A stretch of 64,000 nt of DNA from Candidatus Marinacidobacterales bacterium. GTDB taxonomy: Bacteria > Acidobacteriota > Vicinamibacteria > Marinacidobacterales > SMYC01. Below are positions 1 through 64,000 of this stretch, piece by piece (positions within the stretch are counted from its first letter, which is position 1; the number at the start of each line of letters is the position of its first letter). The notes below the pieces were generated by a model that worked only from the letters and a program-made list of their open reading frames with translations, was not told the origin of the DNA and did not search any database. The position numbers and the translations under genes were made by a program. The stretch is from the NCBI GenBank assembly GCA_965237955.1, contig OZ250169.1, positions 2,944,001-3,008,000 of the forward strand. Reading direction: 5' to 3'.

Positions 1-611
1 CCGAGGGAACCCTCATGATGCCGTCAGCCACCGGTGGTGCGAACTGGCCGGGCGGCTCACTCGATCCGGACACCGGCATCCTCTACATCTACTCCAAGAC
101 TCAGATTACACGGTTGGCGCTCGAGAACGATCCGCAACGCTCGAACATGGATTTCATTTTAGTGCGCCGTCGCGGCGCCCCGCCGTTGAACATCGACGGC
201 CTGCCGATCGTGAAACTGCCATGGGGACGTATCACCGCGATCGATCTCAACGAGGGCGAAATCGTATGGCAGGTGGCGCACGGAGAGACGCCAGACAACA
301 TTCGCGAGCATCCGGCCCTACAGGGTGTGACGATCCCCCGAACCGGCCAGGTGGGACGCATCGGTACACTCGTCACGAAGACTCTCGTGATCGCCGGCGA
401 TGGCACGCTATTCACGACACCATCCGGTGAGGAGGGTGCCATGCTGCGCGCCTACGATAAGGCGACGGGCGAAGAAGTAGGGCAGGTGTTCATGCCCGGG
501 CCGGAGACCGGCTCTGCGATGACCTACATGTTGAACGGCGCACAGTACATCGTGCTCGCGACCGGCGGGAGAGCTACGGGGGCACTGGTCGCGTTCAAGC
601 TTCCGTCGTAA
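1..611 (+). CDS. PQQ-dependent (glucose/quinate-type) dehydrogenase, C-terminal part; begins upstream of the window
   Basis: GGANWPGGSLDP, PWGRITAIDLNEGEIVWQ, LRAYDKATGE and MTYMLNGAQYIV are typical PQQ beta-propeller motifs. Confidence 0.85.
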   Translation, partial: EGTLMMPSATGGANWPGGSLDPDTGILYIYSKTQITRLALENDPQRSNMDFILVRRRGAPPLNIDGLPIVKLPWGRITAIDLNEGEIVWQVAHGETPDNIREHPALQGVTIPRTGQVGRIGTLVTKTLVIAGDGTLFTTPSGEEGAMLRAYDKATGEEVGQVFMPGPETGSAMTYMLNGAQYIVLATGGRATGALVAFKLPS

Positions 612-693
612 TCCGACTCTGATCGAATCGTTGAAACGAAACTCACGATCGCATAGGCTGCCCGTCTCTGTCGATCACGTCTGGAGGGCTAAC

Positions 694-1785
694 ATGAAGG
701 GGAGAGCTTCTCGCGTACTTGCGGCCTTGGCTCTGGCGGCAAACTGGGCATGTCAGCCGGTGCAGGCGCCCGATACCGCTATCGATAAGGCCGGACCGCC
801 GCCGGGTGCCGTTTGGGAAGGCGAAGCGTTCACCTTTCAACAGGTTCGCGACGATATCTACCACGCCGTTGGTACGGGTAACTTGACCATCGGATGCAAC
901 GGCAGCGTCATTATTAATGAGAACGACGTGCTCCTGGTGGACTCTCACATGACGCCGGCCGCTTCATGGGCGCTCTTGAAAGAGTTGAAAAGCATCACCC
1001 ACAAGCCCGTGCGCTACGTCGTGAATACCCATTTCCATTTCGACCACGCGCACGGCAACCAGACATTCGGCGAGGACGTCGAGATCATTGGCCACGAGTT
1101 CACCCGCGAGCAGCTAGTATCGGGGGCATCCATGGAAGGTCGCGCCTGGGACGCGTTCGTGGGAGGACTGCCGGAGCGGATCCAGGAAACAGAGAGCAAG
1201 CTCCAGATGGCCATCGACGCGACCGATCCGAACGCCGAAGCGGAACTGCGGAAACAAGTCTCGATTCTGAAGAATTATCAAGACGCGACGAATGCGATAG
1301 TCCCGACGCCGCCGACGATCACGCTGAGGAAGCGCATGACGCTCACACGCGGAGGCCGGGAGATTCAGCTCCTGTACTTCGGCCGCGGCCATACGGGTGG
1401 TGACGTCGTCGTCTACTTGCCGGAAGACAAGGCCATCGTAACCGGTGACCTCTTGACCAACGGCCTCGCCTATATGGGGAACGCCTACTTGAACGAGTGG
1501 GCCGACACGCTCGACGAGGTCAAGAAACTCGACTTCGACGTCGTACTTCCCGGGCATGGCCGTGCGTTCGAGGACATCGAGAAGATCGATCACTTCCAGG
1601 CTTATCTGCGCGATTTGTGGCCCAAGATCGTAGCCAAGCACGAGGCGGGCGTCAGTGAGGAAGAAGCAGCCCAAACGATCGATATGACGAACCACGCGGA
1701 GCATTTCTCTCAAATCGACGGGCCGGGCGTGCACCCTCACGCCGTGCAGCGCGCCTACGCGCTCCTCAACGGCACCGAGCACTAG
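694..1785 (+). CDS. MBL-fold metallo-hydrolase, exported/lipoprotein
   Basis: THFHFDH, GHTGGD, GD and PGHG motifs; GGAGG before ATG 694; signal peptide with Cys. Confidence 0.85.
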   Translation: MKGRASRVLAALALAANWACQPVQAPDTAIDKAGPPPGAVWEGEAFTFQQVRDDIYHAVGTGNLTIGCNGSVIINENDVLLVDSHMTPAASWALLKELKSITHKPVRYVVNTHFHFDHAHGNQTFGEDVEIIGHEFTREQLVSGASMEGRAWDAFVGGLPERIQETESKLQMAIDATDPNAEAELRKQVSILKNYQDATNAIVPTPPTITLRKRMTLTRGGREIQLLYFGRGHTGGDVVVYLPEDKAIVTGDLLTNGLAYMGNAYLNEWADTLDEVKKLDFDVVLPGHGRAFEDIEKIDHFQAYLRDLWPKIVAKHEAGVSEEEAAQTIDMTNHAEHFSQIDGPGVHPHAVQRAYALLNGTEH

Positions 1786-1799
1786 CCGGAAGGACGACG

Positions 1800-3797
1800 A
1801 TGCGCGTGCATAGGGCCATGTTGGCGCTCACACTCTTGTGCTGCGCCTCCGCATCCATCCTCGCACAGGACAAAAGGGCCATGACAGTCGACGATCTCCT
1901 CGAGCTCGTGAGGATCGGCGACGTTGCCATGACGCCCGACGGTTCCCGAGTCTTCTATTCCGAGCGGCATCTGGACTGGGAGACGAACAAGTGCGAAAAG
2001 ACTTTCTTCATGATTTCCTCCGAGGGCGGATCACCGGTTCCCTTCGTTCGCAAAGACGGCGGTGAGAATTTTCTCATCTCACCCGATGGGAAATACTTAT
2101 CCATGTTGCGAAAGGTCGAGGAAAAACCACAGATATTCGTCATGCCCCTGGACGGTGGCGAGGCACGGCCGTTGACGGAGCACCGCGGAGAAATCACCGA
2201 TTACAAATGGTCCGGTGATGGGCAGAGCATCGTGTTCATCGCCAAAGAGGCGATGACCGAGGAAGAGGCGAACGAGTTCGCGCTCGGAGCCGATCCGATA
2301 TTCGTCAATGAAGGAGCCGATGGCAAGAACCATGGCCGATGGACGCATCTCTGGCACCTCGATATCACGTCCAAGAAGGAGGCTCGTATTACCGAAGAGG
2401 ACTTTCTCATCGGTGGATTCGATGTGTCGAGCGACGGCTCTCGCGTCGTCTTTACGGCTCGACGCGACAACCGCGGGAATTTCCCTTTCTTGTCGGAGCT
2501 GTATCTCGTCCGGACGGACGGGAACGATATGAAACACCTGACCCGTAACCGAGCTCTCGAGAGCGATCCTGTCTGGGCTCCGGATGGGAGGCGTTTCGTA
2601 TTTCACGCTTCCGATGACAAAGAGCTGGGGCTGAGCAACGGCTACTTGTGGATCCTGAACCCCGACACCGGCGAGCTCGAGAAACTGGAGGGACAGAACA
2701 CCGGAAAGATCGACCACCTCGTCTGGACACCCGATGGAGAGAGTCTCCTCTTCAACGAAGTGCACGGCACGAACACCAACCTCTACCAGCTCGAGATTGC
2801 GTCCGGGAACTTCGAGGCTCTGACGACACGGACCGGCACGCACCGGGTGCTCGCGTATTCACAGGACAGATCCCGGTTCGCCTATACATTCGAAGAATTC
2901 GATACCCCTGCCGATCTCTATAGCTCTGATTCGAACGGGACGAGCGTTCGGCTCACACATGCCAATCCCTGGACGGAAGAAGAGATCCTGACGCCGAAGA
3001 GTCGGGTCATTCGCTGGGAAAGCACGGACGGCACTCAGATAGAAGGTGTGTTCTTGCTTCCCGGGAACTATCGTGAGGGATCTCGGTTACCTCTCGTCCT
3101 CGAAATCCATGGCGGTCCCAGTAGCTATTGGGCCAACGCCTTCAAGCCCGAGTTCATCATCTACACCGGATTGGGGTATGCGGTGCTCGGCCCGAATGTT
3201 CGGGGTTCGAGTGGCTACGGCGACGACATTCTGCGGGGGTTGATGGGAGACGTTGGCGGCGGTGAATACGACGATGCGATGACGGGGGTGGACCACGTGA
3301 TCGAAGCCGGCCATATAGACCCGGCAAAAATGGGTGTAGCCGGCTGGAGCTGGGGCGGTGTCGCCGCAGGATGGGTCATCACTCAGACAAACCGTTTCAA
3401 AGCCGCCTCGGTAGGTGCCGGCGTCAGCAATTGGATTGGCGAAAGCGGGCCGGGGTTCAACTGGGACGTGGCCAACTGGTACATCGGCGGCAAGCACTGG
3501 ACCAAACGGGACGAGTGGCGCCGGCGTTCCGCCATCAACTACGTCGAGAACGTCCAGACACCGACCCTGTTCCTGCACGGAGCGAGAGACCAGACGAGCA
3601 GCACGAACCAGAGCATGGTGTACTTCGACGCCCTTCAGGATCTGGGCGTGCCGACCCGCTTCATCAAGTTCCCGAGACAGGGACACGGTGTCCGCGAACC
3701 GAGGCTGTTGCGAATCCGTGTCGTCGAGGAGATACGCTGGATGCAGAAATACGTCCTGGGTGAAGAATGGACTCCGTGGGAGCGAGTCAATCGATAA
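1800..3797 (+). CDS. S9 family (prolyl oligopeptidase/acylaminoacyl) peptidase
   Basis: Signal peptide, propeller repeats, IHGGP, GWSWGG nucleophile motif, HGARD and GHG triad residues. Confidence 0.9.
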   Translation: MRVHRAMLALTLLCCASASILAQDKRAMTVDDLLELVRIGDVAMTPDGSRVFYSERHLDWETNKCEKTFFMISSEGGSPVPFVRKDGGENFLISPDGKYLSMLRKVEEKPQIFVMPLDGGEARPLTEHRGEITDYKWSGDGQSIVFIAKEAMTEEEANEFALGADPIFVNEGADGKNHGRWTHLWHLDITSKKEARITEEDFLIGGFDVSSDGSRVVFTARRDNRGNFPFLSELYLVRTDGNDMKHLTRNRALESDPVWAPDGRRFVFHASDDKELGLSNGYLWILNPDTGELEKLEGQNTGKIDHLVWTPDGESLLFNEVHGTNTNLYQLEIASGNFEALTTRTGTHRVLAYSQDRSRFAYTFEEFDTPADLYSSDSNGTSVRLTHANPWTEEEILTPKSRVIRWESTDGTQIEGVFLLPGNYREGSRLPLVLEIHGGPSSYWANAFKPEFIIYTGLGYAVLGPNVRGSSGYGDDILRGLMGDVGGGEYDDAMTGVDHVIEAGHIDPAKMGVAGWSWGGVAAGWVITQTNRFKAASVGAGVSNWIGESGPGFNWDVANWYIGGKHWTKRDEWRRRSAINYVENVQTPTLFLHGARDQTSSTNQSMVYFDALQDLGVPTRFIKFPRQGHGVREPRLLRIRVVEEIRWMQKYVLGEEWTPWERVNR

Positions 3798-3944
3798 ACT
3801 TCAACCGGCGGTGTAAGACGGGAGCTGGACGACCATGAGGATACCCATCGGAACTTGTAATGACCGATTATGCTCATCGTTCACGAGGTCTTGGGTCGCG
3901 TCCCGCAAAAACTCGAAATCCGCCAGCTCGCGTAATTAAACGGG

Positions 3945-4171
3945 TCAACGAGCGGTGCGGGAGTAGAAGTCCGCCTCGATCTCGTGAATGCGGTTGTCGT
4001 GCTCGGGCCAGCCCGCGAGTAGCGCGGGAACGCCGGAGGCGAAGCTCAACCAGTTGATCCGAAAAGCGCCCACCTGCCACTCGCTGATCGCGGAACCTCG
4101 TTCCACTTGGAAGCTGTGGATGATTTCGTGACCGAGGACATGCCGATCGTCCCGGTGATCGACGCCGAGCC
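3945..4171 (-). pseudogene. 3' fragment of a possible zinc metallopeptidase, cut by an A end
   Basis: Minus-strand frame contains HEIIH (HExxH) and a downstream HEIEAD; no native start. Confidence 0.35.
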
Positions 4172-5599
4172 CGTCCTGTGCCAAAACTCGGCCCTTTTGA
4201 AATAGGCCATAAATCAGCAACTTAGTGTCTGTGTTTGCGGCCGGGCCAAGGGCCGTGGGCTTTACAATCGTCTTGGGCGGGTGGGTCGTCACCATGCAGG
4301 TGACCACCTAGTCGAGAGCGAATATCGAAGCGTGTTCCTGAAGCTGTTTCCACGCTACGCCGGTCGAGCCCGCCGAGGGGCCACCGTCGCCGGCGACCAT
4401 CTACGCGGCACGGTAGTAGTAGTTGAGAATGCCCCTAAGTCGCTCTCGCGACACGATGGGGCCAGCGTCATTCGCGCTTGCCGGCAGAGGTGTGAGGAGC
4501 TCGTTGCCGAGACCTTGGTGGTTCCGTTCTGTGTGATAGTGCACTACGTATTCGGTTACCGCTGTGCGCAGGTGTCGCTCACTGAGAGGTACGAAGCGGT
4601 CGAGACACTCTCGACGTATGGAGAGAACGAATCTTTCCGCATATGCGTTCAGGTTCGGACTATTAGCGGGAAGGCGAAGGGGCTTCACGCCTGAATCTCT
4701 CAACAGCCCACGTACCGCCTCGGTGAATAGCGGGTCCCGGTCGTGGATGAGGTATCGCTTGCCAAGGAGGAAACCATCCCACATGTCAGTGAGGTTTCTT
4801 GCCACCTGCTTCATCCACTCCCCGTTGGGGTCCGACGTTATCCCACCGATGCACACGCAGCGAGTGGCGATATCGATGACAAACAGGACATGGTAGCGGA
4901 CGAGCCCGAACGGGTTCACCACCTCGACGGTGAACAGGTCTGTCGCAGCGATGGCGCCCCAATGAGCCTTGATGAAGGTGCTCCACGACATGCTCTTGCC
5001 CCGCTCCGGCGCAGGCGCGATACCGTGCTCGGCGAGGATCCTCTTGATAGTGTTGCGTCCGAGTTCATGTCCTAGGTTCTTGAGTGCGCCTCGCAGGCGC
5101 GTATATCCCCACGTCGGGTTCTCCCGCGCCACGCGCACAATGAGCTCACGGATGTCCTTCGCCGTCGGAGGTCGGCCTGGACTCCGGTTCTTGCTGCCAT
5201 CGTACTTGGCTGCGATGAGGTGGCGGTACCAGCGCAGAAGCGTAGCGGGTGTGGCAACGGACGCAATCTGGGCCAGCGCCTCGCGGCCCAAAGCCTGGGC
5301 CTTGACCGCGAGCCTGCGCCGGTCGTCGTCCGAGAGCCTGAGACGCTTGCCCCGAAGCCCGGCTCGGAGCACACGGTTCTCCTCTTGCAGGTAGTCGATC
5401 ACATCCTGCTGCTGGCGGTTGACCCAGCCAGCTAGAACGAGCAGTAGGAATTGCACGTGGTACGTCATCATGGATCTGAAGATAACACCCTCGGGCCAGA
5501 CGATTGTAAAGCCTACGGCCCTTGGCCCCGGCGCAAACACAGACACTAAGCTGCTGATTTATGGCCTATTTCAAAAGGGCCGAGTTTTGGCACAGGACG
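4172..5599 (-). mobile_element. Complete IS481-like rve/DDE element with ~100-bp type A terminal inverted repeats
   Basis: CGTCCTGTGCC...CTTTACAATCGTCT inverted at 4172 and 5599, enclosing one transposase ORF; no target duplication. Confidence 0.85.
4401..5471 (-). CDS. Transposase, HTH + integrase core (rve) domain
   Basis: [30 protein letters not shown] (D-D-E), [12 protein letters not shown]. Confidence 0.9.
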
Positions 5600-5889
5600 G
5601 GACAGCATCGACCCGACTGAGATATCGGCTTGGAACTCGTGGCGGACGCCGCCAAGTCGATGATGGTCTTTCTCTCTGGCGAGCCGAAGGGAAACGATTT
5701 GCTTGAAACCGGCTCCACTCCTCCGGCTTCGACTAGCCCTTGTCAGCACCGAATGACTTGAGATACAACGTGGTACTAACCGTGGGGTCAGGTCATTTGT
5801 GTGCCATGGCGGCATTCTTGCACACGTGAGCGTGGTTTGCCTATAGTGCTGTCGTGTGCTCCATACCGCGCTAGGAGGAAAACATCTAA

Positions 5890-6606
5890 ATGAGCAAAGA
5901 TAACTGGAGTGATCTTGCGTCGGCGCTCAACTCCAAGCTAAAACTGCAAGCCACACCTATTGCCATCACCTTTTCCAACGACTTCCAAGGAGTTCCGTCA
6001 TTCGAGGGGCCGACCCCGGCGCCGATGCCCGATGGGCGGACTGGCAAGGTCCCTGCGGGCTGCGTTTTCTGGATGAAGGCAACGGACCGTACGTTCAGCA
6101 CCGTCGCCGAAGATCACGGCAATTGCAGTGTCGGAAGCTTGACGCACGGCCTCAAGACAATGGACGAAGTAGCCGGCAATAGCGACGTGGCTGCGCTCCT
6201 AGATAGCGGATGGGTCACGATGGATGTCGTCCCGCAAATCCCGGTGGTCAAGACCAAGTACCGCTACATTACCTACGGACCGCTCGTGGAGAGCTCGGAT
6301 CCGGACGTGGTCGTCGTTCGCCTCAACGCAACACAACTTATGGTCCTTCATGACGCAATCCCCGGTCTTCGCTTCGAGGGAAAACCCCAGTGTCACATCG
6401 TCGCCATCGCCAAGGAGCAAGGTGAAATCGCGGCCAGTGTCGGGTGCATGCTAAGCCGGATCCGTACAGGGATGTCACCCAGCGAAGTGACGTGCGCGAT
6501 CCCGGCCTCCAAGCTGGGCGACGTCATCGAGGCGCTCGATTCCACTTGCGTGGCGGACGGCAAGGTGGCGACGTACGCTGCAGAAGATGGAAAGCGATTC
6601 GCCTAG
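5890..6606 (+). CDS. DUF169 family protein
   Basis: Cys pattern AGCVFW, HGNCSVG, PQC, SVGC..SR; RBS AGGAGG. Confidence 0.75.
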   Translation: MSKDNWSDLASALNSKLKLQATPIAITFSNDFQGVPSFEGPTPAPMPDGRTGKVPAGCVFWMKATDRTFSTVAEDHGNCSVGSLTHGLKTMDEVAGNSDVAALLDSGWVTMDVVPQIPVVKTKYRYITYGPLVESSDPDVVVVRLNATQLMVLHDAIPGLRFEGKPQCHIVAIAKEQGEIAASVGCMLSRIRTGMSPSEVTCAIPASKLGDVIEALDSTCVADGKVATYAAEDGKRFA

Positions 6607-6812
6607 GACCCTAAGTCGGTCAAACCCCGTGAGGTCAAAATACTCATGCGCGTCGTGTCCAAAAATACAAACGAACTCAAGACCGGCTTGCCGGGACGTT
6701 TCGGAATAGACGTGTCTACGCTTGGTTCGCAGCACTTGAATGACCGGGTTGATTTCTCCGGGATTGCAGGCTAGCGTAATCTCTAAACAGACAGCGAGGA
6801 GAGGAGAGACAA

Positions 6813-7334
6813 ATGCAGCCACTTTACGATCCCGAGGGTGTTCGGCCCATGTGGGAGGAGCTTGCCCAATGCGGGGTCGAGCCCGTGCAAACAAGAGAGA
6901 ACGTTGACGAGGCCTTGAAGAGGCCTGGGACAACGCTCGTGGTGGTGAACTCGGTTTGTGGATGTGCTGCCGGCTCGGCGCGCCCGGGTGTGACTCGCGC
7001 CCTGCAACACAGCACAATTCCCGATCACCTCACGACGGTCTTCGCCGGCGTGGACCGTGAGGCCACGGAGCGCGTCAGAGAGCACATGGTCGGCGTTGCT
7101 CCGAGCTCACCTTCGGTGGCTCTTTTCAAAGACGGCGAGCTCGTGCACATGCTTGAGCGACGGCATATAGAGATGATGAACAACGAGATGGTGGCGCAGA
7201 ACCTGACCGAGGCTTTCGACAAGTACTGCTCTCGACAGGGACCGTCCGTCCCCAGAGAAGAGTACGAGAAGGTGGAGCACGCGCGGCAGTGTGGCTCCTC
7301 GGTGCCGCTGTTCGATCCCCTCTCAAACCACTAG
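6813..7334 (+). CDS. BrxA/BrxB family bacilliredoxin
   Basis: VVVNSVCGCAAGSARP, TVFAGVD, PSSPSVALFKDG. Confidence 0.9.
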   Translation: MQPLYDPEGVRPMWEELAQCGVEPVQTRENVDEALKRPGTTLVVVNSVCGCAAGSARPGVTRALQHSTIPDHLTTVFAGVDREATERVREHMVGVAPSSPSVALFKDGELVHMLERRHIEMMNNEMVAQNLTEAFDKYCSRQGPSVPREEYEKVEHARQCGSSVPLFDPLSNH

Positions 7335-7942
7335 CAGGCGCTCTTCTCCCAGGCAAAGTCCAGTCCCGTCTCGGCCTCGGGGGCCGTTCCTCGCCTGTGG
7401 CGTGCTCCACCACCCATCAGGCCAGCCGTGCGCACCCCGTCCTGTGCCAAAACTCGGCCCCTTTGAAATAGACCATAAATCAGCAACTTAGTGTCTGTGT
7501 TTGCGACCGGGCCAAGGGCCGTGGGCTTTACAATCGTCTTGGGCGGGCGGGTCGTCACCATGCAGATGACCACTTAGTCGAGAGACTACCTCCGACCGAT
7601 GGAAAGCCATAAATCCTTCAGAATAAGACCCTTCCACGCCCCATGTGGAAATCGCTGTGGAGAACTCGGGCTCGGGATGCCAGATCCGCGCAAGTCCCGG
7701 CCCTCATTGAACTTTATCGAAGCGTCTCGGATTAGATTTTGTGGAAAATACGGTCCTCAAGCGATGGCTTCTCAGGCGAAACTACCCGTTGGTCGAATAA
7801 AGTGTGGCTGGCCCGAGCGGGCCGTTTCAGAGCCCATGATTACGACGGCGAGAAGGCGCAAGCCTGCCTGGGTGTACCTTCTATTTATTCATCCGGGCGC
7901 CCCAAACTTGATTAGTCTCCGGTCTGCCGGCACCATGCCTGC

Positions 7943-8095
7943 TTGATTTCGTCGTTTGTTCGCGCTCTCATCTCCGCCTTCAAGGCTCGTCGCGAGCTGG
8001 CTCTCGACAATGTCGCTCTTCGGCAGCAGCTCGCCGGCCTCCGCCGTTCGGTGAAACGGCCGCGGCTCTCGAACGTCGACCGCGGGTTTTGGGTA
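7943..8095 (+). pseudogene. N-terminal fragment of E-type rve transposase (similar fragments near 10262-10322, 28390-28510, 47818-47977)
   Basis: LxNVALRQQLA..RRSVKRPRLSNVDR.FWV; truncated. Confidence 0.7.
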
Positions 8096-8205
8096 ACTGT
8101 AGAGCCTAAGGGCCCTTGGCCCAGTCGCTAAGCTGCTGATTTATGGTCTATTTCCAAAAGGGCTGAGTTTTGGCACAGGACGGGCGCGCCGGGCCGTTTT
8201 GATCG

Positions 8206-8334
8206 CGTCGTGTCCAAAAATACAAACGAACTCAAGACCGGCGCGCCGGGCCGTCGCCGAGTTTCATCTATCATTATGATGGAGAGCGCAACCATCAAGG
8301 GCTTGGCAACGTGTTTGTGTTTTTGGACACGACG
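8206..8334 (+). mobile_element. 129-bp B-B miniature element; inverted copy at 60031-60159
   Basis: B ends at both termini enclose an rve C-terminal remnant ([13 protein letters not shown]). Confidence 0.75.
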
Positions 8335-8624
8335 CCTTCGCGAAACGCCTTGGCACGGAGCACGGTCGTCGTCGTGACTTCGACGAGCTGAGGGCTCGGG
8401 CCGCCGGAGCCGTGGTTGAGCGCGGGCTCGCTGCCGTCGGTCGTATATCGAATCTCGGCGTCGGGCGTGACGGAACTGATCTTCACGCGGAAAGGGATTA
8501 CGTAGAAACCTCGGTTCACACTGAACTTCGTGTCTGCAACGGTCTCCGCTGCACCGGTAGAGGAAACGGTGGGGGCGAGCAAGAGGCACAGCGCCGAGAC
8601 GCGGACGTCAAAACCGACTTTCAT
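8335..8624 (-). pseudogene. 5' fragment of a secreted protein with an Fn3-associated/chitobiase C-terminal domain
   Basis: Signal peptide, FSVNRGFY, AEIRYTTDGSEP, TTVLRAKAF; cut by a B end. Confidence 0.7.
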
Positions 8625-8771
8625 GTCTCCGGAAGCATATCAAGGGAGTCTTGTTTCCTCGTGGCGTTGTTCGAGAGGCTTCGCGGACAATCCGCCGGCC
8701 GTCGAGCCTCTGTGAGCAGCTGGAGAGGAGGTTCGGTCGCAGGTCGAGCGTGCCGAATCTCATGCCGGCTC

Positions 8772-9858
8772 GGCGTTGTTGCACGGCCCGGAGCAAATCG
8801 CTGACCTCCCTGTGCCGGTTGCAGAGTCACCCGGCGCAGTACGTATCGGGCATCCCGAGCGCAGCCATCTTGTTGAGTATCTCGCACCCAATTCGGTGTT
8901 CAACTCGTTGCCTCGCCAACGTTCGAGCCCGCATCTCCGGCCCGATGATCGCCTTGTAACGATAGACCGCGTTCTCCACCATGCTTCGCTTGGTGTAGCC
9001 TGAGAGCTTGTACCATTCACGTCGGCCGTGTCTTTCGATTGCACGAATATGGCGATCGCGCTCCTGCAATGGCGGTGTTCGAATTCTGACTGAGCGTCGC
9101 GTTTCGTTGCGGCGGAATCACCACGCGCGTCCTTCGTCCAGGACTGTGCGCTTCGATGGCTTCGTAGACCGCTTCCTTGTCGTATGCACTGTCCGCCGCC
9201 ACCGACACTAGAGGTGCTTGAATCTGTGTTAGCAAAGCGGGGACTCGGGTTGCGTCGCGAGCTCGTGACGCCGTCAGTTCGGACGCAACAATGTTGCCGG
9301 TCTCGCGATCAACGGCGATGTGCAACTTGCGCCATGCGCGCTGCTTTGGCGGTTTGCGAGCGTTTCCAACATGAATCCTCAAGCCCGTGCTATCGATCAT
9401 CAGGTGGATGGGTTGAGTGCTCGCGGCTTTCGGAATCCGCAGCTTCTTGCGGAGCAACCTCGAGCGCCGACACAACGTCGAGTAGTCCGGGATCTCGATA
9501 CCGAGCCCGAGAAGCGAGGCGATCGAGTGCAAGAAGCCTTCGGTTTGTCGGTAGGCGAGCTTGTACACCATCCGGACAACCAGGCCCGTTTCAATCGCCA
9601 TGTCTGAAATAGACCCGTTGACCGCCAGGCTTACCGGTCTTGTCGGCCTTCCAGTTCGCGATTGCCTCCTCGTCAAACCAGACTGTCAAATCGCCCCGGC
9701 GGCACAGCCCTTCGTTGTATTCCGCCCAGTTGCGAACGTGGTACTTCTTCTGCTTCGCGTGCTTGTACTGGCAGCGCTTGGGATACTTCATGCTCGAACA
9801 TACCTCGGCCACCACCATAGGCGGATTTCGCTCTCAGCCAGAGCGGTGCAACAACGCC
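8772..9858 (-). mobile_element. IS5 family (IS903-like) element with frameshifted transposase
   Basis: 13-bp TIR GGCGTTGTTGCAC; YHVRNWAEYN, IDSTG, WRKLH, DSAYD and RSMVE are split over three frames. Confidence 0.85.
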
Positions 9859-10169
9859 GTACTCACCCGAGGGCCCGCATTGAGGCCTGTGCGATTGTGG
9901 ATGGCGTGTTTTCAGGATCGCACGATGAGTTGTGGAACGCGTTTGGTGACAAGATTGCCGTTTCGCGCTGCGAGTTTGACCACTATTTCGCCGGGACTAC
10001 GGATGCACACGCCATCGTTCTCCGGGAAGTTGCTCCTCTGAATCGTTCCATCAAGCTCAAAGAGTTGCGGAGAAGACTCACTGGGTTCCACCCACCGCAG
10101 TTCTTCAAGTGGCTTGACCCTAGTTGTAAGGAACTTTGCGTCCTGTCGGAGCGGACGGCAGAGAGCTGA
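9859..10169 (+). pseudogene. 3' fragment of an ASCH-domain protein
   Basis: ELW...VSRCEFDHYFAG..AHAI...L.ELR...FHPPQ pattern; 5' end lost at the IS5 end. Confidence 0.6.
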
Positions 10170-10754
10170 AACGTCGGACCCATTTCGTTTCGCGCGGTAG
10201 GGTCGAGGGCTGGCGCGGTGCTCCGTGGGCACGGTGTGCCTTCTATTTAATTCATCCGCGGGCACCAGCTCGCGACGAGCCTTGAAGGCAGAGATGAGAG
10301 CGCGAACAAATGACGAAATCATGTAGGCATGGTGCCGGTAGACCGAAGACTAATCAAGTTCGGGGCGCGCGGATGAATAAATAGAAGGCACAGGCGAAAG
10401 GCAGCCTGAGTCAGCTTGGTCGCTCGCGTTACTCGGCTGGTCGCCGAGAAGTTCGTCCTCAGCACCTTCCCTCGCGCGCTGACCACGCTCTCCAGCATGT
10501 GCTCAAGGGCGGTCTGGGCCCTAGAGTCCAGTCCCGGACCAATAATGATGATGGACAACTTGGGTCGTGAGGAGAGAAGTATGGCAAAAATCGAAGACAA
10601 ACACATGTACCACGGGGCGGCGCTAAGCCAGATAGCCCTGCGTCTAAGCTGCTGATTTGTGGTCTATTTCAAAAGTGCCGAGTTTTGGCACAGGACAGGA
10701 ACACGGCATCGAGCCCGCGCCGGAGCGAGGTGAGCGAACGCCATACGGTGATCA

Positions 10755-10886
10755 CGTGAGGTCAAAATACTCATGCGGCTTACCGATGGTAGAAACGTAG
10801 CAACTCGCCAAGCCGTTCGCGGGAGCGCACCATAGACACTAAGCTGCTGATTTATGGTCTATTTCAAAAGGGCCGAGTTTTGGCAC
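10755..10886 (+). mobile_element. ~135-bp hybrid C-A miniature element; copies at 16692-16824 (inverted) and 58811-58948
   Basis: Same C end + rve tail + A core junction in three places. Confidence 0.8.
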
Positions 10887-11712
10887 CGTGTTGATGAGCT
10901 GCTTGAAGGATCCCTGCCAGAGCAACTCTGGAACCGTCTCGACACTCAGGCTCGCGATGTACTCGTGGTTTTCGCGACGCATATCGTTATTGATGCTGAT
11001 ATAGGACGCCAGAACATCAGTTGAGTCATCGACAAGAAAGTCGGGCGAGTTTTGCAGGATGGCCGGCACGACACGAGAGAGAAAGCGATCATTCAAATTG
11101 ATTCGGCTTTCCCGAAATTGCTTTGGAAAAACATGTTGATCGAAAGTTGCACTGCCTTCGTTACCAAGAGGGTCACGTGCGAAAACGCTGATCGGTGTGT
11201 TGAGATCCTGATCCCACGAAAGGGCGTAGAACGCAACATGCAACATAGGATCAGCGCTTTCGACACCGGCACCGGCAGCCGGGAAACCTGGATACTCACG
11301 CTCGCCGACACGCTCGCCGGAAACTGAATCGGCTGGTGTTACGCGATACACGACGAGCTCGGAACCGCCGTGATTGATGTAGTGAAACTGAGATTGAACG
11401 ACGATAACCGGCCGGCGCAAACGAACTTCGATCCCTAGTTCGGATTGCGTTATGGCTTCGCGAAGGCCGAACACTACGGGTCGACCCGCTGTGACCGCGA
11501 CACTCGCTGACCCATCACTGAGTGACTCAAACCGTTGCCTGCCAATCGGCTGCCTGAGCACCAAGCGATCCTCGCCTTCGCGTACAAGCCCTGACGCACC
11601 GCCGCGGGTCGCAAGATTGAATACTTGCAGCGTCTCGCCGCCCTGTTCGAGCGTCACCTCGAGCAAACTGAGCTCACCGCCCGGCGTATCGATCGTCATG
11701 ACGAGCTCACCC
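10887..11712 (-). pseudogene. Internal fragment of an M23-family peptidase-associated gene, cut at both ends by A ends
   Basis: HYINHGGSELVVY, ARDPLGNE, FPKQFR, LLWQG.F resemble the N-terminal region of such M23 proteins; catalytic domain absent. Confidence 0.55.
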
Positions 11713-12030
11713 CGTCCTGTGCCAAAACTCGGCCCTCTTGAAATAGCCGATAAATCAGCAGCTTAGCGTCTGTGTTTTGCGACGGTGCCAAGGGCTGTGG
11801 GCTTTACAATCGTCTGGCTCGAGGGTGTTATCTTCGGATCCATCATGACGTACCATGTGCAAATCCTACTGTTGGTCAGGCAGCCGTTGTTCGATCGGGC
11901 AGCCCTTGCTGCTCACACAGACCTCATGGGTGCTTCCGCCATTAAGTGTTGGTAAAATGACGCTAAGACTTTACGGTGCATTAAATTACAGCCATGGTCT
12001 TTCAAAAGGGCCGAGTTTTGGCACAGGACG
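11713..12030 (+). mobile_element. 318-bp A-A MITE containing a D end; near-identical copy at 37485-37802
   Basis: Direct comparison of the two copies; flanks differ. Confidence 0.9.
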
Positions 12031-12135
12031 CGGTTCATCGGCACGTGTATGTAGTTCAAAAATCCGTTACGCACGAAGAGTCTGGGGCTGGAAGAAGGAC
12101 TGCGCTGCCCGATCTTGTTGCCACCGGAGGCTCTG

Positions 12136-13551
12136 ATGGAAGAAGCCATTCTCTTTGACTCGGTGGCCGAGTTAGGCCGAATGTTACGCAGCCGGGAGAT
12201 CTCTCCGCTCGAGTTGACGGCTGCCTACATCGATCACGCCAAAACACTCGACCCACAACTTCTCGCGGTCGTCACGCTGACCAAGGAATTGGCCGTCCAG
12301 CAAGCACGCGCCGCGGAAGCGGAGATTATGAGTGGCCGCTACCGCGGACCGCTGCACGGAATCCCGTGGGGTGTAAAGGATCTGTTTGCCACCAACGGGA
12401 TACCGACGCAATGGGGATCGCCCGCGTTTGGCGGGCAGACGTTTGACTACGACGCCACGGTGGTGCGGAAGCTATATGACGCCGGGGCTGTGCTCATCGC
12501 GAAGCTTGCGACCGGTGAGCTGGCCTATGGCGCCAAATGGTTCCGCGGTACCACCCGGTGTCCCTGGGATACGAGTCGCTCCAGCAGTGGTTCCTCGGCG
12601 GGACCCGGTGCGGCCACGGCGGCCGGGCTGGTTGGGTTCTCGATCGGGACCGAGACCGAGGGGTCGATCATTTCGCCTGCGAGCGTCAATGGGGTCGTCG
12701 GACTGCGCCCGACCTACGGGCGCGTGAGCCGATACGGCGTAATGGTGGCCGGCTGGACGATGGACAAGCCCGGTCCCATGTGTCGCTACGTCGACGATTG
12801 CGCCACCGTGCTCCGGCACGTCATGGGAGCGGATACTCTCGACCCGACGGCGGTGGATGCTCCGTTCGAAATCCCGCCGCAAGCGGGGATCCGCGGGAAA
12901 AAGATCGGAGTCCTGCGCGACGAGTTCGACATGCCCGAGGACCCTGAGTTGAGACAGATACTCAATGCCCCTCTGGAGGTCCTGGAAAGCCTCGGGCTCG
13001 TCCTCGAAGAAACGGAGCTCAGGGATCTTCCGTACAGCGAGGTCTCACGGTTGGTCGGCATCGAAGAGGCCAGCTACTTCGAGCCCTTGATCGAGTCGCC
13101 GAGAGTCAACGAATTGCTCAGGAAGGATCACATCAACAGGTGGGCCGCTGCCCGCATGGTTCCTGCAATCGACTATGTAAAGGCGCAGAGGATTCGGGTC
13201 GAGATGATGCAGTATGCAAGCGAGTTGTTCGACCGTTATTCAGCGCTCGTGACGCCGGCCTGGATGGGGACGGCCTGGGACGCCGATGCATCGGAAACGT
13301 CCGGGGTCATCTACCGTACCCGGCGCACCGACCCCGAGGACCCCGACAGCGCTCTGCATCCGAGGATCAGTCTGTTCTCGAACCTGGTCGGCGTTCCTGC
13401 GGTTTCCGTCCCCTGCGGATTTACGAAGGGGGGGCTACCGATGGCCATCCAGTTTGTCGGTGCTGCGTTCGACGAAAGCGGGATTCTTCAACTGGCGCGT
13501 GCCTATGAACAGGCCACTACGTGGCACGAACAACATCCAGCTTTGGGTTGA
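12136..13551 (+). CDS. Amidase signature family protein (GatA-like)
   Basis: GPLHGIPWGVKD, SSGSSAG, IGTETEGSI; GGAGG before ATG 12136. Confidence 0.9.
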   Translation: MEEAILFDSVAELGRMLRSREISPLELTAAYIDHAKTLDPQLLAVVTLTKELAVQQARAAEAEIMSGRYRGPLHGIPWGVKDLFATNGIPTQWGSPAFGGQTFDYDATVVRKLYDAGAVLIAKLATGELAYGAKWFRGTTRCPWDTSRSSSGSSAGPGAATAAGLVGFSIGTETEGSIISPASVNGVVGLRPTYGRVSRYGVMVAGWTMDKPGPMCRYVDDCATVLRHVMGADTLDPTAVDAPFEIPPQAGIRGKKIGVLRDEFDMPEDPELRQILNAPLEVLESLGLVLEETELRDLPYSEVSRLVGIEEASYFEPLIESPRVNELLRKDHINRWAAARMVPAIDYVKAQRIRVEMMQYASELFDRYSALVTPAWMGTAWDADASETSGVIYRTRRTDPEDPDSALHPRISLFSNLVGVPAVSVPCGFTKGGLPMAIQFVGAAFDESGILQLARAYEQATTWHEQHPALG

Positions 13552-13569
13552 TCCTTCGGAGGACTTCAC

Positions 13570-13842
13570 ATGGAATTGATCAGTCGCAGAGAGTTATTTA
13601 TCGGCGCTGCCGGGACGACGCTGTTGTACACGGCGTGCGCCGAGGTTGAAGAAAAGGGAGAGGTTTCCGACGAGACCGTCAAGGCCTTCCTGGCATTCAC
13701 CGATCAAGTCGTGGAAGGTGAAGAGCGGATCGCCGAGATCAAGAAAGCTCTCGAACGCTTTCTCGAGTCCATCCGGACGATCAGGGCGCACCGTGTACCA
13801 CAGGCGGTGGAGCCCGCGACAATTTTTAGGGCCGAGCGCTAA
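13570..13842 (+). CDS. Small Tat-signal protein, possible GatC-like amidase partner
   Basis: SRRELF twin-arginine motif; C-terminal EPATIF; directly follows the amidase. Confidence 0.5.
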   Translation: MELISRRELFIGAAGTTLLYTACAEVEEKGEVSDETVKAFLAFTDQVVEGEERIAEIKKALERFLESIRTIRAHRVPQAVEPATIFRAER

Positions 13843-14197
13843 TGGCGCGCTGAATCGGCGCGCTCGCTCATTGGCGCGTCACGCGCCATAACGTGGCAGC
13901 GCCGTTTGCCCCGGCGATCCCGAACGCAGGCCCCCGTCCTGTGCCAAAACTCGGCCCTTTTGAAATAGACCACAAATCAGCAGTTTAGACGCCCTTGGAA
14001 TCCGCGCAGAATCGAGGGTATTTCGCGCCGCAGGGCTGACTTCCGACCCCTGGGCTGCGGGTGGCGAGCGACAGCCCACCGGTGGTGCGCACGGCTGGCT
14101 CAAATCGGCTGCGGGGCGAGCTACGGGCAGTGAACTGCGCACCCGGAAGTCCCTCATTAGACTGGACTTTATCGAGCACAAGAGCGAACGTTCGGTG

Positions 14198-14629
14198 ATG
14201 CCGCAGGATACAGGGGTTGGCCGGAACGTCGTTTTGGACGGTTTGGACTTCGCCAGCTTACGGCGGGTCTGGGAGCAGACCTTTGGGGCTGCTCCTCCAA
14301 GCTCGCTCTCGCGTGTTTTCCTGCGCCGCGTTCTCTTGCACGAACGCCAGTGCCGGACCCATGGCGGGCTTTCGGCCGCAACCCGGCGCGCTCTGGCTGC
14401 CATGGCGAACGAGACACCAAGCTCCGGCGCTCCCGCAGGGTCCGTTTCTGCCGGCACCCATCTCGTCCGCGAGTGGAATGGCCGGACCTACCAGGTCGAG
14501 GTACTCGACAACGGCTATCGGTTCGATGGCAAAACCTATCCGTCCCTCACTACCATCGCAAAGCGAATCACCGGCACCCACTGGTCAGGACCACGCTTTT
14601 TCGGTCTGACGCCCAAGCGCAAGGCCTAA
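14198..14629 (+). CDS. DUF2924 domain protein
   Basis: GTHLVREWNG..V.V...G..FDGKTYPSL..IA..ITGTHWSGPRFFGL. Confidence 0.9.
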   Translation: MPQDTGVGRNVVLDGLDFASLRRVWEQTFGAAPPSSLSRVFLRRVLLHERQCRTHGGLSAATRRALAAMANETPSSGAPAGSVSAGTHLVREWNGRTYQVEVLDNGYRFDGKTYPSLTTIAKRITGTHWSGPRFFGLTPKRKA

Positions 14630-14630
14630 C

Positions 14631-16292
14631 ATGAAGAAGATCCGCTGTGCCATCTATACGCGAAAGAGTGCGGAAGAGGGTCTCGAACAGGCGTTCAACT
14701 CCCTCGATGCGCAGCGAGAAGCCTGCGCCGCGTATGTCGCGAGCCAGAAAGCGGAGGGCTGGGTGCTGCTGCCAACCGTCTACGAGGACGCGGGGCTCTC
14801 GGGAGGAACCCTGGAGCGCCTGGGCCTGCAGCGCTTGCTCGCCGACATCGACGCAGGTCTCGTCGACCAGATCGTGGTCTACAAGGTCGACCGGCTGACC
14901 CGTTCCCTCTCCGACTTTGCAAAGCTCGTCGAGCGGCTCGAGGCGGCCGGCGCGGTTTTCGTCTCGGTGACTCAGTCCTTCAACACCGCGACCAGCATGG
15001 GACGACTGACGCTGCATATGCTGCTGTCCTTCGCACAATTCGAACGCGAGGTCACGGCCGAGCGGATCCGCGATAAGGTCGCTGCCTCCAAGCGCAAGGG
15101 ACTATGGATGGGCGGCCGCGTACCGCTAGGCTATGAGAAGGACGGGCGCACGCTGCGCATCAACGAGGCTGAGGCCGAAACGGTCCGGACGCTCTATGCG
15201 CTGTACCGGAAGCACGGAACGCTCCGGCAGGTGAAGGCCGAGGCGGACCGTCTGAGGCTGCGCACCAAGCGACGCTTCGCCGCGGATGGAACCCGGACAG
15301 GCGGGTTGCCGTTCCGTCGCGGACACCTCCACTGCCTGCTGACCAATCCTCTCTACGCCGGCCGTATCCGGCACCAGAGGCGTGTCTACGAGGGCCAGCA
15401 TCCATCGATCATTGCTCCGGAGCTCTGGGACGCGGTCCAGGCGCAGCTGCAGGCAGGGGCTGCCAAACCAAGGAGACGCACGACGAAGGGCCGCGCAGCC
15501 CCCTCCCCGCTGGCAGGCAAGCTCTTCGACGAGACCGGGGACCGGCTGACGCCGAGCCACACCAAAAAGAAAAACGGGCAACGGCTCCGCTACTACGTCT
15601 CCCGGCGCCTCATCCAGCACAGTGGCCAAAAGGACCTCTCCGGCTGGCGGCTGCCCGCCCCGATGCTGGAACAGACCGTCGTGCATCTCATCCGACAGCA
15701 TGTGGATGCCACGACCTTCTCGGCCTCGTTGATCCACACTCCGACGATGCAAGAGCTCACCTCGGTGCGTCGCTTTTTAGACGGGCTGTGTTCCGGTAGT
15801 AATGATGATAGTGCCTCGGCAGTCCCCCTGCTCCGTCTTATCCGGCGGGTCGATATCAGCTCCGGCTCTGTGTCCATCCTGCTCGACCGCAATGCGTTCG
15901 CTGCTTGCCTGTCTATGGGGCCCGACCGCATTCGCGAGGATGCACTCCGCATCCTCGCACCGTTCCGCTTGCGTCGACGCGGCGTCGAGACCAAGCTCGT
16001 TCTGGGCAACCCCACGAAATCCGTCGACCGCACACTCCTGCGCAATATCGCCAACGCCCTCTCCTGGCTCAACCGAATCAAAGCAGGCAAAACCTATGAG
16101 CAGATTGCCACCGAAAACGCCATCCCAACGGACCGCGTGCGCAAGGCAATCCGTTATGCCTTCCTGGCTCCCGACATCGTCCGCGCCATTGTCGAAGGCC
16201 GCCAGCCCGTTGGGCTGACCTCGAGCTACCTCTTGCATCATCCGCTTCCCGACGATTGGGAGAAACAGCGAGTGCTCGTCAAAACGCTGTGA
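14631..16292 (+). CDS. Large serine recombinase (resolvase + recombinase domains), complete copy
   Basis: AIYTRKS catalytic Ser, VYKVDRLTRS, FAQFERE, LTNPLYAG, GQHPSII. Confidence 0.92.
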   Translation: MKKIRCAIYTRKSAEEGLEQAFNSLDAQREACAAYVASQKAEGWVLLPTVYEDAGLSGGTLERLGLQRLLADIDAGLVDQIVVYKVDRLTRSLSDFAKLVERLEAAGAVFVSVTQSFNTATSMGRLTLHMLLSFAQFEREVTAERIRDKVAASKRKGLWMGGRVPLGYEKDGRTLRINEAEAETVRTLYALYRKHGTLRQVKAEADRLRLRTKRRFAADGTRTGGLPFRRGHLHCLLTNPLYAGRIRHQRRVYEGQHPSIIAPELWDAVQAQLQAGAAKPRRRTTKGRAAPSPLAGKLFDETGDRLTPSHTKKKNGQRLRYYVSRRLIQHSGQKDLSGWRLPAPMLEQTVVHLIRQHVDATTFSASLIHTPTMQELTSVRRFLDGLCSGSNDDSASAVPLLRLIRRVDISSGSVSILLDRNAFAACLSMGPDRIREDALRILAPFRLRRRGVETKLVLGNPTKSVDRTLLRNIANALSWLNRIKAGKTYEQIATENAIPTDRVRKAIRYAFLAPDIVRAIVEGRQPVGLTSSYLLHHPLPDDWEKQRVLVKTL

Positions 16293-16824
16293 GCCTGCCA
16301 GCGCCCACTTCGTGAATGGCCTCGGTTAGCAGCAAGCTGCTCTCCGACACTGGCCTCCACCAATCAGCCTCAACCTGGCCCAAATTCCCTGTCATGGTTT
16401 CCAGACTCGGATAGCTCCTTGTACTGGACCGTCTGCGGAGTCATCTTCGTTTCCTCCGTAAAACTCCGCTGGATGAATTCGAGGTTTGGCCAATTCGAAT
16501 TTCGCTATTCGCCTTCTCCTCAGGCGCGATCTACGCGTAGAGCGTCTTCTCTTTGTCTGCGCGATTAAGCGCAAAAACGTCCCGATAAGCCCCAAAATCG
16601 CCCCAAATTGCACACTAAGGGCCTGTTTTGCTCTGTTTCTGATCGTTTCCAGCCAAGAATCGGAAGATCCACTCGAGCCTCCCGACTGCCCTGTGCCAAA
16701 ACTCGACCCATTTGAAATAGGCCATAAATCAGCAGCTTAGTGTCTATGGTGCGCTCCCGTGAACGGCTTGGCGGGTTGCTACGTTTCTACCATAGGGAAG
16801 CCGCATGAGTATTTTGACCTTACG

Positions 16825-16897
16825 GGCACTCCCACAGGAAACGGGGAGAAACAGATAGGCCGCGCCTACGGAGCACCGTGCCAGCCCTCGACCCTAC
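16825..16897 (+). ncRNA. Group II intron domain VI fragment
   Basis: Nearly identical to 55744-55816; ends ...CCAGCCCTCGACCCTAC. Confidence 0.8.
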
Positions 16898-17754
16898 CGC
16901 GATGGAGCCTGACCAGAAGCCTGCTGGGCCGGACAGTTCCCCCGCTGATGCCCAGGGTGCCGACTATAATAGTGATGAAGGAGCCTCATCGGTGGGCCTT
17001 TTATCGGCCCGGTCGCAAACACAGACACTAAGCTGCTGATTTATGGTCTATTTCGAAAGGGTCGAGTTTTGGCACAGGACGGGGTTCGAGCCCGTCGTGA
17101 ACCCGCCATGCTGGGCATCAGATACGGCGGTCAGCCTCAACTTGACAATGCCCTACTTATTCCGTTTCTTTGCCAAACTTTTAATGAATTTACGGATGTT
17201 GTGCTCCGTGAGAGTGCCTCTCCGATACTTGGCATGTCGACCAGACATCAGACGACGCCTGCAACAACGCATCGGTTTAGTAGGCGGCAGGGACTACTGA
17301 AGATGGAGCGCGTCCCACCATTCAACCCACAGCAGCTTGAGGCCATCGCGAAGATCCTGGCTGACACCTCTACGGGGCTTACGGGCTCCCAGATCGCCTA
17401 TTTACTTCAGGACGCGAGGATTTCAGACGTATCACCTCAAATGACGAAATGGAAGCGGCTCTTCAACGCCTTAGTCGAGCGTCAGAACGAGCAACAGCTT
17501 GGAAACCATGTGCTGATGTTTGTTAACCGGGCGATGAACCCTGTCAACTACACCGGATCGCTCGAAGTCTTTACGTCGCGTCAATCTCAGCTCAACTCAG
17601 TGCTGGCTGTTCCGCTTCAGCGGAAATGAGACTTTCTGCAAGTGACGGGTTCTCTCCCCTGCCTGGGTGAACTGCCATGGTATCGCCACCGGGAGGATAG
17701 GGCACTGCTGGGAAGCAACCCGAGCGCCCGGTGGCCGGAATACGGTTGGCATTA

Positions 17755-18804
17755 TTACGCACTGTGTTCATGCTCCCGGGCTCCGGTATGAGCCAAACCG
17801 GATCCGCTCAAAGCGGAAAATCCCGGGGGTTCGGGGGCAGAGCCCCCGTTCGCTATGTGACAACTGGATTCTCCGAGCCGTTTGAGGTTTTCTTCGCGGC
17901 GATGCTTGCGTGCGTTCTCGAGTTTGTCGAGACGTACCTGCTTGCGCTCTTCGTGACGGAGGAGAAACCGGTCTTCGGGCGTGAGGTATTCGATTCCTGC
18001 GTGGAGCCTCTTTGCGTTGTAAATCTCTATCCATTCTCCGATGATGTCTTTCGCGTGAAGCTGATTGCGAAGCTCCTTGTCGGAGAGGCCCTCCTCGCGC
18101 AACGTGCGATGAAATCGCTCGATTGCACCGTTGGACTGCGGATGATGAATGCGAATACGAATCTGCTTCAATGAGAAGTGCTTGATGAGTTTGCGGAAGT
18201 CCTTGCTGGTAAATTGGCTGCCGTTGTCGTTGACAATCTGGGGCCGTTCTCCAGGGTAGCGCTCCAGTGCTGCATGGACCACATCCGTCACTTCGGCGGC
18301 GGTCATGCGCGACAGCAGTTCCCAGTACACGATGTAGCGCGAGAAGCCGTCCAGCACTCCGATGAAGAAATACCACCGTCCCGCGATCCACAGGTACATC
18401 AAGTCCGTATGCCAGCGTTCGTGGGGGCGTTTCGGAAGTTCGGGCTTGCGGCCTACGGACGGTGTGGCATTCCACCTTGCGAGCAAATCGTTCCGGTCCA
18501 GAATGCGGTACACGCTGCTCGGGCTCAGGCAAACGACATCCTCGTCCACCATCATCCAGCACAGCCGCCGGTAGCCGTCCCGTGGGTGTGCTAAAGCATA
18601 GACCGTCACCGCCTGGGCCTCCTCTTCGGCAAGCACCTGGTCCAAGTCTGGTGCCTTGGGCTTGATGTCCTCCAGCGCTCCCTCCTTGCGCCTCTTTTGC
18701 CAGCGGTAGTACAGCGAGCGAGAGAGCCCGAGCTTCGAGACAACCCATTCCAGCTTCACCCGGCTTCTCTCCATCGTCTGCTCGATACAATCCAAAATCC
18801 TCAA
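17755..18804 (-). CDS. IS3 OrfB, DDE transposase
   Basis: WHTD, DNGSQF, PQSNGAIERF. Confidence 0.9.
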   Translation of the reverse strand: MRILDCIEQTMERSRVKLEWVVSKLGLSRSLYYRWQKRRKEGALEDIKPKAPDLDQVLAEEEAQAVTVYALAHPRDGYRRLCWMMVDEDVVCLSPSSVYRILDRNDLLARWNATPSVGRKPELPKRPHERWHTDLMYLWIAGRWYFFIGVLDGFSRYIVYWELLSRMTAAEVTDVVHAALERYPGERPQIVNDNGSQFTSKDFRKLIKHFSLKQIRIRIHHPQSNGAIERFHRTLREEGLSDKELRNQLHAKDIIGEWIEIYNAKRLHAGIEYLTPEDRFLLRHEERKQVRLDKLENARKHRREENLKRLGESSCHIANGGSAPEPPGFSALSGSGLAHTGAREHEHSA

Positions 18805-18836
18805 CTTCTCGTGCGGCTCGAAACGACACCGGTCGA

Positions 18837-19130
18837 CTAGCTTCCAAGCGTTTTTTTTAGGTCCAGATTCTCCATGGTGATCTCTACCACCACCGATTTC
18901 ATCCTCTCAAGCTCTTGACGCAGCTTCTCCTCGCGGCGAGACGCCTTCTCCTTCTTGCCATTCTGAAATGATTCCAGTGTCGCCTCCTCCGATTGTTTCA
19001 GCCACTGATAGTACTGCCCTGTATTCAATGCGTGGCGCCGACACACCTCGGACACCGTCGCACCACTCTCCTGGCACTCCTTGAGTATCTGCAGCTTCTC
19101 CTTCGCTGACCAACGTTTCCTGCCGTCCAT
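18837..19130 (-). CDS. IS3 OrfA (HTH); A8 slippery run near its 3' end
   Basis: RWSAKEKLQIL...VSEVCRRH; T8 on the plus strand at ~18851-18858. Confidence 0.88.
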   Translation of the reverse strand: MDGRKRWSAKEKLQILKECQESGATVSEVCRRHALNTGQYYQWLKQSEEATLESFQNGKKEKASRREEKLRQELERMKSVVVEITMENLDLKKTLGS

Positions 19131-19759
19131 CTCTGCCTTCTCCCTTCGTTGAGTATAAGACAGAGGCGAAAACCGTCACTTACTACGACCCCCAAAAGTC
19201 TCATTTTGGCTGAACCAATACACTGGCATTCTGTGGTATGTCTGTCGGTAACGACGGCAAGGTTAGGCGCGCTCGAAAGGCGATGGATCTGGACGATGCC
19301 CTCGCAAGGGCAGATCGACTGCACACCGCGCTCAAGAGCCGAAGAGTCCATGAGGATGTCCTTAAGTTTTGTCGGGCTGAACTGCTCCAGAAGAACTACT
19401 TTCACGCAGTGTTTGAATCAATGAAGAGCATCGCTGCCAAGATTCGCTCTCTGTCTGGACTAACCTCAGACGGTGCGGCGCTCGTGCAGCAAGCTTTCGG
19501 TATGCCAAAGACGAAGCAGCCGATACTAGCAATCAATTCACTATTGACTGAGACGGACCAGGGTGAGCAGCGGGGCTTCGCACACCTACTCATCGGCCTA
19601 TTCGGAACGATACGAAACCCCACAGCCCACAATCCGAAGATCGAGTGGGACATCGCAGAGCAAGACGCACTGGATATTTTGACCTTGGCATCGTTGATCC
19701 ACCGAAAGCTCGATGTAGCCCGACGAACTACGAAATAGGCTCGCACCCTAGCCCACGTG

Positions 19760-19870
19760 GTAGGGTCGGGGGCTGGCTCGGTAGATAGAGATAAGAGGAG
19801 TAGCTGTTGCCGGCGGCTTTCGCCAAGTGCCGGTACCTCAGTCCTTACCATGTCCCCGTTTCCAGCCCCG
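19760..19870 (-). ncRNA. Domain VI fragment of a second, related group II intron
   Basis: Reverse complement reads GGGGCTGGAAAC...GCCAGCCCCCGACCCTAC, matching the domain VI stem of the 54915 intron. Confidence 0.7.
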
Positions 19871-21299
19871 CGTCCTGTGCCAAAACTCGGCCCTTTTGAA
19901 ATAGGCCATAAATCAGCAACTTAGTGTCTGTGTTTGCGACCGGGCCAAGGGCCGTGGGCTTTACAATCGTCTTGGGCGGGCGGGTCGTCACCATGCAGAT
20001 GACCACCTAGTCGAGAGCGAATATCGAAGCGTGTTCCTGAAGCGGTTTCCACGCTACGCCGGTCGAGCCCGCCGAGGGGCTACCGTCGCCGGCGACCATC
20101 TACGCGGCACGGCAGTAGTAGTTGAGAATGCCCCCAAGTCGCTCTCGCGACACGATGGGGCCAGCGTCATTTGCGCTTGCCGGCAGAGGTGTGAGGAGCT
20201 CGTTGCCGAGACCTTGGTGGTTCCGTTCTGTGTGATAGTGCACTACGTATTCGGTTACCGCTGTCCGCAGGTGTCGCTCACTGAGAGGTACGAAGCGGTC
20301 GAGACACTCTCGACGTATGGAGAGAACGAATCTTTCCGCATATGCGTTCAGATTCGGACTATTCGCGGGAAGGCGCAGGGGCTTCACGCCTGAATCTCTC
20401 AACAGCCCACGTACCGCCTCGGTGAATAGCGGGTCCCGGTCGTGGATGAGGTATCGCTTGCCAAGGAGGAAACCATCCCACATGTCAGTGAGGTTTCTTG
20501 CCACCTGCTTCATCCACTCCCCGTTGGGGTCCGACGTTATCCCACCGATGCACACGCAGCGAGTGGCGATATCGATGACAAACAGGACATGGTAGCGGAC
20601 GAGCCCGAACGGGTTCACAAACCTCGACGGTGAACAGGTCTGTCGCAGCGATGGCGCCCCAATGAGCCTTGATGAAGGTGCTCCACGACATGCTCTTGCC
20701 CCGCTCCGGGGCAGGCGCGATACCGTGCTCGGCGAGGATCCTCTTGATAGTGTTGCGTCCGAGTTCATGTCCTAGGTTCTTGAGTGCGCCTCGCAGGCGC
20801 GTATATCCCCACGTCGGGTTCTCCCGCGCCACGCGCACAATGAGCTCACGGATGTCCTTCGCCGTCGGAGGTCGGCCTGGGCTCCGGTTCTTGCTGCCAT
20901 CGTACTTGGCTGCGATGAGGCAGCGGTACCAACGCAGAAGCGTAGCGGGTGTGGCAACGGACGCAATCTGGGCCAGCGCCTCGCGGCCCAAAGCCTGGGC
21001 CTTGACGGCGAGCCTGCGCCGCTCGTCGTCCGAGAGCCTGAGACGCTTGCCCCGAAGCCCGGCTCGGAGCACACGGTTCTCCTCTTGCTGGTAGTCGATC
21101 ACATCCTGCTGCTGGCGGTTGACCCAGCCAGCTAGAACGAGCAGTAGGAATTGCACGTGGTACGTCATCATGGACCTGAAGATAACACCCTCGGGCCAGA
21201 CGATTGTAAAGCCTGCGGCCCTTGGTCCGGTCGCAAACACAGACACTAAGCTGCTGATTTATGGTCTATTTCAAAAGGGCCGAGTTTTGGCACAGGACG
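19871..21299 (-). mobile_element. Second full A-type rve element; transposase (20100-21171) frameshifted near 20620
   Basis: Near-identical to 4172-5599 with a 1-nt insertion (TTCACAAACC vs TTCACCACC). Confidence 0.88.
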
Positions 21300-21440
21300 G
21301 GAAAGAGTAACCCTTGGCACGACTGCTTGGTTGGACTGGTATATAATTTCCGTTTTTGATGGAACAAACTTCATGGGGGAGAAGGAAACACAAGCAGCAC
21401 CAAGCTCGTTTCACCGCACCGGCAAAGCGACCGAGTCCAC

Positions 21441-23969
21441 ATGAACGAAGCGACCGCTCGGATCAAGATCAACAAACTGCTCGAAGCCGCCGGCTGGCGC
21501 TTCTTCGGCGATGGAGACTCGCCTGCCAATATTTGCCTTGAACCCAATGTCACGATCAGAACGTCCGATCTCGACGCCCTGGGCAACGACTTCGAGAAAA
21601 CATCCAAAGGCTACATCGACTTCTTGCTTTTGGACACTAAGGGATTTCCCTACATCGTCCTGGAAGCCAAATCGGAGGACAAGAACCCGCTCGTCGGCAA
21701 GGAGCAGGCCCGCAAATACGCCCGCTCCCAGAATTGCCGCTTCGTCATCCTGTCGAACGGCAACCTGCATTACTTCTGGGATCTAGAACGCGGCAACCCC
21801 TACGTCATCACCTCCTTCCCGACGCCGGAATCTGTATCCGGCTACCGGAAGGTCGCGCCCAACCCGCAGCGCCTGATCGGGGAACAGGTCGGCGAAGACT
21901 TCATCGTTCTCACCCAACGGCCGAATTATGCCTCTGAAGCTGCGTGGAAGAATGAAGCTGAGCGCCCCGGCTTCATTCAGGCCAACAAATTGCGCTTTCT
22001 GCGTGTCTATCAGCTCAGAGCGATCCATGCGTTGCAGCGGGCGGTACAGGACGGAGGCGATCGCTTCTTGTTCGAGATGGCGACAGGCACTGGCAAGACG
22101 CTCACCGCTGCCGCCGTCATCAAGCTGTTCCTCCGCTCGGGCAATGCCAGCCGAGTGCTCTTCCTGGTCGACCGGCTGGAATTGGAAGATCAGGCGCATA
22201 AGGTCTTCGCCACATTGCTTTCAGCGGACTTCCAGACGGTTGTCTATAAAGAGAACCGTGATGACTGGCATCGCGCCGAGATCGTCGTCACCACTGTTCA
22301 ATCCCTACTGTTCAACAACAAGTATCAGCGGCTCTTCTCGCCCACGGACTTCGATCTTGTAATTTCCGACGAGGCACATCGCTCGATCGGCGGTAACGCC
22401 CGCGCAGTGTTCGACTTCTTCGTGGGCTACAAGCTCGGGTTGACCGCGACGCCCCGTGACTATTTGAAGGGTACCAGCAAGACCGGCACTGCGGTGCATG
22501 ACCCACGTGAAACCGAACGGCGCCTCCTTCTCGACACCTATCGCACCTTTGGCTGCGAGAGCGGGCAACCCACCTTCCGCTACTCGCTACTCGATGGTGT
22601 GAAAGACGGATTCCTGCTCAACCCGACCGTGGTCGACGCTCGTACCGATGTGACCACCCAACTCCTATCCGAAGAGGGGTTTGTCGTCTCGTTCATCGAC
22701 GAGACGGGTGAAGACCTGGAGGAAGCCTACAAGCAACGCGAGTTCGAAAAGAGCTTTTACTCTGAGGCCACCAACCAGCTTTTCTGCAAAACCTTCCTTG
22801 AGAACGCGCTGCGTGACCCGATCAGCGGCGAGATCGGGAAGTCCATCGTCTTTGCTGTCAGCCAGAACCACGCAGCCAAGCTCGCGCAGATCTTCAACCA
22901 GATCGCTGACCGGATGTTTCCTGGCAAGTACCGGTCAGACTTCGGCGTGCAGGTAACCTCGCAGATCGCAGATGCGCAGAAGTTCACCATCAACTTCGCC
23001 AACAACAACCTGCTGGGCTCGGCCAACTTCCGTCCCGGCTACCGGACCAGCAAGGCTCGGGTCTGCGTCACGGCGGGCATGATGACCACCGGCTACAACT
23101 GCACCGATATTCTGAATATTGGCCTGTTCCGTCCCATCTTCTCGCCCACCGATTTCGTCCAGATCAAGGGACGCGGCACCCGTAGGCACGACTTCCGGGA
23201 TGACATTCTTGATGACAGCCTCAAGGACAGCGTCGCCGAGGCGCAGAAGACTGCATTCAAGCTCTTCGATTTCTTCGGCAACTGCGAGTATTTTGAGACC
23301 GAGTTCAACTACGACGAAGAGCTGAAGCTGACTCGGCCTCAAACGAGTAGCGGCGGGGCCGACATCGAACCGGTTCAGTTCGCTGGCTCTTACGAACACC
23401 CCGGGGCCGACATCATTGTCTCTGTACATGAAGAGACCATCGATTACGAAGGGATGAAGATTGACCGGATGCTCTTCGAGAAGTTCGGGGACACCGTGCG
23501 CCAAGACGAGACGATCGCCGATGCAGTGATGGCGGGCCAGTGGGATCGCGTAATCGATTACGTCAACCGAGAGGTCTTTGACAAGCCCGAAGAATACTAC
23601 ACCCTCAAGAAGCTGCGCCAAGCTGCCGCCGTGGACCGCCGCCTCACCTTGCGCGAAATTCTGGAGAAGGTCTTCGGCCTCATTCCCGATTTCAAATCTA
23701 AGGATGAGTTATTGGAAGAGGAGTTTGCGAAGTTCGTAGCCGATTGCAAGCCCGACGAGGCCAACGCCATCCAGGCCATCAAGACCTACTTCAAAGCCTA
23801 TGCCACCAGCAACCAAGTACGCGACATCATCGATGGCAAACGATTCGCCGAGCTCGCTACCAACCCGTCCTTTTCCACCGGCGACTTCAGCGCTGTGCCG
23901 GACAAGTACCGTAACCTCATTCCGGAATACGTCAAGGACTACGTTTCCTTGAACCAGTTCGCCCCGTAG
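21441..23969 (+). CDS. hsdR: Type I restriction enzyme R subunit-like DEAH helicase/nuclease
   Basis: YIDF...VLEAK nuclease motif, MATGTGKT, DEAHRS, GLTATP, QIKGRGTR. Confidence 0.85.
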   Translation: MNEATARIKINKLLEAAGWRFFGDGDSPANICLEPNVTIRTSDLDALGNDFEKTSKGYIDFLLLDTKGFPYIVLEAKSEDKNPLVGKEQARKYARSQNCRFVILSNGNLHYFWDLERGNPYVITSFPTPESVSGYRKVAPNPQRLIGEQVGEDFIVLTQRPNYASEAAWKNEAERPGFIQANKLRFLRVYQLRAIHALQRAVQDGGDRFLFEMATGTGKTLTAAAVIKLFLRSGNASRVLFLVDRLELEDQAHKVFATLLSADFQTVVYKENRDDWHRAEIVVTTVQSLLFNNKYQRLFSPTDFDLVISDEAHRSIGGNARAVFDFFVGYKLGLTATPRDYLKGTSKTGTAVHDPRETERRLLLDTYRTFGCESGQPTFRYSLLDGVKDGFLLNPTVVDARTDVTTQLLSEEGFVVSFIDETGEDLEEAYKQREFEKSFYSEATNQLFCKTFLENALRDPISGEIGKSIVFAVSQNHAAKLAQIFNQIADRMFPGKYRSDFGVQVTSQIADAQKFTINFANNNLLGSANFRPGYRTSKARVCVTAGMMTTGYNCTDILNIGLFRPIFSPTDFVQIKGRGTRRHDFRDDILDDSLKDSVAEAQKTAFKLFDFFGNCEYFETEFNYDEELKLTRPQTSSGGADIEPVQFAGSYEHPGADIIVSVHEETIDYEGMKIDRMLFEKFGDTVRQDETIADAVMAGQWDRVIDYVNREVFDKPEEYYTLKKLRQAAAVDRRLTLREILEKVFGLIPDFKSKDELLEEEFAKFVADCKPDEANAIQAIKTYFKAYATSNQVRDIIDGKRFAELATNPSFSTGDFSAVPDKYRNLIPEYVKDYVSLNQFAP

Positions 23970-23978
23970 AAACCTACC

Positions 23979-26447
23979 ATGCTGGATTCCAACACCAAGC
24001 GCCGCATCGACACCGCCCGAGACATCCTGGTCGGCAAGGTTCCGGACCCTAAGAGCCAGGTCGAGCAGATCACCATCGCGCTGATCTACAAGTTCATGGA
24101 CGACATGGACGCCGAGAGCGAGGAGTTCGGCGGGAAGCGCAGCTTCTTCGCCGACGAGTTCGCCCGCTATGGATGGGCCAAGCTGATGCGCGCCGGCCTC
24201 GGCGGCCATGAGACCTTGAACCTCTACGCCGAGGCCATCACCAAGATGCCTGAGAATCCCGGCATTCCACCTTTATTTCGCGATATCTTCAACAACGCCT
24301 ACCTGCCATATCGCGATCCGGAGACCCTTCGCGCCTTTCTAAAAATCATCGACGCGTTCACGTACGACCACTCCGAGCGCCTAGGTGACGCCTTCGAGTA
24401 TCTGCTCTCGGTCCTCGGCTCGCAGGGGGACGCCGGGCAGTTCCGCACCCCGCGCCATATCATTGACTTCATCGTCGCCATCATCGAGCCGAAGAAGGGC
24501 GAAACGGTGCTGGACCCCGCGTGTGGTACCGCCGGATTTCTGATCTCATCCTACAAGCACATCCTTGCCGCCAACACTGACCCGCAAGGCGTCAGCACGC
24601 TGACGCCGGATGACAAGGAGCGGCTAGCGGCGAACTTCAAAGGCTACGACATCTCGCCCGACATGGTGCGCCTGTCTTTGGTGAACATGTACCTGCACGG
24701 CTTTGCTGCCCCGCCTATCTTCGAGTACGACACGCTGACCAGCGAGGAGCGGTGGAACGAGTATGCGGACGTAATTCTGGCGAAGAACCCTCCGTTCATG
24801 TCTCCGAAGGGTGGTATACGGCCGCACAACCGGTTCTCAGTGCAATCCAAGCGGAGTGAGGTGCTGTTCGTGGACTACATGGCCGAGCACCTGACGCCCT
24901 CTGGCCGCGCCGGCATCATCGTGCCCGAGGGAATCATCTTCCAGAGCCAGAACGCCTACAAACAGCTTCGTAAGATGCTGGTAGAGGAATACTTGGTTGC
25001 TGTCGTTTCTTTGCCGGCTGGTGTGTTCAATCCCTATTCGGGCGTCAAGACGTCGATTCTCATCCTCGACAAGTCGCTTGCGAAGAAGACGGATCGTATC
25101 GCCTTCTTGAAGATCGAAAACGACGGTTTCGGTCTGGGCGCTCAGCGGCGCCCCATTGACAAAAATGACATACCGCAGATCCAGACCGAGATTGGCAAGT
25201 ACCTGCAATGGCTGCAAGCGGGGATACCACTAGACGGCTTCCGGCCTGCGCTCGGCCTTTTCGTACCGAAGGAAAAGATCGGCGCGAACGAGGAGTACAA
25301 CCTCAGTGGAGAGCGATATCGGGAAGAAGTAGTGCAATCAAAGCACTTTCCTTGGAGAACGGTGGAATCGCTCGTCGAGACAATCACTCCTCCATTCAAG
25401 ATCCAGAAAGCTGCTTTCGGAAGCAGCGGACGATTTCCCATCATCGATCAATCTCAAGATGCTATCGCAGGCTGGACGGATGATGAGTCCACATTGGTTC
25501 ACCCCACCAAACCGTTGGTTATCTTCGGCGATCACACGTGCGCACTTAAACTGATAGATGCGCCATTCGCACAGGGAGCAGACGGCATTAAAATCTTGCA
25601 AACCGTAGACGCGCTCGACCCACTTTTCCTCTTCCGCGTTCTCCGTGCCAGACCCCTCGAGAGTAGTGGTTATCAGAGGCATTACTCAAAGCTCAGAGAA
25701 CATCAAATCCCTCTGCCGCCGTTGGAGGTACAGAAGGAGATCGTCGCCGAGATCGAGGGTTACCAGAAGGTCATCGACGGTGCCCGCGCCGTCGTCGACC
25801 ATTATAGGCCGCACATTGCCGTAGACCCTGAATGGCCGTTGGTCCCCATTAAAGAGGTGGCGGCGGTTGAGAGTGGCTTCGGCTTCCCGATAGATCGTCA
25901 GGGCCAGAATGATGAGGGGATTCCGTTTCTGAAGGTCAGCGACATGAACCTCCCAGGGAATGAAGTGCGCATCGTGTCATGGAACAATTCTGTCTCACGC
26001 GAAGTCCTGCTCGAGTTGAAGGCAAAGGCGTTTCCCACAGGAACCGTAATCTTTCCGAAGATTGGTGCAGCTATCGCGACGAACAAGAAGCGCATCCTGA
26101 CAAGGGAGTCGACCTACGACAACAACGTAATGGGCATCGTCTCTGACCGCGCCCGTCTCGTGCCTGAATACTTACACACCTATCTTCTTGGCTTCAATCT
26201 TTCACGATGGGCAAGTGACGCGCAGCCACCGTCAATGCGAAAGACGGCGGTGGAAGCCCATGATATTCCCCTCCCGCTCCTCATCATACAGCAAGCCATC
26301 GTAGCTGAGTTCGAAGCCGAGCAGGCGTTGGTCAACGCCAACCGCGAGCTGATTGCCCGCTTCGAGAAGAAGATCAGCGCTGCCATCGGGCGAGTATGGG
26401 GCGAAGCTGAACCCGTCCTGTGCCAAAACTCGGCCCTTTTGAAATAG
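23979..26447 (+). CDS. N6-adenine methyltransferase fused to specificity subunit (HsdM-HsdS); last 10 aa supplied by an A end
   Basis: GQFRTPRH, DPACGTAGFL, NPPF, then two TRDs with IPLPPLEVQKEIV and IPLPLLIIQQAIV. Confidence 0.88.
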   Translation: MLDSNTKRRIDTARDILVGKVPDPKSQVEQITIALIYKFMDDMDAESEEFGGKRSFFADEFARYGWAKLMRAGLGGHETLNLYAEAITKMPENPGIPPLFRDIFNNAYLPYRDPETLRAFLKIIDAFTYDHSERLGDAFEYLLSVLGSQGDAGQFRTPRHIIDFIVAIIEPKKGETVLDPACGTAGFLISSYKHILAANTDPQGVSTLTPDDKERLAANFKGYDISPDMVRLSLVNMYLHGFAAPPIFEYDTLTSEERWNEYADVILAKNPPFMSPKGGIRPHNRFSVQSKRSEVLFVDYMAEHLTPSGRAGIIVPEGIIFQSQNAYKQLRKMLVEEYLVAVVSLPAGVFNPYSGVKTSILILDKSLAKKTDRIAFLKIENDGFGLGAQRRPIDKNDIPQIQTEIGKYLQWLQAGIPLDGFRPALGLFVPKEKIGANEEYNLSGERYREEVVQSKHFPWRTVESLVETITPPFKIQKAAFGSSGRFPIIDQSQDAIAGWTDDESTLVHPTKPLVIFGDHTCALKLIDAPFAQGADGIKILQTVDALDPLFLFRVLRARPLESSGYQRHYSKLREHQIPLPPLEVQKEIVAEIEGYQKVIDGARAVVDHYRPHIAVDPEWPLVPIKEVAAVESGFGFPIDRQGQNDEGIPFLKVSDMNLPGNEVRIVSWNNSVSREVLLELKAKAFPTGTVIFPKIGAAIATNKKRILTRESTYDNNVMGIVSDRARLVPEYLHTYLLGFNLSRWASDAQPPSMRKTAVEAHDIPLPLLIIQQAIVAEFEAEQALVNANRELIARFEKKISAAIGRVWGEAEPVLCQNSALLK

Positions 26448-26796
26448 ACCATAAATCAGCAGCTTAGTGTCTGTGTTTGCGACCGGGCCAAGGGCCGTAG
26501 GCTTTACAATCGTCTGGCCCGAGGGCGGAGGGCGTCCTGTGCCAAAACTCGGCCCTTTTGAAATAGACCACAAATCAGCAGCTTAGACGCCCTTGGAATC
26601 CGCGCAGAATCGAGGGTATTTCGCGCCGCAGGGCTGGCTTCCGACCCCAGAGCAGCGGGTGGCGAGCGACAGGCCCACCGGGGGTGCGCACGGCTGGCTC
26701 AAATCGGCTGCGGGGCGAGCTACGGGCAGTGAACTTCGCACTCGGAAGTCCCTCATTAGACTGGACTTTATCGAGCACAAGAGCGAACGTTCGGGG

Positions 26797-27094
26797 ATGC
26801 CGCAGGATACAGGGGTTGGCCGGAACGTCGGTTTGGACGGTTTGGACTTCGCCAGCTTACGGCGGGTCTGGGAGCAGACCTTTGGGGCTGCTCCTCCAAG
26901 CTCGCTCTCGCGTGTTTTCCTGCGCCGCGTTCTTGCGTACGAACGCCAGTGCCGGACCCTTGGCTGGCATTCGGCCACAACCCGGCGCGCTCTGGCTGCC
27001 ATGGCGAACGGGACGCCAGGCAACGGCGCCGCCGCTCCCGCAGGGTCCGTTTCTGCCGGCACCCATCTCGTCCGTGAGTGGAATGGCCGGACCT
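26797..27094 (+). pseudogene. DUF2924 copy truncated by an A end
   Basis: Similarity to 14198-14490, ending at ...GGACCT. Confidence 0.85.
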
Positions 27095-27254
27095 CGTCCT
27101 GTGCCAAAACTCGGCCCTTTTGAAATAGGCCATAAATCAGCAACTTAGTGTCTGTGTTTGCGACCGGGCCAAGGGCCGTGGGCTTTACAATCGTCTTGGG
27201 CGGGCGGGTCGTCACCATGCAGATGACCACCTAGTCGAGAGCGAATATCGAAGC

Positions 27255-27460
27255 ATCCTCAAATACATCCGCACGACCACCACCTCTTCCGGTTTGCGAG
27301 TACGCGCACACCTTATCCGGCGTCGTTATCCGAAGGGCGTCAAAATCACTGACGAGCGGATGCAGGCGCTTTCCGTTACAAAGGACCAGACTCTACCCAA
27401 ATGGAACTACACCATCCGACCGCCTTGAAAACGGGAACTTATTTTGTCGCCGGCCCTAAG
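27255..27460 (+). mobile_element. ISAzo13-family transposase 3' fragment and right end
   Basis: IRTTTTSSGLRVRAHL...YPKGVKITD...PKWNYTIRP*. Confidence 0.75.
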
Positions 27461-27572
27461 GGGGCAGCGGCTTCGCCTTCTAGGCCACCCTGTGCCAACG
27501 CGGCATCGCAGGGACTGCCGGTCAAGGCAGTGCAGATCAGCCGTTCGAGGCCCCGTTCGCTGGTGTCGGTCG

Positions 27573-28258
27573 TCACACCGCAGCCTCCTCGGGGGCGGCG
27601 GCGAGGTCGTCGGTGAGGGCATTGGTCTCGTCGCGAGGCTCCGGTTCCTCGGCCTCGTCCGGAAGCCGCGCCGCCGCCTCGCGCACATCGAGCTTCCCGG
27701 TAACTACATCAGCGACCAGGCGGGTGCGGTATTCGCGGAGAAGAGAGAGTTCGCCGTGCGCGAGGTCAATAGCACGCCGTGCGTCTGCCGACTCTTTGCT
27801 GACGACGTCGACGATGCCACGCTGCTCTTCCGGTGGCGGACACAACAACTTGATACGAAGGAACTCTTCCGGGTACATCCTCAGTCGTGACGAGCGGATA
27901 CCCGTTGACCGACGGATGTACTCGCTCTTGTATGGCGCCGTACGCAGCAGAAGGTCGGCGTACTCGCCAAGCAGTCTCGAAGAGCGGTGAGATCGGTAGA
28001 CAGCATACGAGGGACTAACTATTCCAGCCTGCCTAGCAACGCCTAGAGCGGCCATCCAGGCCCACATCGTATTGATGACTAGGTCGCCGGGCTTACACAG
28101 CTTGTGCCCAACGTGTGACACTGCCATGAACATCGTGATGTTCTTCTCACTTCGCGGCGTTACTCCGGTAATGTGAGACACGGACAGCAGTTCCTCTGAA
28201 CCAGTCTCAGAGCGCTCATCCGCTTCCCGGAAGTGCCATTTCGCCGGGCGTAGGTCCC
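27573..28258 (-). pseudogene. Type I specificity subunit (HsdS), C-terminal half
   Basis: GIVSPSY, PPPEEQRGIV, LREYRTRLVADVVTGKLDVR; 5' cut by the A end at 28259. Confidence 0.85.
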
Positions 28259-28739
28259 CGTCCTGTGCCAAAACTCAGCCCTTTTGAAATAGACCATTAA
28301 TCAGCAGCTTAGTGTCTGTTGTGCCTTCTATTTATTCATCCGCGCGTCCCGAACTTGATTGATCTTCGGTCTACCAGCACCATGCCGGCATGATTTCGTC
28401 GTTGGTTCCCGCTCTCATCTCTGCCTTCAAGGTTCGTCGCGAGCTAGCTCTCGAGAATGTCACTCTTCGGGAGCAGCTCGCCGTCCTCCACCATTCCGTG
28501 AAACGGCCGCTGGTTTTGGTGCCGCGTAACCCGCTCGTGTGCTAGAGTTTGAGCCTGATTTCGAGAGACGCAGTTCTTTCGGCGATGCGGGCTGGGCTGA
28601 CCACACGGTGCCTGACGTTCAGAGACACCTTCGTGTGCACGCCGACATCCTCATTAATGGCGTTCGCCGACACAGGCAGGCCAGCTGACACTAGCATTCA
28701 AACACGGCGTAGCAACATATCTGGACTCCTCTAGTCAAG

Positions 28740-29027
28740 CCCCTTTCTTAATAAATCTTCCATCGAAGCTGCGCATCCATCGCGTCGTGACGAGTGGGTC
28801 AGACTGCAAACGTATCTTCGGCCTCAGTGAGGAGCGTCTTGGGTGCTCCGGGCCATGATGGAAAATCCGCGCGCGAGGAGCCAATCACTTTGAACGACCT
28901 CTTAGGGCCAGTGTTGCTATCGGCTTGACCCCGCGCCGGTCCGACCGGTACGCCATCAGTTGGATGGGTATCGTCGCAGCCTCTTTTGGAAGGGAAAAAG
29001 GAAAACACGAAAGTGGAGCCTCTAAGT
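28740..29027 (-). ncRNA. Predicted bridge/seek RNA region of the IS1111 element
   Basis: Contains segments matching the target (28910-28919, 28886-28893) and the donor junction (28855-28863, 28811-28817). Confidence 0.75.
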
Positions 29028-30059
29028 CTAAGCGGCCATCGGCGACTGGAATTCACTCTCGCGGGTGGAGACGGCCCAGACGATCCGGGCGAGTTTGTTG
29101 GCGACAGCAATCACGGCCTTGTTGTGTCCCCGCGAGCGGTGGACCTTCCGAGCCCAGGCGCGGAGCTTGTCGGGCGGGCTCTTACTGACGTTCGCCGCGC
29201 GGAGCACGGCGCGCCCGCCCTGGGTGAGGAGCATACGGAGGTAGGAGTCGCCACGCTTGGTGATGCGTCCGAGGCGGCGAATGTCGCCACTGGAGTTTTC
29301 CTTGGGAACTAGGCCGAGGTAGCTCGAGAAGCGGCGCCCCGATGGGAAGCGGCGAAGATCGCCGACGAAGCCCACGATGGCGGTCGCGGTCAGAAGTCCG
29401 ATGCCGGGAATGGCGAGAAGTCGTTGGACTTCAGGAAGCTGCTTGGTGAGCGCCTTGAGCTCGTGCTCGATGCCAGCGCACTTGTCCTTGAGTTCTCGAA
29501 TCTCGGAGCAGGCATCACGGAGATGCGAACGGAGCACGTCGGGCAAATCAGAATCAGCGTCTTCGACGAGTTCGAAGAGGGCGGGCACGACGAAGTGAGC
29601 GCCCTTTGGGATGATGAATCCGAGTTCGCGCAGGATCCCGCGTACGGCATTGATGCGTGCGGTCCGTGTGGAGAGCCATCCTGAGCGCAGGCGATGGAGC
29701 GCGGCGAGGCTGTGCTGGTGCACGGACTTAATGGGCACGGGAAGAATCTCCTCGTTCCTGTAGGCCTCGAGCAACGCTTTGGCGTCGGCGCGGTCGTTCT
29801 TGCTCCCGCGTCGATAGGGCCTCACGAGGTGAGGTGGGAGCAGGACGACGTCGTGTCCCAACCTTCGGAACGTCCTTGCCCAGAAGTGAGCAGAGCCGCA
29901 GGCTTCGAGAAGCACGGTGGCAGCGCTCTGTTTGGCAAAAAACGACACCAACTTGGGTCGACTCACACGGAGTTGCTTGGACACCTTCCCCGCTTCTCCC
30001 GAGATGGCAATCTCGAAGACGTTCTTTGCAAGATCCACAGCGATCGTCGTATCTTTCAT
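29028..30059 (-). CDS. IS110 family DEDD transposase/recombinase
   Basis: AVDLAK, LLEAC, KNDRADA, IPGIG, YLGLVP..NSSG, ITKRGD.YLR. Confidence 0.93.
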   Translation of the reverse strand: MKDTTIAVDLAKNVFEIAISGEAGKVSKQLRVSRPKLVSFFAKQSAATVLLEACGSAHFWARTFRRLGHDVVLLPPHLVRPYRRGSKNDRADAKALLEAYRNEEILPVPIKSVHQHSLAALHRLRSGWLSTRTARINAVRGILRELGFIIPKGAHFVVPALFELVEDADSDLPDVLRSHLRDACSEIRELKDKCAGIEHELKALTKQLPEVQRLLAIPGIGLLTATAIVGFVGDLRRFPSGRRFSSYLGLVPKENSSGDIRRLGRITKRGDSYLRMLLTQGGRAVLRAANVSKSPPDKLRAWARKVHRSRGHNKAVIAVANKLARIVWAVSTRESEFQSPMAA

Positions 30060-30187
30060 TCGGACTCCTCCTTTTCGATGCGTATTCGACTGACTTTGGC
30101 ACATCGATGCCGTCTATGTCAGCGGAGGAGTCCATTCCATCACTTGATGGCGGAAGCACTTGATGGCGGAAGCACCGAATAGAGTCC

Positions 30188-31671
30188 ATGCCGACGGCAA
30201 GAACCAGCGAGAGCCACCCACTGCGCATCACGGCGATGACCCTGGGCGACGGCCGTGGCCGGATCGGCTTCTCGCAGTGCCCCGGTAGGATCGATCACTA
30301 CGCAATATCCGGGCCCTGGAAGCGGGATCTCGACACCGACCTCGACGCGATTCAGCGCTGGGGAGCGACTGCGGTGGTCAGCCTGATCACCCACGAAGAG
30401 ATCCCCGATCTGAAGGTGCACGATCTCCCGAGGGCGGTTCGAGACCGGCACATGGAGTGGTGGCATGCCCCGATTCCCGACGGAGAGGCACCGGAACAGG
30501 ACTTCGAGCACGCCTGGAAGGCCACCGGCGAGTCCATCCGGAACCGGCTGCGGCTCGGCTTCGACGTGCTGCTCCACTGCCGGGGTGGTCTGGGACGCGC
30601 CGGGACCATCACAGCCCGCCTGCTGGTGGAGTTGGGCGTGCAACCGGACGATGCGATCCGCCGCGTGCGCGACGCCCGCGAATGGACCATCGAGAACGGC
30701 TCCCAGCTGGCTCACGTGAGGCAGTGTTCGGCACAAGCACCATCGGTTCCATCCCGGAGACCGCGGACGACATCCACGACCGGGCGCTCGGGGCCTTCCT
30801 CGGTCTGGCGGTGGGCGACGCGGTCGGCACGACGCTCGAATTCTGCTCCCGCGATACGCAGCCGCGTCTAGAAGACATGGTCGGTGGCGGCCCGTTCGAT
30901 CTGCCGGCCGGCGCTTGGACCGACGACACGGCCATGGCGCTGGCCCTTGCCGACAGCCTGGCGGAATCCAAGACGCTCGACTGCCGGGACCTGATGGACC
31001 GTTTCGTGAAGTGGTGGCGAGACGGAGACTACTCGTGGAGCGGAGACTGCTTCGACATCGGAAACACGACCTGCCAAGCGCTCACCCGGTACCTACGGAC
31101 GGGTGACCCGGTCGCGGGTTCGACCGATCCCTTGAGCGCAGGCAACGGCTCGCTGATGCGGCTCGCCCCCGTTGCGCTCCGGTTCAGGCACGACCGGCCG
31201 CGCCTGATCGCAGCAGCCGCCGACCAGTCCCGGACGACCCACGGAGCCGAGGAAGCAGTGGACGCCTGCCGGGCGTTCGGCGAGCTCCTAGCGGACGCCA
31301 TCGCCGGGTCACCGTTCTCGGACGTTCTGGCTCCGAGACGGTTCACGGGAGCGGCGGCAATCACTCAGGTCATAGCCGGCAGCTGGCGAGGACGGACACG
31401 GGATACGATCCGCTCCAGCGGGTACGTCGTTCACACGCTCGAAGCCGCCATCTGGTCAGTCGCCCGCACCGGAGACTTCCGCAGCGCGGTGCTGCTCGCG
31501 GCCAACCTGGCCGACGACGCCGATACGGTAGCAGCAGTGACGGGGCAGCTCGCCGGCGCCCTCTACGGCCTGAACGCCATCCCCGACCACTGGCGGGAAC
31601 GCGTTGCCTGGAAGGATCGACTCCTGGCAGCGGCGCGGCGGTTGCTGTCGGAACCCCTTGCCGACCGGTAG
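30188..31671 (+). pseudogene. Dual-specificity phosphatase (CDKN3-like) fused to ADP-ribosylglycohydrolase; one frameshift near 30750
   Basis: HCRGGLGRAG in the first frame; GLAVGDA, WTDDT, GNGSLMR, DADT in the second. Confidence 0.85.
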
Positions 31672-31945
31672 AAGTTGGGTGGGTAGCCGAAGCACGGCTC
31701 TTGACCCGGTCGCAAACACAGACACTAAGCTGCTGATATTATGGTCTGTTTCAAAAGGCCGAGTTTTGGCACAGGACGGGATAGACTTTTTGCGGAGCAC
31801 ACCTGACGATGAGGGAACTGTGTCTTCAGAATTCTGGTTCAAACTCTAGCACGCGAGCGGATTACGCGGCGGCCACCAACACTTTGATGGCGGAAGCACC
31901 CGCCGATCTTCTTTTTTGCGGATCACAGGTAGCGAGGAGTAGCGC

Positions 31946-32167
31946 ATGACGTCGTCCGTGGAAGAGATCACGGTTACCTGTCCGGACTGCGGACATGTCT
32001 ACAAGGACTGGTATCGCGGGTCGATCAACTTAGCGCTCGATGATTTCGATGCCGACTACCTGGAACAAGCGTCGACGACGACCTGTCCGATGTGCGGGGT
32101 CAAACATGACCTTGGAACGTTGTTTGCCCGTCGAGACGAAGATGGGAATACGATCTTCGAGATGTGA
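31946..32167 (+). CDS. Small zinc-ribbon protein (CpXC-like)
   Basis: TCPDCG ... TCPMCG; RBS GAGGAG. Confidence 0.7.
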   Translation: MTSSVEEITVTCPDCGHVYKDWYRGSINLALDDFDADYLEQASTTTCPMCGVKHDLGTLFARRDEDGNTIFEM

Positions 32168-32679
32168 CAGACAGAACATCCTCATGCGCGCGATCGTAGT
32201 CCCTATTAACTCCTCTGTTAGAATAGTTTAGGGGAGACGGCCCGAGGGTAAGCGGAACTAAGGAAACGAGTGCAAAGGCGATCGTCGAGTAAATGGCCTC
32301 GGCCGGCAGACCGGAGACTAATCAAGTTCGGTGCGCGCGGATGAATAAATAGAAGGCACAACCCGCATTACTCAGTGGTCTGGGAAAGCCCCGGGCCGCG
32401 GCTCCACCCCTACCCGGGGGCGTCCACAAAACTCGGCCCTTTTGAAATAGACCACAAATCAGCAGTTTAGACGCCCTTGGAATCCGCGCAGAATCGAGGG
32501 TATTTCGCGCCGCAGGGCTGACTTCCGACCCCTGGGCTGCGGGTGGCGAGCGACAGCCCACCGGTGGTGCGCACGGCTGGCTCAAATCGGCTGCGGGGCG
32601 AGCTACGGCCAGTGAACTGCGCACCCGGAAGTCCCTCATTAGACTGGACTTTATCGAGCAGAAGAGCGAACGTTCGGTG

Positions 32680-33111
32680 ATGCCGCAGGATACAGGGGTT
32701 GGCCGGAACGTCGTTTTGGACGGTTTGGACTTCGCCAGCTTACAGCGGGTCTGGGAGCAGACCTTTGGGGCTGCTCCTCCAAGCTCGCTCTCGCGTGTTT
32801 TCCTGCGCCGCGTTCTCTTGCACGAACGCCAGTGCCGGACCCATGGCGGGCTTTCGGCCGCAACCCGGCGCGCTCTGGCTGCCATGGCGAACGAGACACC
32901 AAGCTCCGGCGCTCCCGCAGGGTCCGTTTCTGCCGGCACCCATCTCGTCCGCGAGTGGAATGGCCGGACCTACCAGGTCGAGGTACTCGACAACGGCTAT
33001 CGGTTCGATGGCAAAACCTATCCGTCCCTCACTACCATCGCAAAGCGAATCACCGGCACCCACTGGTCTGGACCACGCTTTTTCGGTCTGACGCCCAAGC
33101 GCAAGGCCTAA
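32680..33111 (+). CDS. DUF2924 domain protein
   Basis: Near-identical to 14198-14629. Confidence 0.88.
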   Translation: MPQDTGVGRNVVLDGLDFASLQRVWEQTFGAAPPSSLSRVFLRRVLLHERQCRTHGGLSAATRRALAAMANETPSSGAPAGSVSAGTHLVREWNGRTYQVEVLDNGYRFDGKTYPSLTTIAKRITGTHWSGPRFFGLTPKRKA

Positions 33112-33112
33112 C

Positions 33113-34126
33113 ATGAAGAAGATCCGCTGTGCCATCTATACGCGAAAGAGTGCGGAAGAGGGTCTCGAACAGGCGTTCAACTCCCTCGATGCGCAGCGAG
33201 AAGCCTGCGCCGCGTATGTCGCGAGCCAGAAAGCGGAGGGCTGGGTGCTGCTGCCAACCGTCTACGAGGACGCGGGGCTCTCGGGAGGAACCCTGGAGCG
33301 CCTGGGCCTGCAGCGCTTGCTCGCCGACATCGACGCAGGTCTCGTCGACCAGATCGTGGTCTACAAGGTCGACCGGCTGACCCGTTCCCTCTCCGACTTT
33401 GCAAAGCTCGTCGAGCGGCTCGAGGCGGCCGGCTCGGTTTTCGTCTCGGTGACTCAGTCCTTCAACACCGCGACCAGCATGGGACGACTGACGCTGCATA
33501 TGCTGCTGTCCTTCGCACAATTCGAACGCGAGGTCACGGCCGAGCGGATCCGCGATAAGGTCGCTGCCTCCAAGCGCAAGGGACTATGGATGGGCGGCCG
33601 CGTACCGCTCGGCTATGAGAAGGACGAGCGCACGCTGCGCATCAACGAGGCTGAGGCCAAAACGGTCCAGACGCTCTATGCGCTGTACCGGAAGCACGGA
33701 ACGCTCCGGCAGGTGAAGGCCGAGGCGGACCGTCTGAGGCTGCGCACCAAGCGACGCTTCGCCGCGGATGGAACCCGGACAGGCGGGTTGCCGTTCCGTC
33801 GCGGACACCTCCACTGCCTGCTGACCAATCCTCTCTACGCCGGCCGTATCCGGCACCAGAGGCGTGTCTACGAGGGCCAGCATCCATCGATCATTGCTCC
33901 GGAGCTCTGGGACGCGGTCCAGGCGCAGCTGCAGGCAGGGGCTGCCAAACCAAGGAGACGCACGACGAAGGGCCGCGCAGCCCCCTCCCCGCTGGCAGGC
34001 AAGCTCTTCGACGAGACCGGGGACCGGCTGACGCCGAGCCACACCAAAAAGAAAAACGGGCAACGGCTCCGCTACTACGTCTCCCGGCGCCTCATCCCGT
34101 CCTGTGCCAAAACTCGGCCCTTTTGA
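33113..34126 (+). pseudogene. Large serine recombinase truncated by the A end at 34098
   Basis: Near-identical to 14631-15615, then PSCAKTRPF* from the repeat. Confidence 0.88.
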
Positions 34127-34390
34127 AATAGACCATAAATCAGCAGCTTAGTGTCTGTGTTTGCGACCGGGCCAAGGGCCGTAGGCTTTACAATCGTCTG
34201 GCCGAGGGTGTTATCTTCAGTTCCATGATGACGTACCACGTGCAATTCCTACTGCTCGTTCTGGCTGGGTCAACCGCCAGCAGCTAAAGGTTGGTGGTTC
34301 CTGGCGGTTCAGAAAAAGCGAGATCGACCAGTGGGCAGCAGGGAACGCGGCCTGGCCGGATGACACGGGAGAGCCGGTGGAGCGGAAGCA

Positions 34391-34560
34391 ATGACCATTC
34401 CAACGATATTTGAGACATGTCGGCCACGCGCGGATGTTCTCAAGGGAGCGATTACCGCGGCCGACTTTGCTGCGGACCTGGCCCAGGTCGTCATTGGCAC
34501 GGGCAATGCTGAATATCTTGATCCGGCCCGTTTCTTCGCCAACACCTATCCCACGAGGGG
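34391..34560 (+). pseudogene. DUF499 ATPase N-terminal fragment
   Basis: CRPRADVL.G....DFAADL.QV.....EY.DP..FF.NTYPT.G; cut by an E end. Confidence 0.75.
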
Positions 34561-35166
34561 TGTGCCTTCTATTTATTCATCCGCGCGCATCGAACTTGAT
34601 TAGTCTCCGGTCGGTGCTTCCGTCATCAAGTGTTGGTGAGATGACGCTAAGACTTTACGGTGCATTAAGTTACAGAAAAAATAGCGCTCGTGACCTTCGC
34701 TGCGCGCTAAATGGAGCGTAAGCGCCTCTTTTGCAAAGGGATGCGTACACATCACCAACAGTAAACAGCGCAAGCACCCGGCGTAGCGTGGAAACAGCTC
34801 AGGAACACGATTCGATATTCGCTCTCGACTAGGTGGTCATCTGCATGGTGACGGCCCGCCCAAAGGGTAGCTCTGCTCAATGGTTGTCGCGGGTCCCGCC
34901 GTCCACGCCGCATCGACTGCTCGCTTGTAACGTTGCCAGTGGATCAAGTTTCGGCACAGGACGCCATCGCATGTAATAATGATGTCGGCGTGCACACGAA
35001 GATGTTGCTGAACGTCAGGCACCGCCTGGTCAGCCCAGTCTGCATCGCCGAAAGAACTGTGTCCCTTCGAAATCAGGCTCAAACTCTAGCACGTGAGCGG
35101 GTTACGCGGCGGCCACCAACACTTGATTTCAGAAGCACCCGGGTCGAAGTGGAGCGGGTTTAGCTT

Positions 35167-35778
35167 GTGAAACTCCCAAGCCATTCTCTATTACTGCCCG
35201 GTCTTCTCGTCGCGCTCTCCCAGCCTGTCGCCGGACGCGAGAAGTTTCCCGGCCGTATCGGTGGCGAAGGCCGCATCGGCCAAGCGGCACCCCCCTTCGA
35301 GCTAAAAGCGTGGTTGAACGCGGATCCGCTCGAGCCGGCCGACTTGAAGGGAAATGTACTACTCGTCCGTTGGTGGACGGACACTTGTCCCTTTTGCTCC
35401 ACGACGGCGCCCGTGCTGCGAGAGCTCAACCGCAAGTACCGAGGTCGGGGCCTCCGGGTCATCGGCATCTTTCACCCCAAGCCGCCCGGCGATAGGAGCG
35501 TCGAACGGCTGCGGCGGGCGACCGAGCGCTTCGGCTTCACCTTCCCGGTGGCCCTCGACGCGGATTGGATAGCGCTCCACCGCTGGTGGCTCGACCACGA
35601 GGTACAGGCGTGGACCTCCGTTTCCTTCCTCGTCGACAAGCAGGGTGTCGTCCGCTACGTCCACCCCGGCGGCGAGTACCATCTGGGAGAAGCTGGACTC
35701 CACTGGCGGAACCACGAAAGCTGCCATCGGGAATACCGCGAGATAGAAGACACCATTCTCAAACTCCTCGACAACTAA
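35167..35778 (+). CDS. TlpA/redoxin-like thioredoxin-fold protein
   Basis: LKGNVLLVRWWTDTCPFC, SFLVDKQGVVR. Confidence 0.8.
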   Translation: MKLPSHSLLLPGLLVALSQPVAGREKFPGRIGGEGRIGQAAPPFELKAWLNADPLEPADLKGNVLLVRWWTDTCPFCSTTAPVLRELNRKYRGRGLRVIGIFHPKPPGDRSVERLRRATERFGFTFPVALDADWIALHRWWLDHEVQAWTSVSFLVDKQGVVRYVHPGGEYHLGEAGLHWRNHESCHREYREIEDTILKLLDN

Positions 35779-35886
35779 TCCCCACGAGGAGCAACGCCGC
35801 CAGCGCGAAAAAGGACGAGGAATTTTACGGTAGAATTAGCGGGTTCGGGCGCTCAACGCCTCGATTCTGGCTCGGGAAAGGCACGG

Positions 35887-36756
35887 ATGATGAAAAAGAC
35901 CGTGTTTTTGGTTTCAGCAGCAACGTGGGTCGTGACTGGTCTCGCGGCCGCCCAGCCGGACTTCGACGCCGTGGAAATGACGGTGTATCCGGTCGTGGGC
36001 CAGGTGTCCTACATCGAAGGCGCCGGCGGGAACATCGGGCTCTTCGTCGGTGAGGACGGCGTGTTCTTGATCGATGATCAATATGCTCCGTTGACTGACA
36101 AGATTGTTGCCGCAGTGCGAACCGTTTCCGACAAACCGATTCGCTTTCTCGTCAACACTCACATGCATCCGGATCACACCGGCGGCAATGAGAATTTTGG
36201 AAAAATGGGAACGCTCATCTTCGGTCACGACAACGTCCGGGCGCAGATGGCCAAGGCCGGTTACGACCAAGATCCGCCGCTCGTTACTTACGGCGACGAC
36301 ATGTCGTTCCATATCAACGGCGAGACCGTGTACGTGTTCAAGACACCGGACGCGCACACGAACAACGATTCCTACATCGTGTTCAAGGACTCGAACGCCG
36401 TCCATACCGGCGATATCTACCGAACGACGAGCTACCCCTACATCGACACTGCCAACGGCGGCAGGTTTCTCGGTACGATCAAAGCGCTCGACCTTCTCGT
36501 CGAGGTTTCGAACGCCGACACCAAGATCATCCCGGGCCACGGTGCGACGTCCAACGTCAAAGAAGTAAGAGCGTGGCGCAACATGCTCTTGGTCATCCGG
36601 GATCGGGTTCAGTCGGCCATCGCCGACGGCAAGACGCTGGAACAGATACAAGCGGCAGGGCTGACGAAAGAATACGACGAGCGTTGGGATAGCGGCCAGC
36701 GTATCGGCGGCGCAGCTGCCATGCTCGAATCCGCGTACAAAGATTTCGCACCGTGA
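35887..36756 (+). CDS. MBL-fold metallo-hydrolase (cyclase-like), exported
   Basis: NTHMHPDHTGGN, AHTNND, HTGD, IPGHG. Confidence 0.88.
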   Translation: MMKKTVFLVSAATWVVTGLAAAQPDFDAVEMTVYPVVGQVSYIEGAGGNIGLFVGEDGVFLIDDQYAPLTDKIVAAVRTVSDKPIRFLVNTHMHPDHTGGNENFGKMGTLIFGHDNVRAQMAKAGYDQDPPLVTYGDDMSFHINGETVYVFKTPDAHTNNDSYIVFKDSNAVHTGDIYRTTSYPYIDTANGGRFLGTIKALDLLVEVSNADTKIIPGHGATSNVKEVRAWRNMLLVIRDRVQSAIADGKTLEQIQAAGLTKEYDERWDSGQRIGGAAAMLESAYKDFAP

Positions 36757-37241
36757 GCTTGATAGCGGCTGTACTCATTGCTTCCGGTTTGGGTTTTGAC
36801 GCCCCAGCGGAGTGGGTGTCGAAGCTGTCGTCTTCTTCGATGCGCGTCGCCGTTTGGGAGCTCACCGGCGACGACGCTCCTGCCGAAGTCGTGATCTTCT
36901 ATTTCGGTGAGGGATCTGGAGGCGGTGTCGAAGCCAACCTCGCACGTTGGTTCGGCCAGTTCGAGCAACCGGACGGTTCGAGCACGCGCGACAGAGCGAC
37001 CATCACCGAGCGCACCGTGAACGGACTCGAGCTCACCGTCGCAGACATGCGCGGGACGTTCGTCGCTCCGGTAAGGCCCGGAGCGCCACAGCGCAACGAC
37101 CGTCCTGGATACCGGATGATCGGCGCCGTTGCCGAAGGAGGCACGGGCCCGTGGTACATCCGCGTGCTCGGCCCCGAAGCGACGATGGCGAAATGGGAAG
37201 CGAGCGTCGAGGATTTTCTCTCCTCGCTCCGCCTCGAATAG
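36753..37241 (+). CDS. Hypothetical exported protein
   Basis: Overlapping GTGA start/stop with the upstream gene; GGGVEANLARW.GQF motif. Confidence 0.7.
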   Translation: MSLIAAVLIASGLGFDAPAEWVSKLSSSSMRVAVWELTGDDAPAEVVIFYFGEGSGGGVEANLARWFGQFEQPDGSSTRDRATITERTVNGLELTVADMRGTFVAPVRPGAPQRNDRPGYRMIGAVAEGGTGPWYIRVLGPEATMAKWEASVEDFLSSLRLE

Positions 37242-37923
37242 ACGCTAAGGCGGAACGAGGCGCTCGAGCCCATTATCTTTGGGGGCAGTCAGCTAGTTTT
37301 TCGTCAACATCGCCTGGACATATCTGTGCTGTGATCCGCAAAAGAGAAGATCGCGTATTGACGGGCAGACAGCCATGGGAGTTGAGGTCCTGCGAACTCG
37401 TCTTCGCCTCGGTGGAGGTTCTGCACTCTGTCGCTGCCGGGCCACCGACGCAATAACGTGCTTGAGAAAGAACGCTTTGTTCCCCGTCCTGTGCCAAAAC
37501 TCGGCCCTTTTGAAATAGCCGATAAATCAGCAGCTTAGCGTCTGTGTTTTGCGACGGTGCCAAGGGCTGTGGGCTTTACAATCGTCTGGCTCGAGGGTGT
37601 TATCTTCGGATCCATCATGACGTACCATGTGCAAATCCTACTGTTGGTCAGGCAGCCGTTGTTCGATCGGGCAGCCCTTGCTGCTCACACAGACCTCATG
37701 GGTGCTTCCGCCATTAAGTGTTGGTAAAATGACGCTAAGACTTTGCGGTGCATTAAATTACAGCCATGGTCTTTCAAAAGGGCCGAGTTTTGGCACAGGA
37801 CGGGTATGAGTCGCATCGTGTGCTCACTGGAGAAGAAGCGGTGACCGGCGCCATCACTTTGCCATTGGGGGTTCACCAACGATTCGATGTTTGGTCGGCA
37901 AGTAAAACCTAGGGAGTGCAAGA

Positions 37924-39393
37924 ATGAAGACTGTCTTTCTTTCGGTTTTGTCTATCGTTGTGTCCACCGCGCTTGGAAGCACAACGCTCCTGACGGCAAC
38001 GCCCAGCACCGCCGGGGAACCGCTACTGGCCCAAGGCGAAGAACCACTCACCGACCGCTATCGAGAGGCCGCCGGCCGGATTCTCGGTGCCGCGCTTCAA
38101 GATGTGGAAGGCTGGGAGAAAGTCACGTACCTCACGACCGATATAGGCCACCGGCTGAGTGGCTCGTCTGCACTGGAAAGAGCCATCGAGTGGGCGCATG
38201 CCCGGATGAAAGCAGAGGAGCTTCAGAACGTGCGGCTCCAACCCGTCAAGGTCCCTCACTGGGTGCGGGGGAAAGAGTACGCGGAGGTCGTGTCGCCGGT
38301 CGGGAAACCGCTCGGGATACTGGGGCTCGGAGGAAGCGTGGGAACGCCGCCGGAGGGGATCACCGCCCCGATCGTGGTGGCGCGAAGCTTCGACGAGCTC
38401 GAAGCGCTCGGGCGGGAGAAGGTGGAAGGGAAGACGGTGCTCTATGCCCCACCCTGGATGGACTATTCGCGTAATGTAGCGTACCGCCGCGACGGCGCTT
38501 CGCGAGCGGCGAAACTGGGAGCGGTTGCAGCTCTCGTCCGCTCGGTGACCGATCGGAGCCTCTATACTCCCCACACCGGCGCCATGCGATACGCGGATGA
38601 CATCCCCCGGATTCCCGCCGCCGCGGTAACGGTCGAGGACATGTATTGGATGCAACGGATGACGAAAGCCGGGCACGAGGTCGAGGTCAAGCTCTATATG
38701 GAAGCCAAGAATCTACCGGAAGCAGATTCCGCCAATGTGATCGCGGAGATCGTGGGAAGCGAAGAGCCGGAAGAGATCGTTGTGATGGGCGGACACTTTG
38801 ACTCATGGGACGTGGGCCAAGGCGCCCACGACGACGGCGCGGCCTGCATTGCCGCCTGGCAGGCTCTCAAGATCTTGAGAGATCTCGGGTTGCGCCCGCG
38901 CCGAACGTTGCGGGTCGTGCTTTGGACGAACGAGGAGAATGGGCTCGCGGGTGGTCGAGCCTACCGCGAGTCGGTTGGAGACGACATCGGCAATCACGTC
39001 GCCGCCATCGAAATGGATGGCGGAGTCGAAAAACCCATCGGATTCGGCTTCGGCCTCGAAGGCGTCAACCGCGAGGACACGAGCAATCCGACCTACGAGG
39101 TCGCTCTCGAAAAGCTCCGACAGATCGGGCGTTTACTGGACGGTATCAACGCCGGCCAGATTCAGCGCGGAGGAGGGGGAGCGGACATCGGCCCTCTCAT
39201 GCAAGATGGCGTTCCCGGGCTGGCTGCTCGAAACGTGCACAACCTCTACCTGGACTTGCATCATACGCACGCTGACACGCTCGACAAGGTCGATCCTCAA
39301 GACTTCCGTCAGTCCATTGCCATACTGGCCGTCATGGGGTACGTGCTCGCCGACATGCCCGGCCGGCTGGTTCCCACGGGGACAAACAAGTAA
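37924..39393 (+). CDS. M28 family peptidase (carboxypeptidase Q-like)
   Basis: GHRLSGS, PHTG, GGHFDSWD, AHDDG, NEENG, HHT.ADT. Confidence 0.9.
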   Translation: MKTVFLSVLSIVVSTALGSTTLLTATPSTAGEPLLAQGEEPLTDRYREAAGRILGAALQDVEGWEKVTYLTTDIGHRLSGSSALERAIEWAHARMKAEELQNVRLQPVKVPHWVRGKEYAEVVSPVGKPLGILGLGGSVGTPPEGITAPIVVARSFDELEALGREKVEGKTVLYAPPWMDYSRNVAYRRDGASRAAKLGAVAALVRSVTDRSLYTPHTGAMRYADDIPRIPAAAVTVEDMYWMQRMTKAGHEVEVKLYMEAKNLPEADSANVIAEIVGSEEPEEIVVMGGHFDSWDVGQGAHDDGAACIAAWQALKILRDLGLRPRRTLRVVLWTNEENGLAGGRAYRESVGDDIGNHVAAIEMDGGVEKPIGFGFGLEGVNREDTSNPTYEVALEKLRQIGRLLDGINAGQIQRGGGGADIGPLMQDGVPGLAARNVHNLYLDLHHTHADTLDKVDPQDFRQSIAILAVMGYVLADMPGRLVPTGTNK

Positions 39394-39730
39394 AGCAGGT
39401 CTTCCCGTGTTGGACAGCCCAGCAATGGTTTGTTTGGGCAGGGGTCCTGAGTCCTCTCCTGAATCCCGTCCTGTGCCAAAACTCGGCCCTTTTGAAATAG
39501 ACCACAAATCAGCAGCTTAGACGCCCTTGGAATCCGCGCAGAATCGAGGGTATTTCGCGCCGCAGGGCTGGCTTCCGACCCCAGAGCTGCGGGTGGCGAG
39601 CGACAGGCCCACCGGGGGTGCGCACGGCTGGCTCAAATCGGCTGCGGGGCGAGCTACGGGCAGCGGACTGCGCACCCGGAAGTCCCTCATTAGACTGGAC
39701 TTTATCGAGCACAAGAGCGAACGTTCGGGG

Positions 39731-40204
39731 ATGCCGCAGGATACAGGGGTTGGCCGGAACGTCGTTTTGGACGGTTTGGACTTCGCCAGCTTACGGCGGG
39801 TCTGGGAGCAGACCTTTGGGGCTGCTCCTCCAAGCTCGCTCTCGCGTGTTTTCCTGCGCCGCGTTCTCTTGCACGAACGCCAGTGCCGGACCCATGGCGG
39901 GCTTTCGGCTACAACCCGGCGCGCTCTGGCTGCCATGGTGAACGAGACACCAAGCCCTGGTGCTCCCGCAGGGTCCGTTTCTGCCGGCACCCATCTCGTC
40001 CGCGAGTGGAATGGCCGGACCTACCAGGTCGAGGTAATCGACAACGGCTATCGGTTCGATGGCAAAACCTATCCGTCCCTCACTACCATCGCAAAGCGAA
40101 TCACCGGCACCCACTGGTCAGGACCACGCTTTTTCGGTCTGACGCCCAAGCGCAAGGCCTAACATGAAGAAGATCCGCTGTGCCATCTATACGCGAAAGA
40201 GTGC
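39731..40204 (+). CDS. DUF2924 protein (39731-40162) plus the first 13 codons of the recombinase, cut by IS5
   Basis: Similarity to the 14198 module. Confidence 0.85.
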
Positions 40205-41288
40205 CTTGGTGCACAACTCCGATAGAGGCCGAGAGCTCGCTTGGCCCCGACTCCCATCATCCGGTCATCTCGCTATCAGGCATCCCGAGCGCCGTCATCG
40301 TGTTGAGAATCTTGCACCCGATCCTTGCCTCGACTCTCTGTGCCGCCAACCCTCTCGCTCGCATCGCTGAGCCCACGATAGCCTTGTAGCGATGGAACGT
40401 TGTCTCGACTTTGCTCCGTTTGCTGTAGCCCGATTCTGTGTGCCACTTTCGTTTGCCGAGCCGAGCTTGTGCTGCAATGTTGCGATTACGCTGTCGGCTG
40501 CTCGCCGGCCCCGATGCGAGCTGGGCGCCCTTGCGCGGCGGTATCAGCACCCTCGGCGAGCGATGAGCGCTGTGATTCTCGATCGCCTCATAGACGCCGC
40601 TGGCGTCGTATGCGGTGTCAGCTCTGGCCGATGAGATGGGACTGTCGATCTGTCCGACAAGCGATGCAACCCGCGATGAATCGCGGGCTCTTTTGCTCGT
40701 CAGCTCGCCGGCGACGACTTCGCCACTCTGCTCGTCGACACACAGATGGAGCTTGCGATAGTCCCTGCTCTTTGGTGCTCTGCGCAGCTGGCCGGCGTGG
40801 ACAGCGAGACCGCTGCTGTCGATCAAGATGTGCAACGGCGTCTTCTGCTTGTCTTGGTAGAAGGGGACCTTACCCAGCTTCGCCTTGCGCCTCGAGATCG
40901 TGGTGTGATTGGGCACATCATTGTCTAGCTTCATCAGAGCGAACAACGATCGCAGCAATCCCTCGCTCTGCCTAGATGACAGATGAAACACCATGCCCAG
41001 GGTGACAGCCGTCTCGATGGCGTGGTTCGAGTACTTGCGTTGACGGCCCGGTTTCCTCCTCCTCGGCCGGGGCGCGTCCCAGTTCACAAGCTTGCCGGCG
41101 GTGAGCGAGATCCAGACGGTCAGGCTCCCGCGGTTGCGCAGACCCGCCTCATATTCACGCCAATTCCTCACGCGATAGGCCTTCTTCACATACTTCCGCT
41201 GAGTGCGTTTGAAAATGCTCATGGGGAACCTCGAATCCGTGAGTAAAGGACAATTGTGGACCGAGATCGCGAGTTGTGCACCAAGGCA
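40202..41288 (-). mobile_element. IS5 family element with intact transposase ORF 40257-41222
   Basis: TIR GCCTTGGTGCACAACTC; YRVRNWREYE, IDSSG, YRKLH, DTAYD, RSKVET; exact ends uncertain by +/-2 nt. Confidence 0.88.
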
Positions 41289-41412
41289 CGCACTCGCTGG
41301 TATGATCCCCGAGGCGATAGGGGACATCCTTGCGCACGTCAGTGCGTTAACGTCGAACCTCGCTGTCATCTTCACGCTGAACCAAAACACTATGAGGGAA
41401 GGAGATATTTCA

Positions 41413-42960
41413 GTGTACAAATGGATCATTGGACTGATTCTCGCAGCCGTGCCGGTCCAGGCACAGCCGAACCGGAAAGCCCTGTGGTTGACCCATCCTG
41501 CCGAGGCACCAGAAGCAGCCCGCATGGTGAGCCATAAGTTATCTGCTGGTCAGCTAGTCCAGGCCAGAAGCCAGCGTGACGGCCAGATCTCAGGCCGGAC
41601 CCACGAACGGATGGACCAGCACCACCAGGGGGTGCGTGTCGTTGGAGGACAGTTAGTCTCTCATCAGGATTCCGGAAGCGTCCTTTCGGTAACTGGGAAC
41701 TTCTACGAGAACATACAGCTTGATACAACACCGTCGCTAACTGAATCCGAAGCACAGGACATTGCCCTCAGAGGTGAGGATGAGGGTGCATTTGTGGTCG
41801 GGAGTGCTGAGCTTGTCGTACTTCCCCTCGAGGAGCGGTTTCACCTCGCCTACTCATTCCACGTACGCAGCCCCGGCGGGCTCTTCGCCGTGTACGTTGA
41901 CGCACACTCCGGCGCCATCGTGCTGCGCTACGACGACACCCGCACCCAGAGCGTCATTGGATTGGGAATCGGCACCTGGGGCGACGAGAAGAAGATTAGC
42001 GTTGAGATGTCTGGCGGAGAGTATAGAGCCGTTGACGTGCTCCGGCCATTCAATATCAGAACCTACAATGTGAAATTCGACTTCCGCGCATGGGCCAGAT
42101 TAAGAGCCCAGGGCCATTTCTACATTGCCAAGGACAGCGACAACGAGTGGAGAGATGGAGCGGTCGTAGACGCACACACCTACTCAGGCTACACCTACGA
42201 CTACTATTTCAAGAGGCATGGCCGCTATGGCATCGATGACCTTGGCACCGCAGCAGTAAATTTCGTTCACTTCATCCATGCTGGACCACACCGCTACGCC
42301 GGCAGTGCCTTCTATTATTTCCCAGATAACTCGATGAATTTCGGGGATGGGGACGGAGTGAATACAACCTTCTACTCAAGCGCACTGGATATAGTCGCGC
42401 ACGAACTGACCCACGGAGTGGTCCATTTCACATCGAGTCTGATCTACCTCAATGAATCGGGAGCGCTGAACGAGGCTTTCTGCGACATCATAGGAACCTC
42501 CGCGGAGTTCTTCTTCCAGCCTCCAGGAAACGGGCGTAATATGGCGGATTGGGTGGAAGGAGAGGACATTTTCATCAACTTTGGGCCGTACTTCCGGTCT
42601 TTCTCGGATCCAAGCAGTGCAGGGAGTTACTACCCTGATCACTACAGCAAGCGTTATACAGGAACCCTTGACCGCGGCGGTGTTCACATAAACTCAAGCA
42701 TCGCCAACCACGCCTTCTACCTGATGGTCGAGGGCGGCACCAACCGAACTTCAGGTATAGCGGTGAACGGGCTCGGACGCAGCCAGATGGACAGGATTGA
42801 AAGCGTCTTCTACCGGGCCTTCACTCTGTATCTCGTGCCGAGCTCGAACTTCTCCGACGCCAGGCGAGCGACGCTATTGGCTGCCAGGGAACTCTACGGG
42901 CAGGGCAGCCCAGAGGAACGGGTAGTTACAGCGGGATGGAACGCCGTAGGCGTGCAATGA
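41413..42960 (+). CDS. M4 family (thermolysin-like) metallopeptidase
   Basis: Signal peptide, FTP/PepSY-like propeptide, AHELTHG, GALNEAF.D, GGVHINS. Confidence 0.9.
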   Translation: MYKWIIGLILAAVPVQAQPNRKALWLTHPAEAPEAARMVSHKLSAGQLVQARSQRDGQISGRTHERMDQHHQGVRVVGGQLVSHQDSGSVLSVTGNFYENIQLDTTPSLTESEAQDIALRGEDEGAFVVGSAELVVLPLEERFHLAYSFHVRSPGGLFAVYVDAHSGAIVLRYDDTRTQSVIGLGIGTWGDEKKISVEMSGGEYRAVDVLRPFNIRTYNVKFDFRAWARLRAQGHFYIAKDSDNEWRDGAVVDAHTYSGYTYDYYFKRHGRYGIDDLGTAAVNFVHFIHAGPHRYAGSAFYYFPDNSMNFGDGDGVNTTFYSSALDIVAHELTHGVVHFTSSLIYLNESGALNEAFCDIIGTSAEFFFQPPGNGRNMADWVEGEDIFINFGPYFRSFSDPSSAGSYYPDHYSKRYTGTLDRGGVHINSSIANHAFYLMVEGGTNRTSGIAVNGLGRSQMDRIESVFYRAFTLYLVPSSNFSDARRATLLAARELYGQGSPEERVVTAGWNAVGVQ

Positions 42961-43721
42961 AGACAATCATGAAAAGACTAAGTGTGTTGCTGTTTACGGT
43001 TGCACCGATGCTCCCACTTATCGCGGGTGCTCAGGAGGCCCCCGAGGAGAATAAAGCCAAGAAGTTCCAGTTCCTGTTCAATGTGTACTACCAGTCGATG
43101 GTCCGGGATTTCAGTGAATCCACGAGCTTCACGAAGGACCTTGAGCAAGGCACTACTACCCGGTCGTACTCGGGAGGAGACGGCTCTTCGTTCGAGATGG
43201 GCGGGGCGTTTTCGCTGACGCCGAAGTTAGCGATCGTGACAAGCGTTGAAATCTTGTCTTCAGTCCATGAAGGCACCTTGGAGATCTCCTCTCCCCATCC
43301 CCTGCTGTTCAACCGGCCCCGAGAGACAAGCATGCCAGCCGATGCCCTCGACTACTACGAGTTCACCGTGCACGCAAATGTTACGTATAGGATTCCTGTG
43401 TCCAAGATGGAAATTGAACTCTTTGCCGGGCCAAGCATGTTCTTTCCAGAAATCGAATTAATTGACCAGGCAACAACCGACTCACAGTACCCGTTCGATG
43501 AACTGACAATCACATCCTCGAGGAATGTCACCCTGGAGGAGAGAGCCATCGGATTCAATGTAGGAGGAGGTGTGACCTACTACTTGACTGAGTCGCTAGG
43601 ACTCTCCTTCGTGACGAGATACAGCCGGGCCAGCCTGGAGGCCATGCGGGAGGGCGGGCAGCCGATCTCATTGGAGCTTGGAGGTTTACGGGTTGGAGGC
43701 GGTTTCAGATTGAGGTTTTAA
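42957..43721 (+). CDS. Outer-membrane beta-barrel protein
   Basis: Signal peptide, amphipathic strands, C-terminal GFRLRF. Confidence 0.7.
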   Translation: MKTIMKRLSVLLFTVAPMLPLIAGAQEAPEENKAKKFQFLFNVYYQSMVRDFSESTSFTKDLEQGTTTRSYSGGDGSSFEMGGAFSLTPKLAIVTSVEILSSVHEGTLEISSPHPLLFNRPRETSMPADALDYYEFTVHANVTYRIPVSKMEIELFAGPSMFFPEIELIDQATTDSQYPFDELTITSSRNVTLEERAIGFNVGGGVTYYLTESLGLSFVTRYSRASLEAMREGGQPISLELGGLRVGGGFRLRF

Positions 43722-43783
43722 GAGGCAAGCCGTTAAACGGTAATAATCAGGGGTGCGGCAGCCGCCAGTGGTGGATCTGTCCC

Positions 43784-43875
43784 TGTGCCTTCTATTTATT
43801 CATCCGCGCGCACCGAACTTGCTAAGCTGCTGATTTATGGTCTATTTCGAAAGATCCGAGTTTTGGCACAGGACG
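43784..43875 (+). mobile_element. 92-bp hybrid E-A miniature element
   Basis: 38 bp of E end fused to an inverted 54-bp A core. Confidence 0.75.
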
Positions 43876-43999
43876 CGGTCCTAATCGACACCCCCTCAGA
43901 AGACTAGCCCTAAATTTGCGATTTCTCCTTTTTTCTCAATCCCTTACAGGCTTCAGGACGGGTACTAACTAACACTTGATTGCGGAACCACGTCACCCT

Positions 44000-44221
44000 T
44001 CAGAACCATCGCTTCACGAGATTCGCGATAAGCGTCAAGACGACCGATGCAAGGACCATCGACGTGATAGGGATGAACACGCGCGTGTTTTCTCCATGGT
44101 AGCGAATATCGCCCGGAAGTCGGCCGAACCAAGAAAACCCGCCGTAGTAGACGGCGACACCGACGGCGGCGAGCAGCACGCCAGCGCCAATGATCAGAAG
44201 GCCGAGTGATCGTGGCTCCAT
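44000..44221 (-). CDS. DUF2905 small membrane protein
   Basis: WFGRLPGDI......RVFIPITSM. Confidence 0.85.
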   Translation of the reverse strand: MEPRSLGLLIIGAGVLLAAVGVAVYYGGFSWFGRLPGDIRYHGENTRVFIPITSMVLASVVLTLIANLVKRWF

Positions 44222-44601
44222 CGTCTACCCGAACTCGGAGAGTCTCTCTGTCAGCAAATCGTAGAATCCGTCCTGTGCTCCGCAATAAAGAAGATTGGCC
44301 AGAAGCAGCCGAACATAGCAGGTCTAGAACGCGCAATCAACGCTGGATCGATTTTTTGCGGAGCACACCAGTCGCAAACACAGAAACTATGCTGCTGGTT
44401 TATGGTCTATTTCAAAAGGGCCGAGTTTTGGCACAGGACTGGATCTGGTGAAGCGCGACAAACTGAGTTTGGACCTCCTCTGACGCAGACCTACCCGCCA
44501 GGTCCGCCCGTTGCGGACGCATTCCGGGCCGACTTCGAAGCTGAGAAGGAAAGGCTTGCGCGAGAGCTCGGGCCCGCGCCGCCCACCTAGGGTGGCCGTC
44601 G

Positions 44602-45360
44602 CTACCGACGAATGATCTGCTGCTTCAGGAGCGCGTCGACGGCGACGACGAGATTCTCGAAAGGCTGCTCCGTACTCGGCGCGGGTTGCAGCCGTCCTTC
44701 GCGATCGATTAGGTAGTTGGCGGGGTATCGCGCCGTCGTCTGATAAATCTCGGGGACGTCCCCCTCGATCGTCAGAAGGGGGTAGCTCACCGACAGGACG
44801 TTTTCTTCGAAGTTGAGCTGCGTTTCGAGGTCCTCTGTGGAGAGGCCGAAGACCATGAATCCCTGTTTCTTGCGTTCCTGATAGAGCTTGTCGAGACCCG
44901 GCATTTCCTTGCGGCACGGCGGACACCAGGTCGCCCAAACGTTTACGAGCACGACCTTTCCTCCATGCTCGTCGAGACGATGAGTGTTGCCGTGGATGTC
45001 CGCCGTCGAGAAAGGCGGCGCCTCGACGTCACTGAGCGCCAGATTCCGCGCCTGCGTAGCGCGCTCGACGACGCCTCGAATCGGAAGGAACACGAGACCG
45101 AGCGACAAAATGCCGAGCATCAGGCCCACCTTGCTCACGGTTGAGAAGGCTCCTTTGCGGTGGTCGGCGAGCGCGAGGACGAGAGTGATGATGCTCGGCA
45201 AGGCCATCGCGATCGCGACTATGGAGAGACGGAAGACGAAGTCGGCGTCCCTGTCGGCGCTCGCGCGCGTCAGGCTCCGATAGACGAACAGGCCAAGACC
45301 CGCTGCCGCAAAGGGCGACGCGACGCCGGCCCATAGAGTCCGAAAGTACAGCTTCGACAT
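44602..45360 (-). CDS. Membrane-anchored TlpA disulfide reductase
   Basis: Three TM helices, GKVVLVNVWATWCPPC. Confidence 0.88.
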   Translation of the reverse strand: MSKLYFRTLWAGVASPFAAAGLGLFVYRSLTRASADRDADFVFRLSIVAIAMALPSIITLVLALADHRKGAFSTVSKVGLMLGILSLGLVFLPIRGVVERATQARNLALSDVEAPPFSTADIHGNTHRLDEHGGKVVLVNVWATWCPPCRKEMPGLDKLYQERKKQGFMVFGLSTEDLETQLNFEENVLSVSYPLLTIEGDVPEIYQTTARYPANYLIDREGRLQPAPSTEQPFENLVVAVDALLKQQIIRR

Positions 45361-45637
45361 AACGAAGCCATTCTAGCGTGAGACGGTTCGGTAGCGTGCT
45401 AGGGTATTGTCAGGTGCTATCAAGTTGAGACGGCGACTGACACAATGAGCCGATGAACAGCCAGCCATCCCGCTACCACATTAATAAGGGGCAATGCCGT
45501 TCGCCGAATGATGGAGGCCAAAAGCGAGCGTGGCAGTAGCCGCGGGTTGGCTTTACAGGCGTGGCCTACCTTAAAGCGTTGCGACGAGGGCGCGTTGCTA
45601 GCCGGTCTTGAGTTCGTTTGTATTTTTGGACACGACG

Positions 45638-45903
45638 GCGATGAGCCTTCGGTGCCAAGCCAGAAGGGTTTCCGGTGTGACGATACCGGCGACTTCTGCC
45701 AAGAGTTTCCGGCCAAGCGCCTTACCCTTTACCGCGAGCCGACGTCGCTCGTCGTCTGTGAGACGAAGCTTCCTCCCGCAGAGCCGAGCTTTGAGGATTT
45801 TGTTCTCCTCGAGCAAGTAGACGATAGCGGCCTGATGGTCACGCTGGAGCCAACCAGCGATGGCGACGACCAACAAGGTCAAGGGCTGGACCGGCGTGCT
45901 CAT
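45638..45903 (-). pseudogene. B-type rve transposase N-terminal fragment between two B ends
   Basis: IAGWLQR...YLLEENKIL...LTDDERRRLAVK; homologous to 4401-5471. Confidence 0.8.
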
Positions 45904-46021
45904 GACCGAGGATTCTAGCTCCCATTGGCCAATCAAACGTAGATACGTCTATTCCGAAACGTCCCGGCGGGCCGGTCTTGAGTTCGTTTGTGTTTTTGGA
46001 CACGACGCCCTACCGCAGTCC

Positions 46022-46453
46022 TCAGACTTGGAAGCTACCATGCTGGGCGCGACCCCGAACTAACTTTCGAATGTGTCGCTTGTCGTAGTATCGTCCGATA
46101 CCGATACCAGGACAGTGCTCTCGCGCCGTGTTCCACTGTGAACGAGTAGCGATTGGCGAGTCTTTGCCCGGCGTGAAGGGGAAGTTCCGGCACTGCGTCG
46201 GCCGCACGTCGTAGATCCCACAGCCCTTCGTTCTCGGATCCAGGAATACGCAGGTGCCCGAAGCCTCCGATAGAACGCGATGGTCGCCACGTTCCTCAAT
46301 CGCCCACGCAACCCCAGCCGTCTGCAACCGACCCACATCGCGCTTGCTCAAAAAGACGCCCTCGACGTCACCCTTGCCGAACATTGACTGTGAGCAGCAG
46401 TGACCGCAGTCTGGTTGGCACTCGAATCTCAAACCTTTCTTAATCCATCTCAT
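46022..46453 (-). CDS. YkgJ family cysteine-cluster protein (probable cassette gene)
   Basis: FECQPDCGHCC, CVFLD...C.IY..RP.QCR.FPF, CPGIG. Confidence 0.85.
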   Translation of the reverse strand: MRWIKKGLRFECQPDCGHCCSQSMFGKGDVEGVFLSKRDVGRLQTAGVAWAIEERGDHRVLSEASGTCVFLDPRTKGCGIYDVRPTQCRNFPFTPGKDSPIATRSQWNTAREHCPGIGIGRYYDKRHIRKLVRGRAQHGSFQV

Positions 46454-46540
46454 TCCATGTACCGCGCAGTCGCCGCTCGGAGCTCCCGACTCGGACCCCT
46501 CATTCGTCCTCTTGCGCTCCGACTGGCATGAACAGCATCC

Positions 46541-46639
46541 AAATAACGAACCGGGGAGTTGCGGCCGGGGGCCGGGCAAAAGAGACAGACTACAGCTAAT
46601 GCAGTGCGCCCGGCCGTCAGCTTCAATGGCGCGTTAGAA
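46541..46639 (-). other. Integron attC site (somewhat degenerate)
   Basis: Minus strand TTCTAAC overlapping the stop codon, inner stem CGGCCGGG/CCCGGCCG, terminal GTTATTT; cassette begins with GTTAGAA at 46974, the exact complement of TTCTAAC. Confidence 0.7.
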
Positions 46640-46945
46640 TGCCCCCTGCCACATGCCGTCGTCATATGACTCCATCGTGGTTTTTAGCCGCTCATAGAGA
46701 TGGTCGAGTTCCTTTTGGAGCTTCTTGTCATCCGTGTGATTTGCTTCCGCCGCGATGTAGCCAATTATCTCATCCAGATCATCCAGAGTCAGCTTAACGA
46801 TGAGTTTCTTACCTTTGACCACCGCCATCCGTAGAGGGCCAGTGACCTCGGGCCCACCCATAGCATGCTCCAGTATGAGACTCCTTTGCCGTGGTGTAAT
46901 GGCGACTTCAATGGGTTGGCCGTATTCGATCTTCTGTCGGTTCAT
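46634..46945 (-). CDS. Hypothetical cassette protein
   Basis: ORF lies between the GTTAGAA core and the attC; lower GC. Confidence 0.7.
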   Translation of the reverse strand: MNRQKIEYGQPIEVAITPRQRSLILEHAMGGPEVTGPLRMAVVKGKKLIVKLTLDDLDEIIGYIAAEANHTDDKKLQKELDHLYERLKTTMESYDDGMWQGAF

Positions 46946-47241
46946 GATTTGCTGAGACTTCGGGTCGTTCTAACGTTCTACCGCCTAAGTATTGTATCTG
47001 GCGCACGGGGAACCAGAAAGAGGTAGGCAGGTAACTCGCGTTACAGTGATTCCCATGGCGTGAACCGCCCCGGGTTTTCCAGGAGACTGTTTTAGTTGAG
47101 TCTCGCCATCTATGTCGAATCCTAGAGGCGTTCTCAAAACTCGCGGAGACCAGCCGACGCGGCACTGGCTCTGCGATAGGCGACCCCGAGCAGACCTCTC
47201 CTGCAGACCATCCGTTTCGTCCAGCTGGCGCGCCCGAACTC

Positions 47242-47651
47242 CTATGCGGCGTCGCGGTGGTAATAGCTGAGCAAGCCGCCCAATCGCTTACGACATCGCA
47301 CCTTCCCGTGAGGACTGCCGACGCATTCTTCCGCTTCGAGCAACGCGTTCCCAAGCCCTTGATGGTTGCGCTCTCCGTGATAATGATGGATGAACTCAGC
47401 GACGGCACGGCGCAGCGATTGCTCACTGAAGAAGATCATCCGCTCCAAGCACTCGCTCTTGATCGACAAAACAAACCTTTCGACATAAGCGTTCAGATTC
47501 GGCGAACGGTGCGGCAGCCGAATGACGTCCGTTCCGGCGTGCTCGAGCAAATCGCGAAACTCTGTGGTGAACTTCTTGTCGCGGTCCAGGATGAGGAATC
47601 GCTTGCCGCGCAGAAAGCCGTCGAATGGGTCGGTGAGATTCCGACCGGCCT
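47242..47651 (-). pseudogene. rve transposase C-terminal fragment
   Basis: [42 protein letters not shown]. Confidence 0.85.
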
Positions 47652-48279
47652 CGTCGTGTCCAAAAATACAAACGAACTCTAAGACCCACGCGTCGGGCCG
47701 TCGCCGAGTTCATCTATCATTATTGTGGAGAGCTCAACCATCAAGGTGTGCCTTCTATTTATTCATCCGCGCGCACCGAACTTGATTAGTCTCCGGTCTG
47801 CCGGGACCATGCCGGCATGATTTCGTCGTTTGTTCGCGCTCTCGTCTCTGCCTTCAAGGCTCGTCGCGAGCTGGCTCTCGAGAATGTCGCTCTTCGGCAG
47901 CAGCTCGCCGTCTTCCGCCGTTCGGTGAAACGGACGCGGCTCTCGAATGTCGACCGCGAGTTTTGGGTGCTGTTGCGGGTACTTCCGCCATTAAAGTGTT
48001 GGTGAGATGACGCTAAGACTTTACGCTGCATTAAATTACAGCCGAAATAGCGCTCGCGACCTTCGCCGCGCGCTAAATGGAGCGTAAGCGGCTTTTTTGC
48101 AAAGGGATACGTACACATCACCAACAGCAAATAGCGCAAGCACCAAACAGTCGCACGAGCGAGCCTCTCCACGTTACCTAAGACGCCGGTGGCGTCGTCG
48201 GGTCAACCGGCACGAAGCAGCCGAGCATGGCAGGTCTAAACCGCGCAATCAACGCCGGATCGACTTTTTGCGGAGCACA

Positions 48280-48478
48280 GCTCTTGTGGACGTACTTGTC
48301 GGGCACAAATAGCCGCCGGATCCGCAAAGCGCTGAAACCACTGCTCGGTGAGGAGCACCTATCGAAGAGCGCGGTGTCTCGCATGGTTAGTCGTCTGAAG
48401 GTGTGCTTCGAAGAATGGCAGAACCGTGATCTCAGCGAGGAGGTCTATGCGATCGTTTACCTGGACGGCTTTCACCTC
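48280..48478 (+). pseudogene. IS256 family transposase internal fragment
   Basis: YLSGTNSRRI...LSKSAVSR...W..RDL...IVYLDG. Confidence 0.75.
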
Positions 48479-48490
48479 ATCTGGGGGCAT

Positions 48491-48640
48491 TCAAGCCACC
48501 TTGTGCTGACGGTGCAGACGTCGGCGCTCGTTCAGGGTTTGCTGCTTGATTTTGTGGCTCATACGCAGGATGTTCGTTCCGCGACCGTAATACACGTCGG
48601 TCGTCGTTAGGTTGTTCAAACTCTCGTGGTAGCGAATACG
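48491..48640 (-). pseudogene. IS3 family OrfB C-terminal fragment
   Basis: RYHESLNNLT..DVYYGRG..IL....IKQQTL. Confidence 0.65.
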
Positions 48641-48659
48641 AAAGCGGAGAGGGGGAGTT

Positions 48660-49109
48660 ATGAAGACACGCTGGGCGACGGGTAGCGATGTCGGGCCTGA
48701 TGTGCTCGAGCGGCTGCATTGCAGCCTAACGGTTGACATGATAATGACCCGTCGCGCCCGCTTGCAGGTCTGCCGGCCCGACGAGACCGCGCGTGCAGTC
48801 ATGGCCAGGAACATACACAATTTCAGTTTTCTGCCCGTGGTGGACGAGACCGGGCGCATCCTGGGCCTCTATCAGGCGGAGCGATGGTTCGGCAAGGAAG
48901 CGCCGCAACAGCTGATCGGCGATGATTTCGAACCGTTCTCCGAAGAGTTCGTGATCCGTGCCGACGCGAGCATCGTTGACTTCGTGACGAGGGCTGATCA
49001 ACGCCCGACGCGGCTCGTCGTCTCGGGTGTTCGGGTCGCCGGTCTAGTCAGCCTGTCGGACCTACAACAGCTTCCCGTCCTGTGCCAAAACTCGGCCCTC
49101 TTGAAATAG
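48660..49109 (+). pseudogene. CBS-domain protein truncated by the A end at 49076
   Basis: TVDMIMT, FSFLPVVDE.GRILG, GLVSLSDL. Confidence 0.75.
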
Positions 49110-49177
49110 ACCACAAATCAGCAGCTTAGACGCCCTTGGAATCCGCCGACCCTTGGGCTGCGTGGCGAGCTACGGGC

Positions 49178-49687
49178 CTGTTCTTGGCCGGTTGCGGCGA
49201 TGGCGGCAGCAACAGCCCAACGCAATCGACTCCGCCACCGCCTCCGCCGATACCATCTGCTGTAGTTCAGGCTACGGGCAGCGGCACCATCACGATTCAC
49301 CCCAGCATTGATAGAAGATTCTTCTTCGCATTTAAGTATCCGATACGGGTTCGCGAGACTGGAGGAGGCACGGCAACGTGGAATTTCTTCCGTGTCTCGT
49401 TCTTCAACAACGCCAGAGAAGTAGAACGCTATGAATTGACTGCTAACGATATTAGGTCGGCAGGATATAGCGATATCGCCGCACGCTCAGATCAAACAAT
49501 TGAAATCACTGCACGATCCAACGTGAGAGCAGGGGGGTTTGACGACATCCAGCTTCTGACAGAATTCGCCGACAAGAAGGACGGAACCGTTCAGCAAAGC
49601 AATATAAGTTTGGGCAGCTTTGATGGTGTGCGCGTTTCTCTCACGCCTGCATTGCTGCCGGATGGGTTTACAATCGAACAGAAGTAA
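49178..49687 (+). pseudogene. Lipoprotein, 5'-truncated
   Basis: LAGC lipobox and Pro-rich linker; native start replaced by the A-end leader. Confidence 0.55.
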
Positions 49688-50484
49688 CCGAGTGTAGACC
49701 CTTGCCTGTTGCTGGTGGCTCCGTTTTATGGATTTCAAACTGAGACACTACCGGCTCGTTGGAGGAGGCAGCAAGAAATCTGGACTCCCCCGCCATCCCC
49801 GTCCTGTGCCAAAACTCGGCCCAGCCGGCATCGACGAAAGAACTGCGCCTCTCGAAATCAGGCTAAAACTCTAGCATGCGAACAGGTTACGCGGCGGAGA
49901 TTCCGTAGAGAACTCGTTTCAGCAGAAGATCATTCACCTCACCGCCGTGGCTCACCGCCTCGTAGCAGCGAAGCGGAATCTCTCCTCCCTCGATGCTCCG
50001 AACCCGTGGCACACGGATCGGTACCCGCTGGCCGCCAAGCCCGTCCTGTCCAAAAACACAAACGAACTCAAGACTGGCGCGCCGGGACGTTTCGGATCAG
50101 AGACGTCTGAGGCTTGGTTGGCCAATGGAAGCTAGAATCCTCGGTCATGAGGAGGCAGAGCCAGCCCTGAACCTTGTTGGTCGTCGCCATCGCTGGCTGG
50201 CTCCAGCGTGACCAACAGGCCGCTACCGTTTGTGTTTTTGGACACGACGGGTTCCAGCTTGTACCGCCGTGTGCTGGTGCCCGCCACGGTCCACGGAGTC
50301 CGGGAACTCGCCTGGGTCTACACGGTCGAGGCGACCCGGATCAAACGGTGCCGGATCGTATCCGGCTGCTGGCCGAAGTAACACGCTCACTGTCCAGTAG
50401 AAAACACAGACACTGCTGATTTGTGGCCTATTTCAAAAGGGCCTAGTTTTGGCACAGGACGGGTGAATCCTCAATCCTGAATCC

Positions 50485-51969
50485 TCAATCCTTCCCCCGC
50501 GGCAACAAAGTCCGCGGGTTCTCCACCACCCCCACCGGGCGGCAGTTCGGGCAGTTGTCCGGACCATCGCCCAGCTCCGCGCGGGCGTCGTCGAGATACC
50601 CCGACAACCGCGCCACCACGTCGGGGTTTCCCGCCGCGACGTCGGTCGTCTCCCCGATGTCCGCTTCCAGATCGTAGAGCACCCCGTCTTTCGCGTCGAG
50701 CTTCCATTGCCCCGAGCGGACGGCCCGCAACTCGTAGCCCGCGTAGTAGTAGAACGCCTCGTGCGGCGACTGCGCGCCTTCCTCCCCGAGCAACAACGCC
50801 GAGATGTCCTTCCCGTCAATGATCCGCTCAGCCGGAGCCTGGCTCCCCGCCAGTCCGGCGAGGGTCGGCATCAGGTCCATCGTCGTGGCCATCTCGTCGA
50901 CGACCGTGCCCGCCGACACGTGGCCCGGCCACCACGCCAGCGTCGGCTCCCGCATGCCGCCCTCCCAGGTGCTGCCCTTGCCGCCGCGCAGCGGCGTGTT
51001 CACGGAGCCTCGGGATGCGCCGTTGTCCGAGGTGAACAGCACCAGCGTGTCGCCGGCCAGCTCCAGCTCCCGCAACGTGTCGAGGATTCGGCCCACGCTC
51101 CAGTCCACCTCCTCGATCTGGGCCCGCGTGCGCCGCTCGACCTCGAAGTCAAAGGGCTCCCGGATCACGCTGTCCCAGTCGATCTGCTCACCTTCCTGAA
51201 ACCCCAGAAACTCCCTCCGAGCGCCGCGCGGATGGTGGATGAACGCATGAGGTAGATACACGAAGAACGGCCCGTCTTTGTTGCGGCGAATGAAATCCAC
51301 CGCCGCGTCGGTGAACTGCTGGCAAAGCAGCCCCTGGTCCTCCATGTCCGCTATCCGGCCCACCACCTCGCCGTCGCGCATCAGCGGGAGTGGCGGGAAG
51401 TTCCATTTGTCGCTATCGCTGCTGAATCGCGGGTGTTTCGGCCACATGTCGTTCGAGTACGGAATGCCGTAGTACTCGTCGAACCCCTGAGCGGTAGGCA
51501 GGAACTCGGGTTGATCCCCGAGGTGCCACTTCCCGAAGCCCCCGGTCGCGTAGCCCGCCTCCCGCAATACCTCCGCGATGGTCACCTCCGACGGATGCAG
51601 CCCCCACCGGTCCCCCGGAAACAGTGTGGCGAACTGCGATCCCCACGCCAGTCCCACCCGTTTCGGATAGGAGCCGGTCAAAAGCGCCGCCCGCGACGGC
51701 GTACACAACGGAGCCGCCGCGTAGAACGACGTCAGCTTCATCCCCTCGGCCGCCATCCGGTCCAGGTGCGGCGTTCGATTCACCGTCGAGCCGAACGGTC
51801 CGATATCCCCGTAGCCCATGTCGTCGATGAAGATCACCACGAAGTTGGGAGGCCGCTCCGGCGCCGGCGCCACCCCGCAAGCGCCCATCACTCCAACCAC
51901 CAGCAGCAGTCCCCCCAGCATCTTTCTGAATCGCACGATCCTGACTCCACTGTTGTTCGTGATGCTCAC
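50485..51969 (-). CDS. Arylsulfatase-family sulfatase
   Basis: IFIDDMGYGD, CTPSRAALLTG, GKWHLG, FTSDNG. Confidence 0.92.
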   Translation of the reverse strand: MSITNNSGVRIVRFRKMLGGLLLVVGVMGACGVAPAPERPPNFVVIFIDDMGYGDIGPFGSTVNRTPHLDRMAAEGMKLTSFYAAAPLCTPSRAALLTGSYPKRVGLAWGSQFATLFPGDRWGLHPSEVTIAEVLREAGYATGGFGKWHLGDQPEFLPTAQGFDEYYGIPYSNDMWPKHPRFSSDSDKWNFPPLPLMRDGEVVGRIADMEDQGLLCQQFTDAAVDFIRRNKDGPFFVYLPHAFIHHPRGARREFLGFQEGEQIDWDSVIREPFDFEVERRTRAQIEEVDWSVGRILDTLRELELAGDTLVLFTSDNGASRGSVNTPLRGGKGSTWEGGMREPTLAWWPGHVSAGTVVDEMATTMDLMPTLAGLAGSQAPAERIIDGKDISALLLGEEGAQSPHEAFYYYAGYELRAVRSGQWKLDAKDGVLYDLEADIGETTDVAAGNPDVVARLSGYLDDARAELGDGPDNCPNCRPVGVVENPRTLLPRGKD

Positions 51970-52292
51970 GTGACCTCCAGCCAGAACCCGTCCTGTGCCA
52001 AAACCTCGGCCCTTTTGAAATAGACCATTAATCAGCAGCTTAGTGTCTGTACTACCTGCGAGAGGAGATTCGGTTGCGTCGTGTCCGAAAATGCGAACGG
52101 AGCCAGAAAGCTCGAATCCTAGAGGCGTTCTCGAAATTTGCAGAGACCAGCCGACGGGGCACTGGCTCTGCGATAGGCGCTCCCGAGCAGACCTCTCATT
52201 CTAGCTCCTATTGCCAACCGAGCCTAGACACGTCTCATCCGAAACGTCCCGGCGCGCCGATCTTGAGTTCGTTTGTGTTTTTGGACACGACG

Positions 52293-53250
52293 GGTGTGAG
52301 GAGCTCGTTGCCGAGACCTTGGTGGTTCCGTTCTGTGTGATAGTGCACTACGTATTCGGTTACCGCTGTGCGCAGGTGTCGCTCACTGAGAGGTACGAAG
52401 CGGTCGAGACACTCTCGACGTATGGAGAGAACGAATCTTTCCGCATATGCGTTCAGATTCGGACTATTAGCGGGAAGGCGAAGAGGCTTCACGCCTGAAT
52501 CTCTCAACAGCCCACGTACCGCCTCGGTGAATAGCGGGTCCCGGTCGTGGATGAGGTATCGCTTGCCAAGGAGGAAACCATCGCATGTCAGTGAGGTTTC
52601 TTGCCACCTGCTTCATCCACTCCCCGTTGGGGTCCGAACCGCCTCGATGGTCCGGTGGAACGACTCGCAAAACTTCGAGTCCCGGTCGTGAATGAGGTAT
52701 CGACTTGAGGACACAAAGCCGACATCTGCCATGGTTACGTTGCGAGCCACTTGAGTCATCCACTGTTCGTTCGGATGCGACGTGATGCCGGCGACGTGGA
52801 CTCGACGGGTAGCCAGGTGTATGAAGAACAGAACGTAGTACGTCACCAACCCGCCCTGAGTCCACACTTCCGTGGTAAAGAAATCTGTCGCCGCGAGGAC
52901 GTCCATGTGCGAGCGGATGAACTCCCTCCACGTCGTGTTCTTCCGACGCTCTGGTGCGAGCGGAATGCCGTGGCGTTTCAGAATGTTACCGACGGTTTGG
53001 TCGGCCACTTCATGCCCGAGGTTGGCTAGCGCTCCGGCAATCCGGTCGTAACCCCAGGACTTGTTCTCCTTGGCGAGACGCACCACTAGCTCTTCGATGT
53101 TCGGCGTCGACCCGCGGTCTCCCTGTATACGGACGGTTCTTGGAGCCATCGGCTACCATCAGGTCCTGCACCCAATCCTAAATCTCCAGCCGCGCCCACT
53201 TCTCCAGCGACTCCCAAGCCACCCTTGACGAGCTCCGTCGTCTTGTGGTC
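52293..53250 (-). pseudogene. Chimeric rve transposase remnants
   Basis: 52293-52636 matches the A-type transposase; 52637-53100 is a diverged paralogue (ENKSWGYDRI, ATDFFT, LIHDRD). Confidence 0.8.
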
Positions 53251-53359
53251 TTTTCCTTCATGGCGGTGTCTCCTTCCGTAGGTCCCTTCAGGCCGTGTTC
53301 GACGACGCGGAAGGTTACTCCACCTTTACTCTATTTCCACATCTTCTGAGGGTAGCTCT

Positions 53360-54730
53360 ATGGACATCGTCCTTGCCTTTAGCGCGTTGTGCGTCTTGCT
53401 GGTGGTCGGCAAGATCCTGCGAGTTACGATCCGCCTGTTCCAGAAGCTTTACCTGCCGGCATCGGTGATCGGTGGTCTGCTTGGGCTGGCGCTCGTGCAG
53501 ACGATCGGTGGCTTCCTACCCGAAGCGACGACGGCGGGCTGGACTCGGCTGCCAGGATTCCTCATCAACATCGTCTTTGCGGCCCTCTTCCTGGGAGTCT
53601 TCATTCCACCGATCAGACGCATCTGGGGGATCGCCGGACCGCAGTTGGCGTACGGTCAAATCGTGGCCTGGGGCCAATACGTCGTCGGCCTTGGGGTGGC
53701 GGTCGTGCTTCTAACACCGGTTTTTGACATCCCGGGGGCCATCGGCACCATCATTCCGGTCGGCTTCGAGGGTGGGCACGGCACGGCCGCTGGTCTGGAG
53801 CCGGTCTTCGATGCCTATGCCTGGCCCGAGGGCAGGGACCTAGCCCTCACGTCGGCGACCTGCGGCGTCCTGTTTGCCATCATCGTCGGGATGGCTCTCG
53901 TCAACTGGGCGGCGCGCCGGGGCTACACCCAGCAACTGAAGCGCATTGAGGACATGCCCGAGAGCAGTATCGTAGGCGTCTACGACCCAGCCGAACGGCC
54001 GAGCGCCGGGAGCCAGACCGTGTCGGCGGCGTCAATCGACAGCCTCAGCTTCCATCTCGCCATCATCGGTCTCGGTGTCTTCATTGGCTATCTGATCCAC
54101 AGCGGCTTGGTGCGCGTTGAGCTCCTGGTGCGGTCTCCAAGCGCCGACGGTCGCGCCTTTTTCGACAGTTTCCCGCTCTTTCCGCTGTGCATGATCGGTG
54201 GTCTGGTGGTGCAGGTCTTTTTCGCCAACTTCACCAAGCGCAATCCGCTCGACCATCGTCTCATGCAGCGCCTCTCGGGCACCGCCATGGATTTCCTGGT
54301 GGTGGCTGCGATCTCGACCATCAATGTGGAGGTGGTGCTGGGGGGGCTCGTGCCCTTGGCGATCCTGGTTGCCGCCGGGGTGCTGTGGAACGTCTTCTGC
54401 GTGGTGTGGCTGGCGCGTCGCCTCTTGCCAGCGGATTCGTGGTTCGAGCGCTCGATCGCCGAAATGGGGCAATCGATGGGCGTCACCGCCACCGGCCTCT
54501 TGCTGTTGCGCGTCGTAGATCCCGAGGGCGACACGGACGCCACCTCGGCCTTCGGTTACAAGCAGCTCATGCACGAGCCGTTCATGGGCGGCGGGCTGTG
54601 GACCAGCGCCGCCATTCCGCTGGCGCTCGCCTACAATCCGGTGTTGGTTCTAGGCATCAGCGCCGGGGCGGTAGCGCTCTGGTTGCTGGTGTGGGCGCTG
54701 TTGTTTCGCGGTCGGCTCGGCCTCGAGTGA
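53360..54730 (+). CDS. Sodium/glutamate symporter (GltS family)
   Basis: LPASVIGG, GFEGGHGTAAG, GQSMGVTATG; multiple TM helices. Confidence 0.85.
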   Translation: MDIVLAFSALCVLLVVGKILRVTIRLFQKLYLPASVIGGLLGLALVQTIGGFLPEATTAGWTRLPGFLINIVFAALFLGVFIPPIRRIWGIAGPQLAYGQIVAWGQYVVGLGVAVVLLTPVFDIPGAIGTIIPVGFEGGHGTAAGLEPVFDAYAWPEGRDLALTSATCGVLFAIIVGMALVNWAARRGYTQQLKRIEDMPESSIVGVYDPAERPSAGSQTVSAASIDSLSFHLAIIGLGVFIGYLIHSGLVRVELLVRSPSADGRAFFDSFPLFPLCMIGGLVVQVFFANFTKRNPLDHRLMQRLSGTAMDFLVVAAISTINVEVVLGGLVPLAILVAAGVLWNVFCVVWLARRLLPADSWFERSIAEMGQSMGVTATGLLLLRVVDPEGDTDATSAFGYKQLMHEPFMGGGLWTSAAIPLALAYNPVLVLGISAGAVALWLLVWALLFRGRLGLE

Positions 54731-54914
54731 ATCGGCACCGGCGGGCGTGGGGTAGGTGCCTAGTGGAGCAATCCACAAGGAGCGCCGCCCCCCGTCTTGT
54801 GCCAAAACCTCGGCCCTTTTGAAATAGACCATAAATCAGCAGCTTAGTGTCTATGTTTGCGACCGGGCCAAGGCGACGCAAGGGTCTTGAGTTCGTTTGT
54901 ATTTTTGGACACGA

Positions 54915-55816
54915 GTGCGTCCAGCGAAGGCTGGCATGTTCAGTGGGAGAGAGTCCCACCGGGGAAAAAGTTAGCGCCCCGTAGCTTGAGTCACGTTCGT
55001 GGAGGAAACGAGACGGATGAAGCTGACTGACAAAGCCATCTTGAGGATGGTGAGCGAGTCACCGGGCCGTAACACAAGTGAACCCATAGGTGGCCCCGAC
55101 AAAAAAATAGACCCCAGAGGCCGAGTTTTCTCGTGTCGGACGAAGGCAACAGGGATGTGTCGCCAGACTATCTGATGAGGCACATCCCTCTGGCGGGGTG
55201 GTAGGGACAGCACGGTGACAAGGACATGCCAAGCAACTGGAGAAGCCGTCCTCGTCCCGTCGAGAAATCGACGGAGCAAGGTAGACCGCATAACCGGAGG
55301 CCCCGGGAAAACGGTTGAAGACGAGACGGTGGCGGCTGGGTCCGTAGTAGCGTTGAAACGGGGCAACGCCCGTGGAGCAAAGGGGCCCTGCTGCACACAA
55401 CTCCTTCGTCAACAAGCGAGGCAGGGGTGAGATGACAAAATCACCCATCACTCTGCAGGAGCTGAGATGAAGGATATACGTCAAGGCGAAGGCCGAGAAG
55501 TCTTGGCGCTTCTTGCGCCAAGGTTTCGGCTGGAAGCGATGGAGTAGGCGATGGATGTAGGCGACTGTCGGACTGTTCACAGATTACCGAGTTCGATATC
55601 TCGTAGATTCGCCGAAAGACGCCCCGGCTCGATAGGTCACATAACCCTTCGCGGGAAGTGTGCAGGAGCGCGTAGTGCGGGAAAGCCGCACGCTGCGTGC
55701 GATGTGGCGGGGGCTGGAAACGGACTTACGGTGCGGCTAGTGAGGCACTCCCACAGGAAACGGGGAGAAACAGATAGGCCGCGCCTACGGAGCACCGCGC
55801 CAGCCCTCGACCCTAC
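54915..55816 (+). ncRNA. Group II intron with internally deleted RT ORF
   Basis: 5' GTGCG; domain V ~55667-55700 with GAAA loop; 3' ...GACCCTAC; RT remnant MTKSPITLQELR*RIYVKAKAEKSWRF joined to QGFGWKRWS. Confidence 0.88.
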
Positions 55817-56072
55817 CGGGATTGCAAAACTGCATTGCAGTACTGATTCGATTGGCGATACCTTTATGCAAGGCGGGAACTGCTGACACTTAACTTGGGA
55901 CTGAAGAATTCATTGTGGCTATTGTTCGACAACGTCGACAAAGGCTAGCCGACCAACGGAATTCAGGGGGAGGATTTGGTCATCATCCGAGCGCTCCTTA
56001 AAGCGACGAGAAAGCTGGAGCGTCGGCTTCGCCGAGGTGACTTCGATTGTCGGACGCTGGTGTTCCTAAGAC

Positions 56073-56211
56073 ATGGTGCGAGGAGATCAATCGGGCACAG
56101 TCGGACGTGTCCTATGATTTCGTCTTTGTGGACGAAGAGAGCTTCAACAGATACAGCCCAAAATCATTTGCCGACCTTGCTACCAATTTCCGTCAGTACA
56201 AGGAGGGCTGA
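56073..56211 (+). pseudogene. Type III restriction (Res) C-terminal fragment
   Basis: WCEEINRAQSDVSYDFVFVDEESFNRYSPKSF..L...FRQYKE*; recognised from memory only. Confidence 0.5.
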
Positions 56212-56214
56212 ATC

Positions 56215-57717
56215 ATGACCGCGCCGGTCACCGCCTCAATGCTTTACGATTTGGTTTCTTGTCCGCATCGCGTGACCATGGACCTTTTCGCCGACCAGGC
56301 GCAACGCGATGAGTCAAACCCGTTTGTTCAATTGCTTTGGGAGAAGGGTAACATCTATGAGAAAGAGGTTATTGAGAGGCTGGAAATGCCCCTTACCGAT
56401 CTCTCAATATACGCAGGTGATGAAAAGGAACGGCTGACTTTTGAGGCTATGCATGGCGGCGAACCGCTAATCTACAGTGGACGTATGCAGGCCGAAGGCC
56501 TTCTTGGAGACCCGGACCTGCTGCGCCAAGAGGGTGACGGGTATGTCGCTGGAGATATCAAGTCAGGCGCAGGGGAGGAAGGCTCGGGTGACCTGTCGAA
56601 ACCCAAGAAGCACTACGCGGTGCAACTCGGGCTCTACACAGACATCCTGGAACGTAAGGGCCTTTCTGCCGGGAAACGTGGCTTTATCTGGGATATTGAT
56701 GGCCAAGAAATCATCTATGACTTTATAAAACCATACGGGAAACGGAATCCACGCACGCTCTGGGAGGATTATCAGGATTGCCTCGCCGAGGCCCAGGCGA
56801 TAGTCGGCAAGAGCACGGAGACGCTTGCCGCCTATAGCGGGGTTTGCAAGCTCTGTCATTGGTACAGCGCTTGTATCTCACGCCTAACCGATGCGAACGA
56901 TCTGACGCTGATTCCTGAGTTGGGCAGGTCGAAGCGTGACGTGATGATGGAACGTATCGCAACGATCCGGGACCTGGCCGAGGCTTACCCCGCAGAATTT
57001 GTCACGGGCAAGAAAACGATCTTCCCCGGCATAGGTCTCGCGACTCTAGAGAAGCTGCACGCCCGAGCGAAGCTGATTACGGCGGGGAAGAAGGCCAAGC
57101 CCTATCTCCGCGAACCGGTAACGCTGCCGGTCGCCGATCTGGAACTGTACTTCGACATCGAAGTCGATCCCATGCGCAACATCTGTTACCTGCACGGTTT
57201 TGTCGAACGGCGGGGCGGCGACAACGACACAGAACGGTTTATCACTTTCTTCGCCGAGCAAACAACCGCAGAGGCTGAGAAGCAGGCTTTTGCCGAGGCT
57301 TGGCGCTACATGCAGGAAAGCCAGCCCTGCGTGATCTACTACTACTCGAAGTACGAGCGAACCATCTATCGAAAGCTACGTGAGAAATATCCGGACGTCT
57401 GCAAGGAGGACGAACTGGAGGCGCTATTCGACCCGGTACGGGCCGTGGACCTCTATTCTAATGTGGTGCTGAAGGCCACAGAATGGCCAACACGAGACTT
57501 CTCAATCAAAACACTGGCGAACTATCTCGTCTTTGCGTGGCGCGACACACATCCCTCGGGGGCGGCTTCAATCGAATGGTTCCATAGGTGGGTAGAAACG
57601 GGTGACCCTACGATTCGCCAGCGCATTCTTGATTATAACGAAGACGATTGCCGTGCGACGCGCGTTCTGCGGGATGCTCTTGACAGCTTGATCGTGATGC
57701 CGGAGGGGCCCGGATGA
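56215..57717 (+). CDS. TM0106 family RecB-like nuclease with RNase H-like C-terminal domain
   Basis: GDPDLL, GDIKS, QLGLY, CKLCHW, YFDIE, YNEDDC. Confidence 0.88.
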   Translation: MTAPVTASMLYDLVSCPHRVTMDLFADQAQRDESNPFVQLLWEKGNIYEKEVIERLEMPLTDLSIYAGDEKERLTFEAMHGGEPLIYSGRMQAEGLLGDPDLLRQEGDGYVAGDIKSGAGEEGSGDLSKPKKHYAVQLGLYTDILERKGLSAGKRGFIWDIDGQEIIYDFIKPYGKRNPRTLWEDYQDCLAEAQAIVGKSTETLAAYSGVCKLCHWYSACISRLTDANDLTLIPELGRSKRDVMMERIATIRDLAEAYPAEFVTGKKTIFPGIGLATLEKLHARAKLITAGKKAKPYLREPVTLPVADLELYFDIEVDPMRNICYLHGFVERRGGDNDTERFITFFAEQTTAEAEKQAFAEAWRYMQESQPCVIYYYSKYERTIYRKLREKYPDVCKEDELEALFDPVRAVDLYSNVVLKATEWPTRDFSIKTLANYLVFAWRDTHPSGAASIEWFHRWVETGDPTIRQRILDYNEDDCRATRVLRDALDSLIVMPEGPG

Positions 57718-57950
57718 ACAATACACAGCAAACGCATGACGCTCAACAAATACTCTCCAGCCTGAGGGACCATCTTGCGCGGCATGACAAGCCTATCGCT
57801 TTCTTCTTAGGTGCTGGCACATCTTGTGCGATCAGAGTGGCGGTGCCCGATGACAAGGATAAGACGCAGCCGCTCATACCTGCCGTTGCCGAATTGACCA
57901 AGATATGCCGGGAAAAGGCGCGTGGCTTAGGCAAAAAGTATGAAGAGACA
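57714..57950 (+). pseudogene. SIR2-like protein N-terminal fragment
   Basis: IAFFLGAGTS and LIP...LT; cut by an IS3 end. Confidence 0.7.
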
Positions 57951-58102
57951 TGAACCGCCCCGGGAATCCCGGAGACTGTTTCAGTTGAGTCTCGCCACCT
58001 CGAGCGAGCCTTGTTGCGAGCGATAGTAGTTCAGTTCGTGCTCGACCGGTGGGATGTTTCCGATCGGTTCCAAGAGTCGTTGCGTGTTGTACCAGTGCAC
58101 CC
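57951..58102 (-). mobile_element. IS3 family (IS51/IS6110-like) right end with OrfB tail; solo IRs also at 47061 and 62723
   Basis: TGAACCGCCCCGGG IR; WYNTQRLLEPIGNIPP.E.E. Confidence 0.8.
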
Positions 58103-58530
58103 CGTCCTGTGCCAAAACTCGGCCCTTTGAAATAGACCACAAATCAGCAGCTTAGACGCCCTTGGAATCCGCGCGGAAGCGAGGGTATTTCACGCCGCAG
58201 GGCTGCCTTCCGACCCCGTCCTGTGCCAAAACTCGGCCCTTTTGAAATAGACCATAACTCAGCAGCTTAGCGTCTGTGTTTGCGACCGGCCCAAGGGCCG
58301 TGGGCTTTACAATCGTCTAGCCCGAGGGTGTTATCTTCAGATCCATGATGACGTACCCCGTACAATTCCTACTGCTCGTTCTGGCTGGGTCAGCCGCCAG
58401 CAGCAGGAAGTGATTGTCCAGACGGAGACCGGGCGAACCACCATGGACGCTTCGAGAGCAGGTCCGGCGAATCGCGGAAGCCTGTGGCGCTCCGATTAAC
58501 TAGCCGGTCCAATCGGGCTATAATCTCGAC

Positions 58531-58764
58531 ATGCCGATCTTCGAATACGCCTGCTTGGAATGCGACAAACGCTTCGAGTCGCTTGTCCTGAGTTCGAGCG
58601 AGGACGCGCCGCGCTGTCCTTCCTGCGAGAGCGGCAAGCTGGAAAAGCAGCCTTCAGTCTTTGCGGTCAGTAGTGGAAACGGGGCGGCGGCTGCAGCTGA
58701 GGCACCCGGGGCCTGTGGATCTTGCGGTGACCCTCAAGGCCCGGGTTCTTGCTCGCTGAACTGA
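58531..58764 (+). CDS. FmdB family zinc-ribbon protein
   Basis: MPIFEYACLEC...FE.L......CPSC. Confidence 0.88.
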   Translation: MPIFEYACLECDKRFESLVLSSSEDAPRCPSCESGKLEKQPSVFAVSSGNGAAAAAEAPGACGSCGDPQGPGSCSLN

Positions 58765-59408
58765 GCTTTTCCCGGAAGACGACGCAATACGCATCGAACT
58801 AGTCGGTGCCTGTGAGGTCAAAATACTCATGCGGCTTCCCGATGGTAGAAACGTAACAACCCGCCAAGCCGTTCACGGGAGCGCACCATAGAAACTAAGC
58901 TGCTGATTTATGGTCTATTTCAAAAGGGCCGAGTTTTGGCACAGGACGGGATGCCACGCTCCCGAGCGGAAACCTGGGTCCAGGCCCGGGCCGCACCTGG
59001 ACCAGAACGTGCTAGCCCGCTGCGCCGCGGTAGCCCCGGCCTCGATTCTAGGTCCTCTAGAGACGAGAGCGCGAACAAACGACGAAATCATGCCGGCATG
59101 GCCCCGGCAGACCGGAGACTAATCAAGTTCGGTGCGCGCGGATGAATAAATAGAAGGCACAAGCCAAGCGATGGCAAGTCCTAACCACGCAATCAACGCT
59201 GGATCGACTTTTTGCGGAGCACAGGTTACCCAGCTTCTTCAGAGTATCCTGCGCGGTGTTTCTCGCTTTGATTCGCTCTCCTTCCGCGCCGTCGCGTACG
59301 TCGCGTGTTGGGTTCCCGCGACAAGAGTCACCCGCACGGATCCCGTCACGACCACTCTTCGCGAGTGAAACGGAGTGCGCCGTCTCCGGATTCCAGTCGA
59401 GAACGCGG

Positions 59409-59927
59409 CTAGTTGGACTCGATCGGAGCGATCAGGACGTTGGTCCCCCACATCAGCTTGATCTCGCCGCTGTTGCCTGAGCCGGACAGCTCGATCGTGA
59501 GCTGTTCCGTCGCGTCTCCGTCCTTCTTCCACGTGAGCTGGGCTTCGCCCACGTCGCGGCTGGCGTCGTGGGACGTGCCCCACTGCCCGGTCTGGGAGTT
59601 GAACACTAGGTGCCACGTGTCTTCGCTCACTCGTTTCGTGAACAAGCTGTACGCGCCCTTCGCGATCGCAGTGCCGGAAACGGTGATGTCGGCCCCGGTC
59701 GTGAACGTGGTGGATTGATCCGCGCCTGTGCGCCAAACGGTACCCACGGGGGCTTGGCCGAGCATGTCGCGTCCCCGGAGACTCGGCCGACCGTAGTCCA
59801 CGGAAACCTCGCTTCCGCCTATGGTCGCTTTGGATGTGCCGCGGGGAGACTGAGCCCACGCCACGACGCCCACCGCAACAGCAGCGATCGCGACAAGAAC
59901 AACAAAACGAGTCACTTGGCTGTGCAT
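59409..59927 (-). CDS. DUF2911 domain exported protein
   Basis: SPR, VDYGRPSLRGR, VWRTGA, G.YSLF, QWG. Confidence 0.88.
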   Translation of the reverse strand: MHSQVTRFVVLVAIAAVAVGVVAWAQSPRGTSKATIGGSEVSVDYGRPSLRGRDMLGQAPVGTVWRTGADQSTTFTTGADITVSGTAIAKGAYSLFTKRVSEDTWHLVFNSQTGQWGTSHDASRDVGEAQLTWKKDGDATEQLTIELSGSGNSGEIKLMWGTNVLIAPIESN

Positions 59928-60182
59928 CGAAGAGAACCTCCTTTATGCCATGCGTAGACGCACGGCTGGCAACCCAGGCATGTTAGACCGGGGTGCGGTT
60001 CGGACCAAGCGCGGGGTGAAGTCTGGAGCGCGTCGTGTCCAAAAACACAAAGGCGTTGCCAAGCCCTTGATGGTTGCGCTCTCCACGATAATGATAGATG
60101 AACTCGGCGCCGGACCGGCGCGCGGGTCTTAGAGTTCGTTTGTGTTTTTGGACACGACGGGGCCGAGTTTTGGCACAGGACG

Positions 60183-60411
60183 AGGTCGAGATACTCGACA
60201 ACGGCTATCGGTTCGATGGCAAAACCTATCCGTCCCTCACCGCCATCACAAAGCGAATCACCGGCACCCACTGGTCAGGACCACGCTTTTTCGGTCTGAC
60301 GCCCAAGCGCAAGGCCTAACATGAAGAAAATCCGTTGCGCCATCTATACGCGAAAGAGCGCGGAAGAGGGGTCTCGAACAGGAGTTCAACTCCCTCGATG
60401 CGCAGCGAGAG
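60183..60411 (+). pseudogene. DUF2924 3' half plus recombinase 5' fragment
   Basis: Similarity to ~14494-14720; begins right after an A end. Confidence 0.8.
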
Positions 60412-60432
60412 GACGGACGGGCGTCGCGCTTA

Positions 60433-61686
60433 TTATGACCAGGTTCTGATCGCCCGCTCCACGTCGCGCCCCGACGGACTCTGGAACACTCGCAGGTCGA
60501 ACTCCGGCACCACCGCCAGCAGATGGTCGAAGATGTCTGCCTGGATCGCCTCGTAGCGGCTCCAAACCTGATCGCGGCTGAAGACGTAGACCTCGATCGG
60601 GAGCCCGTGCTCGGTTGGCGCCAGCTGCCGGACTAGGAACGTCATGTCCTGGTGCACCATCGGGTGGTGGCGGAGGTACGCCACGACATAGGCGCGAAAC
60701 GTCCCGACGTTCGTCAAATGGCGGCCGTCGGCCAAGCTCACCGGTTCGACCCCGCGCGCCGCGTTCCAGTTTGCAATCTCCTCTCGCTTGGCCTTCATAT
60801 AGTCGGCGATGTACTGAATTTTCGAGAAGCGCGCCAGCATCTCCTCGTCACAGAAGCGAATGGAGCCGACGTCGATGTAGAGGGCTCGCTTGATGCGCCG
60901 GCCACCCGATTCCGCCATGCCGCGCCAGTTCTTGAACGATTCCCCAATCAGCGCGTAGGTGGGAATCGTGGTGATCGTCTTGTCCCAGTTCTGAACCTTC
61001 ACCGTCGTCAATCCCACATCGAGCACGTCGCCGTCGGCGCCGTGCTTCGGCATCTCGACCCAATCGCCCCGCGAGACCATTCGGTTCGCCGACAGCTGGA
61101 TGCCGGCGACGAAGCCAAGAATGGTGTCCTTGAAGACCAGCATCGTCACCGCGCTCATCGCGCCGAGGCCGCTCAACAGCAGTAGCGGCGAGCGGCCGAG
61201 GACGAGCGCCAGGACGCTGATAGCCGTTACGGCGTACACCACCAGCTTGAGCACCTGGGCGATGCTCCGCACCGGTAGCTCCCGCGGGAGCCGCGAACCC
61301 CGGACGATTTCGATCCCCACGTCCACAACGCTGTCGGCCGCCAGCGCCGCGATGACGATCATGTAGATGAGCGCCCCCTGCCGCACGACGGCTGTCAGCT
61401 GGTCGTATCCGGCGAGCACCGGAGTCGCGAAGTGGTAGATCACCAGCGCCGGCACAAGATGTGCCACCCGTTGTAACACGCGGTGCCGCATCACGACGTC
61501 GTCCCAACTCGAGGTCGTCCGTTGCGCGAGCCGCGCGATACCGCGAACCACGACACTCTTGGTGACGCGGTCGGCGATCAGGGCGACGAACAGGACGAGC
61601 AGGACGCCTCCAAGCCGCGTCAGCAGCGTGGCGCCCGCCTCGCTCATCCCCCACTTAAGCAGCCAGTCGTGCAGCGGGCTAAGCAC
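60433..61686 (-). CDS. Mechanosensitive channel, MscS family (YbdG/MscM-like)
   Basis: FKDTILGFVAGIQ, GDWVEMP..GADGDV, VKVQNWDKTI, GGRRIKR, TNVGTFR. Confidence 0.92.
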   Translation of the reverse strand: MLSPLHDWLLKWGMSEAGATLLTRLGGVLLVLFVALIADRVTKSVVVRGIARLAQRTTSSWDDVVMRHRVLQRVAHLVPALVIYHFATPVLAGYDQLTAVVRQGALIYMIVIAALAADSVVDVGIEIVRGSRLPRELPVRSIAQVLKLVVYAVTAISVLALVLGRSPLLLLSGLGAMSAVTMLVFKDTILGFVAGIQLSANRMVSRGDWVEMPKHGADGDVLDVGLTTVKVQNWDKTITTIPTYALIGESFKNWRGMAESGGRRIKRALYIDVGSIRFCDEEMLARFSKIQYIADYMKAKREEIANWNAARGVEPVSLADGRHLTNVGTFRAYVVAYLRHHPMVHQDMTFLVRQLAPTEHGLPIEVYVFSRDQVWSRYEAIQADIFDHLLAVVPEFDLRVFQSPSGRDVERAIRTWS

Positions 61687-61975
61687 GCAACGTCTCCATC
61701 ATGCAATTTTACGCCACTATATCTCTTGGTTGGACCGCTCACTAGATGTCGTGGTCTTGTCGTACTCGGCTAGGAAGGTGTCTGGTCCAACCGCAACATT
61801 CCGACCATCAACGACACGGCTTCCTCTTCATGACCGCTCCTCTTCGCGGCCATTATCTCAGCTCCGATTCAACTCGGCTTTGTCCTAGTTTTCGGAGAGC
61901 ACGTCACCGAGTCTTCCTCTTATGCCCGCAACAGTCAATGACGCAAGCACCCATCGGACGTCCACGACGAGGGCT

Positions 61976-62722
61976 TCAAACGGACGTAAGATCCGACAAC
62001 GATATTTCCTGGAGGTCGCTATCAGGAGCGTAAGCCTTCTCCGCCGCCCGGCGAATAACCGCTTTGATGGCCTCCTCCAGAAATCGGCGGTCCTGATATG
62101 TCAGATCATTGTCCTTGCCGATTGCCTTTCTCGCTTGCTGACCGCCTCTTTCCGAAGAGAGATTGCCGATCTTGTTGAGCACCTTCAGCTTTATTCGATA
62201 CATTTTAGCTGCCTTCTTCTTGCCGCCAAGTATGGTCAGGCAGAAATAGGCCATGCTCGCCAAAGGCTCTCTGCCCTCGAGATAACCCTCGTAGCGGTCA
62301 TACATGGTCTGCACGTCGGGGATGAGCTTGAGTCCCGGTGATGGTGGCGAAGGATAAGGTTTTGAAACAGTGGCCATCACGCTTACCGTCGGTACCCCAG
62401 TCGTGATGCTCACGGATGTATCCAACACACCCGGTATCGGCTTCTTGTCCTCAATTTGCGCCTTTTTAAACCTTAACTTGAAATGGTTCGGCCCTTCCCG
62501 AAGGCCAGAGTCGAACTCCCACACGCGAATATAGTCTTCAATGGCTTTCCGTGCAGCGTCTTTAGTCGCGTAGTGTTTCTTGAATTCAAAGCGCACTTGC
62601 TCATTCGCGATCTCGACACGAAAACCTGTCTCTTCGTGAGCGATTGGCTTCGCCTTACTATAGTCAACCGACCGACCATGCTCGATTTGGTAGAGTAATG
62701 CGACTACATGAGGGTCGTTCAT
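61976..62722 (-). CDS. Hypothetical protein, lower GC
   Basis: 248-aa open frame with plausible composition; no motif recognised. Confidence 0.65.
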   Translation of the reverse strand: MNDPHVVALLYQIEHGRSVDYSKAKPIAHEETGFRVEIANEQVRFEFKKHYATKDAARKAIEDYIRVWEFDSGLREGPNHFKLRFKKAQIEDKKPIPGVLDTSVSITTGVPTVSVMATVSKPYPSPPSPGLKLIPDVQTMYDRYEGYLEGREPLASMAYFCLTILGGKKKAAKMYRIKLKVLNKIGNLSSERGGQQARKAIGKDNDLTYQDRRFLEEAIKAVIRRAAEKAYAPDSDLQEISLSDLTSV

Positions 62723-63084
62723 TGAACCGCCCCGGGGATGCTACTGGCTGATCTTCTCTTTTTTGCGGGTCGCAGGTATTTCGAACGGTATTACGGCATC
62801 ACGCTTGCCGAGGCGACCCCGTCCTGTGCCAAAACTCGGCCCTTTTGAAATAGACCACAAATCAGCAGCTTAGACGCCCTTGGAATCCGCGCAGAATCGA
62901 GGGTATTTCGCGCCGCAGGGCTGGCTTCCGACCCCTGAGCTGCGGGTGGCGAGCGACAGGCCCACCGGGGGTGCGCACGGCTGGCTCAAATCGGCTGCGG
63001 GGCGAGCTACGGGGCAGTGAACTTCGCACCCGGAAGTCCCTCATTAGACTGGACTTTATCGAGCACAAGAGCGAACGTTCGGTG

Positions 63085-63516
63085 ATGCCGCAGGATACAG
63101 GGGTTGGGCGGAACGTCGTTCTGGACGGTTTGGACTTCGCCAGCTTGCGGCGGGTCTGGGAGCAGACCTTTGGGGCTGCTCCTCCAAGCTCGCTCTCTCG
63201 CGTTTTCATGCGCCGCGTTCTTGCGTACGAACGCCAGTGCCGGACCCTTGGCTGGCATTCGGCCACAACCCGGCGCGCTCTGGCTGCCATGGCGAACGAG
63301 ACACCAAGCTCCGGCGCTCTCGCAGGGTCCGTTTCTGCCGGCACCCATCTCGTCCGCGAGTGGAATGGCCGGACCTACCAGGTCGAGGTAATCGACAACG
63401 GCTATCGGTTCGATGGCAAAACCTATCCGTCCCTCACTACCATCGCAAAGCGAATCACCGGCACCCACTGGTCAGGACCACGCTTTTTCGGTCTCACGCC
63501 CAAGCGCAAGGCCTAA
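63085..63516 (+). CDS. DUF2924 domain protein
   Basis: Near-identical to 14198-14629. Confidence 0.88.
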   Translation: MPQDTGVGRNVVLDGLDFASLRRVWEQTFGAAPPSSLSRVFMRRVLAYERQCRTLGWHSATTRRALAAMANETPSSGALAGSVSAGTHLVREWNGRTYQVEVIDNGYRFDGKTYPSLTTIAKRITGTHWSGPRFFGLTPKRKA

Positions 63517-63517
63517 C

Positions 63518-64000
63518 ATGAAGAAGATCCGCTGTGCCATCTATACGCGAAAGAGTGCGGAAGAGGGTCTCGAACAGGAGTTCAACTCCCTCGATGCGCA
63601 GCGAGAAGCCTGCGCCGCGTATGTCGCGAGCCAGAAAGCGGAGGGCTGGGTGCTGCTGCCAACCGTCTACGAGGACGCGGGGCTCTCGGGAGGAACCCTG
63701 GAGCGCCCGGGCCTGCAGCGCTTGCTCGCCGACATCGACGCAGGTCTCGTCGACCAGATTGTGGTCTACAAGGTCGACCGGCTGACCCGTTCCCTCTCCG
63801 ACTTTGCAAAGCTCGTCGAGCGGCTCGAGGCGGCCGGCGCGGTTTTCGTCTCGGTGACTCAGTCCTTCAACACCGCGACCAGCATGGGACGACTGACGCT
63901 GCATATGCTGCTGTCCTTCGCACAATTCGAACGCGAGGTCACGGCCGAGCGGATCCGCGATAAGGTCGCTGCCTCCAAGCGCAAGGGACTATGGATGGGC
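63518..64000 (+). CDS. Large serine recombinase, 5' part (runs off the window)
   Basis: Near-identical to 14631 onward. Confidence 0.88.
   Translation, partial: MKKIRCAIYTRKSAEEGLEQEFNSLDAQREACAAYVASQKAEGWVLLPTVYEDAGLSGGTLERPGLQRLLADIDAGLVDQIVVYKVDRLTRSLSDFAKLVERLEAAGAVFVSVTQSFNTATSMGRLTLHMLLSFAQFEREVTAERIRDKVAASKRKGLWMG

Follow-up and report, generated by a model that had tools for sequence, protein, structure and literature searches.

A gene mosaic joined at transposon ends from an unclassified DDE insertion-sequence family with a transposase that may transfer single ends

Arrays of short unrelated genes lying between repeated recombination sites are familiar from integrons and CALINs, where a tyrosine integrase acts on hairpin attC sites sharing a common orientation and where attC recombination is a single strand exchange finished by replication. 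In ISEcp1-type capture and in mobile insertion cassettes, neighbouring genes are mobilised via IS ends; the cargo lies inside the ends, and both boundaries fall at one duplicated target. The closest analogue of the locus described here is the IS26 (IS6) cluster in which, in the available portions of the published accounts, IS ends join unrelated blocks, flanking repeats are lost and new units settle beside existing copies (PMC7885326, PMC7986276). For the targeted conservative reaction of IS26, the model proposed in the available portion of PMC7885326 has a single end transferred in register, which gives a nicked Holliday junction. According to the accessible text of PMC7780238, the IS3 copy-out/paste-in pathway starts with an asymmetric single-strand transfer. 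IS1202 elements make duplications of 5-6, 15-17 or 27-28 bp, and one subgroup targets Xer sites (10.1101/2022.12.17.520857, accessible part).

Ends and arrays

The window, i.e. the whole stretch of DNA analysed, comprises 64,000 nt of a likely sponge-associated bacterium (OZ250169.1, 2,944,001-3,008,000, forward strand); all feature coordinates are window positions. Strict motifs identified 62 ends of a DDE transposon family (types A-E and G) and relaxed motifs 67. The letters A-E and G(/H) are those of this analysis and may differ from the A-F of an earlier, sequence-only reading. Seven additional ends starting with GGT were IS1-like and unrelated to the DDE family; with them the sum is about 70, as that reading had counted. 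It had treated six types as one family, which does not apply to the GGT end: it comes from an IS1-like element whose 8-bp target is palindromic (logo symmetry 0.76 at 8 bp). The IS1 family is marked by an InsA zinc ribbon, an InsB DDE protein and an 8-9-bp target; IS1 models matched a broken copy of this element below cut-off. Family elements and ends in the window are listed first, followed by bystanders and controls (no strand is given where none applies).

4172..5599: complete type A element, 1428 bp; inverted ends of about 100 bp from CGT; no target duplication
4401..5471, minus: intact DDE transposase, 356 aa (D178, D244, E279; N-terminal helices and HTH)
7438..8334: representative cluster of ends, with A+, C+, A-, B+ and B- lying inside one another
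10235..10392: non-autonomous C-C element, 158 bp
11713..12030: non-autonomous A-A element, 318 bp; contains an IS1-like end at 11929
19871..21299: another complete type A element, with a transposase frameshift near 20620
37485..37802: second A-A element, 318 bp; flanks differ from those of the first copy
50042..50249: B-B element, 208 bp
52077..52292: B-B element, 216 bp
58811..58948: short E-A' hybrid element, like those at 10755-10886 and 16687-16824
8771..9859, minus: IS5-family (IS903-like) element, control IS5a
17620..19222, minus: ordinary IS3-family element above its NCBIfam cut-off; control keeping 4-bp duplications
28520..30176, minus: bystander; IS110-family transposase (29028-30104), with an IS1-like end closing the element
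34613..34778: GGT-ended element, 166 bp; IS1-like bystander with the 8-bp palindromic target
40203..41290, minus: IS5-family (IS903-like) element, control IS5b

The window is a section of a 292-kb array (C1:2913401-3205686), and no boundary lies at 4172, where the array had been thought to begin. Genome-wide, 943 of 988 ends were found inside 16 arrays, which are up to 350 kb long and make up 20.6% of the chromosome. Whether ends are clustered or uniform had been posed as a check: they are clustered, and not by chance, since 99 of the 163 50-kb bins held no end compared with 0.36 expected (maximum 4 in 1000 simulations). The arrays also draw unrelated elements (IS5a, 43/51; GGT ends, 169/218) and contain all CRISPR repeats, so the region's tolerance explains part of the clustering. 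Other control IS were dispersed (IS5b, 21/80 in arrays; ISAzo13-like, 6/32). The claim of a single intact rve transposase holds within the window; it does not for the genome, which encodes 57 long family ORFs (at least 80% model coverage, among 232 matches), giving about 17 ends per long ORF.

Low-copy DNA was mostly located outside ends. The 283 slots between outward-facing pairs genome-wide (median 1.6 kb) were 78% low-copy, against 25% between inward-facing ends. Cargo therefore lies mainly outside the ends, as proposed earlier, with the exception of a DUF2924 gene and a serine recombinase carried inside an A end.

Placement of the transposase

By sequence comparison, the ends belong to an unclassified IS481/IS3-like DDE insertion-sequence family. 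The family protein is a single ORF with an HTH and a DDE triad, as the IS481 family requires; the 35-residue D-E spacing adds to the likeness, and the tips are mixed, with the TGT of IS481 in types C, D, G and H and CGT in A, B and E (NF033577; PMC10045372, available portion). Unlike IS481 as described there, the family scored 78-102 bits with NF033577 (A transposase 102.1, C 78.5, G/H 83.8; cut-off 224), and the 2-15-bp target duplication was not found. Of the NGT starts described earlier, CGT and TGT are borne out for the family; the missing duplication sets the family apart from IS481, and the GGT start is that of the IS1-like element. A related DDE domain links the family to IS3, and the scores with NF033516 were 83.3 and 80.4 bits against a cut-off of 160; the transposase at 4401..5471 falls below both the IS481 and the IS3 cut-offs. 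The two-ORF frameshift, the abutted end-spacer-end (circle) junctions and the 3-4-bp duplication of IS3 were not found in the family, whereas the host's own IS3 elements keep theirs. IS1202 shares an IS481-related DDE domain, TGT tips and a target preference, but neither its duplications (searched up to 45-50 bp) nor the Xer-site targeting were seen in the family (10.1101/2022.12.17.520857, accessible part).

The IS6 family has 14-bp ends and an 8-bp duplication; the A transposase is unrelated to that of IS26 and gave no match to an IS6 model, and no duplication was found. The family further differs from IS26 in its non-end targets with one-ended signatures, mixed end types, mostly solo ends and random orientation. 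IS26 also has a two-ended copy-in route with 8-bp duplication, and requires identical ends and whole copies in direct orientation (PMC7885326, PMC7986276, available portions). A search of solved-structure sequences with the transposase returned one marginal match, and a fold search returned generic DDE enzymes (TM about 0.3-0.4). No published account of the family or its arrays was found in a search that most subscription journals and ISfinder lay outside. Databases label the family proteins only 'integrase core domain-containing protein'.

Junctions and a proposed single-end transfer

The target logo of type A reads ACCC|MGT and has no two-fold axis. Symmetry was scored as the best value over staggers of -8 to +12 and compared with a symmetrised logo. 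The scores were 0.26 for A (270 sites, bootstrap 0.21-0.35; symmetrised 0.95), 0.26 for B (82 sites; 0.83) and 0.29 for C (75 sites; 0.79). Type D was half-symmetric (0.51 about a blunt axis, symmetrised 0.75), and the test was underpowered for E (13 sites) and G/H (19). Controls scored 0.91 (IS5b) and 0.67 (IS5a) at 9 bp and 0.80 (IS3b) at 3 bp. The target preference extended to both sides of the junction: C at -2 had a frequency of 0.88, A or T never occurring there, and G/T were found at +2/+3. The target resembled the element's own tip in type A only; B, C, D and G/H favoured C at +2. The A logo was flat from -7 to -40 on the flank and from +5 to +22 on the empty side, which makes longer staggers unlikely.

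No duplication was found in 45 of 48 full-length A copies or in 11 of the 15 distant relatives with both ends located (19 examined); the remaining three and four copies, respectively, matched by 2-3 bp only. The two flanks of an element derive from different places, and the far half of the target was not found again. Both flanks could be traced for 46 complete elements, and none of these restored a clean target. Flanks were contiguous in an empty copy in 1/24 cases for A (with a 27-37-bp gap within another repeat), 0/9 for B, 0/6 for C and 0/7 for G/H, and in 5/7, 5/12 and 9/10 for the controls IS3a, IS3b and x62. The IS903-like controls, though attacking both strands, mostly lacked contiguous flanks (IS5a, 0/26; IS5b, 1/20). 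Missing duplications alone are therefore no proof of one-ended chemistry, and ordinary IS erosion accounts for some of the mosaic. Among 168 A, 40 B, 36 C and 17 E ends, no same-type partner end was found at offsets -12 to +3; 14 of 216 IS5b ends had 9-bp partners (1.2 expected), and A, B and C keep none. Four of 16 complete G/H copies had 3-bp matching flanks (about 1.8 expected, hand count); the one of these with both flanks traceable was not contiguous. A 'CG' duplication with ends starting at T was absent from empty sites, and a 3-bp duplication for C and D, hinted at by the flank alone, was unsupported once the empty side was added.

In 14 cases (15 entries, of which one was called twice), a flank was joined at an identical nucleotide to ends of different types. 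Flank and end swaps of this kind are compatible, at sequence level, with an end-to-end conservative reaction of the IS26 type. End-less reciprocal junctions gave no clear peak near offset 0 among 273 targets, the near-zero cases being boundaries of other elements, and only one head-to-head junction shorter than 12 bp was found among 283. Circles were thus unseen. Public contigs over 5600-13900 and a second array stretch contained no clean empty allele among the joints listed (15 of 117; 15 of 22), but these contigs are short and the result is evidence neither way; two contigs across 6627 extended only 30 bases beyond it, below the bridging limit. No close relative of G185 was found for empty-site comparison.

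We propose that, in this mosaic joined at family ends, the transposase transfers single ends, in register, into a short degenerate site, a reading to which we give about an even chance. One end would be transferred at a time rather than both together, and each strand transfer would yield a putative nicked Holliday junction finished by replication or host resolvases. A transfer into the nearby flank would remove the DNA between that target and the end. If the junction of another end were hit instead, flanks would be exchanged or that end replaced, and a target beyond the element would lead to a circle with cargo being set free. Existing ends would serve as entry points for such circles and for incoming DNA, via the transposase or homologous recombination, so ends would multiply where ends already are; as no event would insert an element cleanly, few new copies would persist among essential genes. 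The outcome would be a selfish yet productive accessory compartment, with end-bounded cassettes common to related bacteria. More tentatively, this widespread family may have given up concerted insertion altogether, its transposase being a single-end strand-exchange recombinase that uses its own junctions and degenerate look-alikes; the two ends facing a slot would then each attack incoming DNA and so swap slot content, and the arrays would form a community-wide cassette-exchange compartment made of transposon tips. If single-end transfer is right, a common family moves DNA in a way that has not been described as the only mode of any DDE element, and a fifth of a chromosome is built by it. This would explain near-identical accessory genes in symbionts of different genera and why such regions break short-read assemblies, and would offer an easily tested end-joining activity that needs one protein and a short target and leaves no scar.

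A possible but somewhat doubtful alternative is two-ended replicative copy-in, as in IS26, IS1 and IS903, where dispensable islands undergo adjacent deletions very often and copies recombine with one another, the logo asymmetry reflecting biased survival of one junction. IS5a and IS5b are two-ended elements of this genome that lose contiguous flanks; replicative transposition within one molecule removes or inverts flanks and assembles gene clusters (PMC7986276, available portion), adjacent deletions erase duplications (PMC11708052), and the partial symmetry of type D and the 3-bp matches of G/H point the same way. However, deletion-dominated IS5b still displays its palindromic logo and some 9-bp partners, and A, B and C neither; IS5b is dispersed over the chromosome and the DDE family is not; and distant low-copy relatives also lack duplications.

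Cassettes and the remaining alternatives

Cargo in the window includes amidase, type I R-M, sulfatase, M28/M4 peptidase, redoxin and MscS genes.

5600..6627, plus: DUF169 gene; its E-end junction occurs again at another place in this genome and in locus L068
6720..7437, plus: disulphide isomerase (PF06491)
10887..11712, minus: piece of an M23-like peptidase gene with an end on either side; run X15 has a contig that continues past 11712 with different sequence
12031..13934, plus: amidase cassette; copies of about 100% in genome G013 (right junction present, left end absent) and 98% in G009, which has no A end
13935..16686, plus: A end with passengers DUF2924 and large serine recombinase (14631-16292); cut copies of this module start at 26533, 32427, 39467 and 62820
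21300..26413, plus: type I-like R-M with HsdR, and with HsdM-S cut at the end; 98% copy in G023, of a different family
30220..31680, plus: ADP-ribosylglycohydrolase
35140..37250, plus: AhpC/TSA and metallo-beta-lactamase-fold genes
37803..39466, plus: M28 peptidase; an end-free 8 kb of this genome holds a 91% copy
50462..51988, minus: sulfatase cassette; 99% copy with identical boundaries in G013; an end-free 9 kb of its own genome holds a 97% copy
53150..54792, plus: sodium/glutamate symporter
55822..57950, plus: TM0106-family nuclease
60410..62720, minus: MscS channel and unknown ORF

As noted earlier, neighbouring blocks are unrelated and either whole or cut at an end (e.g. HsdM-S at 26413, a recombinase copy at 34097). 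Of 157 low-copy slots, 33 had a full match elsewhere, 15 of these with both ends; in 10 of 12 such comparisons the shared sequence ended at most 370 bp from the slot on both sides. Whole end-bounded cassettes were found again at distant loci and in other genera, in new neighbourhoods and at 97-100% identity between genera. Cargo order is not ancestral. Among 757 ends in relatives' loci, 73 had a junction common to this genome. Together with the 14 end-type swaps, these recurrences support the proposal that ends serve as reusable joints. Joining by single ends would likely help gene cassettes to spread between related bacteria. Capture of cargo from the host's own core was considered and set aside as weak: 14 of 137 array-to-rest duplicated blocks were bordered by an end in an incomplete catalogue, many being low-copy IS.

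The ratio of ends to long transposase ORFs, the numerous intact cargo genes, the cassettes common to genera and the recurrence of the architecture in nine other genomes would also suit a host-domesticated, integron-like platform, in which solo ends are selected as attachment sites where a few transposases or the serine recombinase, acting in trans, take up useful genes and rearrange them. We consider this unlikely. Type A ends have no fixed orientation (231 plus, 217 minus), no platform gene or array head is present, many genes are cut, and ends attack each other in nests. Near-identical elements across genera are as expected of a spreading selfish IS, and end A, found in nine other genomes of the order, was absent from 45 of 55 searched, many of them fragmented. 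The arrays differ from integrons and CALINs in that their sites are transposon tips; a common orientation is absent, none of 56 window ORFs scanned was a tyrosine recombinase, and hairpin attC sites are probably lacking too. The idea of an integron without IntI is accordingly not supported, the recombinases being the family's own abundant transposases.

Patching of elements into existing double-strand breaks during large rearrangements, with no choice of target by the transposase, appears decidedly improbable. IS481 and IS5 insertions without duplication do occur at rearrangement joints (PMC11708052), but the remaining IS481 copies there retain 4-bp duplications, and the strong two-sided preference seen here indicates sites chosen by an enzyme.

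Shuffling of cassettes by the large serine recombinase and DUF2924 at a site within end A is very improbable. All 21 full modules lie in arrays, and 85 of 88 left junctions fall at one position of end A; a single old capture, then copied by the DDE family, also fits this fixed junction. On the right side end A is not resumed: a B end closes the longest copies, and others are cut by other ends. Cargo borders lie at end tips, not at the module's site.

Repeat-driven misassembly seems extremely remote: no public-run contig crosses a whole array stretch and the joints are known from assemblies alone, but the genome is a single contig, the junctions follow a sequence logo, and 78 of them are common to separately assembled genomes, 48 with low-copy flanks and four from the window.

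Ends, transposases and their clustering

The window had been read from sequence alone as holding about 70 repeated ends, and this was borne out: strict motifs gave 62 ends and relaxed motifs 67, with 7 GGT-starting ends counted separately. Types A-E, G and H (tips CGT or TGT) are ends of one unclassified DDE family, of which the window contains two complete type A copies:

4172-5599, 1428-bp element with inverted ends of ~100 bp and an intact 356-aa DDE protein
19871-21299, second copy, frameshifted

D178, D244 and E279 of the 356-aa protein were conserved in an alignment of 48 relatives. Its structure model was confident (pLDDT 93.6), and the predicted fold matched DDE enzymes in a generic way only. 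Short A-A, B-B and C-C elements recurred at constant lengths. Transposases had been thought rare, which did not hold genome-wide, as 80% or more of the model was spanned by 57 of 232 family matches, among them 26 of the A cluster and 16 of G/H. A 1346-bp family member whose two ends differ from each other (one G, one H) occurred at G000:C1:217055-218400 and at 15 other positions; all 16 complete G/H copies had long ORFs and are suited to an assay. The GGT end, previously counted among six related types, bordered a broken IS1-like element with an 8-bp palindromic target and belongs to another family.

The genome (G000; 8.13 Mb, single contig, window at C1:2944001-3008000) carried 988 ends of the seven types. 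Ends were clustered rather than uniform: 943 lay within 16 arrays, which were defined from A, B, C and E ends and made up 1.67 Mb (20.6% of the chromosome). Independently of array borders, 99 of 163 50-kb bins were empty versus 0.36 expected, and two stretches without ends each exceeded 840 kb. Several ordinary IS were evenly dispersed (IS5b 21/80 and ISAzo13-like 6/32 in arrays), indicating that the core tolerates insertions. The arrays are also permissive ground, since IS5a (43/51), IS3b (29/48) and GGT ends (169/218) were enriched there and three types of CRISPR repeats (~132, 61 and 39 copies) lay wholly inside them. The end array is real and IS-built. An A end adjoined one CRISPR repeat. 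At G000:C1:126836-127455 the first array began ~530 bp past a tRNA-Ser gene, and another began 6 kb from tRNA-Gln/Ser genes, a proximity as seen for genomic islands.

Reuse of ends and origin of cargo

The proposal that ends serve as reusable joints stood: 14 flanks carried different end types at one and the same nucleotide, and 78 junctions were common to separate genomes. Inner sequence differed in 35 of the 48 common junctions with low-copy flanks. Among 757 ends in relatives' loci (1.2 Mb), 73 recurred in G000. Cargo consisted of unrelated accessory genes, as described; its position outside the ends held for most, not all, of it, and the 283 slots flanked by outward-facing ends had a median length of 1.6 kb and were 78% low-copy. 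A full-length match elsewhere was found for 33 of 157 low-copy slots, with both ends in 15, one end in 16 and no end in 3 (classes overlap). Common sequence ended no further than 370 bp from the slot in either direction in 10/12 comparisons, the exceptions being one long duplication and the amidase. Three window cargoes were looked for throughout the order, and each had a copy at 98-100% in a different genus or family; for a fourth, compared with five genomes, the best copy was at 94%. The boundaries of the sulfatase cargo were identical in G013, and G000 had a 97% copy of this cargo in a stretch without ends; from the amidase cargo the left end was missing in G013, and both ends in G009. These copies fit capture and trimming by ends, and are compatible both with direct capture and with integration followed by trimming.

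Target symmetry and proposed single-end transfer

No target duplication was found at 45 of 48 full-length A copies, or at 11 of the 15 distant relatives (19 examined) with both ends located; the remaining three and four had flank matches of 2-3 bp. Matching flanks of 3 bp were present in 4/16 G/H copies. For complete elements whose flanks could both be located in an empty copy, the two flanks never made up a single clean site. Flanks were contiguous in 1/24 (A, with a 27-37-bp gap inside a repeat), 0/9 (B), 0/6 (C) and 0/7 (G/H) cases, and in 5/7 (IS3a), 5/12 (IS3b) and 9/10 (x62) control cases. Missing clean sites alone are not decisive, because IS903-like controls gave 0/26 (IS5a) and 1/20 (IS5b). 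Two IS903-like elements lie in the window:

8771-9859, IS903-like element
40203-41290, IS903-like element

Genome-wide, the 9-bp duplications of such elements were nearly all gone, even outside arrays (14/216 IS5b flanks with a partner), which suggests that adjacent deletion is very frequent.

Target symmetry is the test that discriminates one- from two-ended attack, as the latter gives a logo palindromic about the stagger even with one half deleted. Controls scored 0.91 (IS5b) and 0.67 (IS5a) at 9 bp, and 0.80 (IS3b) at 3 bp. Between staggers of -8 and +12, A, B and C scored no higher than 0.26, 0.26 and 0.29, where symmetrised logos would score 0.95, 0.83 and 0.79; low-copy targets alone gave the same result. 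Type D was intermediate (0.51 at a blunt axis), and the test was underpowered for E and G/H. The type A target (ACCC|MGT) was similar to its own junction; targets of other types were unlike theirs at +2. Two A ends separated by 1.5 kb (G000:C1:2930564 and 2932060) had outer flanks that were near-inverted copies of one another over 13 bases.

The main rival, IS26/IS903-like copy-in with heavy deletion (PMC7986276, PMC11708052), accounts for the mosaic but leaves the target asymmetry unexplained. We infer instead single-end, in-register transfer: the transposase would nick one end and move it in register onto a degenerate site, and replication or resolvases would complete the nicked Holliday junction so formed. 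Products would be adjacent deletions, flank swaps and cargo-carrying circles able to re-enter at existing ends. Circle and reciprocal junctions were looked for in the sequence, and none were seen. Copy-out transposition, with its asymmetric first step (PMC7780238), and the single-end model of the IS26 targeted conservative reaction (PMC7885326) offer precedents. For a domesticated system, akin to the integron-like one suggested earlier, the only support is that the architecture recurs.

Family proteins fell below the IS481 and IS3 profile cut-offs, and the duplications described for IS481 (PMC10045372) and IS1202 (10.1101/2022.12.17.520857) were absent here. The openly accessible literature searched yielded no account of the family, whose chemistry is possibly new.

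Distribution and accompanying elements

End A was present in 9 other genomes among 55 of the order (29-449 copies each), with 97-99% element identity between genera. The family was found in 9/150 other genomes sampled from the phylum, in Myxococcota, Rokubacteria and others, and in Streptomyces, Leptospira and Bradyrhizobium plasmids. Copies likewise lay within a few kb of one another in two other acidobacteria. On a Bradyrhizobium plasmid (L126:18929-20831), a member without target duplication adjoined a cytochrome c peroxidase ORF seemingly cut at the end. Transposases 94-99% identical were found in Candidatus Marinacidobacterales records, and sponge metagenomes were among the public runs containing the window stretch, which makes the host likely a sponge-associated acidobacterium.

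The large serine recombinase travels as a passenger within the ends. Its module with DUF2924 (window 13935-16686) was joined to one end-A position in 85/88 cases, with ~900 bp without a clear ORF between the recombinase gene and a B end. Repeated fragments at window 16850-16971, 55687-55821 and 10193-10226 presumably resemble group II intron 3' domains. IS110 transposases (window 28520-30176, G000:C1:876953-878621 and others) lay within 1666-1674-bp units that had an IS1-like end at either border and flanks differing between units. Copies of a 120-bp miniature element, ~111 in all and accompanied by 4-bp duplications, were evenly dispersed in G000. A type I-like restriction system (window 21441-26447) had fused methylase and specificity domains, and its specificity region differed in G023 and G032.

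Follow-up and report, generated by a model that had tools for sequence, protein, structure and literature searches.

The window analysed here, a stretch of 64,000 nucleotides, contains repeated units in which a shared end sequence (the A end) and a leader precede a DUF2924 gene and a large serine recombinase (LSR) gene, and the question raised by this locus is whether the recombinase acts on the A ends, serves an A-ended transposon as a resolvase-like helper, or uses a site of its own. The unit flagged by the initial annotation begins on the forward strand with an A end (13935..13990), a 56-bp stretch that opens the terminal inverted repeat of an IS481-like insertion sequence (IS) with an rve transposase, followed by the leader (13991..14197), which has 88 matches genome-wide and contains hot spots of joining by further IS ends. 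As annotated, both the DUF2924 gene (14198..14629, forward strand; 143 aa from ATG; PF11149, E 2e-39) and the LSR gene (14631..16292, forward strand; 553 aa with Resolvase and Recombinase domains and an intact YTRKS catalytic motif) are intact across 14198-16292, and the unit is free of a transposase. The 3' part of the LSR gene encodes a cysteine-less zinc-ribbon-like region and then a C-terminal helical extension; behind it lie the first 397 bp of a non-coding tail (16293..16689, forward strand), which include a degenerate P-arm-like stretch at ~16382-16418 and end before the att site.

This copy had been regarded as complete and closed by an inverted A end at 17081. However, that end belongs to an A-ended MITE of ~392 bp (16690..17081, no strand assigned), because, out of 28 tail-end copies, the flagged one alone runs at position 16689 into such an element, while 25 continue into the same onward sequence and two are offset variants. 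The MITE, whose left tip was lost at the fusion, has five other members of 391-395 bp. An origin by insertion of the module at an A end, through a 52-bp core, was ruled out, as the A stretch at 16690 is found in the flagged copy alone. Judged by its sequence, the flagged copy departs from the usual form: it is a derivative in which both genes survive but the att site has been lost. No tRNA was found in the 64-kb window, and an Rfam search of the window returned one group II intron piece.

The other annotated starts of A end, leader and DUF2924, at 26533, 39467 and 62820, were borne out as well, whereas the copy placed at 32421 is real but its match begins at 32427 with a damaged A tip (32427..34097, forward strand; an A end at 34098 truncates the LSR near codon 328). 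On the same strand, the copy at 39467..40204 is truncated early in the LSR, the expected remnants of A end and leader are present at 49076..49146 and 58103..58216 (the latter cut by another A end at 58217), and the canonical copy at 62820..64000 continues beyond the window to a full LSR, with a P-CCGCCA arm at G000:C1:3010038 where P' is replaced by an A end. The internal piece noted at 60183 (60183..60410, forward strand; 3' half of DUF2924 and the first LSR codons) and the copy at 26533..27094 (forward strand; 5' half) belong together as a single DUF2924 copy, interrupted by an A-ended block of 33 kb (27095..60182, no strand assigned) with three target bases missing and no duplication. The copies are indeed real paralogues, 95-97% identical. 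Genome-wide, we counted 506 A ends (0 matches for the reversed-pattern control) and 17 full-length stop-free LSR genes, and A-end clusters occupy ~1.9 of 8.1 Mb, about 23% of the genome, with a repeat content of 0.42-0.69 compared with 0.06-0.15 in the core blocks between them. The module's left end is always an A end and its right ends differ between copies; since the right end is not fixed, the module is no discrete A-to-A transposon. The suggested non-autonomous A-ended transposon thus stands only in part, for the module is amplified behind a left A end and rides on non-autonomous ends of the rve IS, but lacks a fixed right end. A breakpoint at leader position ~217, considered as an LSR site, proved to be a hot spot of sister IS ends plus one MITE fusion.

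The A ends form the inverted termini of a 1428-bp rve IS and of MITEs derived from it, and are not the site of the LSR. An autonomous copy of this IS lies at 4172..5599 (reverse strand; transposase stop at 4401), with 23 full copies genome-wide, and a second lies at 19871..21299 (reverse strand; transposase frameshifted). Fixed pairs of IS ends around fixed cargo occur in several places as MITEs of 317, 393 and 134 bp. The A end is set apart from the LSR because sister ISs have like ends without an LSR and because A ends accompany 0 of 80 homologous LSR loci (48-72% identity), contrary to the proposal that the recombinase acts on A sites. These sister rve ISs (53-65% aa) carry CGTnnTGT-type terminal repeats both here and in genomes of other phyla, and a check of co-occurrence likewise spoke against A sites as substrates of the LSR, as eight of ten genomes with sister ISs had no LSR match (E<=1e-20). 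The rve transposase scores 101.8 bits against the IS481-family profile NF033577, below its cut-off of 224, which is still the best of three IS profile matches. In the IS481 family, ends start with TGT and insertion leaves a short target duplication. Unlike that definition, A ends have five further fixed bases ahead of TGT (beginning CGTnn), and no short target duplication was found at 122 inward A-end pairs, nor any target duplication in 12 distant relatives or 40 copies in related genomes. A duplication of ~25 bp was also looked for in cis, without success; offsets between -21 and -28 turned out to be short segments separating two outward ends. Long target repeats were present in two cases (88 and 869 bp) and a 3-bp deletion in one. 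The lack of a fixed target footprint (+3, -88, -869 bp) suggests that the two IS ends join independently, which would bear on the loss of duplications by ISs and on genome rearrangement. A first search for reciprocal scars of one-ended events was too noisy, and a second yielded 48 candidates, 19 of them with 2-5 common bases at the joint, and no interpretable signal.

The recombinase itself combines the serine catalytic domain and Recombinase domain of large serine recombinases (PF00239 and PF07508, both above cut-off), its catalytic R11-K12-S13 is invariant in 41 sequences, and its profile matches include the TP901-1, A118, SPbeta and phiC31 integrases. Its best NCBIfam match is CcrB, at 123 bits against a cut-off of 900. 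The four-cysteine zinc ribbon and coiled coil of large serine recombinases are not seen: no zinc-ribbon Pfam match was obtained, the family consensus for the region (FDETG...YYVS) is without cysteines, and the predicted structure shows a short pair of helices plus an additional domain at the C-terminus. DUF4368 gave no match. The genome holds a single LSR family of this kind and two unrelated LSRs of ~700 aa. Between the LSR copies, 63 nonsynonymous to 73 synonymous variants were counted against a neutral expectation of 2.7:1 (omega 0.32; 0.26 for rve), a substitution pattern that places the copies under purifying selection, although variants between copies may predate the amplification, so that selection need not act on each copy. 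Among assembled contigs of other samples, the LSR was covered in three metatranscriptome runs of two studies, which is not proof of transcription.

Homologous LSRs point to a different kind of site, at tRNA 3' ends. DUF2924 lies upstream of the LSR in 78 of the 80 homologous loci, and a convergent tRNA 3' end is present at 33 of the 43 with enough flank; the nearest homologues target tRNA-Gln, not tRNA-Ser (quick tree, LSR placement weakly supported). A near-identical LSR, the rve transposase and many A ends are found in the same 10 of 61 genomes, and P/P' sites occur in exactly those ten, plus one lone match in G010. In a plasmid collection, relatives were found only at 43-52% (LSR) and <40% (rve).

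In this genome, a candidate attachment site lies behind the LSR gene. An attP-like P-CCGCCA follows the LSR stop at 770-875 bp in 19 of 31 LSR 3' ends, canonical copies carry P-CCGCCA-P' ~800 bp behind the LSR, and 35 P-core-P' copies were found in total. A tRNA-Ser(TGA) gene at 126836-126921 is fused to P', and 20 P/P' junctions of the same orientation lie behind it across 750 kb; this shared orientation is not decisive, since rve matches in the block are also biased, 24 to 3. Two single sites complement the fusion: at 2014191, P-core is followed by other, chromosome-like DNA in place of P', and at 2369656 a non-tRNA core is fused to P'. Each of the three is located at the edge of an A-end cluster, the clusters contain tens of P/P' junctions, and in the first cluster 14 of 20 junctions have P arms from LSR-less contexts. 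At the level of these junctions, P' on the CCGCCA end of tRNA-Ser and P on chromosome-like DNA show the pattern of attL and attR, and, as in tRNA-targeting integrative elements, an attL at an RNA gene end is found along with attR or attP-like junctions that contain its last bases. In eight of the ten carrier genomes tRNA-Ser is fused to P' (the pattern used found no such fusion in G023 and G025); G021 holds a complete 2.6-kb attL-attR unit without an LSR, G025 has P-core followed by other DNA, and empty tRNA-Ser sites are present in G017, G019 and G025. The att site resembles two junction forms beside a 50-53% identical tRNA-Ser LSR in G009. In the homologues the LSR faces the tRNA through P', whereas here it lies behind P, so the att site may descend from a related LSR that has since disappeared. 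P and P' were unlinked across the core (r about 0), but so were some blocks within P', in what was an underpowered comparison, and the att consensus showed no clear dyad, its best axis (12 of 25) lying away from the core. A pairing by gene order of the attR-like site at 2014191 with the tRNA-Ser attL was dropped: the G017 gene behind tRNA-Ser resembles the gene beyond 2014191 but matches other paralogues better, and the next G017 orthologues map at 1.32 Mb. Among assembled contigs of other samples, P joined to P' was found; neither an excision circle nor an empty site from this strain was seen.

A structural model of DUF2924 with the LSR scored 0.71, compared with 0.00 for the best of three controls, the mark for such models being reached by 116 of 157 solved pairs and 2 of 215 mismatched pairs; the runs agreed in at least 63% of contacts, with a partner pLDDT of at least 69. 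DUF2924 is predicted from this model to bind the LSR C-terminus at residues 465-543. For known recombination directionality factors (RDFs), published models place the contact instead at the second DNA-binding domain, close to the coiled coil (PMC12286644). Most likely, DUF2924 would control the direction or activity of the LSR. Its fold gave no Foldseek match at E<=0.001; a VIA comparison gave a best Z of 6.3 over 48 residues (rmsd 2.4), to a small helical domain and no better than common arrangements may reach, and profile comparison revealed no likeness between DUF2924 and the LSR.

These findings suggest that DUF2924 and the LSR probably form a tRNA-Ser integrase module with its own att site, fused to IS481-like ends and building island arrays. 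The LSR would cross over within CCGCCA and so insert circles bearing P-core-P' at the end of tRNA-Ser, and repeated integration would stack units of 5-140 kb with each seam reading P/P', LSR-less units being served in trans. The A ends would be joined by the rve transposase one at a time, each to a target resembling GAC-CC-(C/A)GT; cargo to the left or right of the LSR-att core would thereby be loaded, swapped or deleted and the core itself copied further, and later inversions would scatter the array. The LSR and the IS likely built the repeat-rich islands, about a quarter of the genome. A fuller version is more tentative, falling somewhat short of an even chance: a footprint-free IS481-like transposase that joins its ends separately and loads arbitrary cargo flanking a DUF2924-LSR-attP core; an LSR that lands the circles at tRNA-Ser and at earlier seams; a sweep through sponge-associated Acidobacteriota that covered, with 95-97% identity, at least six genera in two families; megabase cassette arrays amounting to about 23% of the genome; and DUF2924 as a new class of serine-integrase cofactor docking on a dedicated C-terminal domain.

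Alternatively, the LSR and its att site might be passengers, multiplied as A-ended composite cargo and by repeat recombination, with an att site left by a lost or inactive integrase and P/P' junctions that are copies and not integration seams. Such a history would suit the A-LSR-att-A blocks of 3.4-3.8 kb in the genome, the constant left A end, the orientation bias of rve, the tRNA-Gln targets of the LSR's kin and the 14 of 31 LSR 3' ends that lie outside any full-length gene. We nevertheless consider it unlikely, given that purifying selection on the LSR is strongest in the catalytic and Recombinase domains, that a single P' meets, with the joint precisely at the core, no fewer than four unrelated P contexts, three tRNA-Ser types and one non-tRNA site, and that arrays begin at the tRNA fusion in several genomes.

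The annotated resolvase-like helper, an LSR that resolves rve cointegrates or dimers through two P-core-P' copies and integrates at tRNAs incidentally, is improbable: most A-ended units, including the 23 IS copies and the MITEs, are without an att site, sister ISs persist without the LSR, and LSRs of the same family adjoin tRNAs without any rve. In its favour, deletions could arise between the many att sites in direct repeat, and LSR, rve and A ends do share their ten genomes. Least probable is recombination of the A ends by the LSR itself with GAC-CC-NGT targets, CC being a 2-bp core. The junctions, which are free of duplication, would fit; among 80 robust cases, the two bases beside the A end agree with those of the target in 75 and differ by one base in the other five (four reading CC), as carry-over of a 2-bp overhang might give. 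Yet the flanks are one-sided (CC 360 and GG 25, of 487), although insertion by the LSR would produce both equally often, and like ends with this flank bias recur in LSR-free genomes, while homologous LSRs lack A ends. Moreover, A ends join three bases beyond the CCGCCA core and not inside it, and the attP-like palindrome of two joined A ends finds no counterpart, with 0 A-A junctions in the genome (spacer 0-6 bp); any pair of inverted ends would give such a head-to-head palindrome.

The preferred reading, an integrase module on its own att site, provides a widespread uncharacterised integrase family with poorly defined sites with a defined att pair (tRNA-Ser end and P-core-P') and a predicted cofactor, DUF2924; dozens of natural att variants show which bases are tolerated, and the reading offers a mechanism of genome expansion in these bacteria, with about 1.9 of 8.1 Mb in clusters. 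In the literature covered, with few subscription journals, DUF2924 together with a recombinase was found in three Wolbachia papers, with a single mention in each (a passing one in one case), and nothing described this arrangement, although surveys of LSRs may list the LSR or its sites in their supplements. The coupling of an integrase module with IS ends, and its scale, appear new.

Among known systems, the ssrA genomic islands of Dehalococcoides with the serine integrase DsiB (McMurdie et al. 2011, PMC3146451) share a CcrB-like serine recombinase of ~540-550 aa, tandem islands behind one RNA gene bounded by repeats of its end, and some islands without integration genes. The target, however, is here probably the CCA end of tRNA-Ser and there the T-loop of tmRNA, the arrays reach ~0.8-1 Mb as opposed to under 100 kb, and 17 near-identical intact LSR copies, IS-end fusion and a DUF2924 partner distinguish the present system. 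SCC/SCCmec composite islands and the Enterococcus ECC, driven by CcrAB, are likewise LSR-driven cassettes at a fixed site with variable cargo and several attR per array (PMC6222049), but the LSR lies far below the CcrB cut-off, is a single LSR with DUF2924 and a probable tRNA target in place of rlmH, and has tens of att sites compared with fewer than five per genome in ECC. Tycheposons (Hackl et al., bioRxiv 10.1101/2020.12.28.424599) also grow tRNA-anchored islands through integrase-carrying elements, some with an LSR and with tRNA-Ser(TGA) among the targets; they mostly use tyrosine integrases and ~40-bp partial tRNA repeats, whereas the core here is 6-7 bp, the module shows no sign of a replication module and loading would be the work of IS ends. 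Multi-targeting LSRs and TndX-like serine transposases (Durrant et al., PMC10083194) share a serine recombinase in many copies of a mobile unit, although the LSR here is without DUF4368 and has att sites of one conserved sequence, a probable tRNA-Ser target and a dispersal tied to IS ends. On the transposase side, the A-ended IS shares with the IS481 family (NF033577) a single-ORF rve/DDE transposase, long inverted ends and MITE derivatives, and departs from it in its end sequence and target footprint. Its two long target repeats recall IS1549 and IS1634, ISs with long variable duplications that belong to a different transposase family (PMC2266710).

The window spans G000:C1:2944001-3008000 of the genome under study (G000). 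From its A end at 13935, the flagged module continues through a leader of 207 bp into genes for DUF2924 and a 553-aa large serine recombinase (LSR); the further copies reported by the initial annotation were confirmed. In G000 as a whole, A ends number 506 and leader matches 88; there are also 32 full DUF2924 genes and 17 full, stop-free LSR genes, the module genes sharing 95–100% identity among copies. The proposal that the module is tied to A ends and amplified was borne out. The LSR displayed a pN/pS of 0.28 over 16 full copies (0.14 in the catalytic domain), and with the neutral expectation taken from fourfold sites, omega was 0.32 for the LSR, 0.26 for the rve transposase and 0.56 for DUF2924. 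The module is real, amplified and under selection. The flagged copy itself is atypical: among 28 matches to the tail end, 25 of which run on into common further sequence, it is the sole one fused at 16689 to a MITE of ~392 bp (a small A-ended derivative of the rve insertion sequence, IS), and this MITE supplies the A end at 17081 that had been read as closing the module. The right ends of the other copies differ.

Of the 122 adjacent inward-facing A-end pairs in G000, 23 correspond to a 1428-bp IS encoding the rve transposase, while MITEs account for 15 pairs of ~317 bp, 5 of ~393 bp and 5 of ~134 bp. The transposase is IS481-like but scores under the family cut-off. Sister ISs in G000 (53–62% identity) end in similar repeats, as do relatives from Planctomycetota, Myxococcota, Deltaproteobacteria, Actinomycetes and other Acidobacteriota (taxa per database records), with both IS ends found at 12 of the 20 relative loci examined. 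Eight of ten genomes carrying such sister ISs, their completeness not being given, yielded no LSR match at E<=1e-20, and the remaining two encode LSR relatives at 44–48% that lack A ends. An A end was likewise found at 0 of 80 metagenomic LSR homologue loci (48–72%), and the LSR family has a different site, so the suggestion that the LSR acts on A ends was not upheld; the A end belongs to the rve transposase. In a set of 61 related genomes, the same 10, spanning two families, have large numbers of A ends (29–511) together with the LSR (95–97%) and rve (97–99%), and co-occurrence among close relatives therefore cannot separate LSR from rve. Many loci of the A-ended IS are Candidatus Marinacidobacterales records, and the module is present in sponge metagenome runs. 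The A-ended IS, at 4172–5599 and genome-wide, is a member of a widespread IS481-like family in which each end opens with CGTnn ahead of TGT; a more distant rve family with TGT ends (G000:C1:217237-875473; ~30% identity, 19 copies) showed no evident duplication of its target in the flanks inspected. In two related genomes (loci L017 in G033 and L018 in G023), a module variant is closed 145 bp past the LSR stop by a sister-family end, indicating that one IS family's ends can stand in for another's.

No short target duplication was found at any element examined, whether G000 pairs, distant relatives or related genomes. Empty sites of A ends read GAC-CC-(C/A)GT; the two bases adjoining the A end belonged to the target in 164 of 186 cases (75 of 80 among the well-supported), and CC outnumbered GG beside A ends, in end orientation, by 360 to 25 of 487. 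An exact-match search recovered no empty site with both halves joined at offsets <10. Both ends lay in one target at three blocks, which carried an 869-bp duplication, an 88-bp duplication and, at the block 27095–60182, a 3-bp loss; the family leaves no fixed footprint (+3, -88, -869 bp seen), and each A end seems to attack its own GAC-CC motif. Adjacent deletion after insertion is a known cause of absent target duplications (available text of PMC11708052) and may contribute here. Many A ends genome-wide are cut at shared positions (about 23, 34–36, 40, 44 and 56) by the ends of other repeats, which suggests that other ISs target A ends. The window also holds a Type I restriction-modification pair between A ends (21441–26447; HsdR-like, and a fused N6-methylase and specificity domain), an IS110 transposase above the NCBIfam cut-off (29028–30104; present genome-wide as 16 full, intact copies), a group II intron fragment (54941–55077; RF02003) and, between IS ends, metabolic genes carried singly as cargo (12115–13551, 30457–31671, 37924–39393, 41203–42960, 50485–51969, 53360–54730 and 60433–61686), whose products are an amidase, an ADP-ribosylglycohydrolase, M28 and M4 peptidases, a sulfatase, a sodium/glutamate symporter and a mechanosensitive channel.

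Our best reading is that the module probably encodes a tRNA-Ser integrase, has an att site of its own and was captured by IS ends. DUF2924 lies upstream of the LSR in 78 of the 80 homologue loci; 43 of the 80 encode a full C-terminus followed by 380 bp or more, and 33 of these 43 have a convergent tRNA 3' end there, mostly Gln, also Ser, Met, Lys and Glu. In genome G009, a 50–53% LSR relative occupies two places, a tRNA-Ser and a second junction with the same last six tRNA bases; in G000, a similar site, P-CCGCCA-P' (arms P and P' around the core), lies in the tail of canonical module copies and follows 19 of 31 LSR 3' ends. G000 has 35 sites of the form P-core-P' and 8 where P-core gives way to an A end. 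In addition, P' is fused to a tRNA-Ser(TGA) at 126921 and to a non-tRNA core at 2369656, and at 2014191 a P-core leads into other DNA (attR-like). P/P' sites (2–41 each) recur in the same 10 LSR-carrying genomes, with one lone match elsewhere, and 8 of these 10 carry a tRNA-Ser/P' fusion, the Ser genes being of TGA, CGA and one further type; at four other pattern matches the tRNA is followed by unrelated DNA. G021 has a 2.6-kb attL-attR unit that is complete, bears A ends and lacks an LSR.

The first A-end cluster begins 530 bp past the tRNA-Ser fusion and holds 20 P/P' junctions, all on the + strand and spaced 5–143 kb (P context: LSR tail in 6, other in 14), but rve copies there are also strand-biased (24 vs 3), weakening the argument from junction orientation. 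The eight clusters total ~1.9 Mb with a repeat content of 0.42–0.69, versus 0.06–0.15 in the core blocks between them and, for two flanking blocks, 0.30 and 0.38. Joints of A ends also occur three bases beyond the CCGCCA core; since the sequence there fits the A-end target motif, these joints are not LSR crossovers. At G021:C2:1433941 and G013:C1:2104678, a tRNA-Ser 3' end runs directly into an apparent A-end start, the hot spot also seen at internal att sites. Two separate clusters each hold an identical copy of a tRNA-Glu-like gene that lacks a CCA end (G000:C1:421050-421123 and 2884722-2884795).

Counting against the tRNA-Ser reading, the nearest kin of the LSR target tRNA-Gln in a quick tree, which also displays several target switches. 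Moreover, the LSR in G000 sits behind P, unlike its homologues, which face the tRNA through P', and the P-core-P' site might therefore derive from a lost relative. Gene order gave no pairing of the attR-like site at 2014191 with the tRNA-Ser attL, and no excision circles were seen among contigs of other samples. Linkage between P and P' was near zero (r about 0), as it also was for some blocks inside P', and the best dyad axis in the att consensus scored 12 of 25 and lay away from the core. A degenerate P-arm-like stretch directly 3' of the LSR stop (16382–16418), with spacer motifs like those of the tRNA-Gln homologues, is possibly a relic of an earlier att site. The LSR is the only member of its family in G000; two unrelated single-copy LSRs of ~700 aa (G000:C1:320336-321220 and 5446479-5447369) belong to another.

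Complex modeling placed DUF2924 on LSR residues 465–543 with a score of 0.71 (best of 3 controls, 0.00), against a mark passed by 116 of 157 solved pairs and 2 of 215 mismatched pairs, a calibration that holds only roughly because our own 41-row alignments were used. The runs shared at least 63% of contacts, with a partner pLDDT of at least 69, and the model supports binding of DUF2924 to the LSR C-terminal region. Neither the RDF pulldown paper (PMC12286644) nor the LSR survey (PMC10083194) mentions DUF2924 in its main text, and the survey's main text makes no mention of tRNA. As described in the available text of their reports, Dehalococcoides ssrA islands (PMC3146451), SCC/ECC cassettes (PMC6222049) and tycheposons (bioRxiv 2020.12.28.424599) share the way of working proposed for the module, although by the tests applied the module is a member of none of them.

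What the first reader, a model, noticed from the sequence alone, without database searches (positions are those of the whole stretch)
28690..30176. IS110/IS1111 element with four readable bridge-RNA guides, inserted in a type D end
Seen, in element orientation (minus strand): the junctions are TCAAG-TG-ATGGAA and CCAGATA-TG-TTGCTA. This gives core TG, target TCAAG-TG-TTGCTA and circle junction AGATA-TG-ATGGAA. The downstream non-coding region contains, in RNA order: the complement of AGTGTTGCTA (28910-28919, 10/10 to target), TCAAAGTG (28886-28893, AAGTG exact here and 8/8 to the D copy at ~31880), the complement of ATGATGGAA (28855-28863, 9/9 to donor junction) and AGATACG (28811-28817, 6/7 to donor). 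The target lies in the D end (GGTGCTTCCGCCATCAAGTGTTG). Established: IS110/IS1111 use bridge/seek RNAs, and IS4321/IS5075 and IS1111-attC target transposon IRs and attC. Inference: this is a new target specificity, with an intact recombinase.
Basis: partly seen in the sequence, partly recalled or inferred. Interest (0 to 1): 0.8.

Follow-up and report, generated by a model that had tools for sequence, protein, structure and literature searches.

The report
RNA-guided IS1111 retargeted to IS1-like ends
This is a jumping gene of the known RNA-guided IS1111 kind that sits in one end of another, IS1-like jumping gene; its predicted guide RNA matches that end and was likely switched recently from integron sites, so it is a clear natural example of a known mechanism with a new target.

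Summary
Confirmed, with corrections. Window 28718-30142 (-) is an intact 1425-bp IS1111-type element (343-aa DEDD/Ser recombinase, subterminal repeats, downstream RNA); its closest named relative is attC-targeting ISPa25 (46%). All four guides are present, lie in two predicted internal loops, and the two target guides covary with flanks across relatives. The 'D end' is the right terminal repeat of an IS1-like element and its MITEs: 24 of 24 left junctions and 18 of 24 right junctions in this genome lie there; the other 6 are self-duplications. Public runs hold the empty allele of this locus. A 93%-identical sister in the same genome has other guides and sits in an attC-like site, so the target likely switched recently. 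Corrections: the 8/8 match at ~31880 is incidental (unused left-type end); 'core TG' is not a lineage rule (ISPa25 begins TG but inserts before CG). Extra: tandem duplications end exactly at both junctions; donor-side ones are in print, target-side ones (including 16 bp here) I did not find described. No circle junction was seen. Targeting transposon ends and natural retargeting are known, and this scan noted such an element in another genome. New member of a known kind.

The parts
28718..30142 (-). IS1111-type IS110-family element, 1425 bp (7-nt left and 3-nt right extensions beyond the subterminal repeats)
   Evidence: 16 near-full-length matches at 97.9-100% in the genome plus one at 91%
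29028..30059 (-). DEDD/serine recombinase (transposase), 343 aa; D9, E52, D89, D92, S256/S257
   Evidence: PF01548 + PF02371; NF033542 308.9 bits; best named plasmid hit ISPa25 46.3%; residues
28789..28964 (-). predicted bridge/seek RNA with a target loop and a donor loop
   Evidence: consensus structure of 22 relatives, 16 of 36 pairs with compensatory change; model R1 hits here and in ISPa25 (102 bits) and ISPa21 (69 bits); expression not shown
28910..28919 (-). [quoted passage not shown]
   Evidence: 10/10 complement; covaries with the right flank, 7.90/9 vs 4.80 shuffled and 7.31 vs 4.83
28886..28893 (-). [quoted passage not shown]
   Evidence: covaries with the left flank, 3.86/5 vs 1.75 and 4.11 vs 1.71
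28855..28863 (-). 5' donor guide (complement of the left end TGATGGAA plus one base of the predicted circle junction)
   Evidence: lies in the donor loop
28811..28817 (-). 3' donor guide AGAUA-CG; the CG is nearly invariant in the lineage and is UG in one sub-lineage
30125..30142 (-). left end: 7-nt extension TGATGGA plus subterminal inverted repeat
   Evidence: the first 19 nt are the same in ISPa25
28718..28738 (-). right end: -35-like TTGACT (28733-28738), subterminal repeat (28721-28731), 3-nt extension ATA
   Evidence: in the computed circle junction TTGACT lies 18 nt before TG-n-TGGAAT, a weak predicted junction promoter
30062..30071 (-). internal copy of the subterminal repeat over the ribosome-binding site; predicted to pair with the left repeat in read-through RNA
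   Evidence: fold of the first 95 nt, -32.3 kcal/mol
30159..30176 (-). outer 18 bp of the host's right terminal inverted repeat ('D end')
30143..30158 (-). 16-bp tandem duplication of the left target half, ending at the insertion point
   Evidence: absent from the empty allele (skip of 1441 = 1425 + 16)
28521..28717 (-). inner part of the host MITE (about 244 bp when whole); its left terminal repeat is missing here
   Evidence: intact copy G000:C1:704979-705222; other copies continue into the left repeat at 28520
31810..31900 (-). left-type end of the IS1-like host, empty; not a target
   Evidence: matches the left end of the autonomous copy G000:C1:3086457

Best explanation
The element is an intact IS1111-type insertion sequence of the ISPa25 (attC-targeting) lineage that sits 18 bp inside the right terminal repeat of an IS1-like element and its MITEs, and its downstream RNA, predicted to form a target loop and a donor loop, likely guides the recombinase there by base pairing. 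Shown here: anatomy, fixed site and orientation, the empty site, and guide-flank covariation. Inferred from characterised relatives: the element is copied out as a circle, the joined ends make a promoter, the RNA binds the recombinase, and strand exchange just 5' of the TG inserts it without a target duplication. The lineage likely came from an attC-targeting ancestor by changes in the two target guides. One-sided ('half-match') reactions of the same enzyme likely made the tandem duplications that end at either junction.
For: Site: 24 of 24 left junctions of this type end in TCAAG of the host repeat. Of 24 right junctions, 18 continue TG-TTGCTA and 6 are internal self-duplications. In other genomes 56 of 62 close-relative left ends lie in the host repeat (counted by eye). 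Empty site: contigs of runs X16 (178 nt on the shorter side) and X19 (92 nt) join 28715 to 30157. The uninterrupted 15-mer occurs 76, 0, 20, 15 and 51 times in G001-G005. Independent insertions: 18 of 18 host sequences beside right junctions differ (mean identity 75%), while the last 300 bp of the IS average 98%. Guides: covariation in two sets; 0 and 0, then 1 and 0, of 20,000 permutations reached the observed values. All four guides fall in unpaired loops. Discrimination: in G000 no right junction continues into a left-type end, although these share about 23 bp with the target; 1 such case in relatives (L001). L033 and L034 lie outside the host repeat but still match TCAAG-TG-TTGCT. Ancestry: the sister at G000:C1:5245814-5247238 (93.3% aa) has different guides and an attC-like hairpin site. 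The five IS1-end rows group together (94/76) inside a 100/98 clade with the sister, and L077 lies outside them.
Against: No circle junction was listed in any of 8 runs laid, all contigs, and RNA expression is not shown. In register the 3' target guide matches only 3 of 5 flank bases here, at the low end of the relatives (2-5). The register of the 5' guide differs among relatives (three registers were allowed in the test) and is shifted here, which I cannot explain. Permutation tests ignore relatedness. Three exact AAGTGTTGCTA sites in G000 are empty. In G002, 6 copies lie outside the host repeat, and 4 of them match the target poorly on one or both sides. The IS1-end clade has only moderate support, and the attC call for the sister rests on one copy and a fold.
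Confidence: 0.9

Rival explanations
1. Same element and target, but it recombines like IS621, through a required shared dinucleotide core (TG) with exchange of both strands.
For: Here both junctions carry TG. A sub-lineage at 93-95% identity has the donor guide AGAUAUG, which matches TG. PMC11208158 and PMC11208160 describe such cores for IS621 (passages).
Against: Relatives carry TG on the left and CG, CC, CT, CA or GG on the right. The empty OXA-10 attC site reads ...TTGAG|CGACTTG..., while ISPa25 begins TG, so no shared dinucleotide is needed. Self-duplication junctions join AGATA to TG, CG, GG or AG. PMC11187229 reports insertion without extra bases for IS1111 members.
Confidence: 0.2
2. 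The IS entered a host end once or a few times and was then multiplied passively, by the host's transposase or by segmental duplication.
For: Four copies share one left flank, so some multiplication of whole segments happened. The outer 18 bp of the host repeat remain in place.
Against: 18 different host sequences of two subtypes lie beside nearly identical IS ends. The empty allele of this locus exists. Copies outside the host repeat still match the guides.
Confidence: 0.05
3. The target is chosen by protein contacts, by DNA structure, or by the host transposase bound to its repeat; the RNA matches are incidental.
For: Empty exact 11-mer matches exist outside or at the edge of host ends, so context may add to site choice. 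Occupied left flanks keep the whole host terminus.
Against: Guides covary with flanks. A 93%-identical protein with other guides sits elsewhere. Left-type ends with nearly the same repeat are almost never used.
Confidence: 0.04

Closest known systems
ISPa25 / ISKpn4 / ISPst6 / ISPa21 (IS1111 family, attC-targeting group; seekRNAs in PMC11187229)
   Same: Best named protein hits (ISPa25 46.3%, ISPa21 42.4%); same first 19 nt as ISPa25; the RNA model matches both; top-strand guide before bottom-strand guide.
   Different: The target is the right terminal repeat of an IS1-like element, not attC; the 5' guide sits in a shifted register; many copies per genome.
IS4321 / IS5075 (IS1111 family)
   Same: Insert at a fixed place in the terminal inverted repeat of another mobile element (title of Partridge and Hall 2003, seen only in reference lists; paper not held).
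   Different: Their host is the Tn21-family repeat; here it is an IS1-like repeat, only the right-end subtype is used, and most hosts are MITEs. I did not compare the proteins directly.
ISEc11/ISXne4 and ISEc21/ISMch6 natural retargeting pairs (PMC11187229)
   Same: Related elements with changed guides and changed targets; ISEc21 also targets other ISs (IS3-family transposase genes).
   Different: Those pairs are 72% identical; here the pair is 93% identical, lies in one genome, and switches between two classes of mobile-DNA site.
IS621 bridge RNA system and its half-match reactions (PMC11208160, PMC11208158, bioRxiv 10.64898/2026.08.31.748434 and 10.64898/2026.08.14.744561)
   Same: Two-loop RNA with four guides, DEDD plus serine; tandem repeats that keep the left-donor arm.
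   Different: RNA downstream and guide order reversed; no shared core across the lineage; duplications also end at the left-target arm and copy host DNA.
IS1 family (for the host element)
   Same: 1197 bp, about 23-bp terminal repeats beginning GGTG, zinc-finger and DDE-type protein; plasmid relatives annotated 'IS1 family transposase' at 26-31%.
   Different: Below the curated cut-offs; no consistent target duplication seen.

Membership tests
IS110 family (bridge recombinases) | N-terminal DEDD RuvC-like domain and C-terminal Transposase_20 domain with catalytic serine | tested here: met
   PF01548 47.2 bits and PF02371 87.8 bits, both above cut-off; NF033542 308.9 vs 140; D9/E52/D89/D92 and SSG
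IS110 family (bridge recombinases) | Non-coding RNA whose loops match target and donor and covary with them | tested here: met
   (computational; the target guides covary, the donor guides are nearly invariant)
IS110 family (bridge recombinases) | Circular intermediate with abutted ends and a junction promoter | tested here: inconclusive
   no such joint in 8 runs of contigs, none in the genome; -35/-10-like motifs at 18-nt spacing in the computed junction
IS110 family (bridge recombinases) | RNA is expressed, binds the recombinase and is needed for movement | not testable with these tools
   only contigs were available; they show no strand or ends
IS1111 group | Subterminal inverted repeats with 7-nt left and 3-nt right extensions | tested here: met
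   10 of 11 positions match; extensions TGATGGA and ATA; criterion from PMC11187229
IS1111 group | Long non-coding region downstream of the gene; top-strand guide 5' of bottom-strand guide | tested here: met
   310 nt downstream against 83 nt upstream; order in RNA
IS1111 group | Transposase of 330-350 aa with GL-P----S(t)G motif; fixed site and orientation; no target duplication made by normal insertion | tested here: met
   343 aa, GLVPKENSSG; one orientation in all copies; 19 of the 25 window-type left ends have no duplication
IS1111-attC group (ISPa25, ISKpn4, ISPst6) | Transposase, ends and RNA related to the group | tested here: met
IS1111-attC group (ISPa25, ISKpn4, ISPst6) | Inserts into attC sites | tested here: not met
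   this element lies in IS1-like repeats; only the 93% sister lies in an attC-like site, so I file it as derived from the group, not as a member
IS1 family (host element) | Transposase scoring as IS1 family | tested here: inconclusive
   NF033558 is the best family at 78.6 bits, cut-off 100; PF03400 21.0 vs 24.1; several tblastn hits annotated IS1
IS1 family (host element) | Terminal inverted repeats around one transposase; target duplication (about 8-9 bp for IS1, recalled) | tested here: inconclusive
   repeats present; no consistent duplication in the 10-nt flanks of the short intact copies, judged by eye

The most novel reading that the evidence does not exclude
A recently retargeted IS1111 acts as a parasite of an IS1-like family. 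Its target loop also drives one-sided reactions that duplicate HOST DNA up to the insertion point, the mirror image of the published left-donor duplications, in a lineage that needs no shared core.
Probability: 0.4. Interest if true: 0.6.

Novelty: new member of a known kind. Interest (0 to 1): 0.38.

Why it matters
It gives a natural guide-swap pair: two elements 93% identical in protein, in one genome, with different guides and different target classes (attC-like site versus IS1-like end). The lineage data bear on an open point of IS1111 mechanism, whether a shared core is needed; they say it is not, which would widen target choice for IS1111-type editors. The duplications at the left-target junction suggest that half-match errors of bridge recombinases can also act through the target loop on flanking host DNA, which matters for editing fidelity. 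None of this changes the known principle of RNA-guided IS110/IS1111 transposition.

Tried and rejected
Rfam at E<=1 over 27000-33000 gave no match. The single-sequence fold of the non-coding region gave z=-2.6 but placed the guides only partly in loops; the alignment fold was used instead. No circle junction: none in the genome within one mismatch except one unrelated coding site, and no such joint in 8 runs, which are contigs and drop rare forms. RNA-run contigs cover the region patchily and cannot show expression. A sigma-70 scan found no promoter inside the linear element. A test of whether truncated host ends break preferentially at the insertion point was inconclusive, because chance 15-18-nt matches swamp the histogram. 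'Saturation' as a general rule was rejected: G001, G003, G004 and G005 keep 76, 20, 15 and 51 empty perfect sites beside 32, 15, 5 and 5 occupied left junctions. The ~31880 copy as a target was rejected. Target-side duplications were not found in relatives: 0 of 63 left ends in L001-L074. The paper on IS4321/IS5075 was not held. A search on the host group's mobile elements returned nothing relevant. No structure or complex prediction was run.

Full report
Observation. By the convention of PMC11187229 (7-nt left and 3-nt right extensions beyond subterminal repeats), the element spans 28718-30142 on the minus strand, 1425 bp. It encodes a 343-aa protein with both IS110 Pfam domains, NF033542 at 308.9 bits against a cut-off of 140, and D9, E52, D89, D92 and GLVPKENSSG. 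In 20,000 shuffles of the non-coding region the 10-nt and 9-nt guide matches appeared in 0.01% and 0.11%, but AAGTG and AGATA appeared in 11% and 13%, so the short ones needed other support.

Copies. The 8.13-Mb genome holds 16 near-full-length matches at 97.9-100%, one at 91%, and fragments. A search for ends found 25 left and 25 right ends; one of each belongs to the diverged sister. All 24 other left ends follow TCAAG of the 'D end', and the DNA beyond that end differs except in four copies that share a flank. Of the 24 right ends, 18 continue TG-TTGCTA and 6 are joined to a site inside the element. The 18 host sequences are all different (mean identity 75% over 170 nt), while the last 300 nt of the IS average 98%, which points to repeated insertion. 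Close relatives at 89-100% came from genomes titled Candidatus Marinacidobacterales. Of their 62 left ends, 56 lie in the same repeat and 6, all in G002, do not (counted by eye; some rows share a flank). Two of those six (L033, L034) still match TCAAG-TG-TTGCT. One insertion (L001) is in a left-type end.

The empty site. Contigs of runs X16 and X19 join 28715 to 30157 with 178 and 92 nt on the shorter side; X18, X1 and X2 show the same joint with only 20 nt. The skip of 1441 equals the element plus the 16-bp duplication, so the duplication came with or after the insertion. The uninterrupted 15-mer occurs 76, 0, 20, 15 and 51 times in G001-G005. No circle joint was listed in the 8 runs.

What the D end is. 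Pairing the ends gave elements of 105-244 bp and one of 1197 bp with a 371-aa open frame (G000:C1:3086457-3087653). Its best family is IS1 (NF033558, 78.6 bits, below the cut-off of 100), and several of its 21 plasmid matches are annotated IS1; I call it IS1-like. Five near-full transposase matches are in the genome. Left and right ends share about 23 bp, but only right ends continue TTGCTA. Of 38 rows found by inner anchors, 17 were occupied, 14 were intact empty right ends, and 7 were truncated or chance rows. All 14 empty ends differ from TCAAG-TG-TTGCTA, four by a 3-nt deletion at the site. Three exact AAGTGTTGCTA sites are nevertheless empty, and four of the five other genomes keep many empty sites, so depletion is a feature of this genome, not a rule.

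The RNA. An alignment of 22 relatives gives a consensus with two internal loops that hold the four guides; 16 of 36 pairs have compensatory changes, against 7.0 in shuffles (the structure was derived from this alignment). For covariation, 35 parsed loci were reduced to 26 by guide pair. The 3' target guide matched its own left flank at 3.86 of 5 against 1.75 in permutations (n=21, including one near-copy of the window element). The 5' guide matched its own right flank at 7.90 of 9 against 4.80 (n=20, best of three registers). None of 20,000 permutations reached either value. In a second set (17 of 31 loci parsed) the figures were 4.11 vs 1.71 (n=9; 1 of 20,000) and 7.31 vs 4.83 (n=13; 0 of 20,000); some rows share guides and one is window-type. 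Relatedness is not corrected for. The window's own 3' guide matches only AAG in register, and the register of its 5' guide is shifted relative to all other distinct guides; I cannot explain this.

Core. In 18 of the 21 rows with both junctions, the left one begins TG and the right one CG or CC; CT, CA and GG also occur. For ISPa25 the empty OXA-10 attC site has CG, the element begins TG, and the right junction keeps CG. So TG is the start of the element and happens to equal the target's bases here. The near-invariant CG of the donor guide likely reflects the ancestral target; a sub-lineage of IS1-end elements has changed it to UG. That this works like a handshake pairing is my inference from IS621 (PMC11208158, PMC13626964).

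Ancestry. The best named relative is ISPa25 (46.3%), which PMC11187229 places among attC-targeting elements; the RNA model scores it at 102 bits. The sister in this genome (93.3% aa) has other guides that fit its own flanks, and its empty site folds as an attC-like hairpin between TAAC and GTTAT. The genome has an integron integrase match above cut-off, though 1.9 Mb away. In a tree of 32 proteins the five IS1-end rows group at 94/76 within a 100/98 clade with the sister; L077, whose guide also begins UAAC, is next. The switch from attC to the IS1-like end is therefore likely, with moderate support. The IS1-end guide was found in 5 of 19 genomes of the family searched.

Duplications. Right-end self-duplications join AGATA to upstream internal sites starting TG, CG, GG or AG, in this genome and in L023 and L028-L031; run X15 shows another. 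Tandem repeats that keep the left-donor arm are described in bioRxiv 10.64898/2026.08.14.744561, and half-match recombination in 10.64898/2026.08.31.748434. On the left side, 6 of 26 left ends (sister included), which are 4 independent loci, carry duplications of flanking DNA ending at the insertion point: 16, 79 and 116 bp, and a 7-junction array. None was seen at 112 empty host ends (Fisher p=0.001 for 4/26 vs 0/112; the control includes left-type ends), nor at 63 left ends in relatives' loci. The junctions have up to 5 nt of microhomology, so slippage is not excluded. The passages I saw compare only donor arms ('target-side': 0 occurrences); that preprint's supplements are closed and may bear on this.

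Papers seen. PMC11187229: parts 1-5 of 9. PMC11208160: passages and section 12. PMC11208158 and PMC13626964: passages. bioRxiv 2026.08.31.748434: parts 1, 3 and 4 of 6. bioRxiv 2026.08.14.744561: passages. bioRxiv 2025.10.25.684509: part 1 of 5 and passages (copy-out, one-strand integration). Partridge and Hall 2003: title only. Searches showed no report of an IS1111 in IS1 ends; ISfinder and most subscription journals were not searched. attC features and the IS1 target duplication are recalled, not taken from a call.

Verdict. A real, well-supported IS1111-type element with a readable two-loop RNA and a target that I did not find described, derived from the attC lineage. The mechanism, targeting of transposon ends and natural retargeting are all known, and this scan noted such an element in another genome. 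New member of a known kind; interest 0.38. The 93% sister pair, the lack of a shared core and the target-side duplications are what would interest a specialist.

Noticed in passing
window, whole (e.g. 4169, 7435, 11710, 13932, 28256, 34095, 39464, 62817): About 30 copies, on both strands, of an end beginning CGTCCTGTGCCAAAACTCGG. An rve-type transposase at 4401-5546 (-) (best NCBIfam IS481, below cut-off) lies between two such ends; many ends abut truncated genes or other elements' ends.
   Followed up: no
G000 host ends at 704979, 744248, 1079238, 3051686, 3054440, 7884684: The IS1-like end directly follows CGTCCTGTGC, the start of that other repeat, at the same base in several loci; this may be a preferred site or an adjacent-deletion end point.
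   Followed up: no
G000 IS1-like MITEs (105-244 bp) and G000:C1:3086457-3087653: No consistent target-site duplication around intact copies, which is unusual for IS1 as I recall it (by eye).
   Followed up: partly
window 14195-16292, 32677-34126 and partial copies near 26700, 39650, 63000: Five copies or fragments of a DUF2924 plus large serine recombinase module.
   Followed up: no
window 21441-28271: Type I-like restriction-modification genes (helicase with HsdR N-terminus; methylase fused to a specificity domain), interrupted by repeat ends near 26400.
   Followed up: no
window 30188-31671: Dual-specificity phosphatase and ADP-ribosylglycohydrolase domains in two overlapping frames; possibly one frameshifted fusion gene.
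   Followed up: no
G000:C1:2861923-2862400 (L132): Array of seven 48-62-bp duplications of the same left flank as the window locus, each ending at the insertion point.
   Followed up: yes
G000:C1:3346207-3347146: Integron integrase match above cut-off in two pieces, perhaps frameshifted; the sister's attC-like site lies 1.9 Mb away.
   Followed up: no
L153, L154, L157, L158: Distant relatives from other families share a 5' guide UAGCAGCCC and a right flank CGGGCTGCTAG, an unidentified repeated target.
   Followed up: no
window 30062-30134: An internal copy of the subterminal repeat covers the ribosome-binding site and is predicted to pair with the left repeat in read-through transcripts.
   Followed up: partly

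Follow-up and report, generated by a model that had tools for sequence, protein, structure and literature searches.

We describe a group II intron that almost certainly targets the ends of rve-type transposable elements by base pairing between its guide sequences and the terminal inverted repeat. The copy considered here lies in a 64,000-nucleotide stretch of a Candidatus Marinacidobacterales genome (hereafter the window, whose positions are used throughout; places elsewhere are given by contig and position). It interrupts the right-hand repeat of a small non-autonomous element two bases short of its tip, and its reverse transcriptase (RT) has been deleted. Taken as a whole, the evidence makes it probable that this is a non-autonomous intron of the g2 variety, matched through its exon-binding sites (EBS) to the tip of the repeat, which likely retrohomed with a borrowed RT and likely disables the end that it enters.

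Structure of the intron

The intron runs on the forward strand, as do all features of this locus given below, from 54915 (GTGCG) to 55816 (..ACCCTAC), and was delimited at 902 nt by reading the sequence, by an Rfam match and by comparison with other copies in the genome. Both boundary features of group II introns, 5' GUGYG and 3' AY, are present; the 5' exon ends in ...GTATTTTTGGACACGA at 54914, and the intron is followed by CG at 55817–55818. The core of domain I (54941–55077) matches Rfam group-II-D1D4-4 (RF02003) at 120 bits against a gathering score of 49, and RF00029 matches 55666–55816 at 28.2 bits, which falls under its gathering score of 40 because domain VI is long. Domain V (55666–55702), recognised by folding and by RF00029, has the AGC triad, a 2-nt bulge and a 5-nt GAAAG loop, such a loop being a feature of class E and F intron RNAs (PMC3753933). 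Folding also predicts a long domain VI (55706–55816) that ends in AC and carries a bulged A at 55810, seven bases before the end of the intron; domains V and VI together fold with z = -3.65.

EBS1 (TCGTGTC, 55131–55137) is placed by the consensus fold and by covariation in the 9-nt loop of the Id3 stem-loop (55125–55141), and is complementary to IBS1 (GACACGA, 54908–54914), whose last base is the A of the terminal ACG of the repeat. EBS2 (AAAAATA, 55103–55109), likewise in a domain I loop and placed by homologue alignment and covariation, is complementary to IBS2 (TATTTTT, 54900–54906) in the T-run of the type B inverted repeat. A single-strand fold had put EBS1 in a stem (z = -0.09) and was overruled by the consensus fold of 30 homologues, in which the 9-nt loop tops a covarying stem. 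The preliminary description of this locus had given coordinates for the intron, the CG, both EBS and both IBS, all of which proved exact when the sequence was re-read, and its placing of EBS1 in a stem-loop agrees with the consensus fold, which sets EBS1 in a domain I loop.

Domain IV holds what is left of the RT (55432–55602): 27 codons from the N terminus are joined at about 55512 to the C-terminal tail, and two in-frame stops interrupt the reading frame. Compared with an RT-bearing relative of 2,010 nt (L014), about 1.1 kb of RT is missing, so that only N- and C-terminal remnants survive of the RT that the preliminary description had called deleted. RNA-library contigs (X15–X18) cover the intron; a splice or circle joint is absent from these contigs, which cannot show absence.

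The host element

A pattern search found 884 element ends of five types (A to E) in the genome, 161 of them of type B. The ends lie in clusters within a few megabase-scale regions, and about 60 of the genome's IS481-like ends fall within the window. Types A, B and E terminate in ACG, types C and D in ACA. A ends flank a 1.43-kb insertion sequence (IS) with an rve ORF, of which 20 copies are of intact size, while the window's B end has its match in an intact IS-B at C1:8.061–8.063 Mb, at the end that lies upstream of the transposase. The invaded element is not a transposase-bearing IS. End patterns identify it as a 124-bp non-autonomous hybrid, with a body (54793–54914) that runs from a left A-type end (CGTC..) to a right B-type end and is completed by the CG at 55817–55818; flank comparison identifies this CG, the start of the 3' exon, as the terminal CG of the B end, with the intron standing between it and the remainder of the repeat.

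The transposases of IS-A and IS-B exceed the cut-off of PF13683 and score 101.6 and 101.8 bits on the IS481 model NF033577, which does not reach its cut-off of 224; judged by these scores, the family is IS481-like, of rve type, and unclassified. It resembles the IS481 family (PMC10045372) in having a single rve/DDE ORF and short terminal repeats, with related ends here reading TGT..ACA, and differs in the CGT..ACG termini of the A and B elements, in the score of 102 bits against 224 and in that no target duplication was seen. Duplications of 5–9 bp were present at 0 of 1,709 end pairs, none was seen in the 20 intact-size copies of IS-A, and no peak of duplication length appeared from 11 to 300 bp. 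Among the ends of this genome, neither a duplication of 3–9 bp, nor one split over distant ends, nor a left and right flank pair mapping to a single empty site was found. Adjacent deletion and recombination may account for the missing duplications, or the mechanism may be duplication-free; PMC11708052 offers a comparison for ends without target duplication. Each end is apparently joined to a target of its own, with an apparent preference for GGNT at A and B ends. Two other views of the ends were given up: that they are attC-like sites, since they were found to bracket rve ORFs, and that the terminus proper is the ACA inside GGACA, since the five bases that follow do not vary in A and B ends.

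The outside flank of the window copy (55819–58102) recurs next to another copy of the intron, at C1:2.041 Mb, as far as an A end at 58103. It holds a RecB-like nuclease ORF of the TM0106 family (56215–57717; TIGR03491, 228 bits), followed by a 79-aa ORF that has no Pfam match and is cut near the A end at 58103; this block (56215–57953) has been duplicated along with the intron. Elsewhere in the window, a DUF2924 gene occurs in five near-identical copies (14125, 26724, 32607, 39658 and 63012), each just inside an A end.

Copies of the ORF-less form

This genome contains three full copies of the intron (99.3–100% identity) and 33 3' remnants, and its 24 distinct 3' flanks all start with CG. Two 3' remnants apparently lie in the window, where an E end at 16824 is followed by the last 73 nt of the intron and an A end at 19871 by intron-like sequence. 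The 902-nt form recurs at 98–99% identity in other genera and in a second family, with any intron match present in at least 14 of 41 genomes. An identical RT-deletion junction was found at 20 distinct 3' flanks (18 with near-copies merged) in seven genomes of five genera, and 12 of the 13 distinct 5' exons of the close lineage (at least 97% identity over the first 60 nt) are B ends. Other RT deletions occur in the lineage at L013, L041 and L043 and at C1:886 kb.

An intron-free B end stands in front of four of the 45 intron flanks tested in this genome (G000). One of these is a strict filled and empty pair, in which a copy in G033 and the empty end at G000 C1:4201419 have 225 nt of 5' flank and 326 nt of 3' flank in common; the other three are 3'-side pairs, and all four flanks belong to copies that bear the deletion junction. 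Together with the covariation and the relatives in other phyla presented below, these pairs bear out the earlier proposal that the intron homes to rve-element termini by EBS/IBS pairing.

Part of the spread is plainly passive and not homing, since copies 1 and 3 have 2,286 nt of 3' flank in common, up to an A end, and one remnant occurs nine times in the genome with a single flank. Lagging-strand orientation was observed at 15 of 24 intron sites, and among B ends at large the figure is 105 of 161, in regions that are heavily rearranged. Copies of the ORF-less form have also been invaded in turn, one (L040, G012 C9:853.6–855.6 kb) by an apparent group II intron without duplication and another (L027, G015 C1:1.062 Mb) by an IS with an overlap of roughly 10 bp.

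The missing reverse transcriptase

With its own RT deleted, the intron would need an RT in trans, as the preliminary description had pointed out. A search of this genome (98% complete, in one contig) with PF00078 gave five RT matches, none cognate and about 31% identical to the cognate type, and the RT remnant used as query matched only itself. No cognate RT was found in the seven genomes that carry the ORF-less form, where the best intact matches are 33–40% identical; cognate RT occurs as fragments only in G018 (88%) and G012 (65%). Across the 13 genomes searched, an intact RT of the cognate type is found only in G009 and broken ones in G013, G017 and G293, and no RT-bearing copy at 98–99% identity was among the matches listed from searches of 41 and 301 genomes.

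The genome's own RTs were considered as helpers and set aside: as far as the available text of PMC4615759 goes, RmInt2 was not mobilised onto its own target by the RTs of related introns, and because these are far closer to it than resident RTs of about 31% identity are to the cognate type, the latter are unlikely to have served. Two further group II introns of this genome deserve mention in their own right. One (L003, at G000 C1:373.2–375.2 kb and also at C1:881.6 kb and 466.2 kb) is unrelated, with an RT 31% identical to g2, and begins right after the terminal ACG of E-type ends in three of four 5'-intact copies, so that there the end would stay whole; it has ORF-less derivatives of its own and forms tandem arrays in G018. 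The other (L001, G000 C1:559.4–560.9 kb) has an open RT ORF and lies inside an rve transposase gene.

From these comparisons it seems very likely that the ORF-less form was mobilised in trans, and the most likely helper is a transient cognate RT, the present copies being now probably immobile. The strongest competing account confines homing to the time when the ancestor still had an RT; the ORF-less form would then never have retrohomed, and would have spread as a passenger through IS-driven duplications, and through recombination or gene conversion that carried it onto sites occupied earlier by RT-bearing copies. The lack of a cognate RT in the seven carrier genomes is what this account would expect, as are the flanks common between copies and between genomes and the two in-frame stops in the remnant, and most remnants in this genome are too short to tell whether they are ORF-less. 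It fits poorly with a near-identical form at 18–20 3' flanks and 12 B exons, with empty-allele flanks that come, all four, from junction-bearing copies, and with the failure of an RT-bearing copy at 98–99% identity to appear among the matches listed for the 41 and 301 genomes. We therefore regard it as unlikely, and favour mobilisation in trans.

Fate of the invaded end

The preferred reading is that the intron disables the invaded end at the DNA level, and this is likely on mechanical grounds: 902 bp separate the repeat from its terminal two bases, and an interrupted DNA end is beyond repair by RNA splicing, so that the end would be dead. DDE transposases require the repeat to adjoin the cut site. 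In this genome, no B end reads ..GAGT followed by foreign DNA, as a rejoined end would, and there is accordingly no sign that invaded ends are re-used; the intron's 3' end is also unlike the repeat. All of this counts against the proposal that the transposase tolerates the insert or cuts elsewhere, with the intron hitch-hiking on a live transposon. In favour of that proposal, the intron occupies the same end of two complete IS copies in G302 whose flanks differ, which could reflect co-transposition, and the flanks of these ends are generally reshuffled. Empty ends are also present in G302, however, so that separate homing events explain its copies, and we consider a usable end improbable.

Remnants of the intron are one-sided, 33 keeping the 3' end against a single close 5' remnant found, which is the reverse of the usual pattern (PMC5894124). 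The terminus of another element lies exactly at the break in 13 of 22 truncated sites, and IS interiors erode likewise, with 20 intact among 464 A ends. The likely cause of the one-sidedness is adjacent deletion by ends inside the element, which spares the outside flank.

Register of insertion

Insertion falls at GA|CG, so that the terminal ACG is split after its A. The preliminary description had placed the intron two bases inside the end, and this holds because the CG is element sequence: where B-end targets were mapped to unoccupied copies, CG preceded the joint in 0 of 32 cases. Were the CG instead a 2-bp target duplication, the intron would sit exactly at the tip and the end would be left whole, an idea that gains something from the palindromic nature of CG and from intact IS-A copies that read CG..CG without other duplication. 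Beyond the B-end count, CG preceded the joint at only 32 of 136 A ends mapped in the same way, and related ends of the form TGT..ACA are split at A|CA by relatives of the intron, which together make a duplication very improbable.

Guide pairing and covariation

EBS1 and EBS2, as assigned in the preliminary description, are genuine guide sequences by the measure of their covariation with the exon across homologues. In 48 distinct EBS1/IBS1 combinations drawn from 85 loci, a mean of 6.2 of 7 positions pair, against 3.35 when shuffled and a maximum of 4.1 in 10,000 shuffles, while for EBS2 (62 combinations, tandem copies excluded) the best-5 Watson–Crick count averages 4.06 against 3.18, with none of 2,000 shuffles as high, figures that are not p-values since kin are not independent. 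EBS2 is without a role in the in vitro self-splicing of IIE and IIF introns, according to the available text of PMC3753933. When homologues are tabulated by 5' exon, EBS1 changes with the end sequence: end-type sites alone show 17 distinct EBS1, with 6.3 of 7 Watson–Crick pairs against 3.4 when shuffled.

In this genome EBS1 pairs at all seven positions with 108 of 144 canonical B ends and with 0 of 458 A ends, and the full IBS2+IBS1+C site occurs 117 times, 108 of them at B ends. Two full copies (L028 and L034) have an EBS1 mismatched to their own exon at one position, and one (L010) is without a B exon. Seven-nucleotide matches are common, and the IBS1+C 8-mer occurs 528 times in the genome, but covariation well beyond the shuffles, the share of B ends among full sites and a single register at all 24 sites reduce chance complementarity with ectopic insertion to a negligible prospect. 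At L030 (G012 C11) and at G000 C1:6.212 Mb, a g2 intron of more distant kinship (73%) has another exon, ..CTTCACCCATGC or ..CTTCCCCCATCC, with matching EBS.

Relatives and classification

A search with the intact L014 RT as query gave 545 confirmed loci, of which the best 80 were taken as relatives. Among these best 80, the end-type relatives follow a T-rich run and a final A and are followed by CG or CA, and they span at least four phyla (Acidobacteriota, Pseudomonadota, Gemmatimonadota and Myxococcota). RT-bearing relatives keep the same register, A|CG or A|CA, with a retuned EBS1. On the 5'-exon side, 13 of the 19 end-type sites have an rve ORF no more than 650 nt away, compared with 0 of the 19 domain-V control sites (p = 1e-5), the end-type sites having been chosen by eye on the motif and L062, which has no rve match, standing outside the 19 (13 of 20 with L062). 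Several relatives occupy complete elements, in which the opposite repeat is also present: in G293 a complete 1,318-bp homologue of IS-B has in its right end an RT-bearing, frameshifted intron with the EBS1 of the window copy; in G302 a 1,152-bp CGT..ACG IS has introns in either end, besides intron-free ends; and at L092 the complete element measures 1,156 bp and has TGT..ACA termini. Left-type ends are used by the window lineage, right-type ends by L021 (second copy), L032 and G293, and both by G302. In three of the four genomes probed by pattern search (G301, G303 and G304), only the invaded copy of the site was found.

For a second set of relatives the insertion site is a single position within domain V of other group II introns, and their EBS1 matches it. 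In the RT tree, the introns that target domain V fall in a clade of 31 rows (SH-aLRT 99). Outside this clade the end-type introns form an unresolved grade, to which three or four Bryobacterales rows also belong whose sites are not recognisable ends; the tree leaves out L073, L099, L096, L100 and L001, its root rests on long branches, and some labels come from the 3' exon or neighbours only (domain V for L091, L095, L102, L108 and L110; end for L061 and L064). The domain-V clade comprises L050, L052, L071, L075 and most of L078–L125, copies being numerous in one alphaproteobacterial MAG and in Burkholderia.

The RTs of the relatives group with B.th.I3 (SH-aLRT 100), with 48% identity against 35% to g3 and 31% to g1, in a quick class tree that has one reference each for g1, g2 and g3 and is without classes D and E. 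FADD replaces YADD in all seven relatives compared, a motif that is deleted in the window copy and is not diagnostic alone, being present also in the non-g2 RTs L002 and L003. A 461-aa relative ends 43 aa past its TIGR04416 match, and NCBIfam gives no nuclease match, which indicates that an endonuclease domain is lacking. Assigned through these full-length relatives, the window intron belongs to variety g2, class F as broadly understood. The endonuclease-less g2 introns (PMC3552965) include B.th.I3, with which the FADD-bearing relatives group, as well as Ma.sp.I2, Sg.ce.I1, W.e.I5 and Mx.xa.I1, and the Ma.sp.I2 locus has an N-terminal motif in common with the relatives here. In its available text, that paper describes two g2 members in transposase genes and no target specialisation on IS termini or domain V, and the literature that we searched, mostly open-access, yielded no report of g2 introns at IS481-like termini or in domain V.

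Comparison with known systems

The habit described here has a published precedent in RmInt2 within ISRm17, and each of its ingredients has a precedent; the present case is a lineage-wide version in an unrelated intron. The inverted repeats of ISRm17 both serve as targets for RmInt2 in Sinorhizobium meliloti GR4 (PMC4615759, PMC5894124), just as left and right repeats are both used by the intron lineage here. RmInt2 is a class D, RT-bearing intron of one strain and one IS with demonstrated mobility, whereas the intron here is g2, ORF-less, distributed over five genera and known from sequence alone, with relatives that are retuned to many ends, in one register, across at least four phyla.

The TeI3 introns of Thermosynechococcus elongatus, which are ORF-less and mobilised in trans (PMC2882425), present a similar picture of one RT deletion, N- and C-terminal remnants and proliferation at well-paired sites, with one family in IS and one in other introns, as among the g2 introns here. 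They differ in class (CL/IIB1) and in having their driver RTs in their own genome, whereas a cognate RT for the present intron was not found in its genome, and a single form is shared across genera and families. Class IIC-attC introns (PMC4424553) are likewise a lineage specialised on the recombination-type site of another mobile system. They have a class C RT, lack EBS2 and insert at attC motifs, none of which applies here; the present intron has a g2 RT, an EBS1 and EBS2 that covary with linear sequence, and a DDE transposon end next to an rve ORF as its target.

Proposed mechanism and significance

What is observed at the outset is a set of precise boundaries, guide-target pairing in one register, a single RT deletion at many ends, and empty alleles. 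By the known biology of group II introns, a ribonucleoprotein would reverse-splice into the repeat and, there being no endonuclease, cDNA would be primed at the replication fork. The RT may have been supplied by an RT-bearing g2 intron, such as those in G009, G013 and G293, that was present only transiently, a transient donor being invoked because none was found in this genome, and the present copies would be immobile and copied as passengers. The invaded end would then be dead, splicing offering no rescue for a DNA end, and neighbouring IS ends would subsequently delete the intron from its 5' side. A wider picture can be offered only tentatively and is rather doubtful: a g2 branch might have tracked a very widespread, unclassified IS481-like family across phyla by retuning its guide loop in one register (A/C of the terminal ACR), with a protein-less satellite that crosses genera within one community on a transient RT from other species and acts as an RNA-guided brake on some 900 ends, and with a related clade aimed at domain V.

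For an ORF-less bacterial intron, a related RT is almost always present in the same genome, the contrary case being called exceptional in the available text of a 2015 review (PMC4424553); the present intron, ORF-less and at many sites in genomes that yielded no cognate RT, is that exceptional case. The end-type relatives, with 17 distinct EBS1 in one register, provide a natural set for asking how retroelements retune base-paired specificity to an evolving target, a question to which the related clade, with domain V as its target, adds. The finding also bears on whether group II introns limit the spread of IS, a limit that for RmInt1 has reportedly been argued from poor splicing and that here would act on the DNA end itself.
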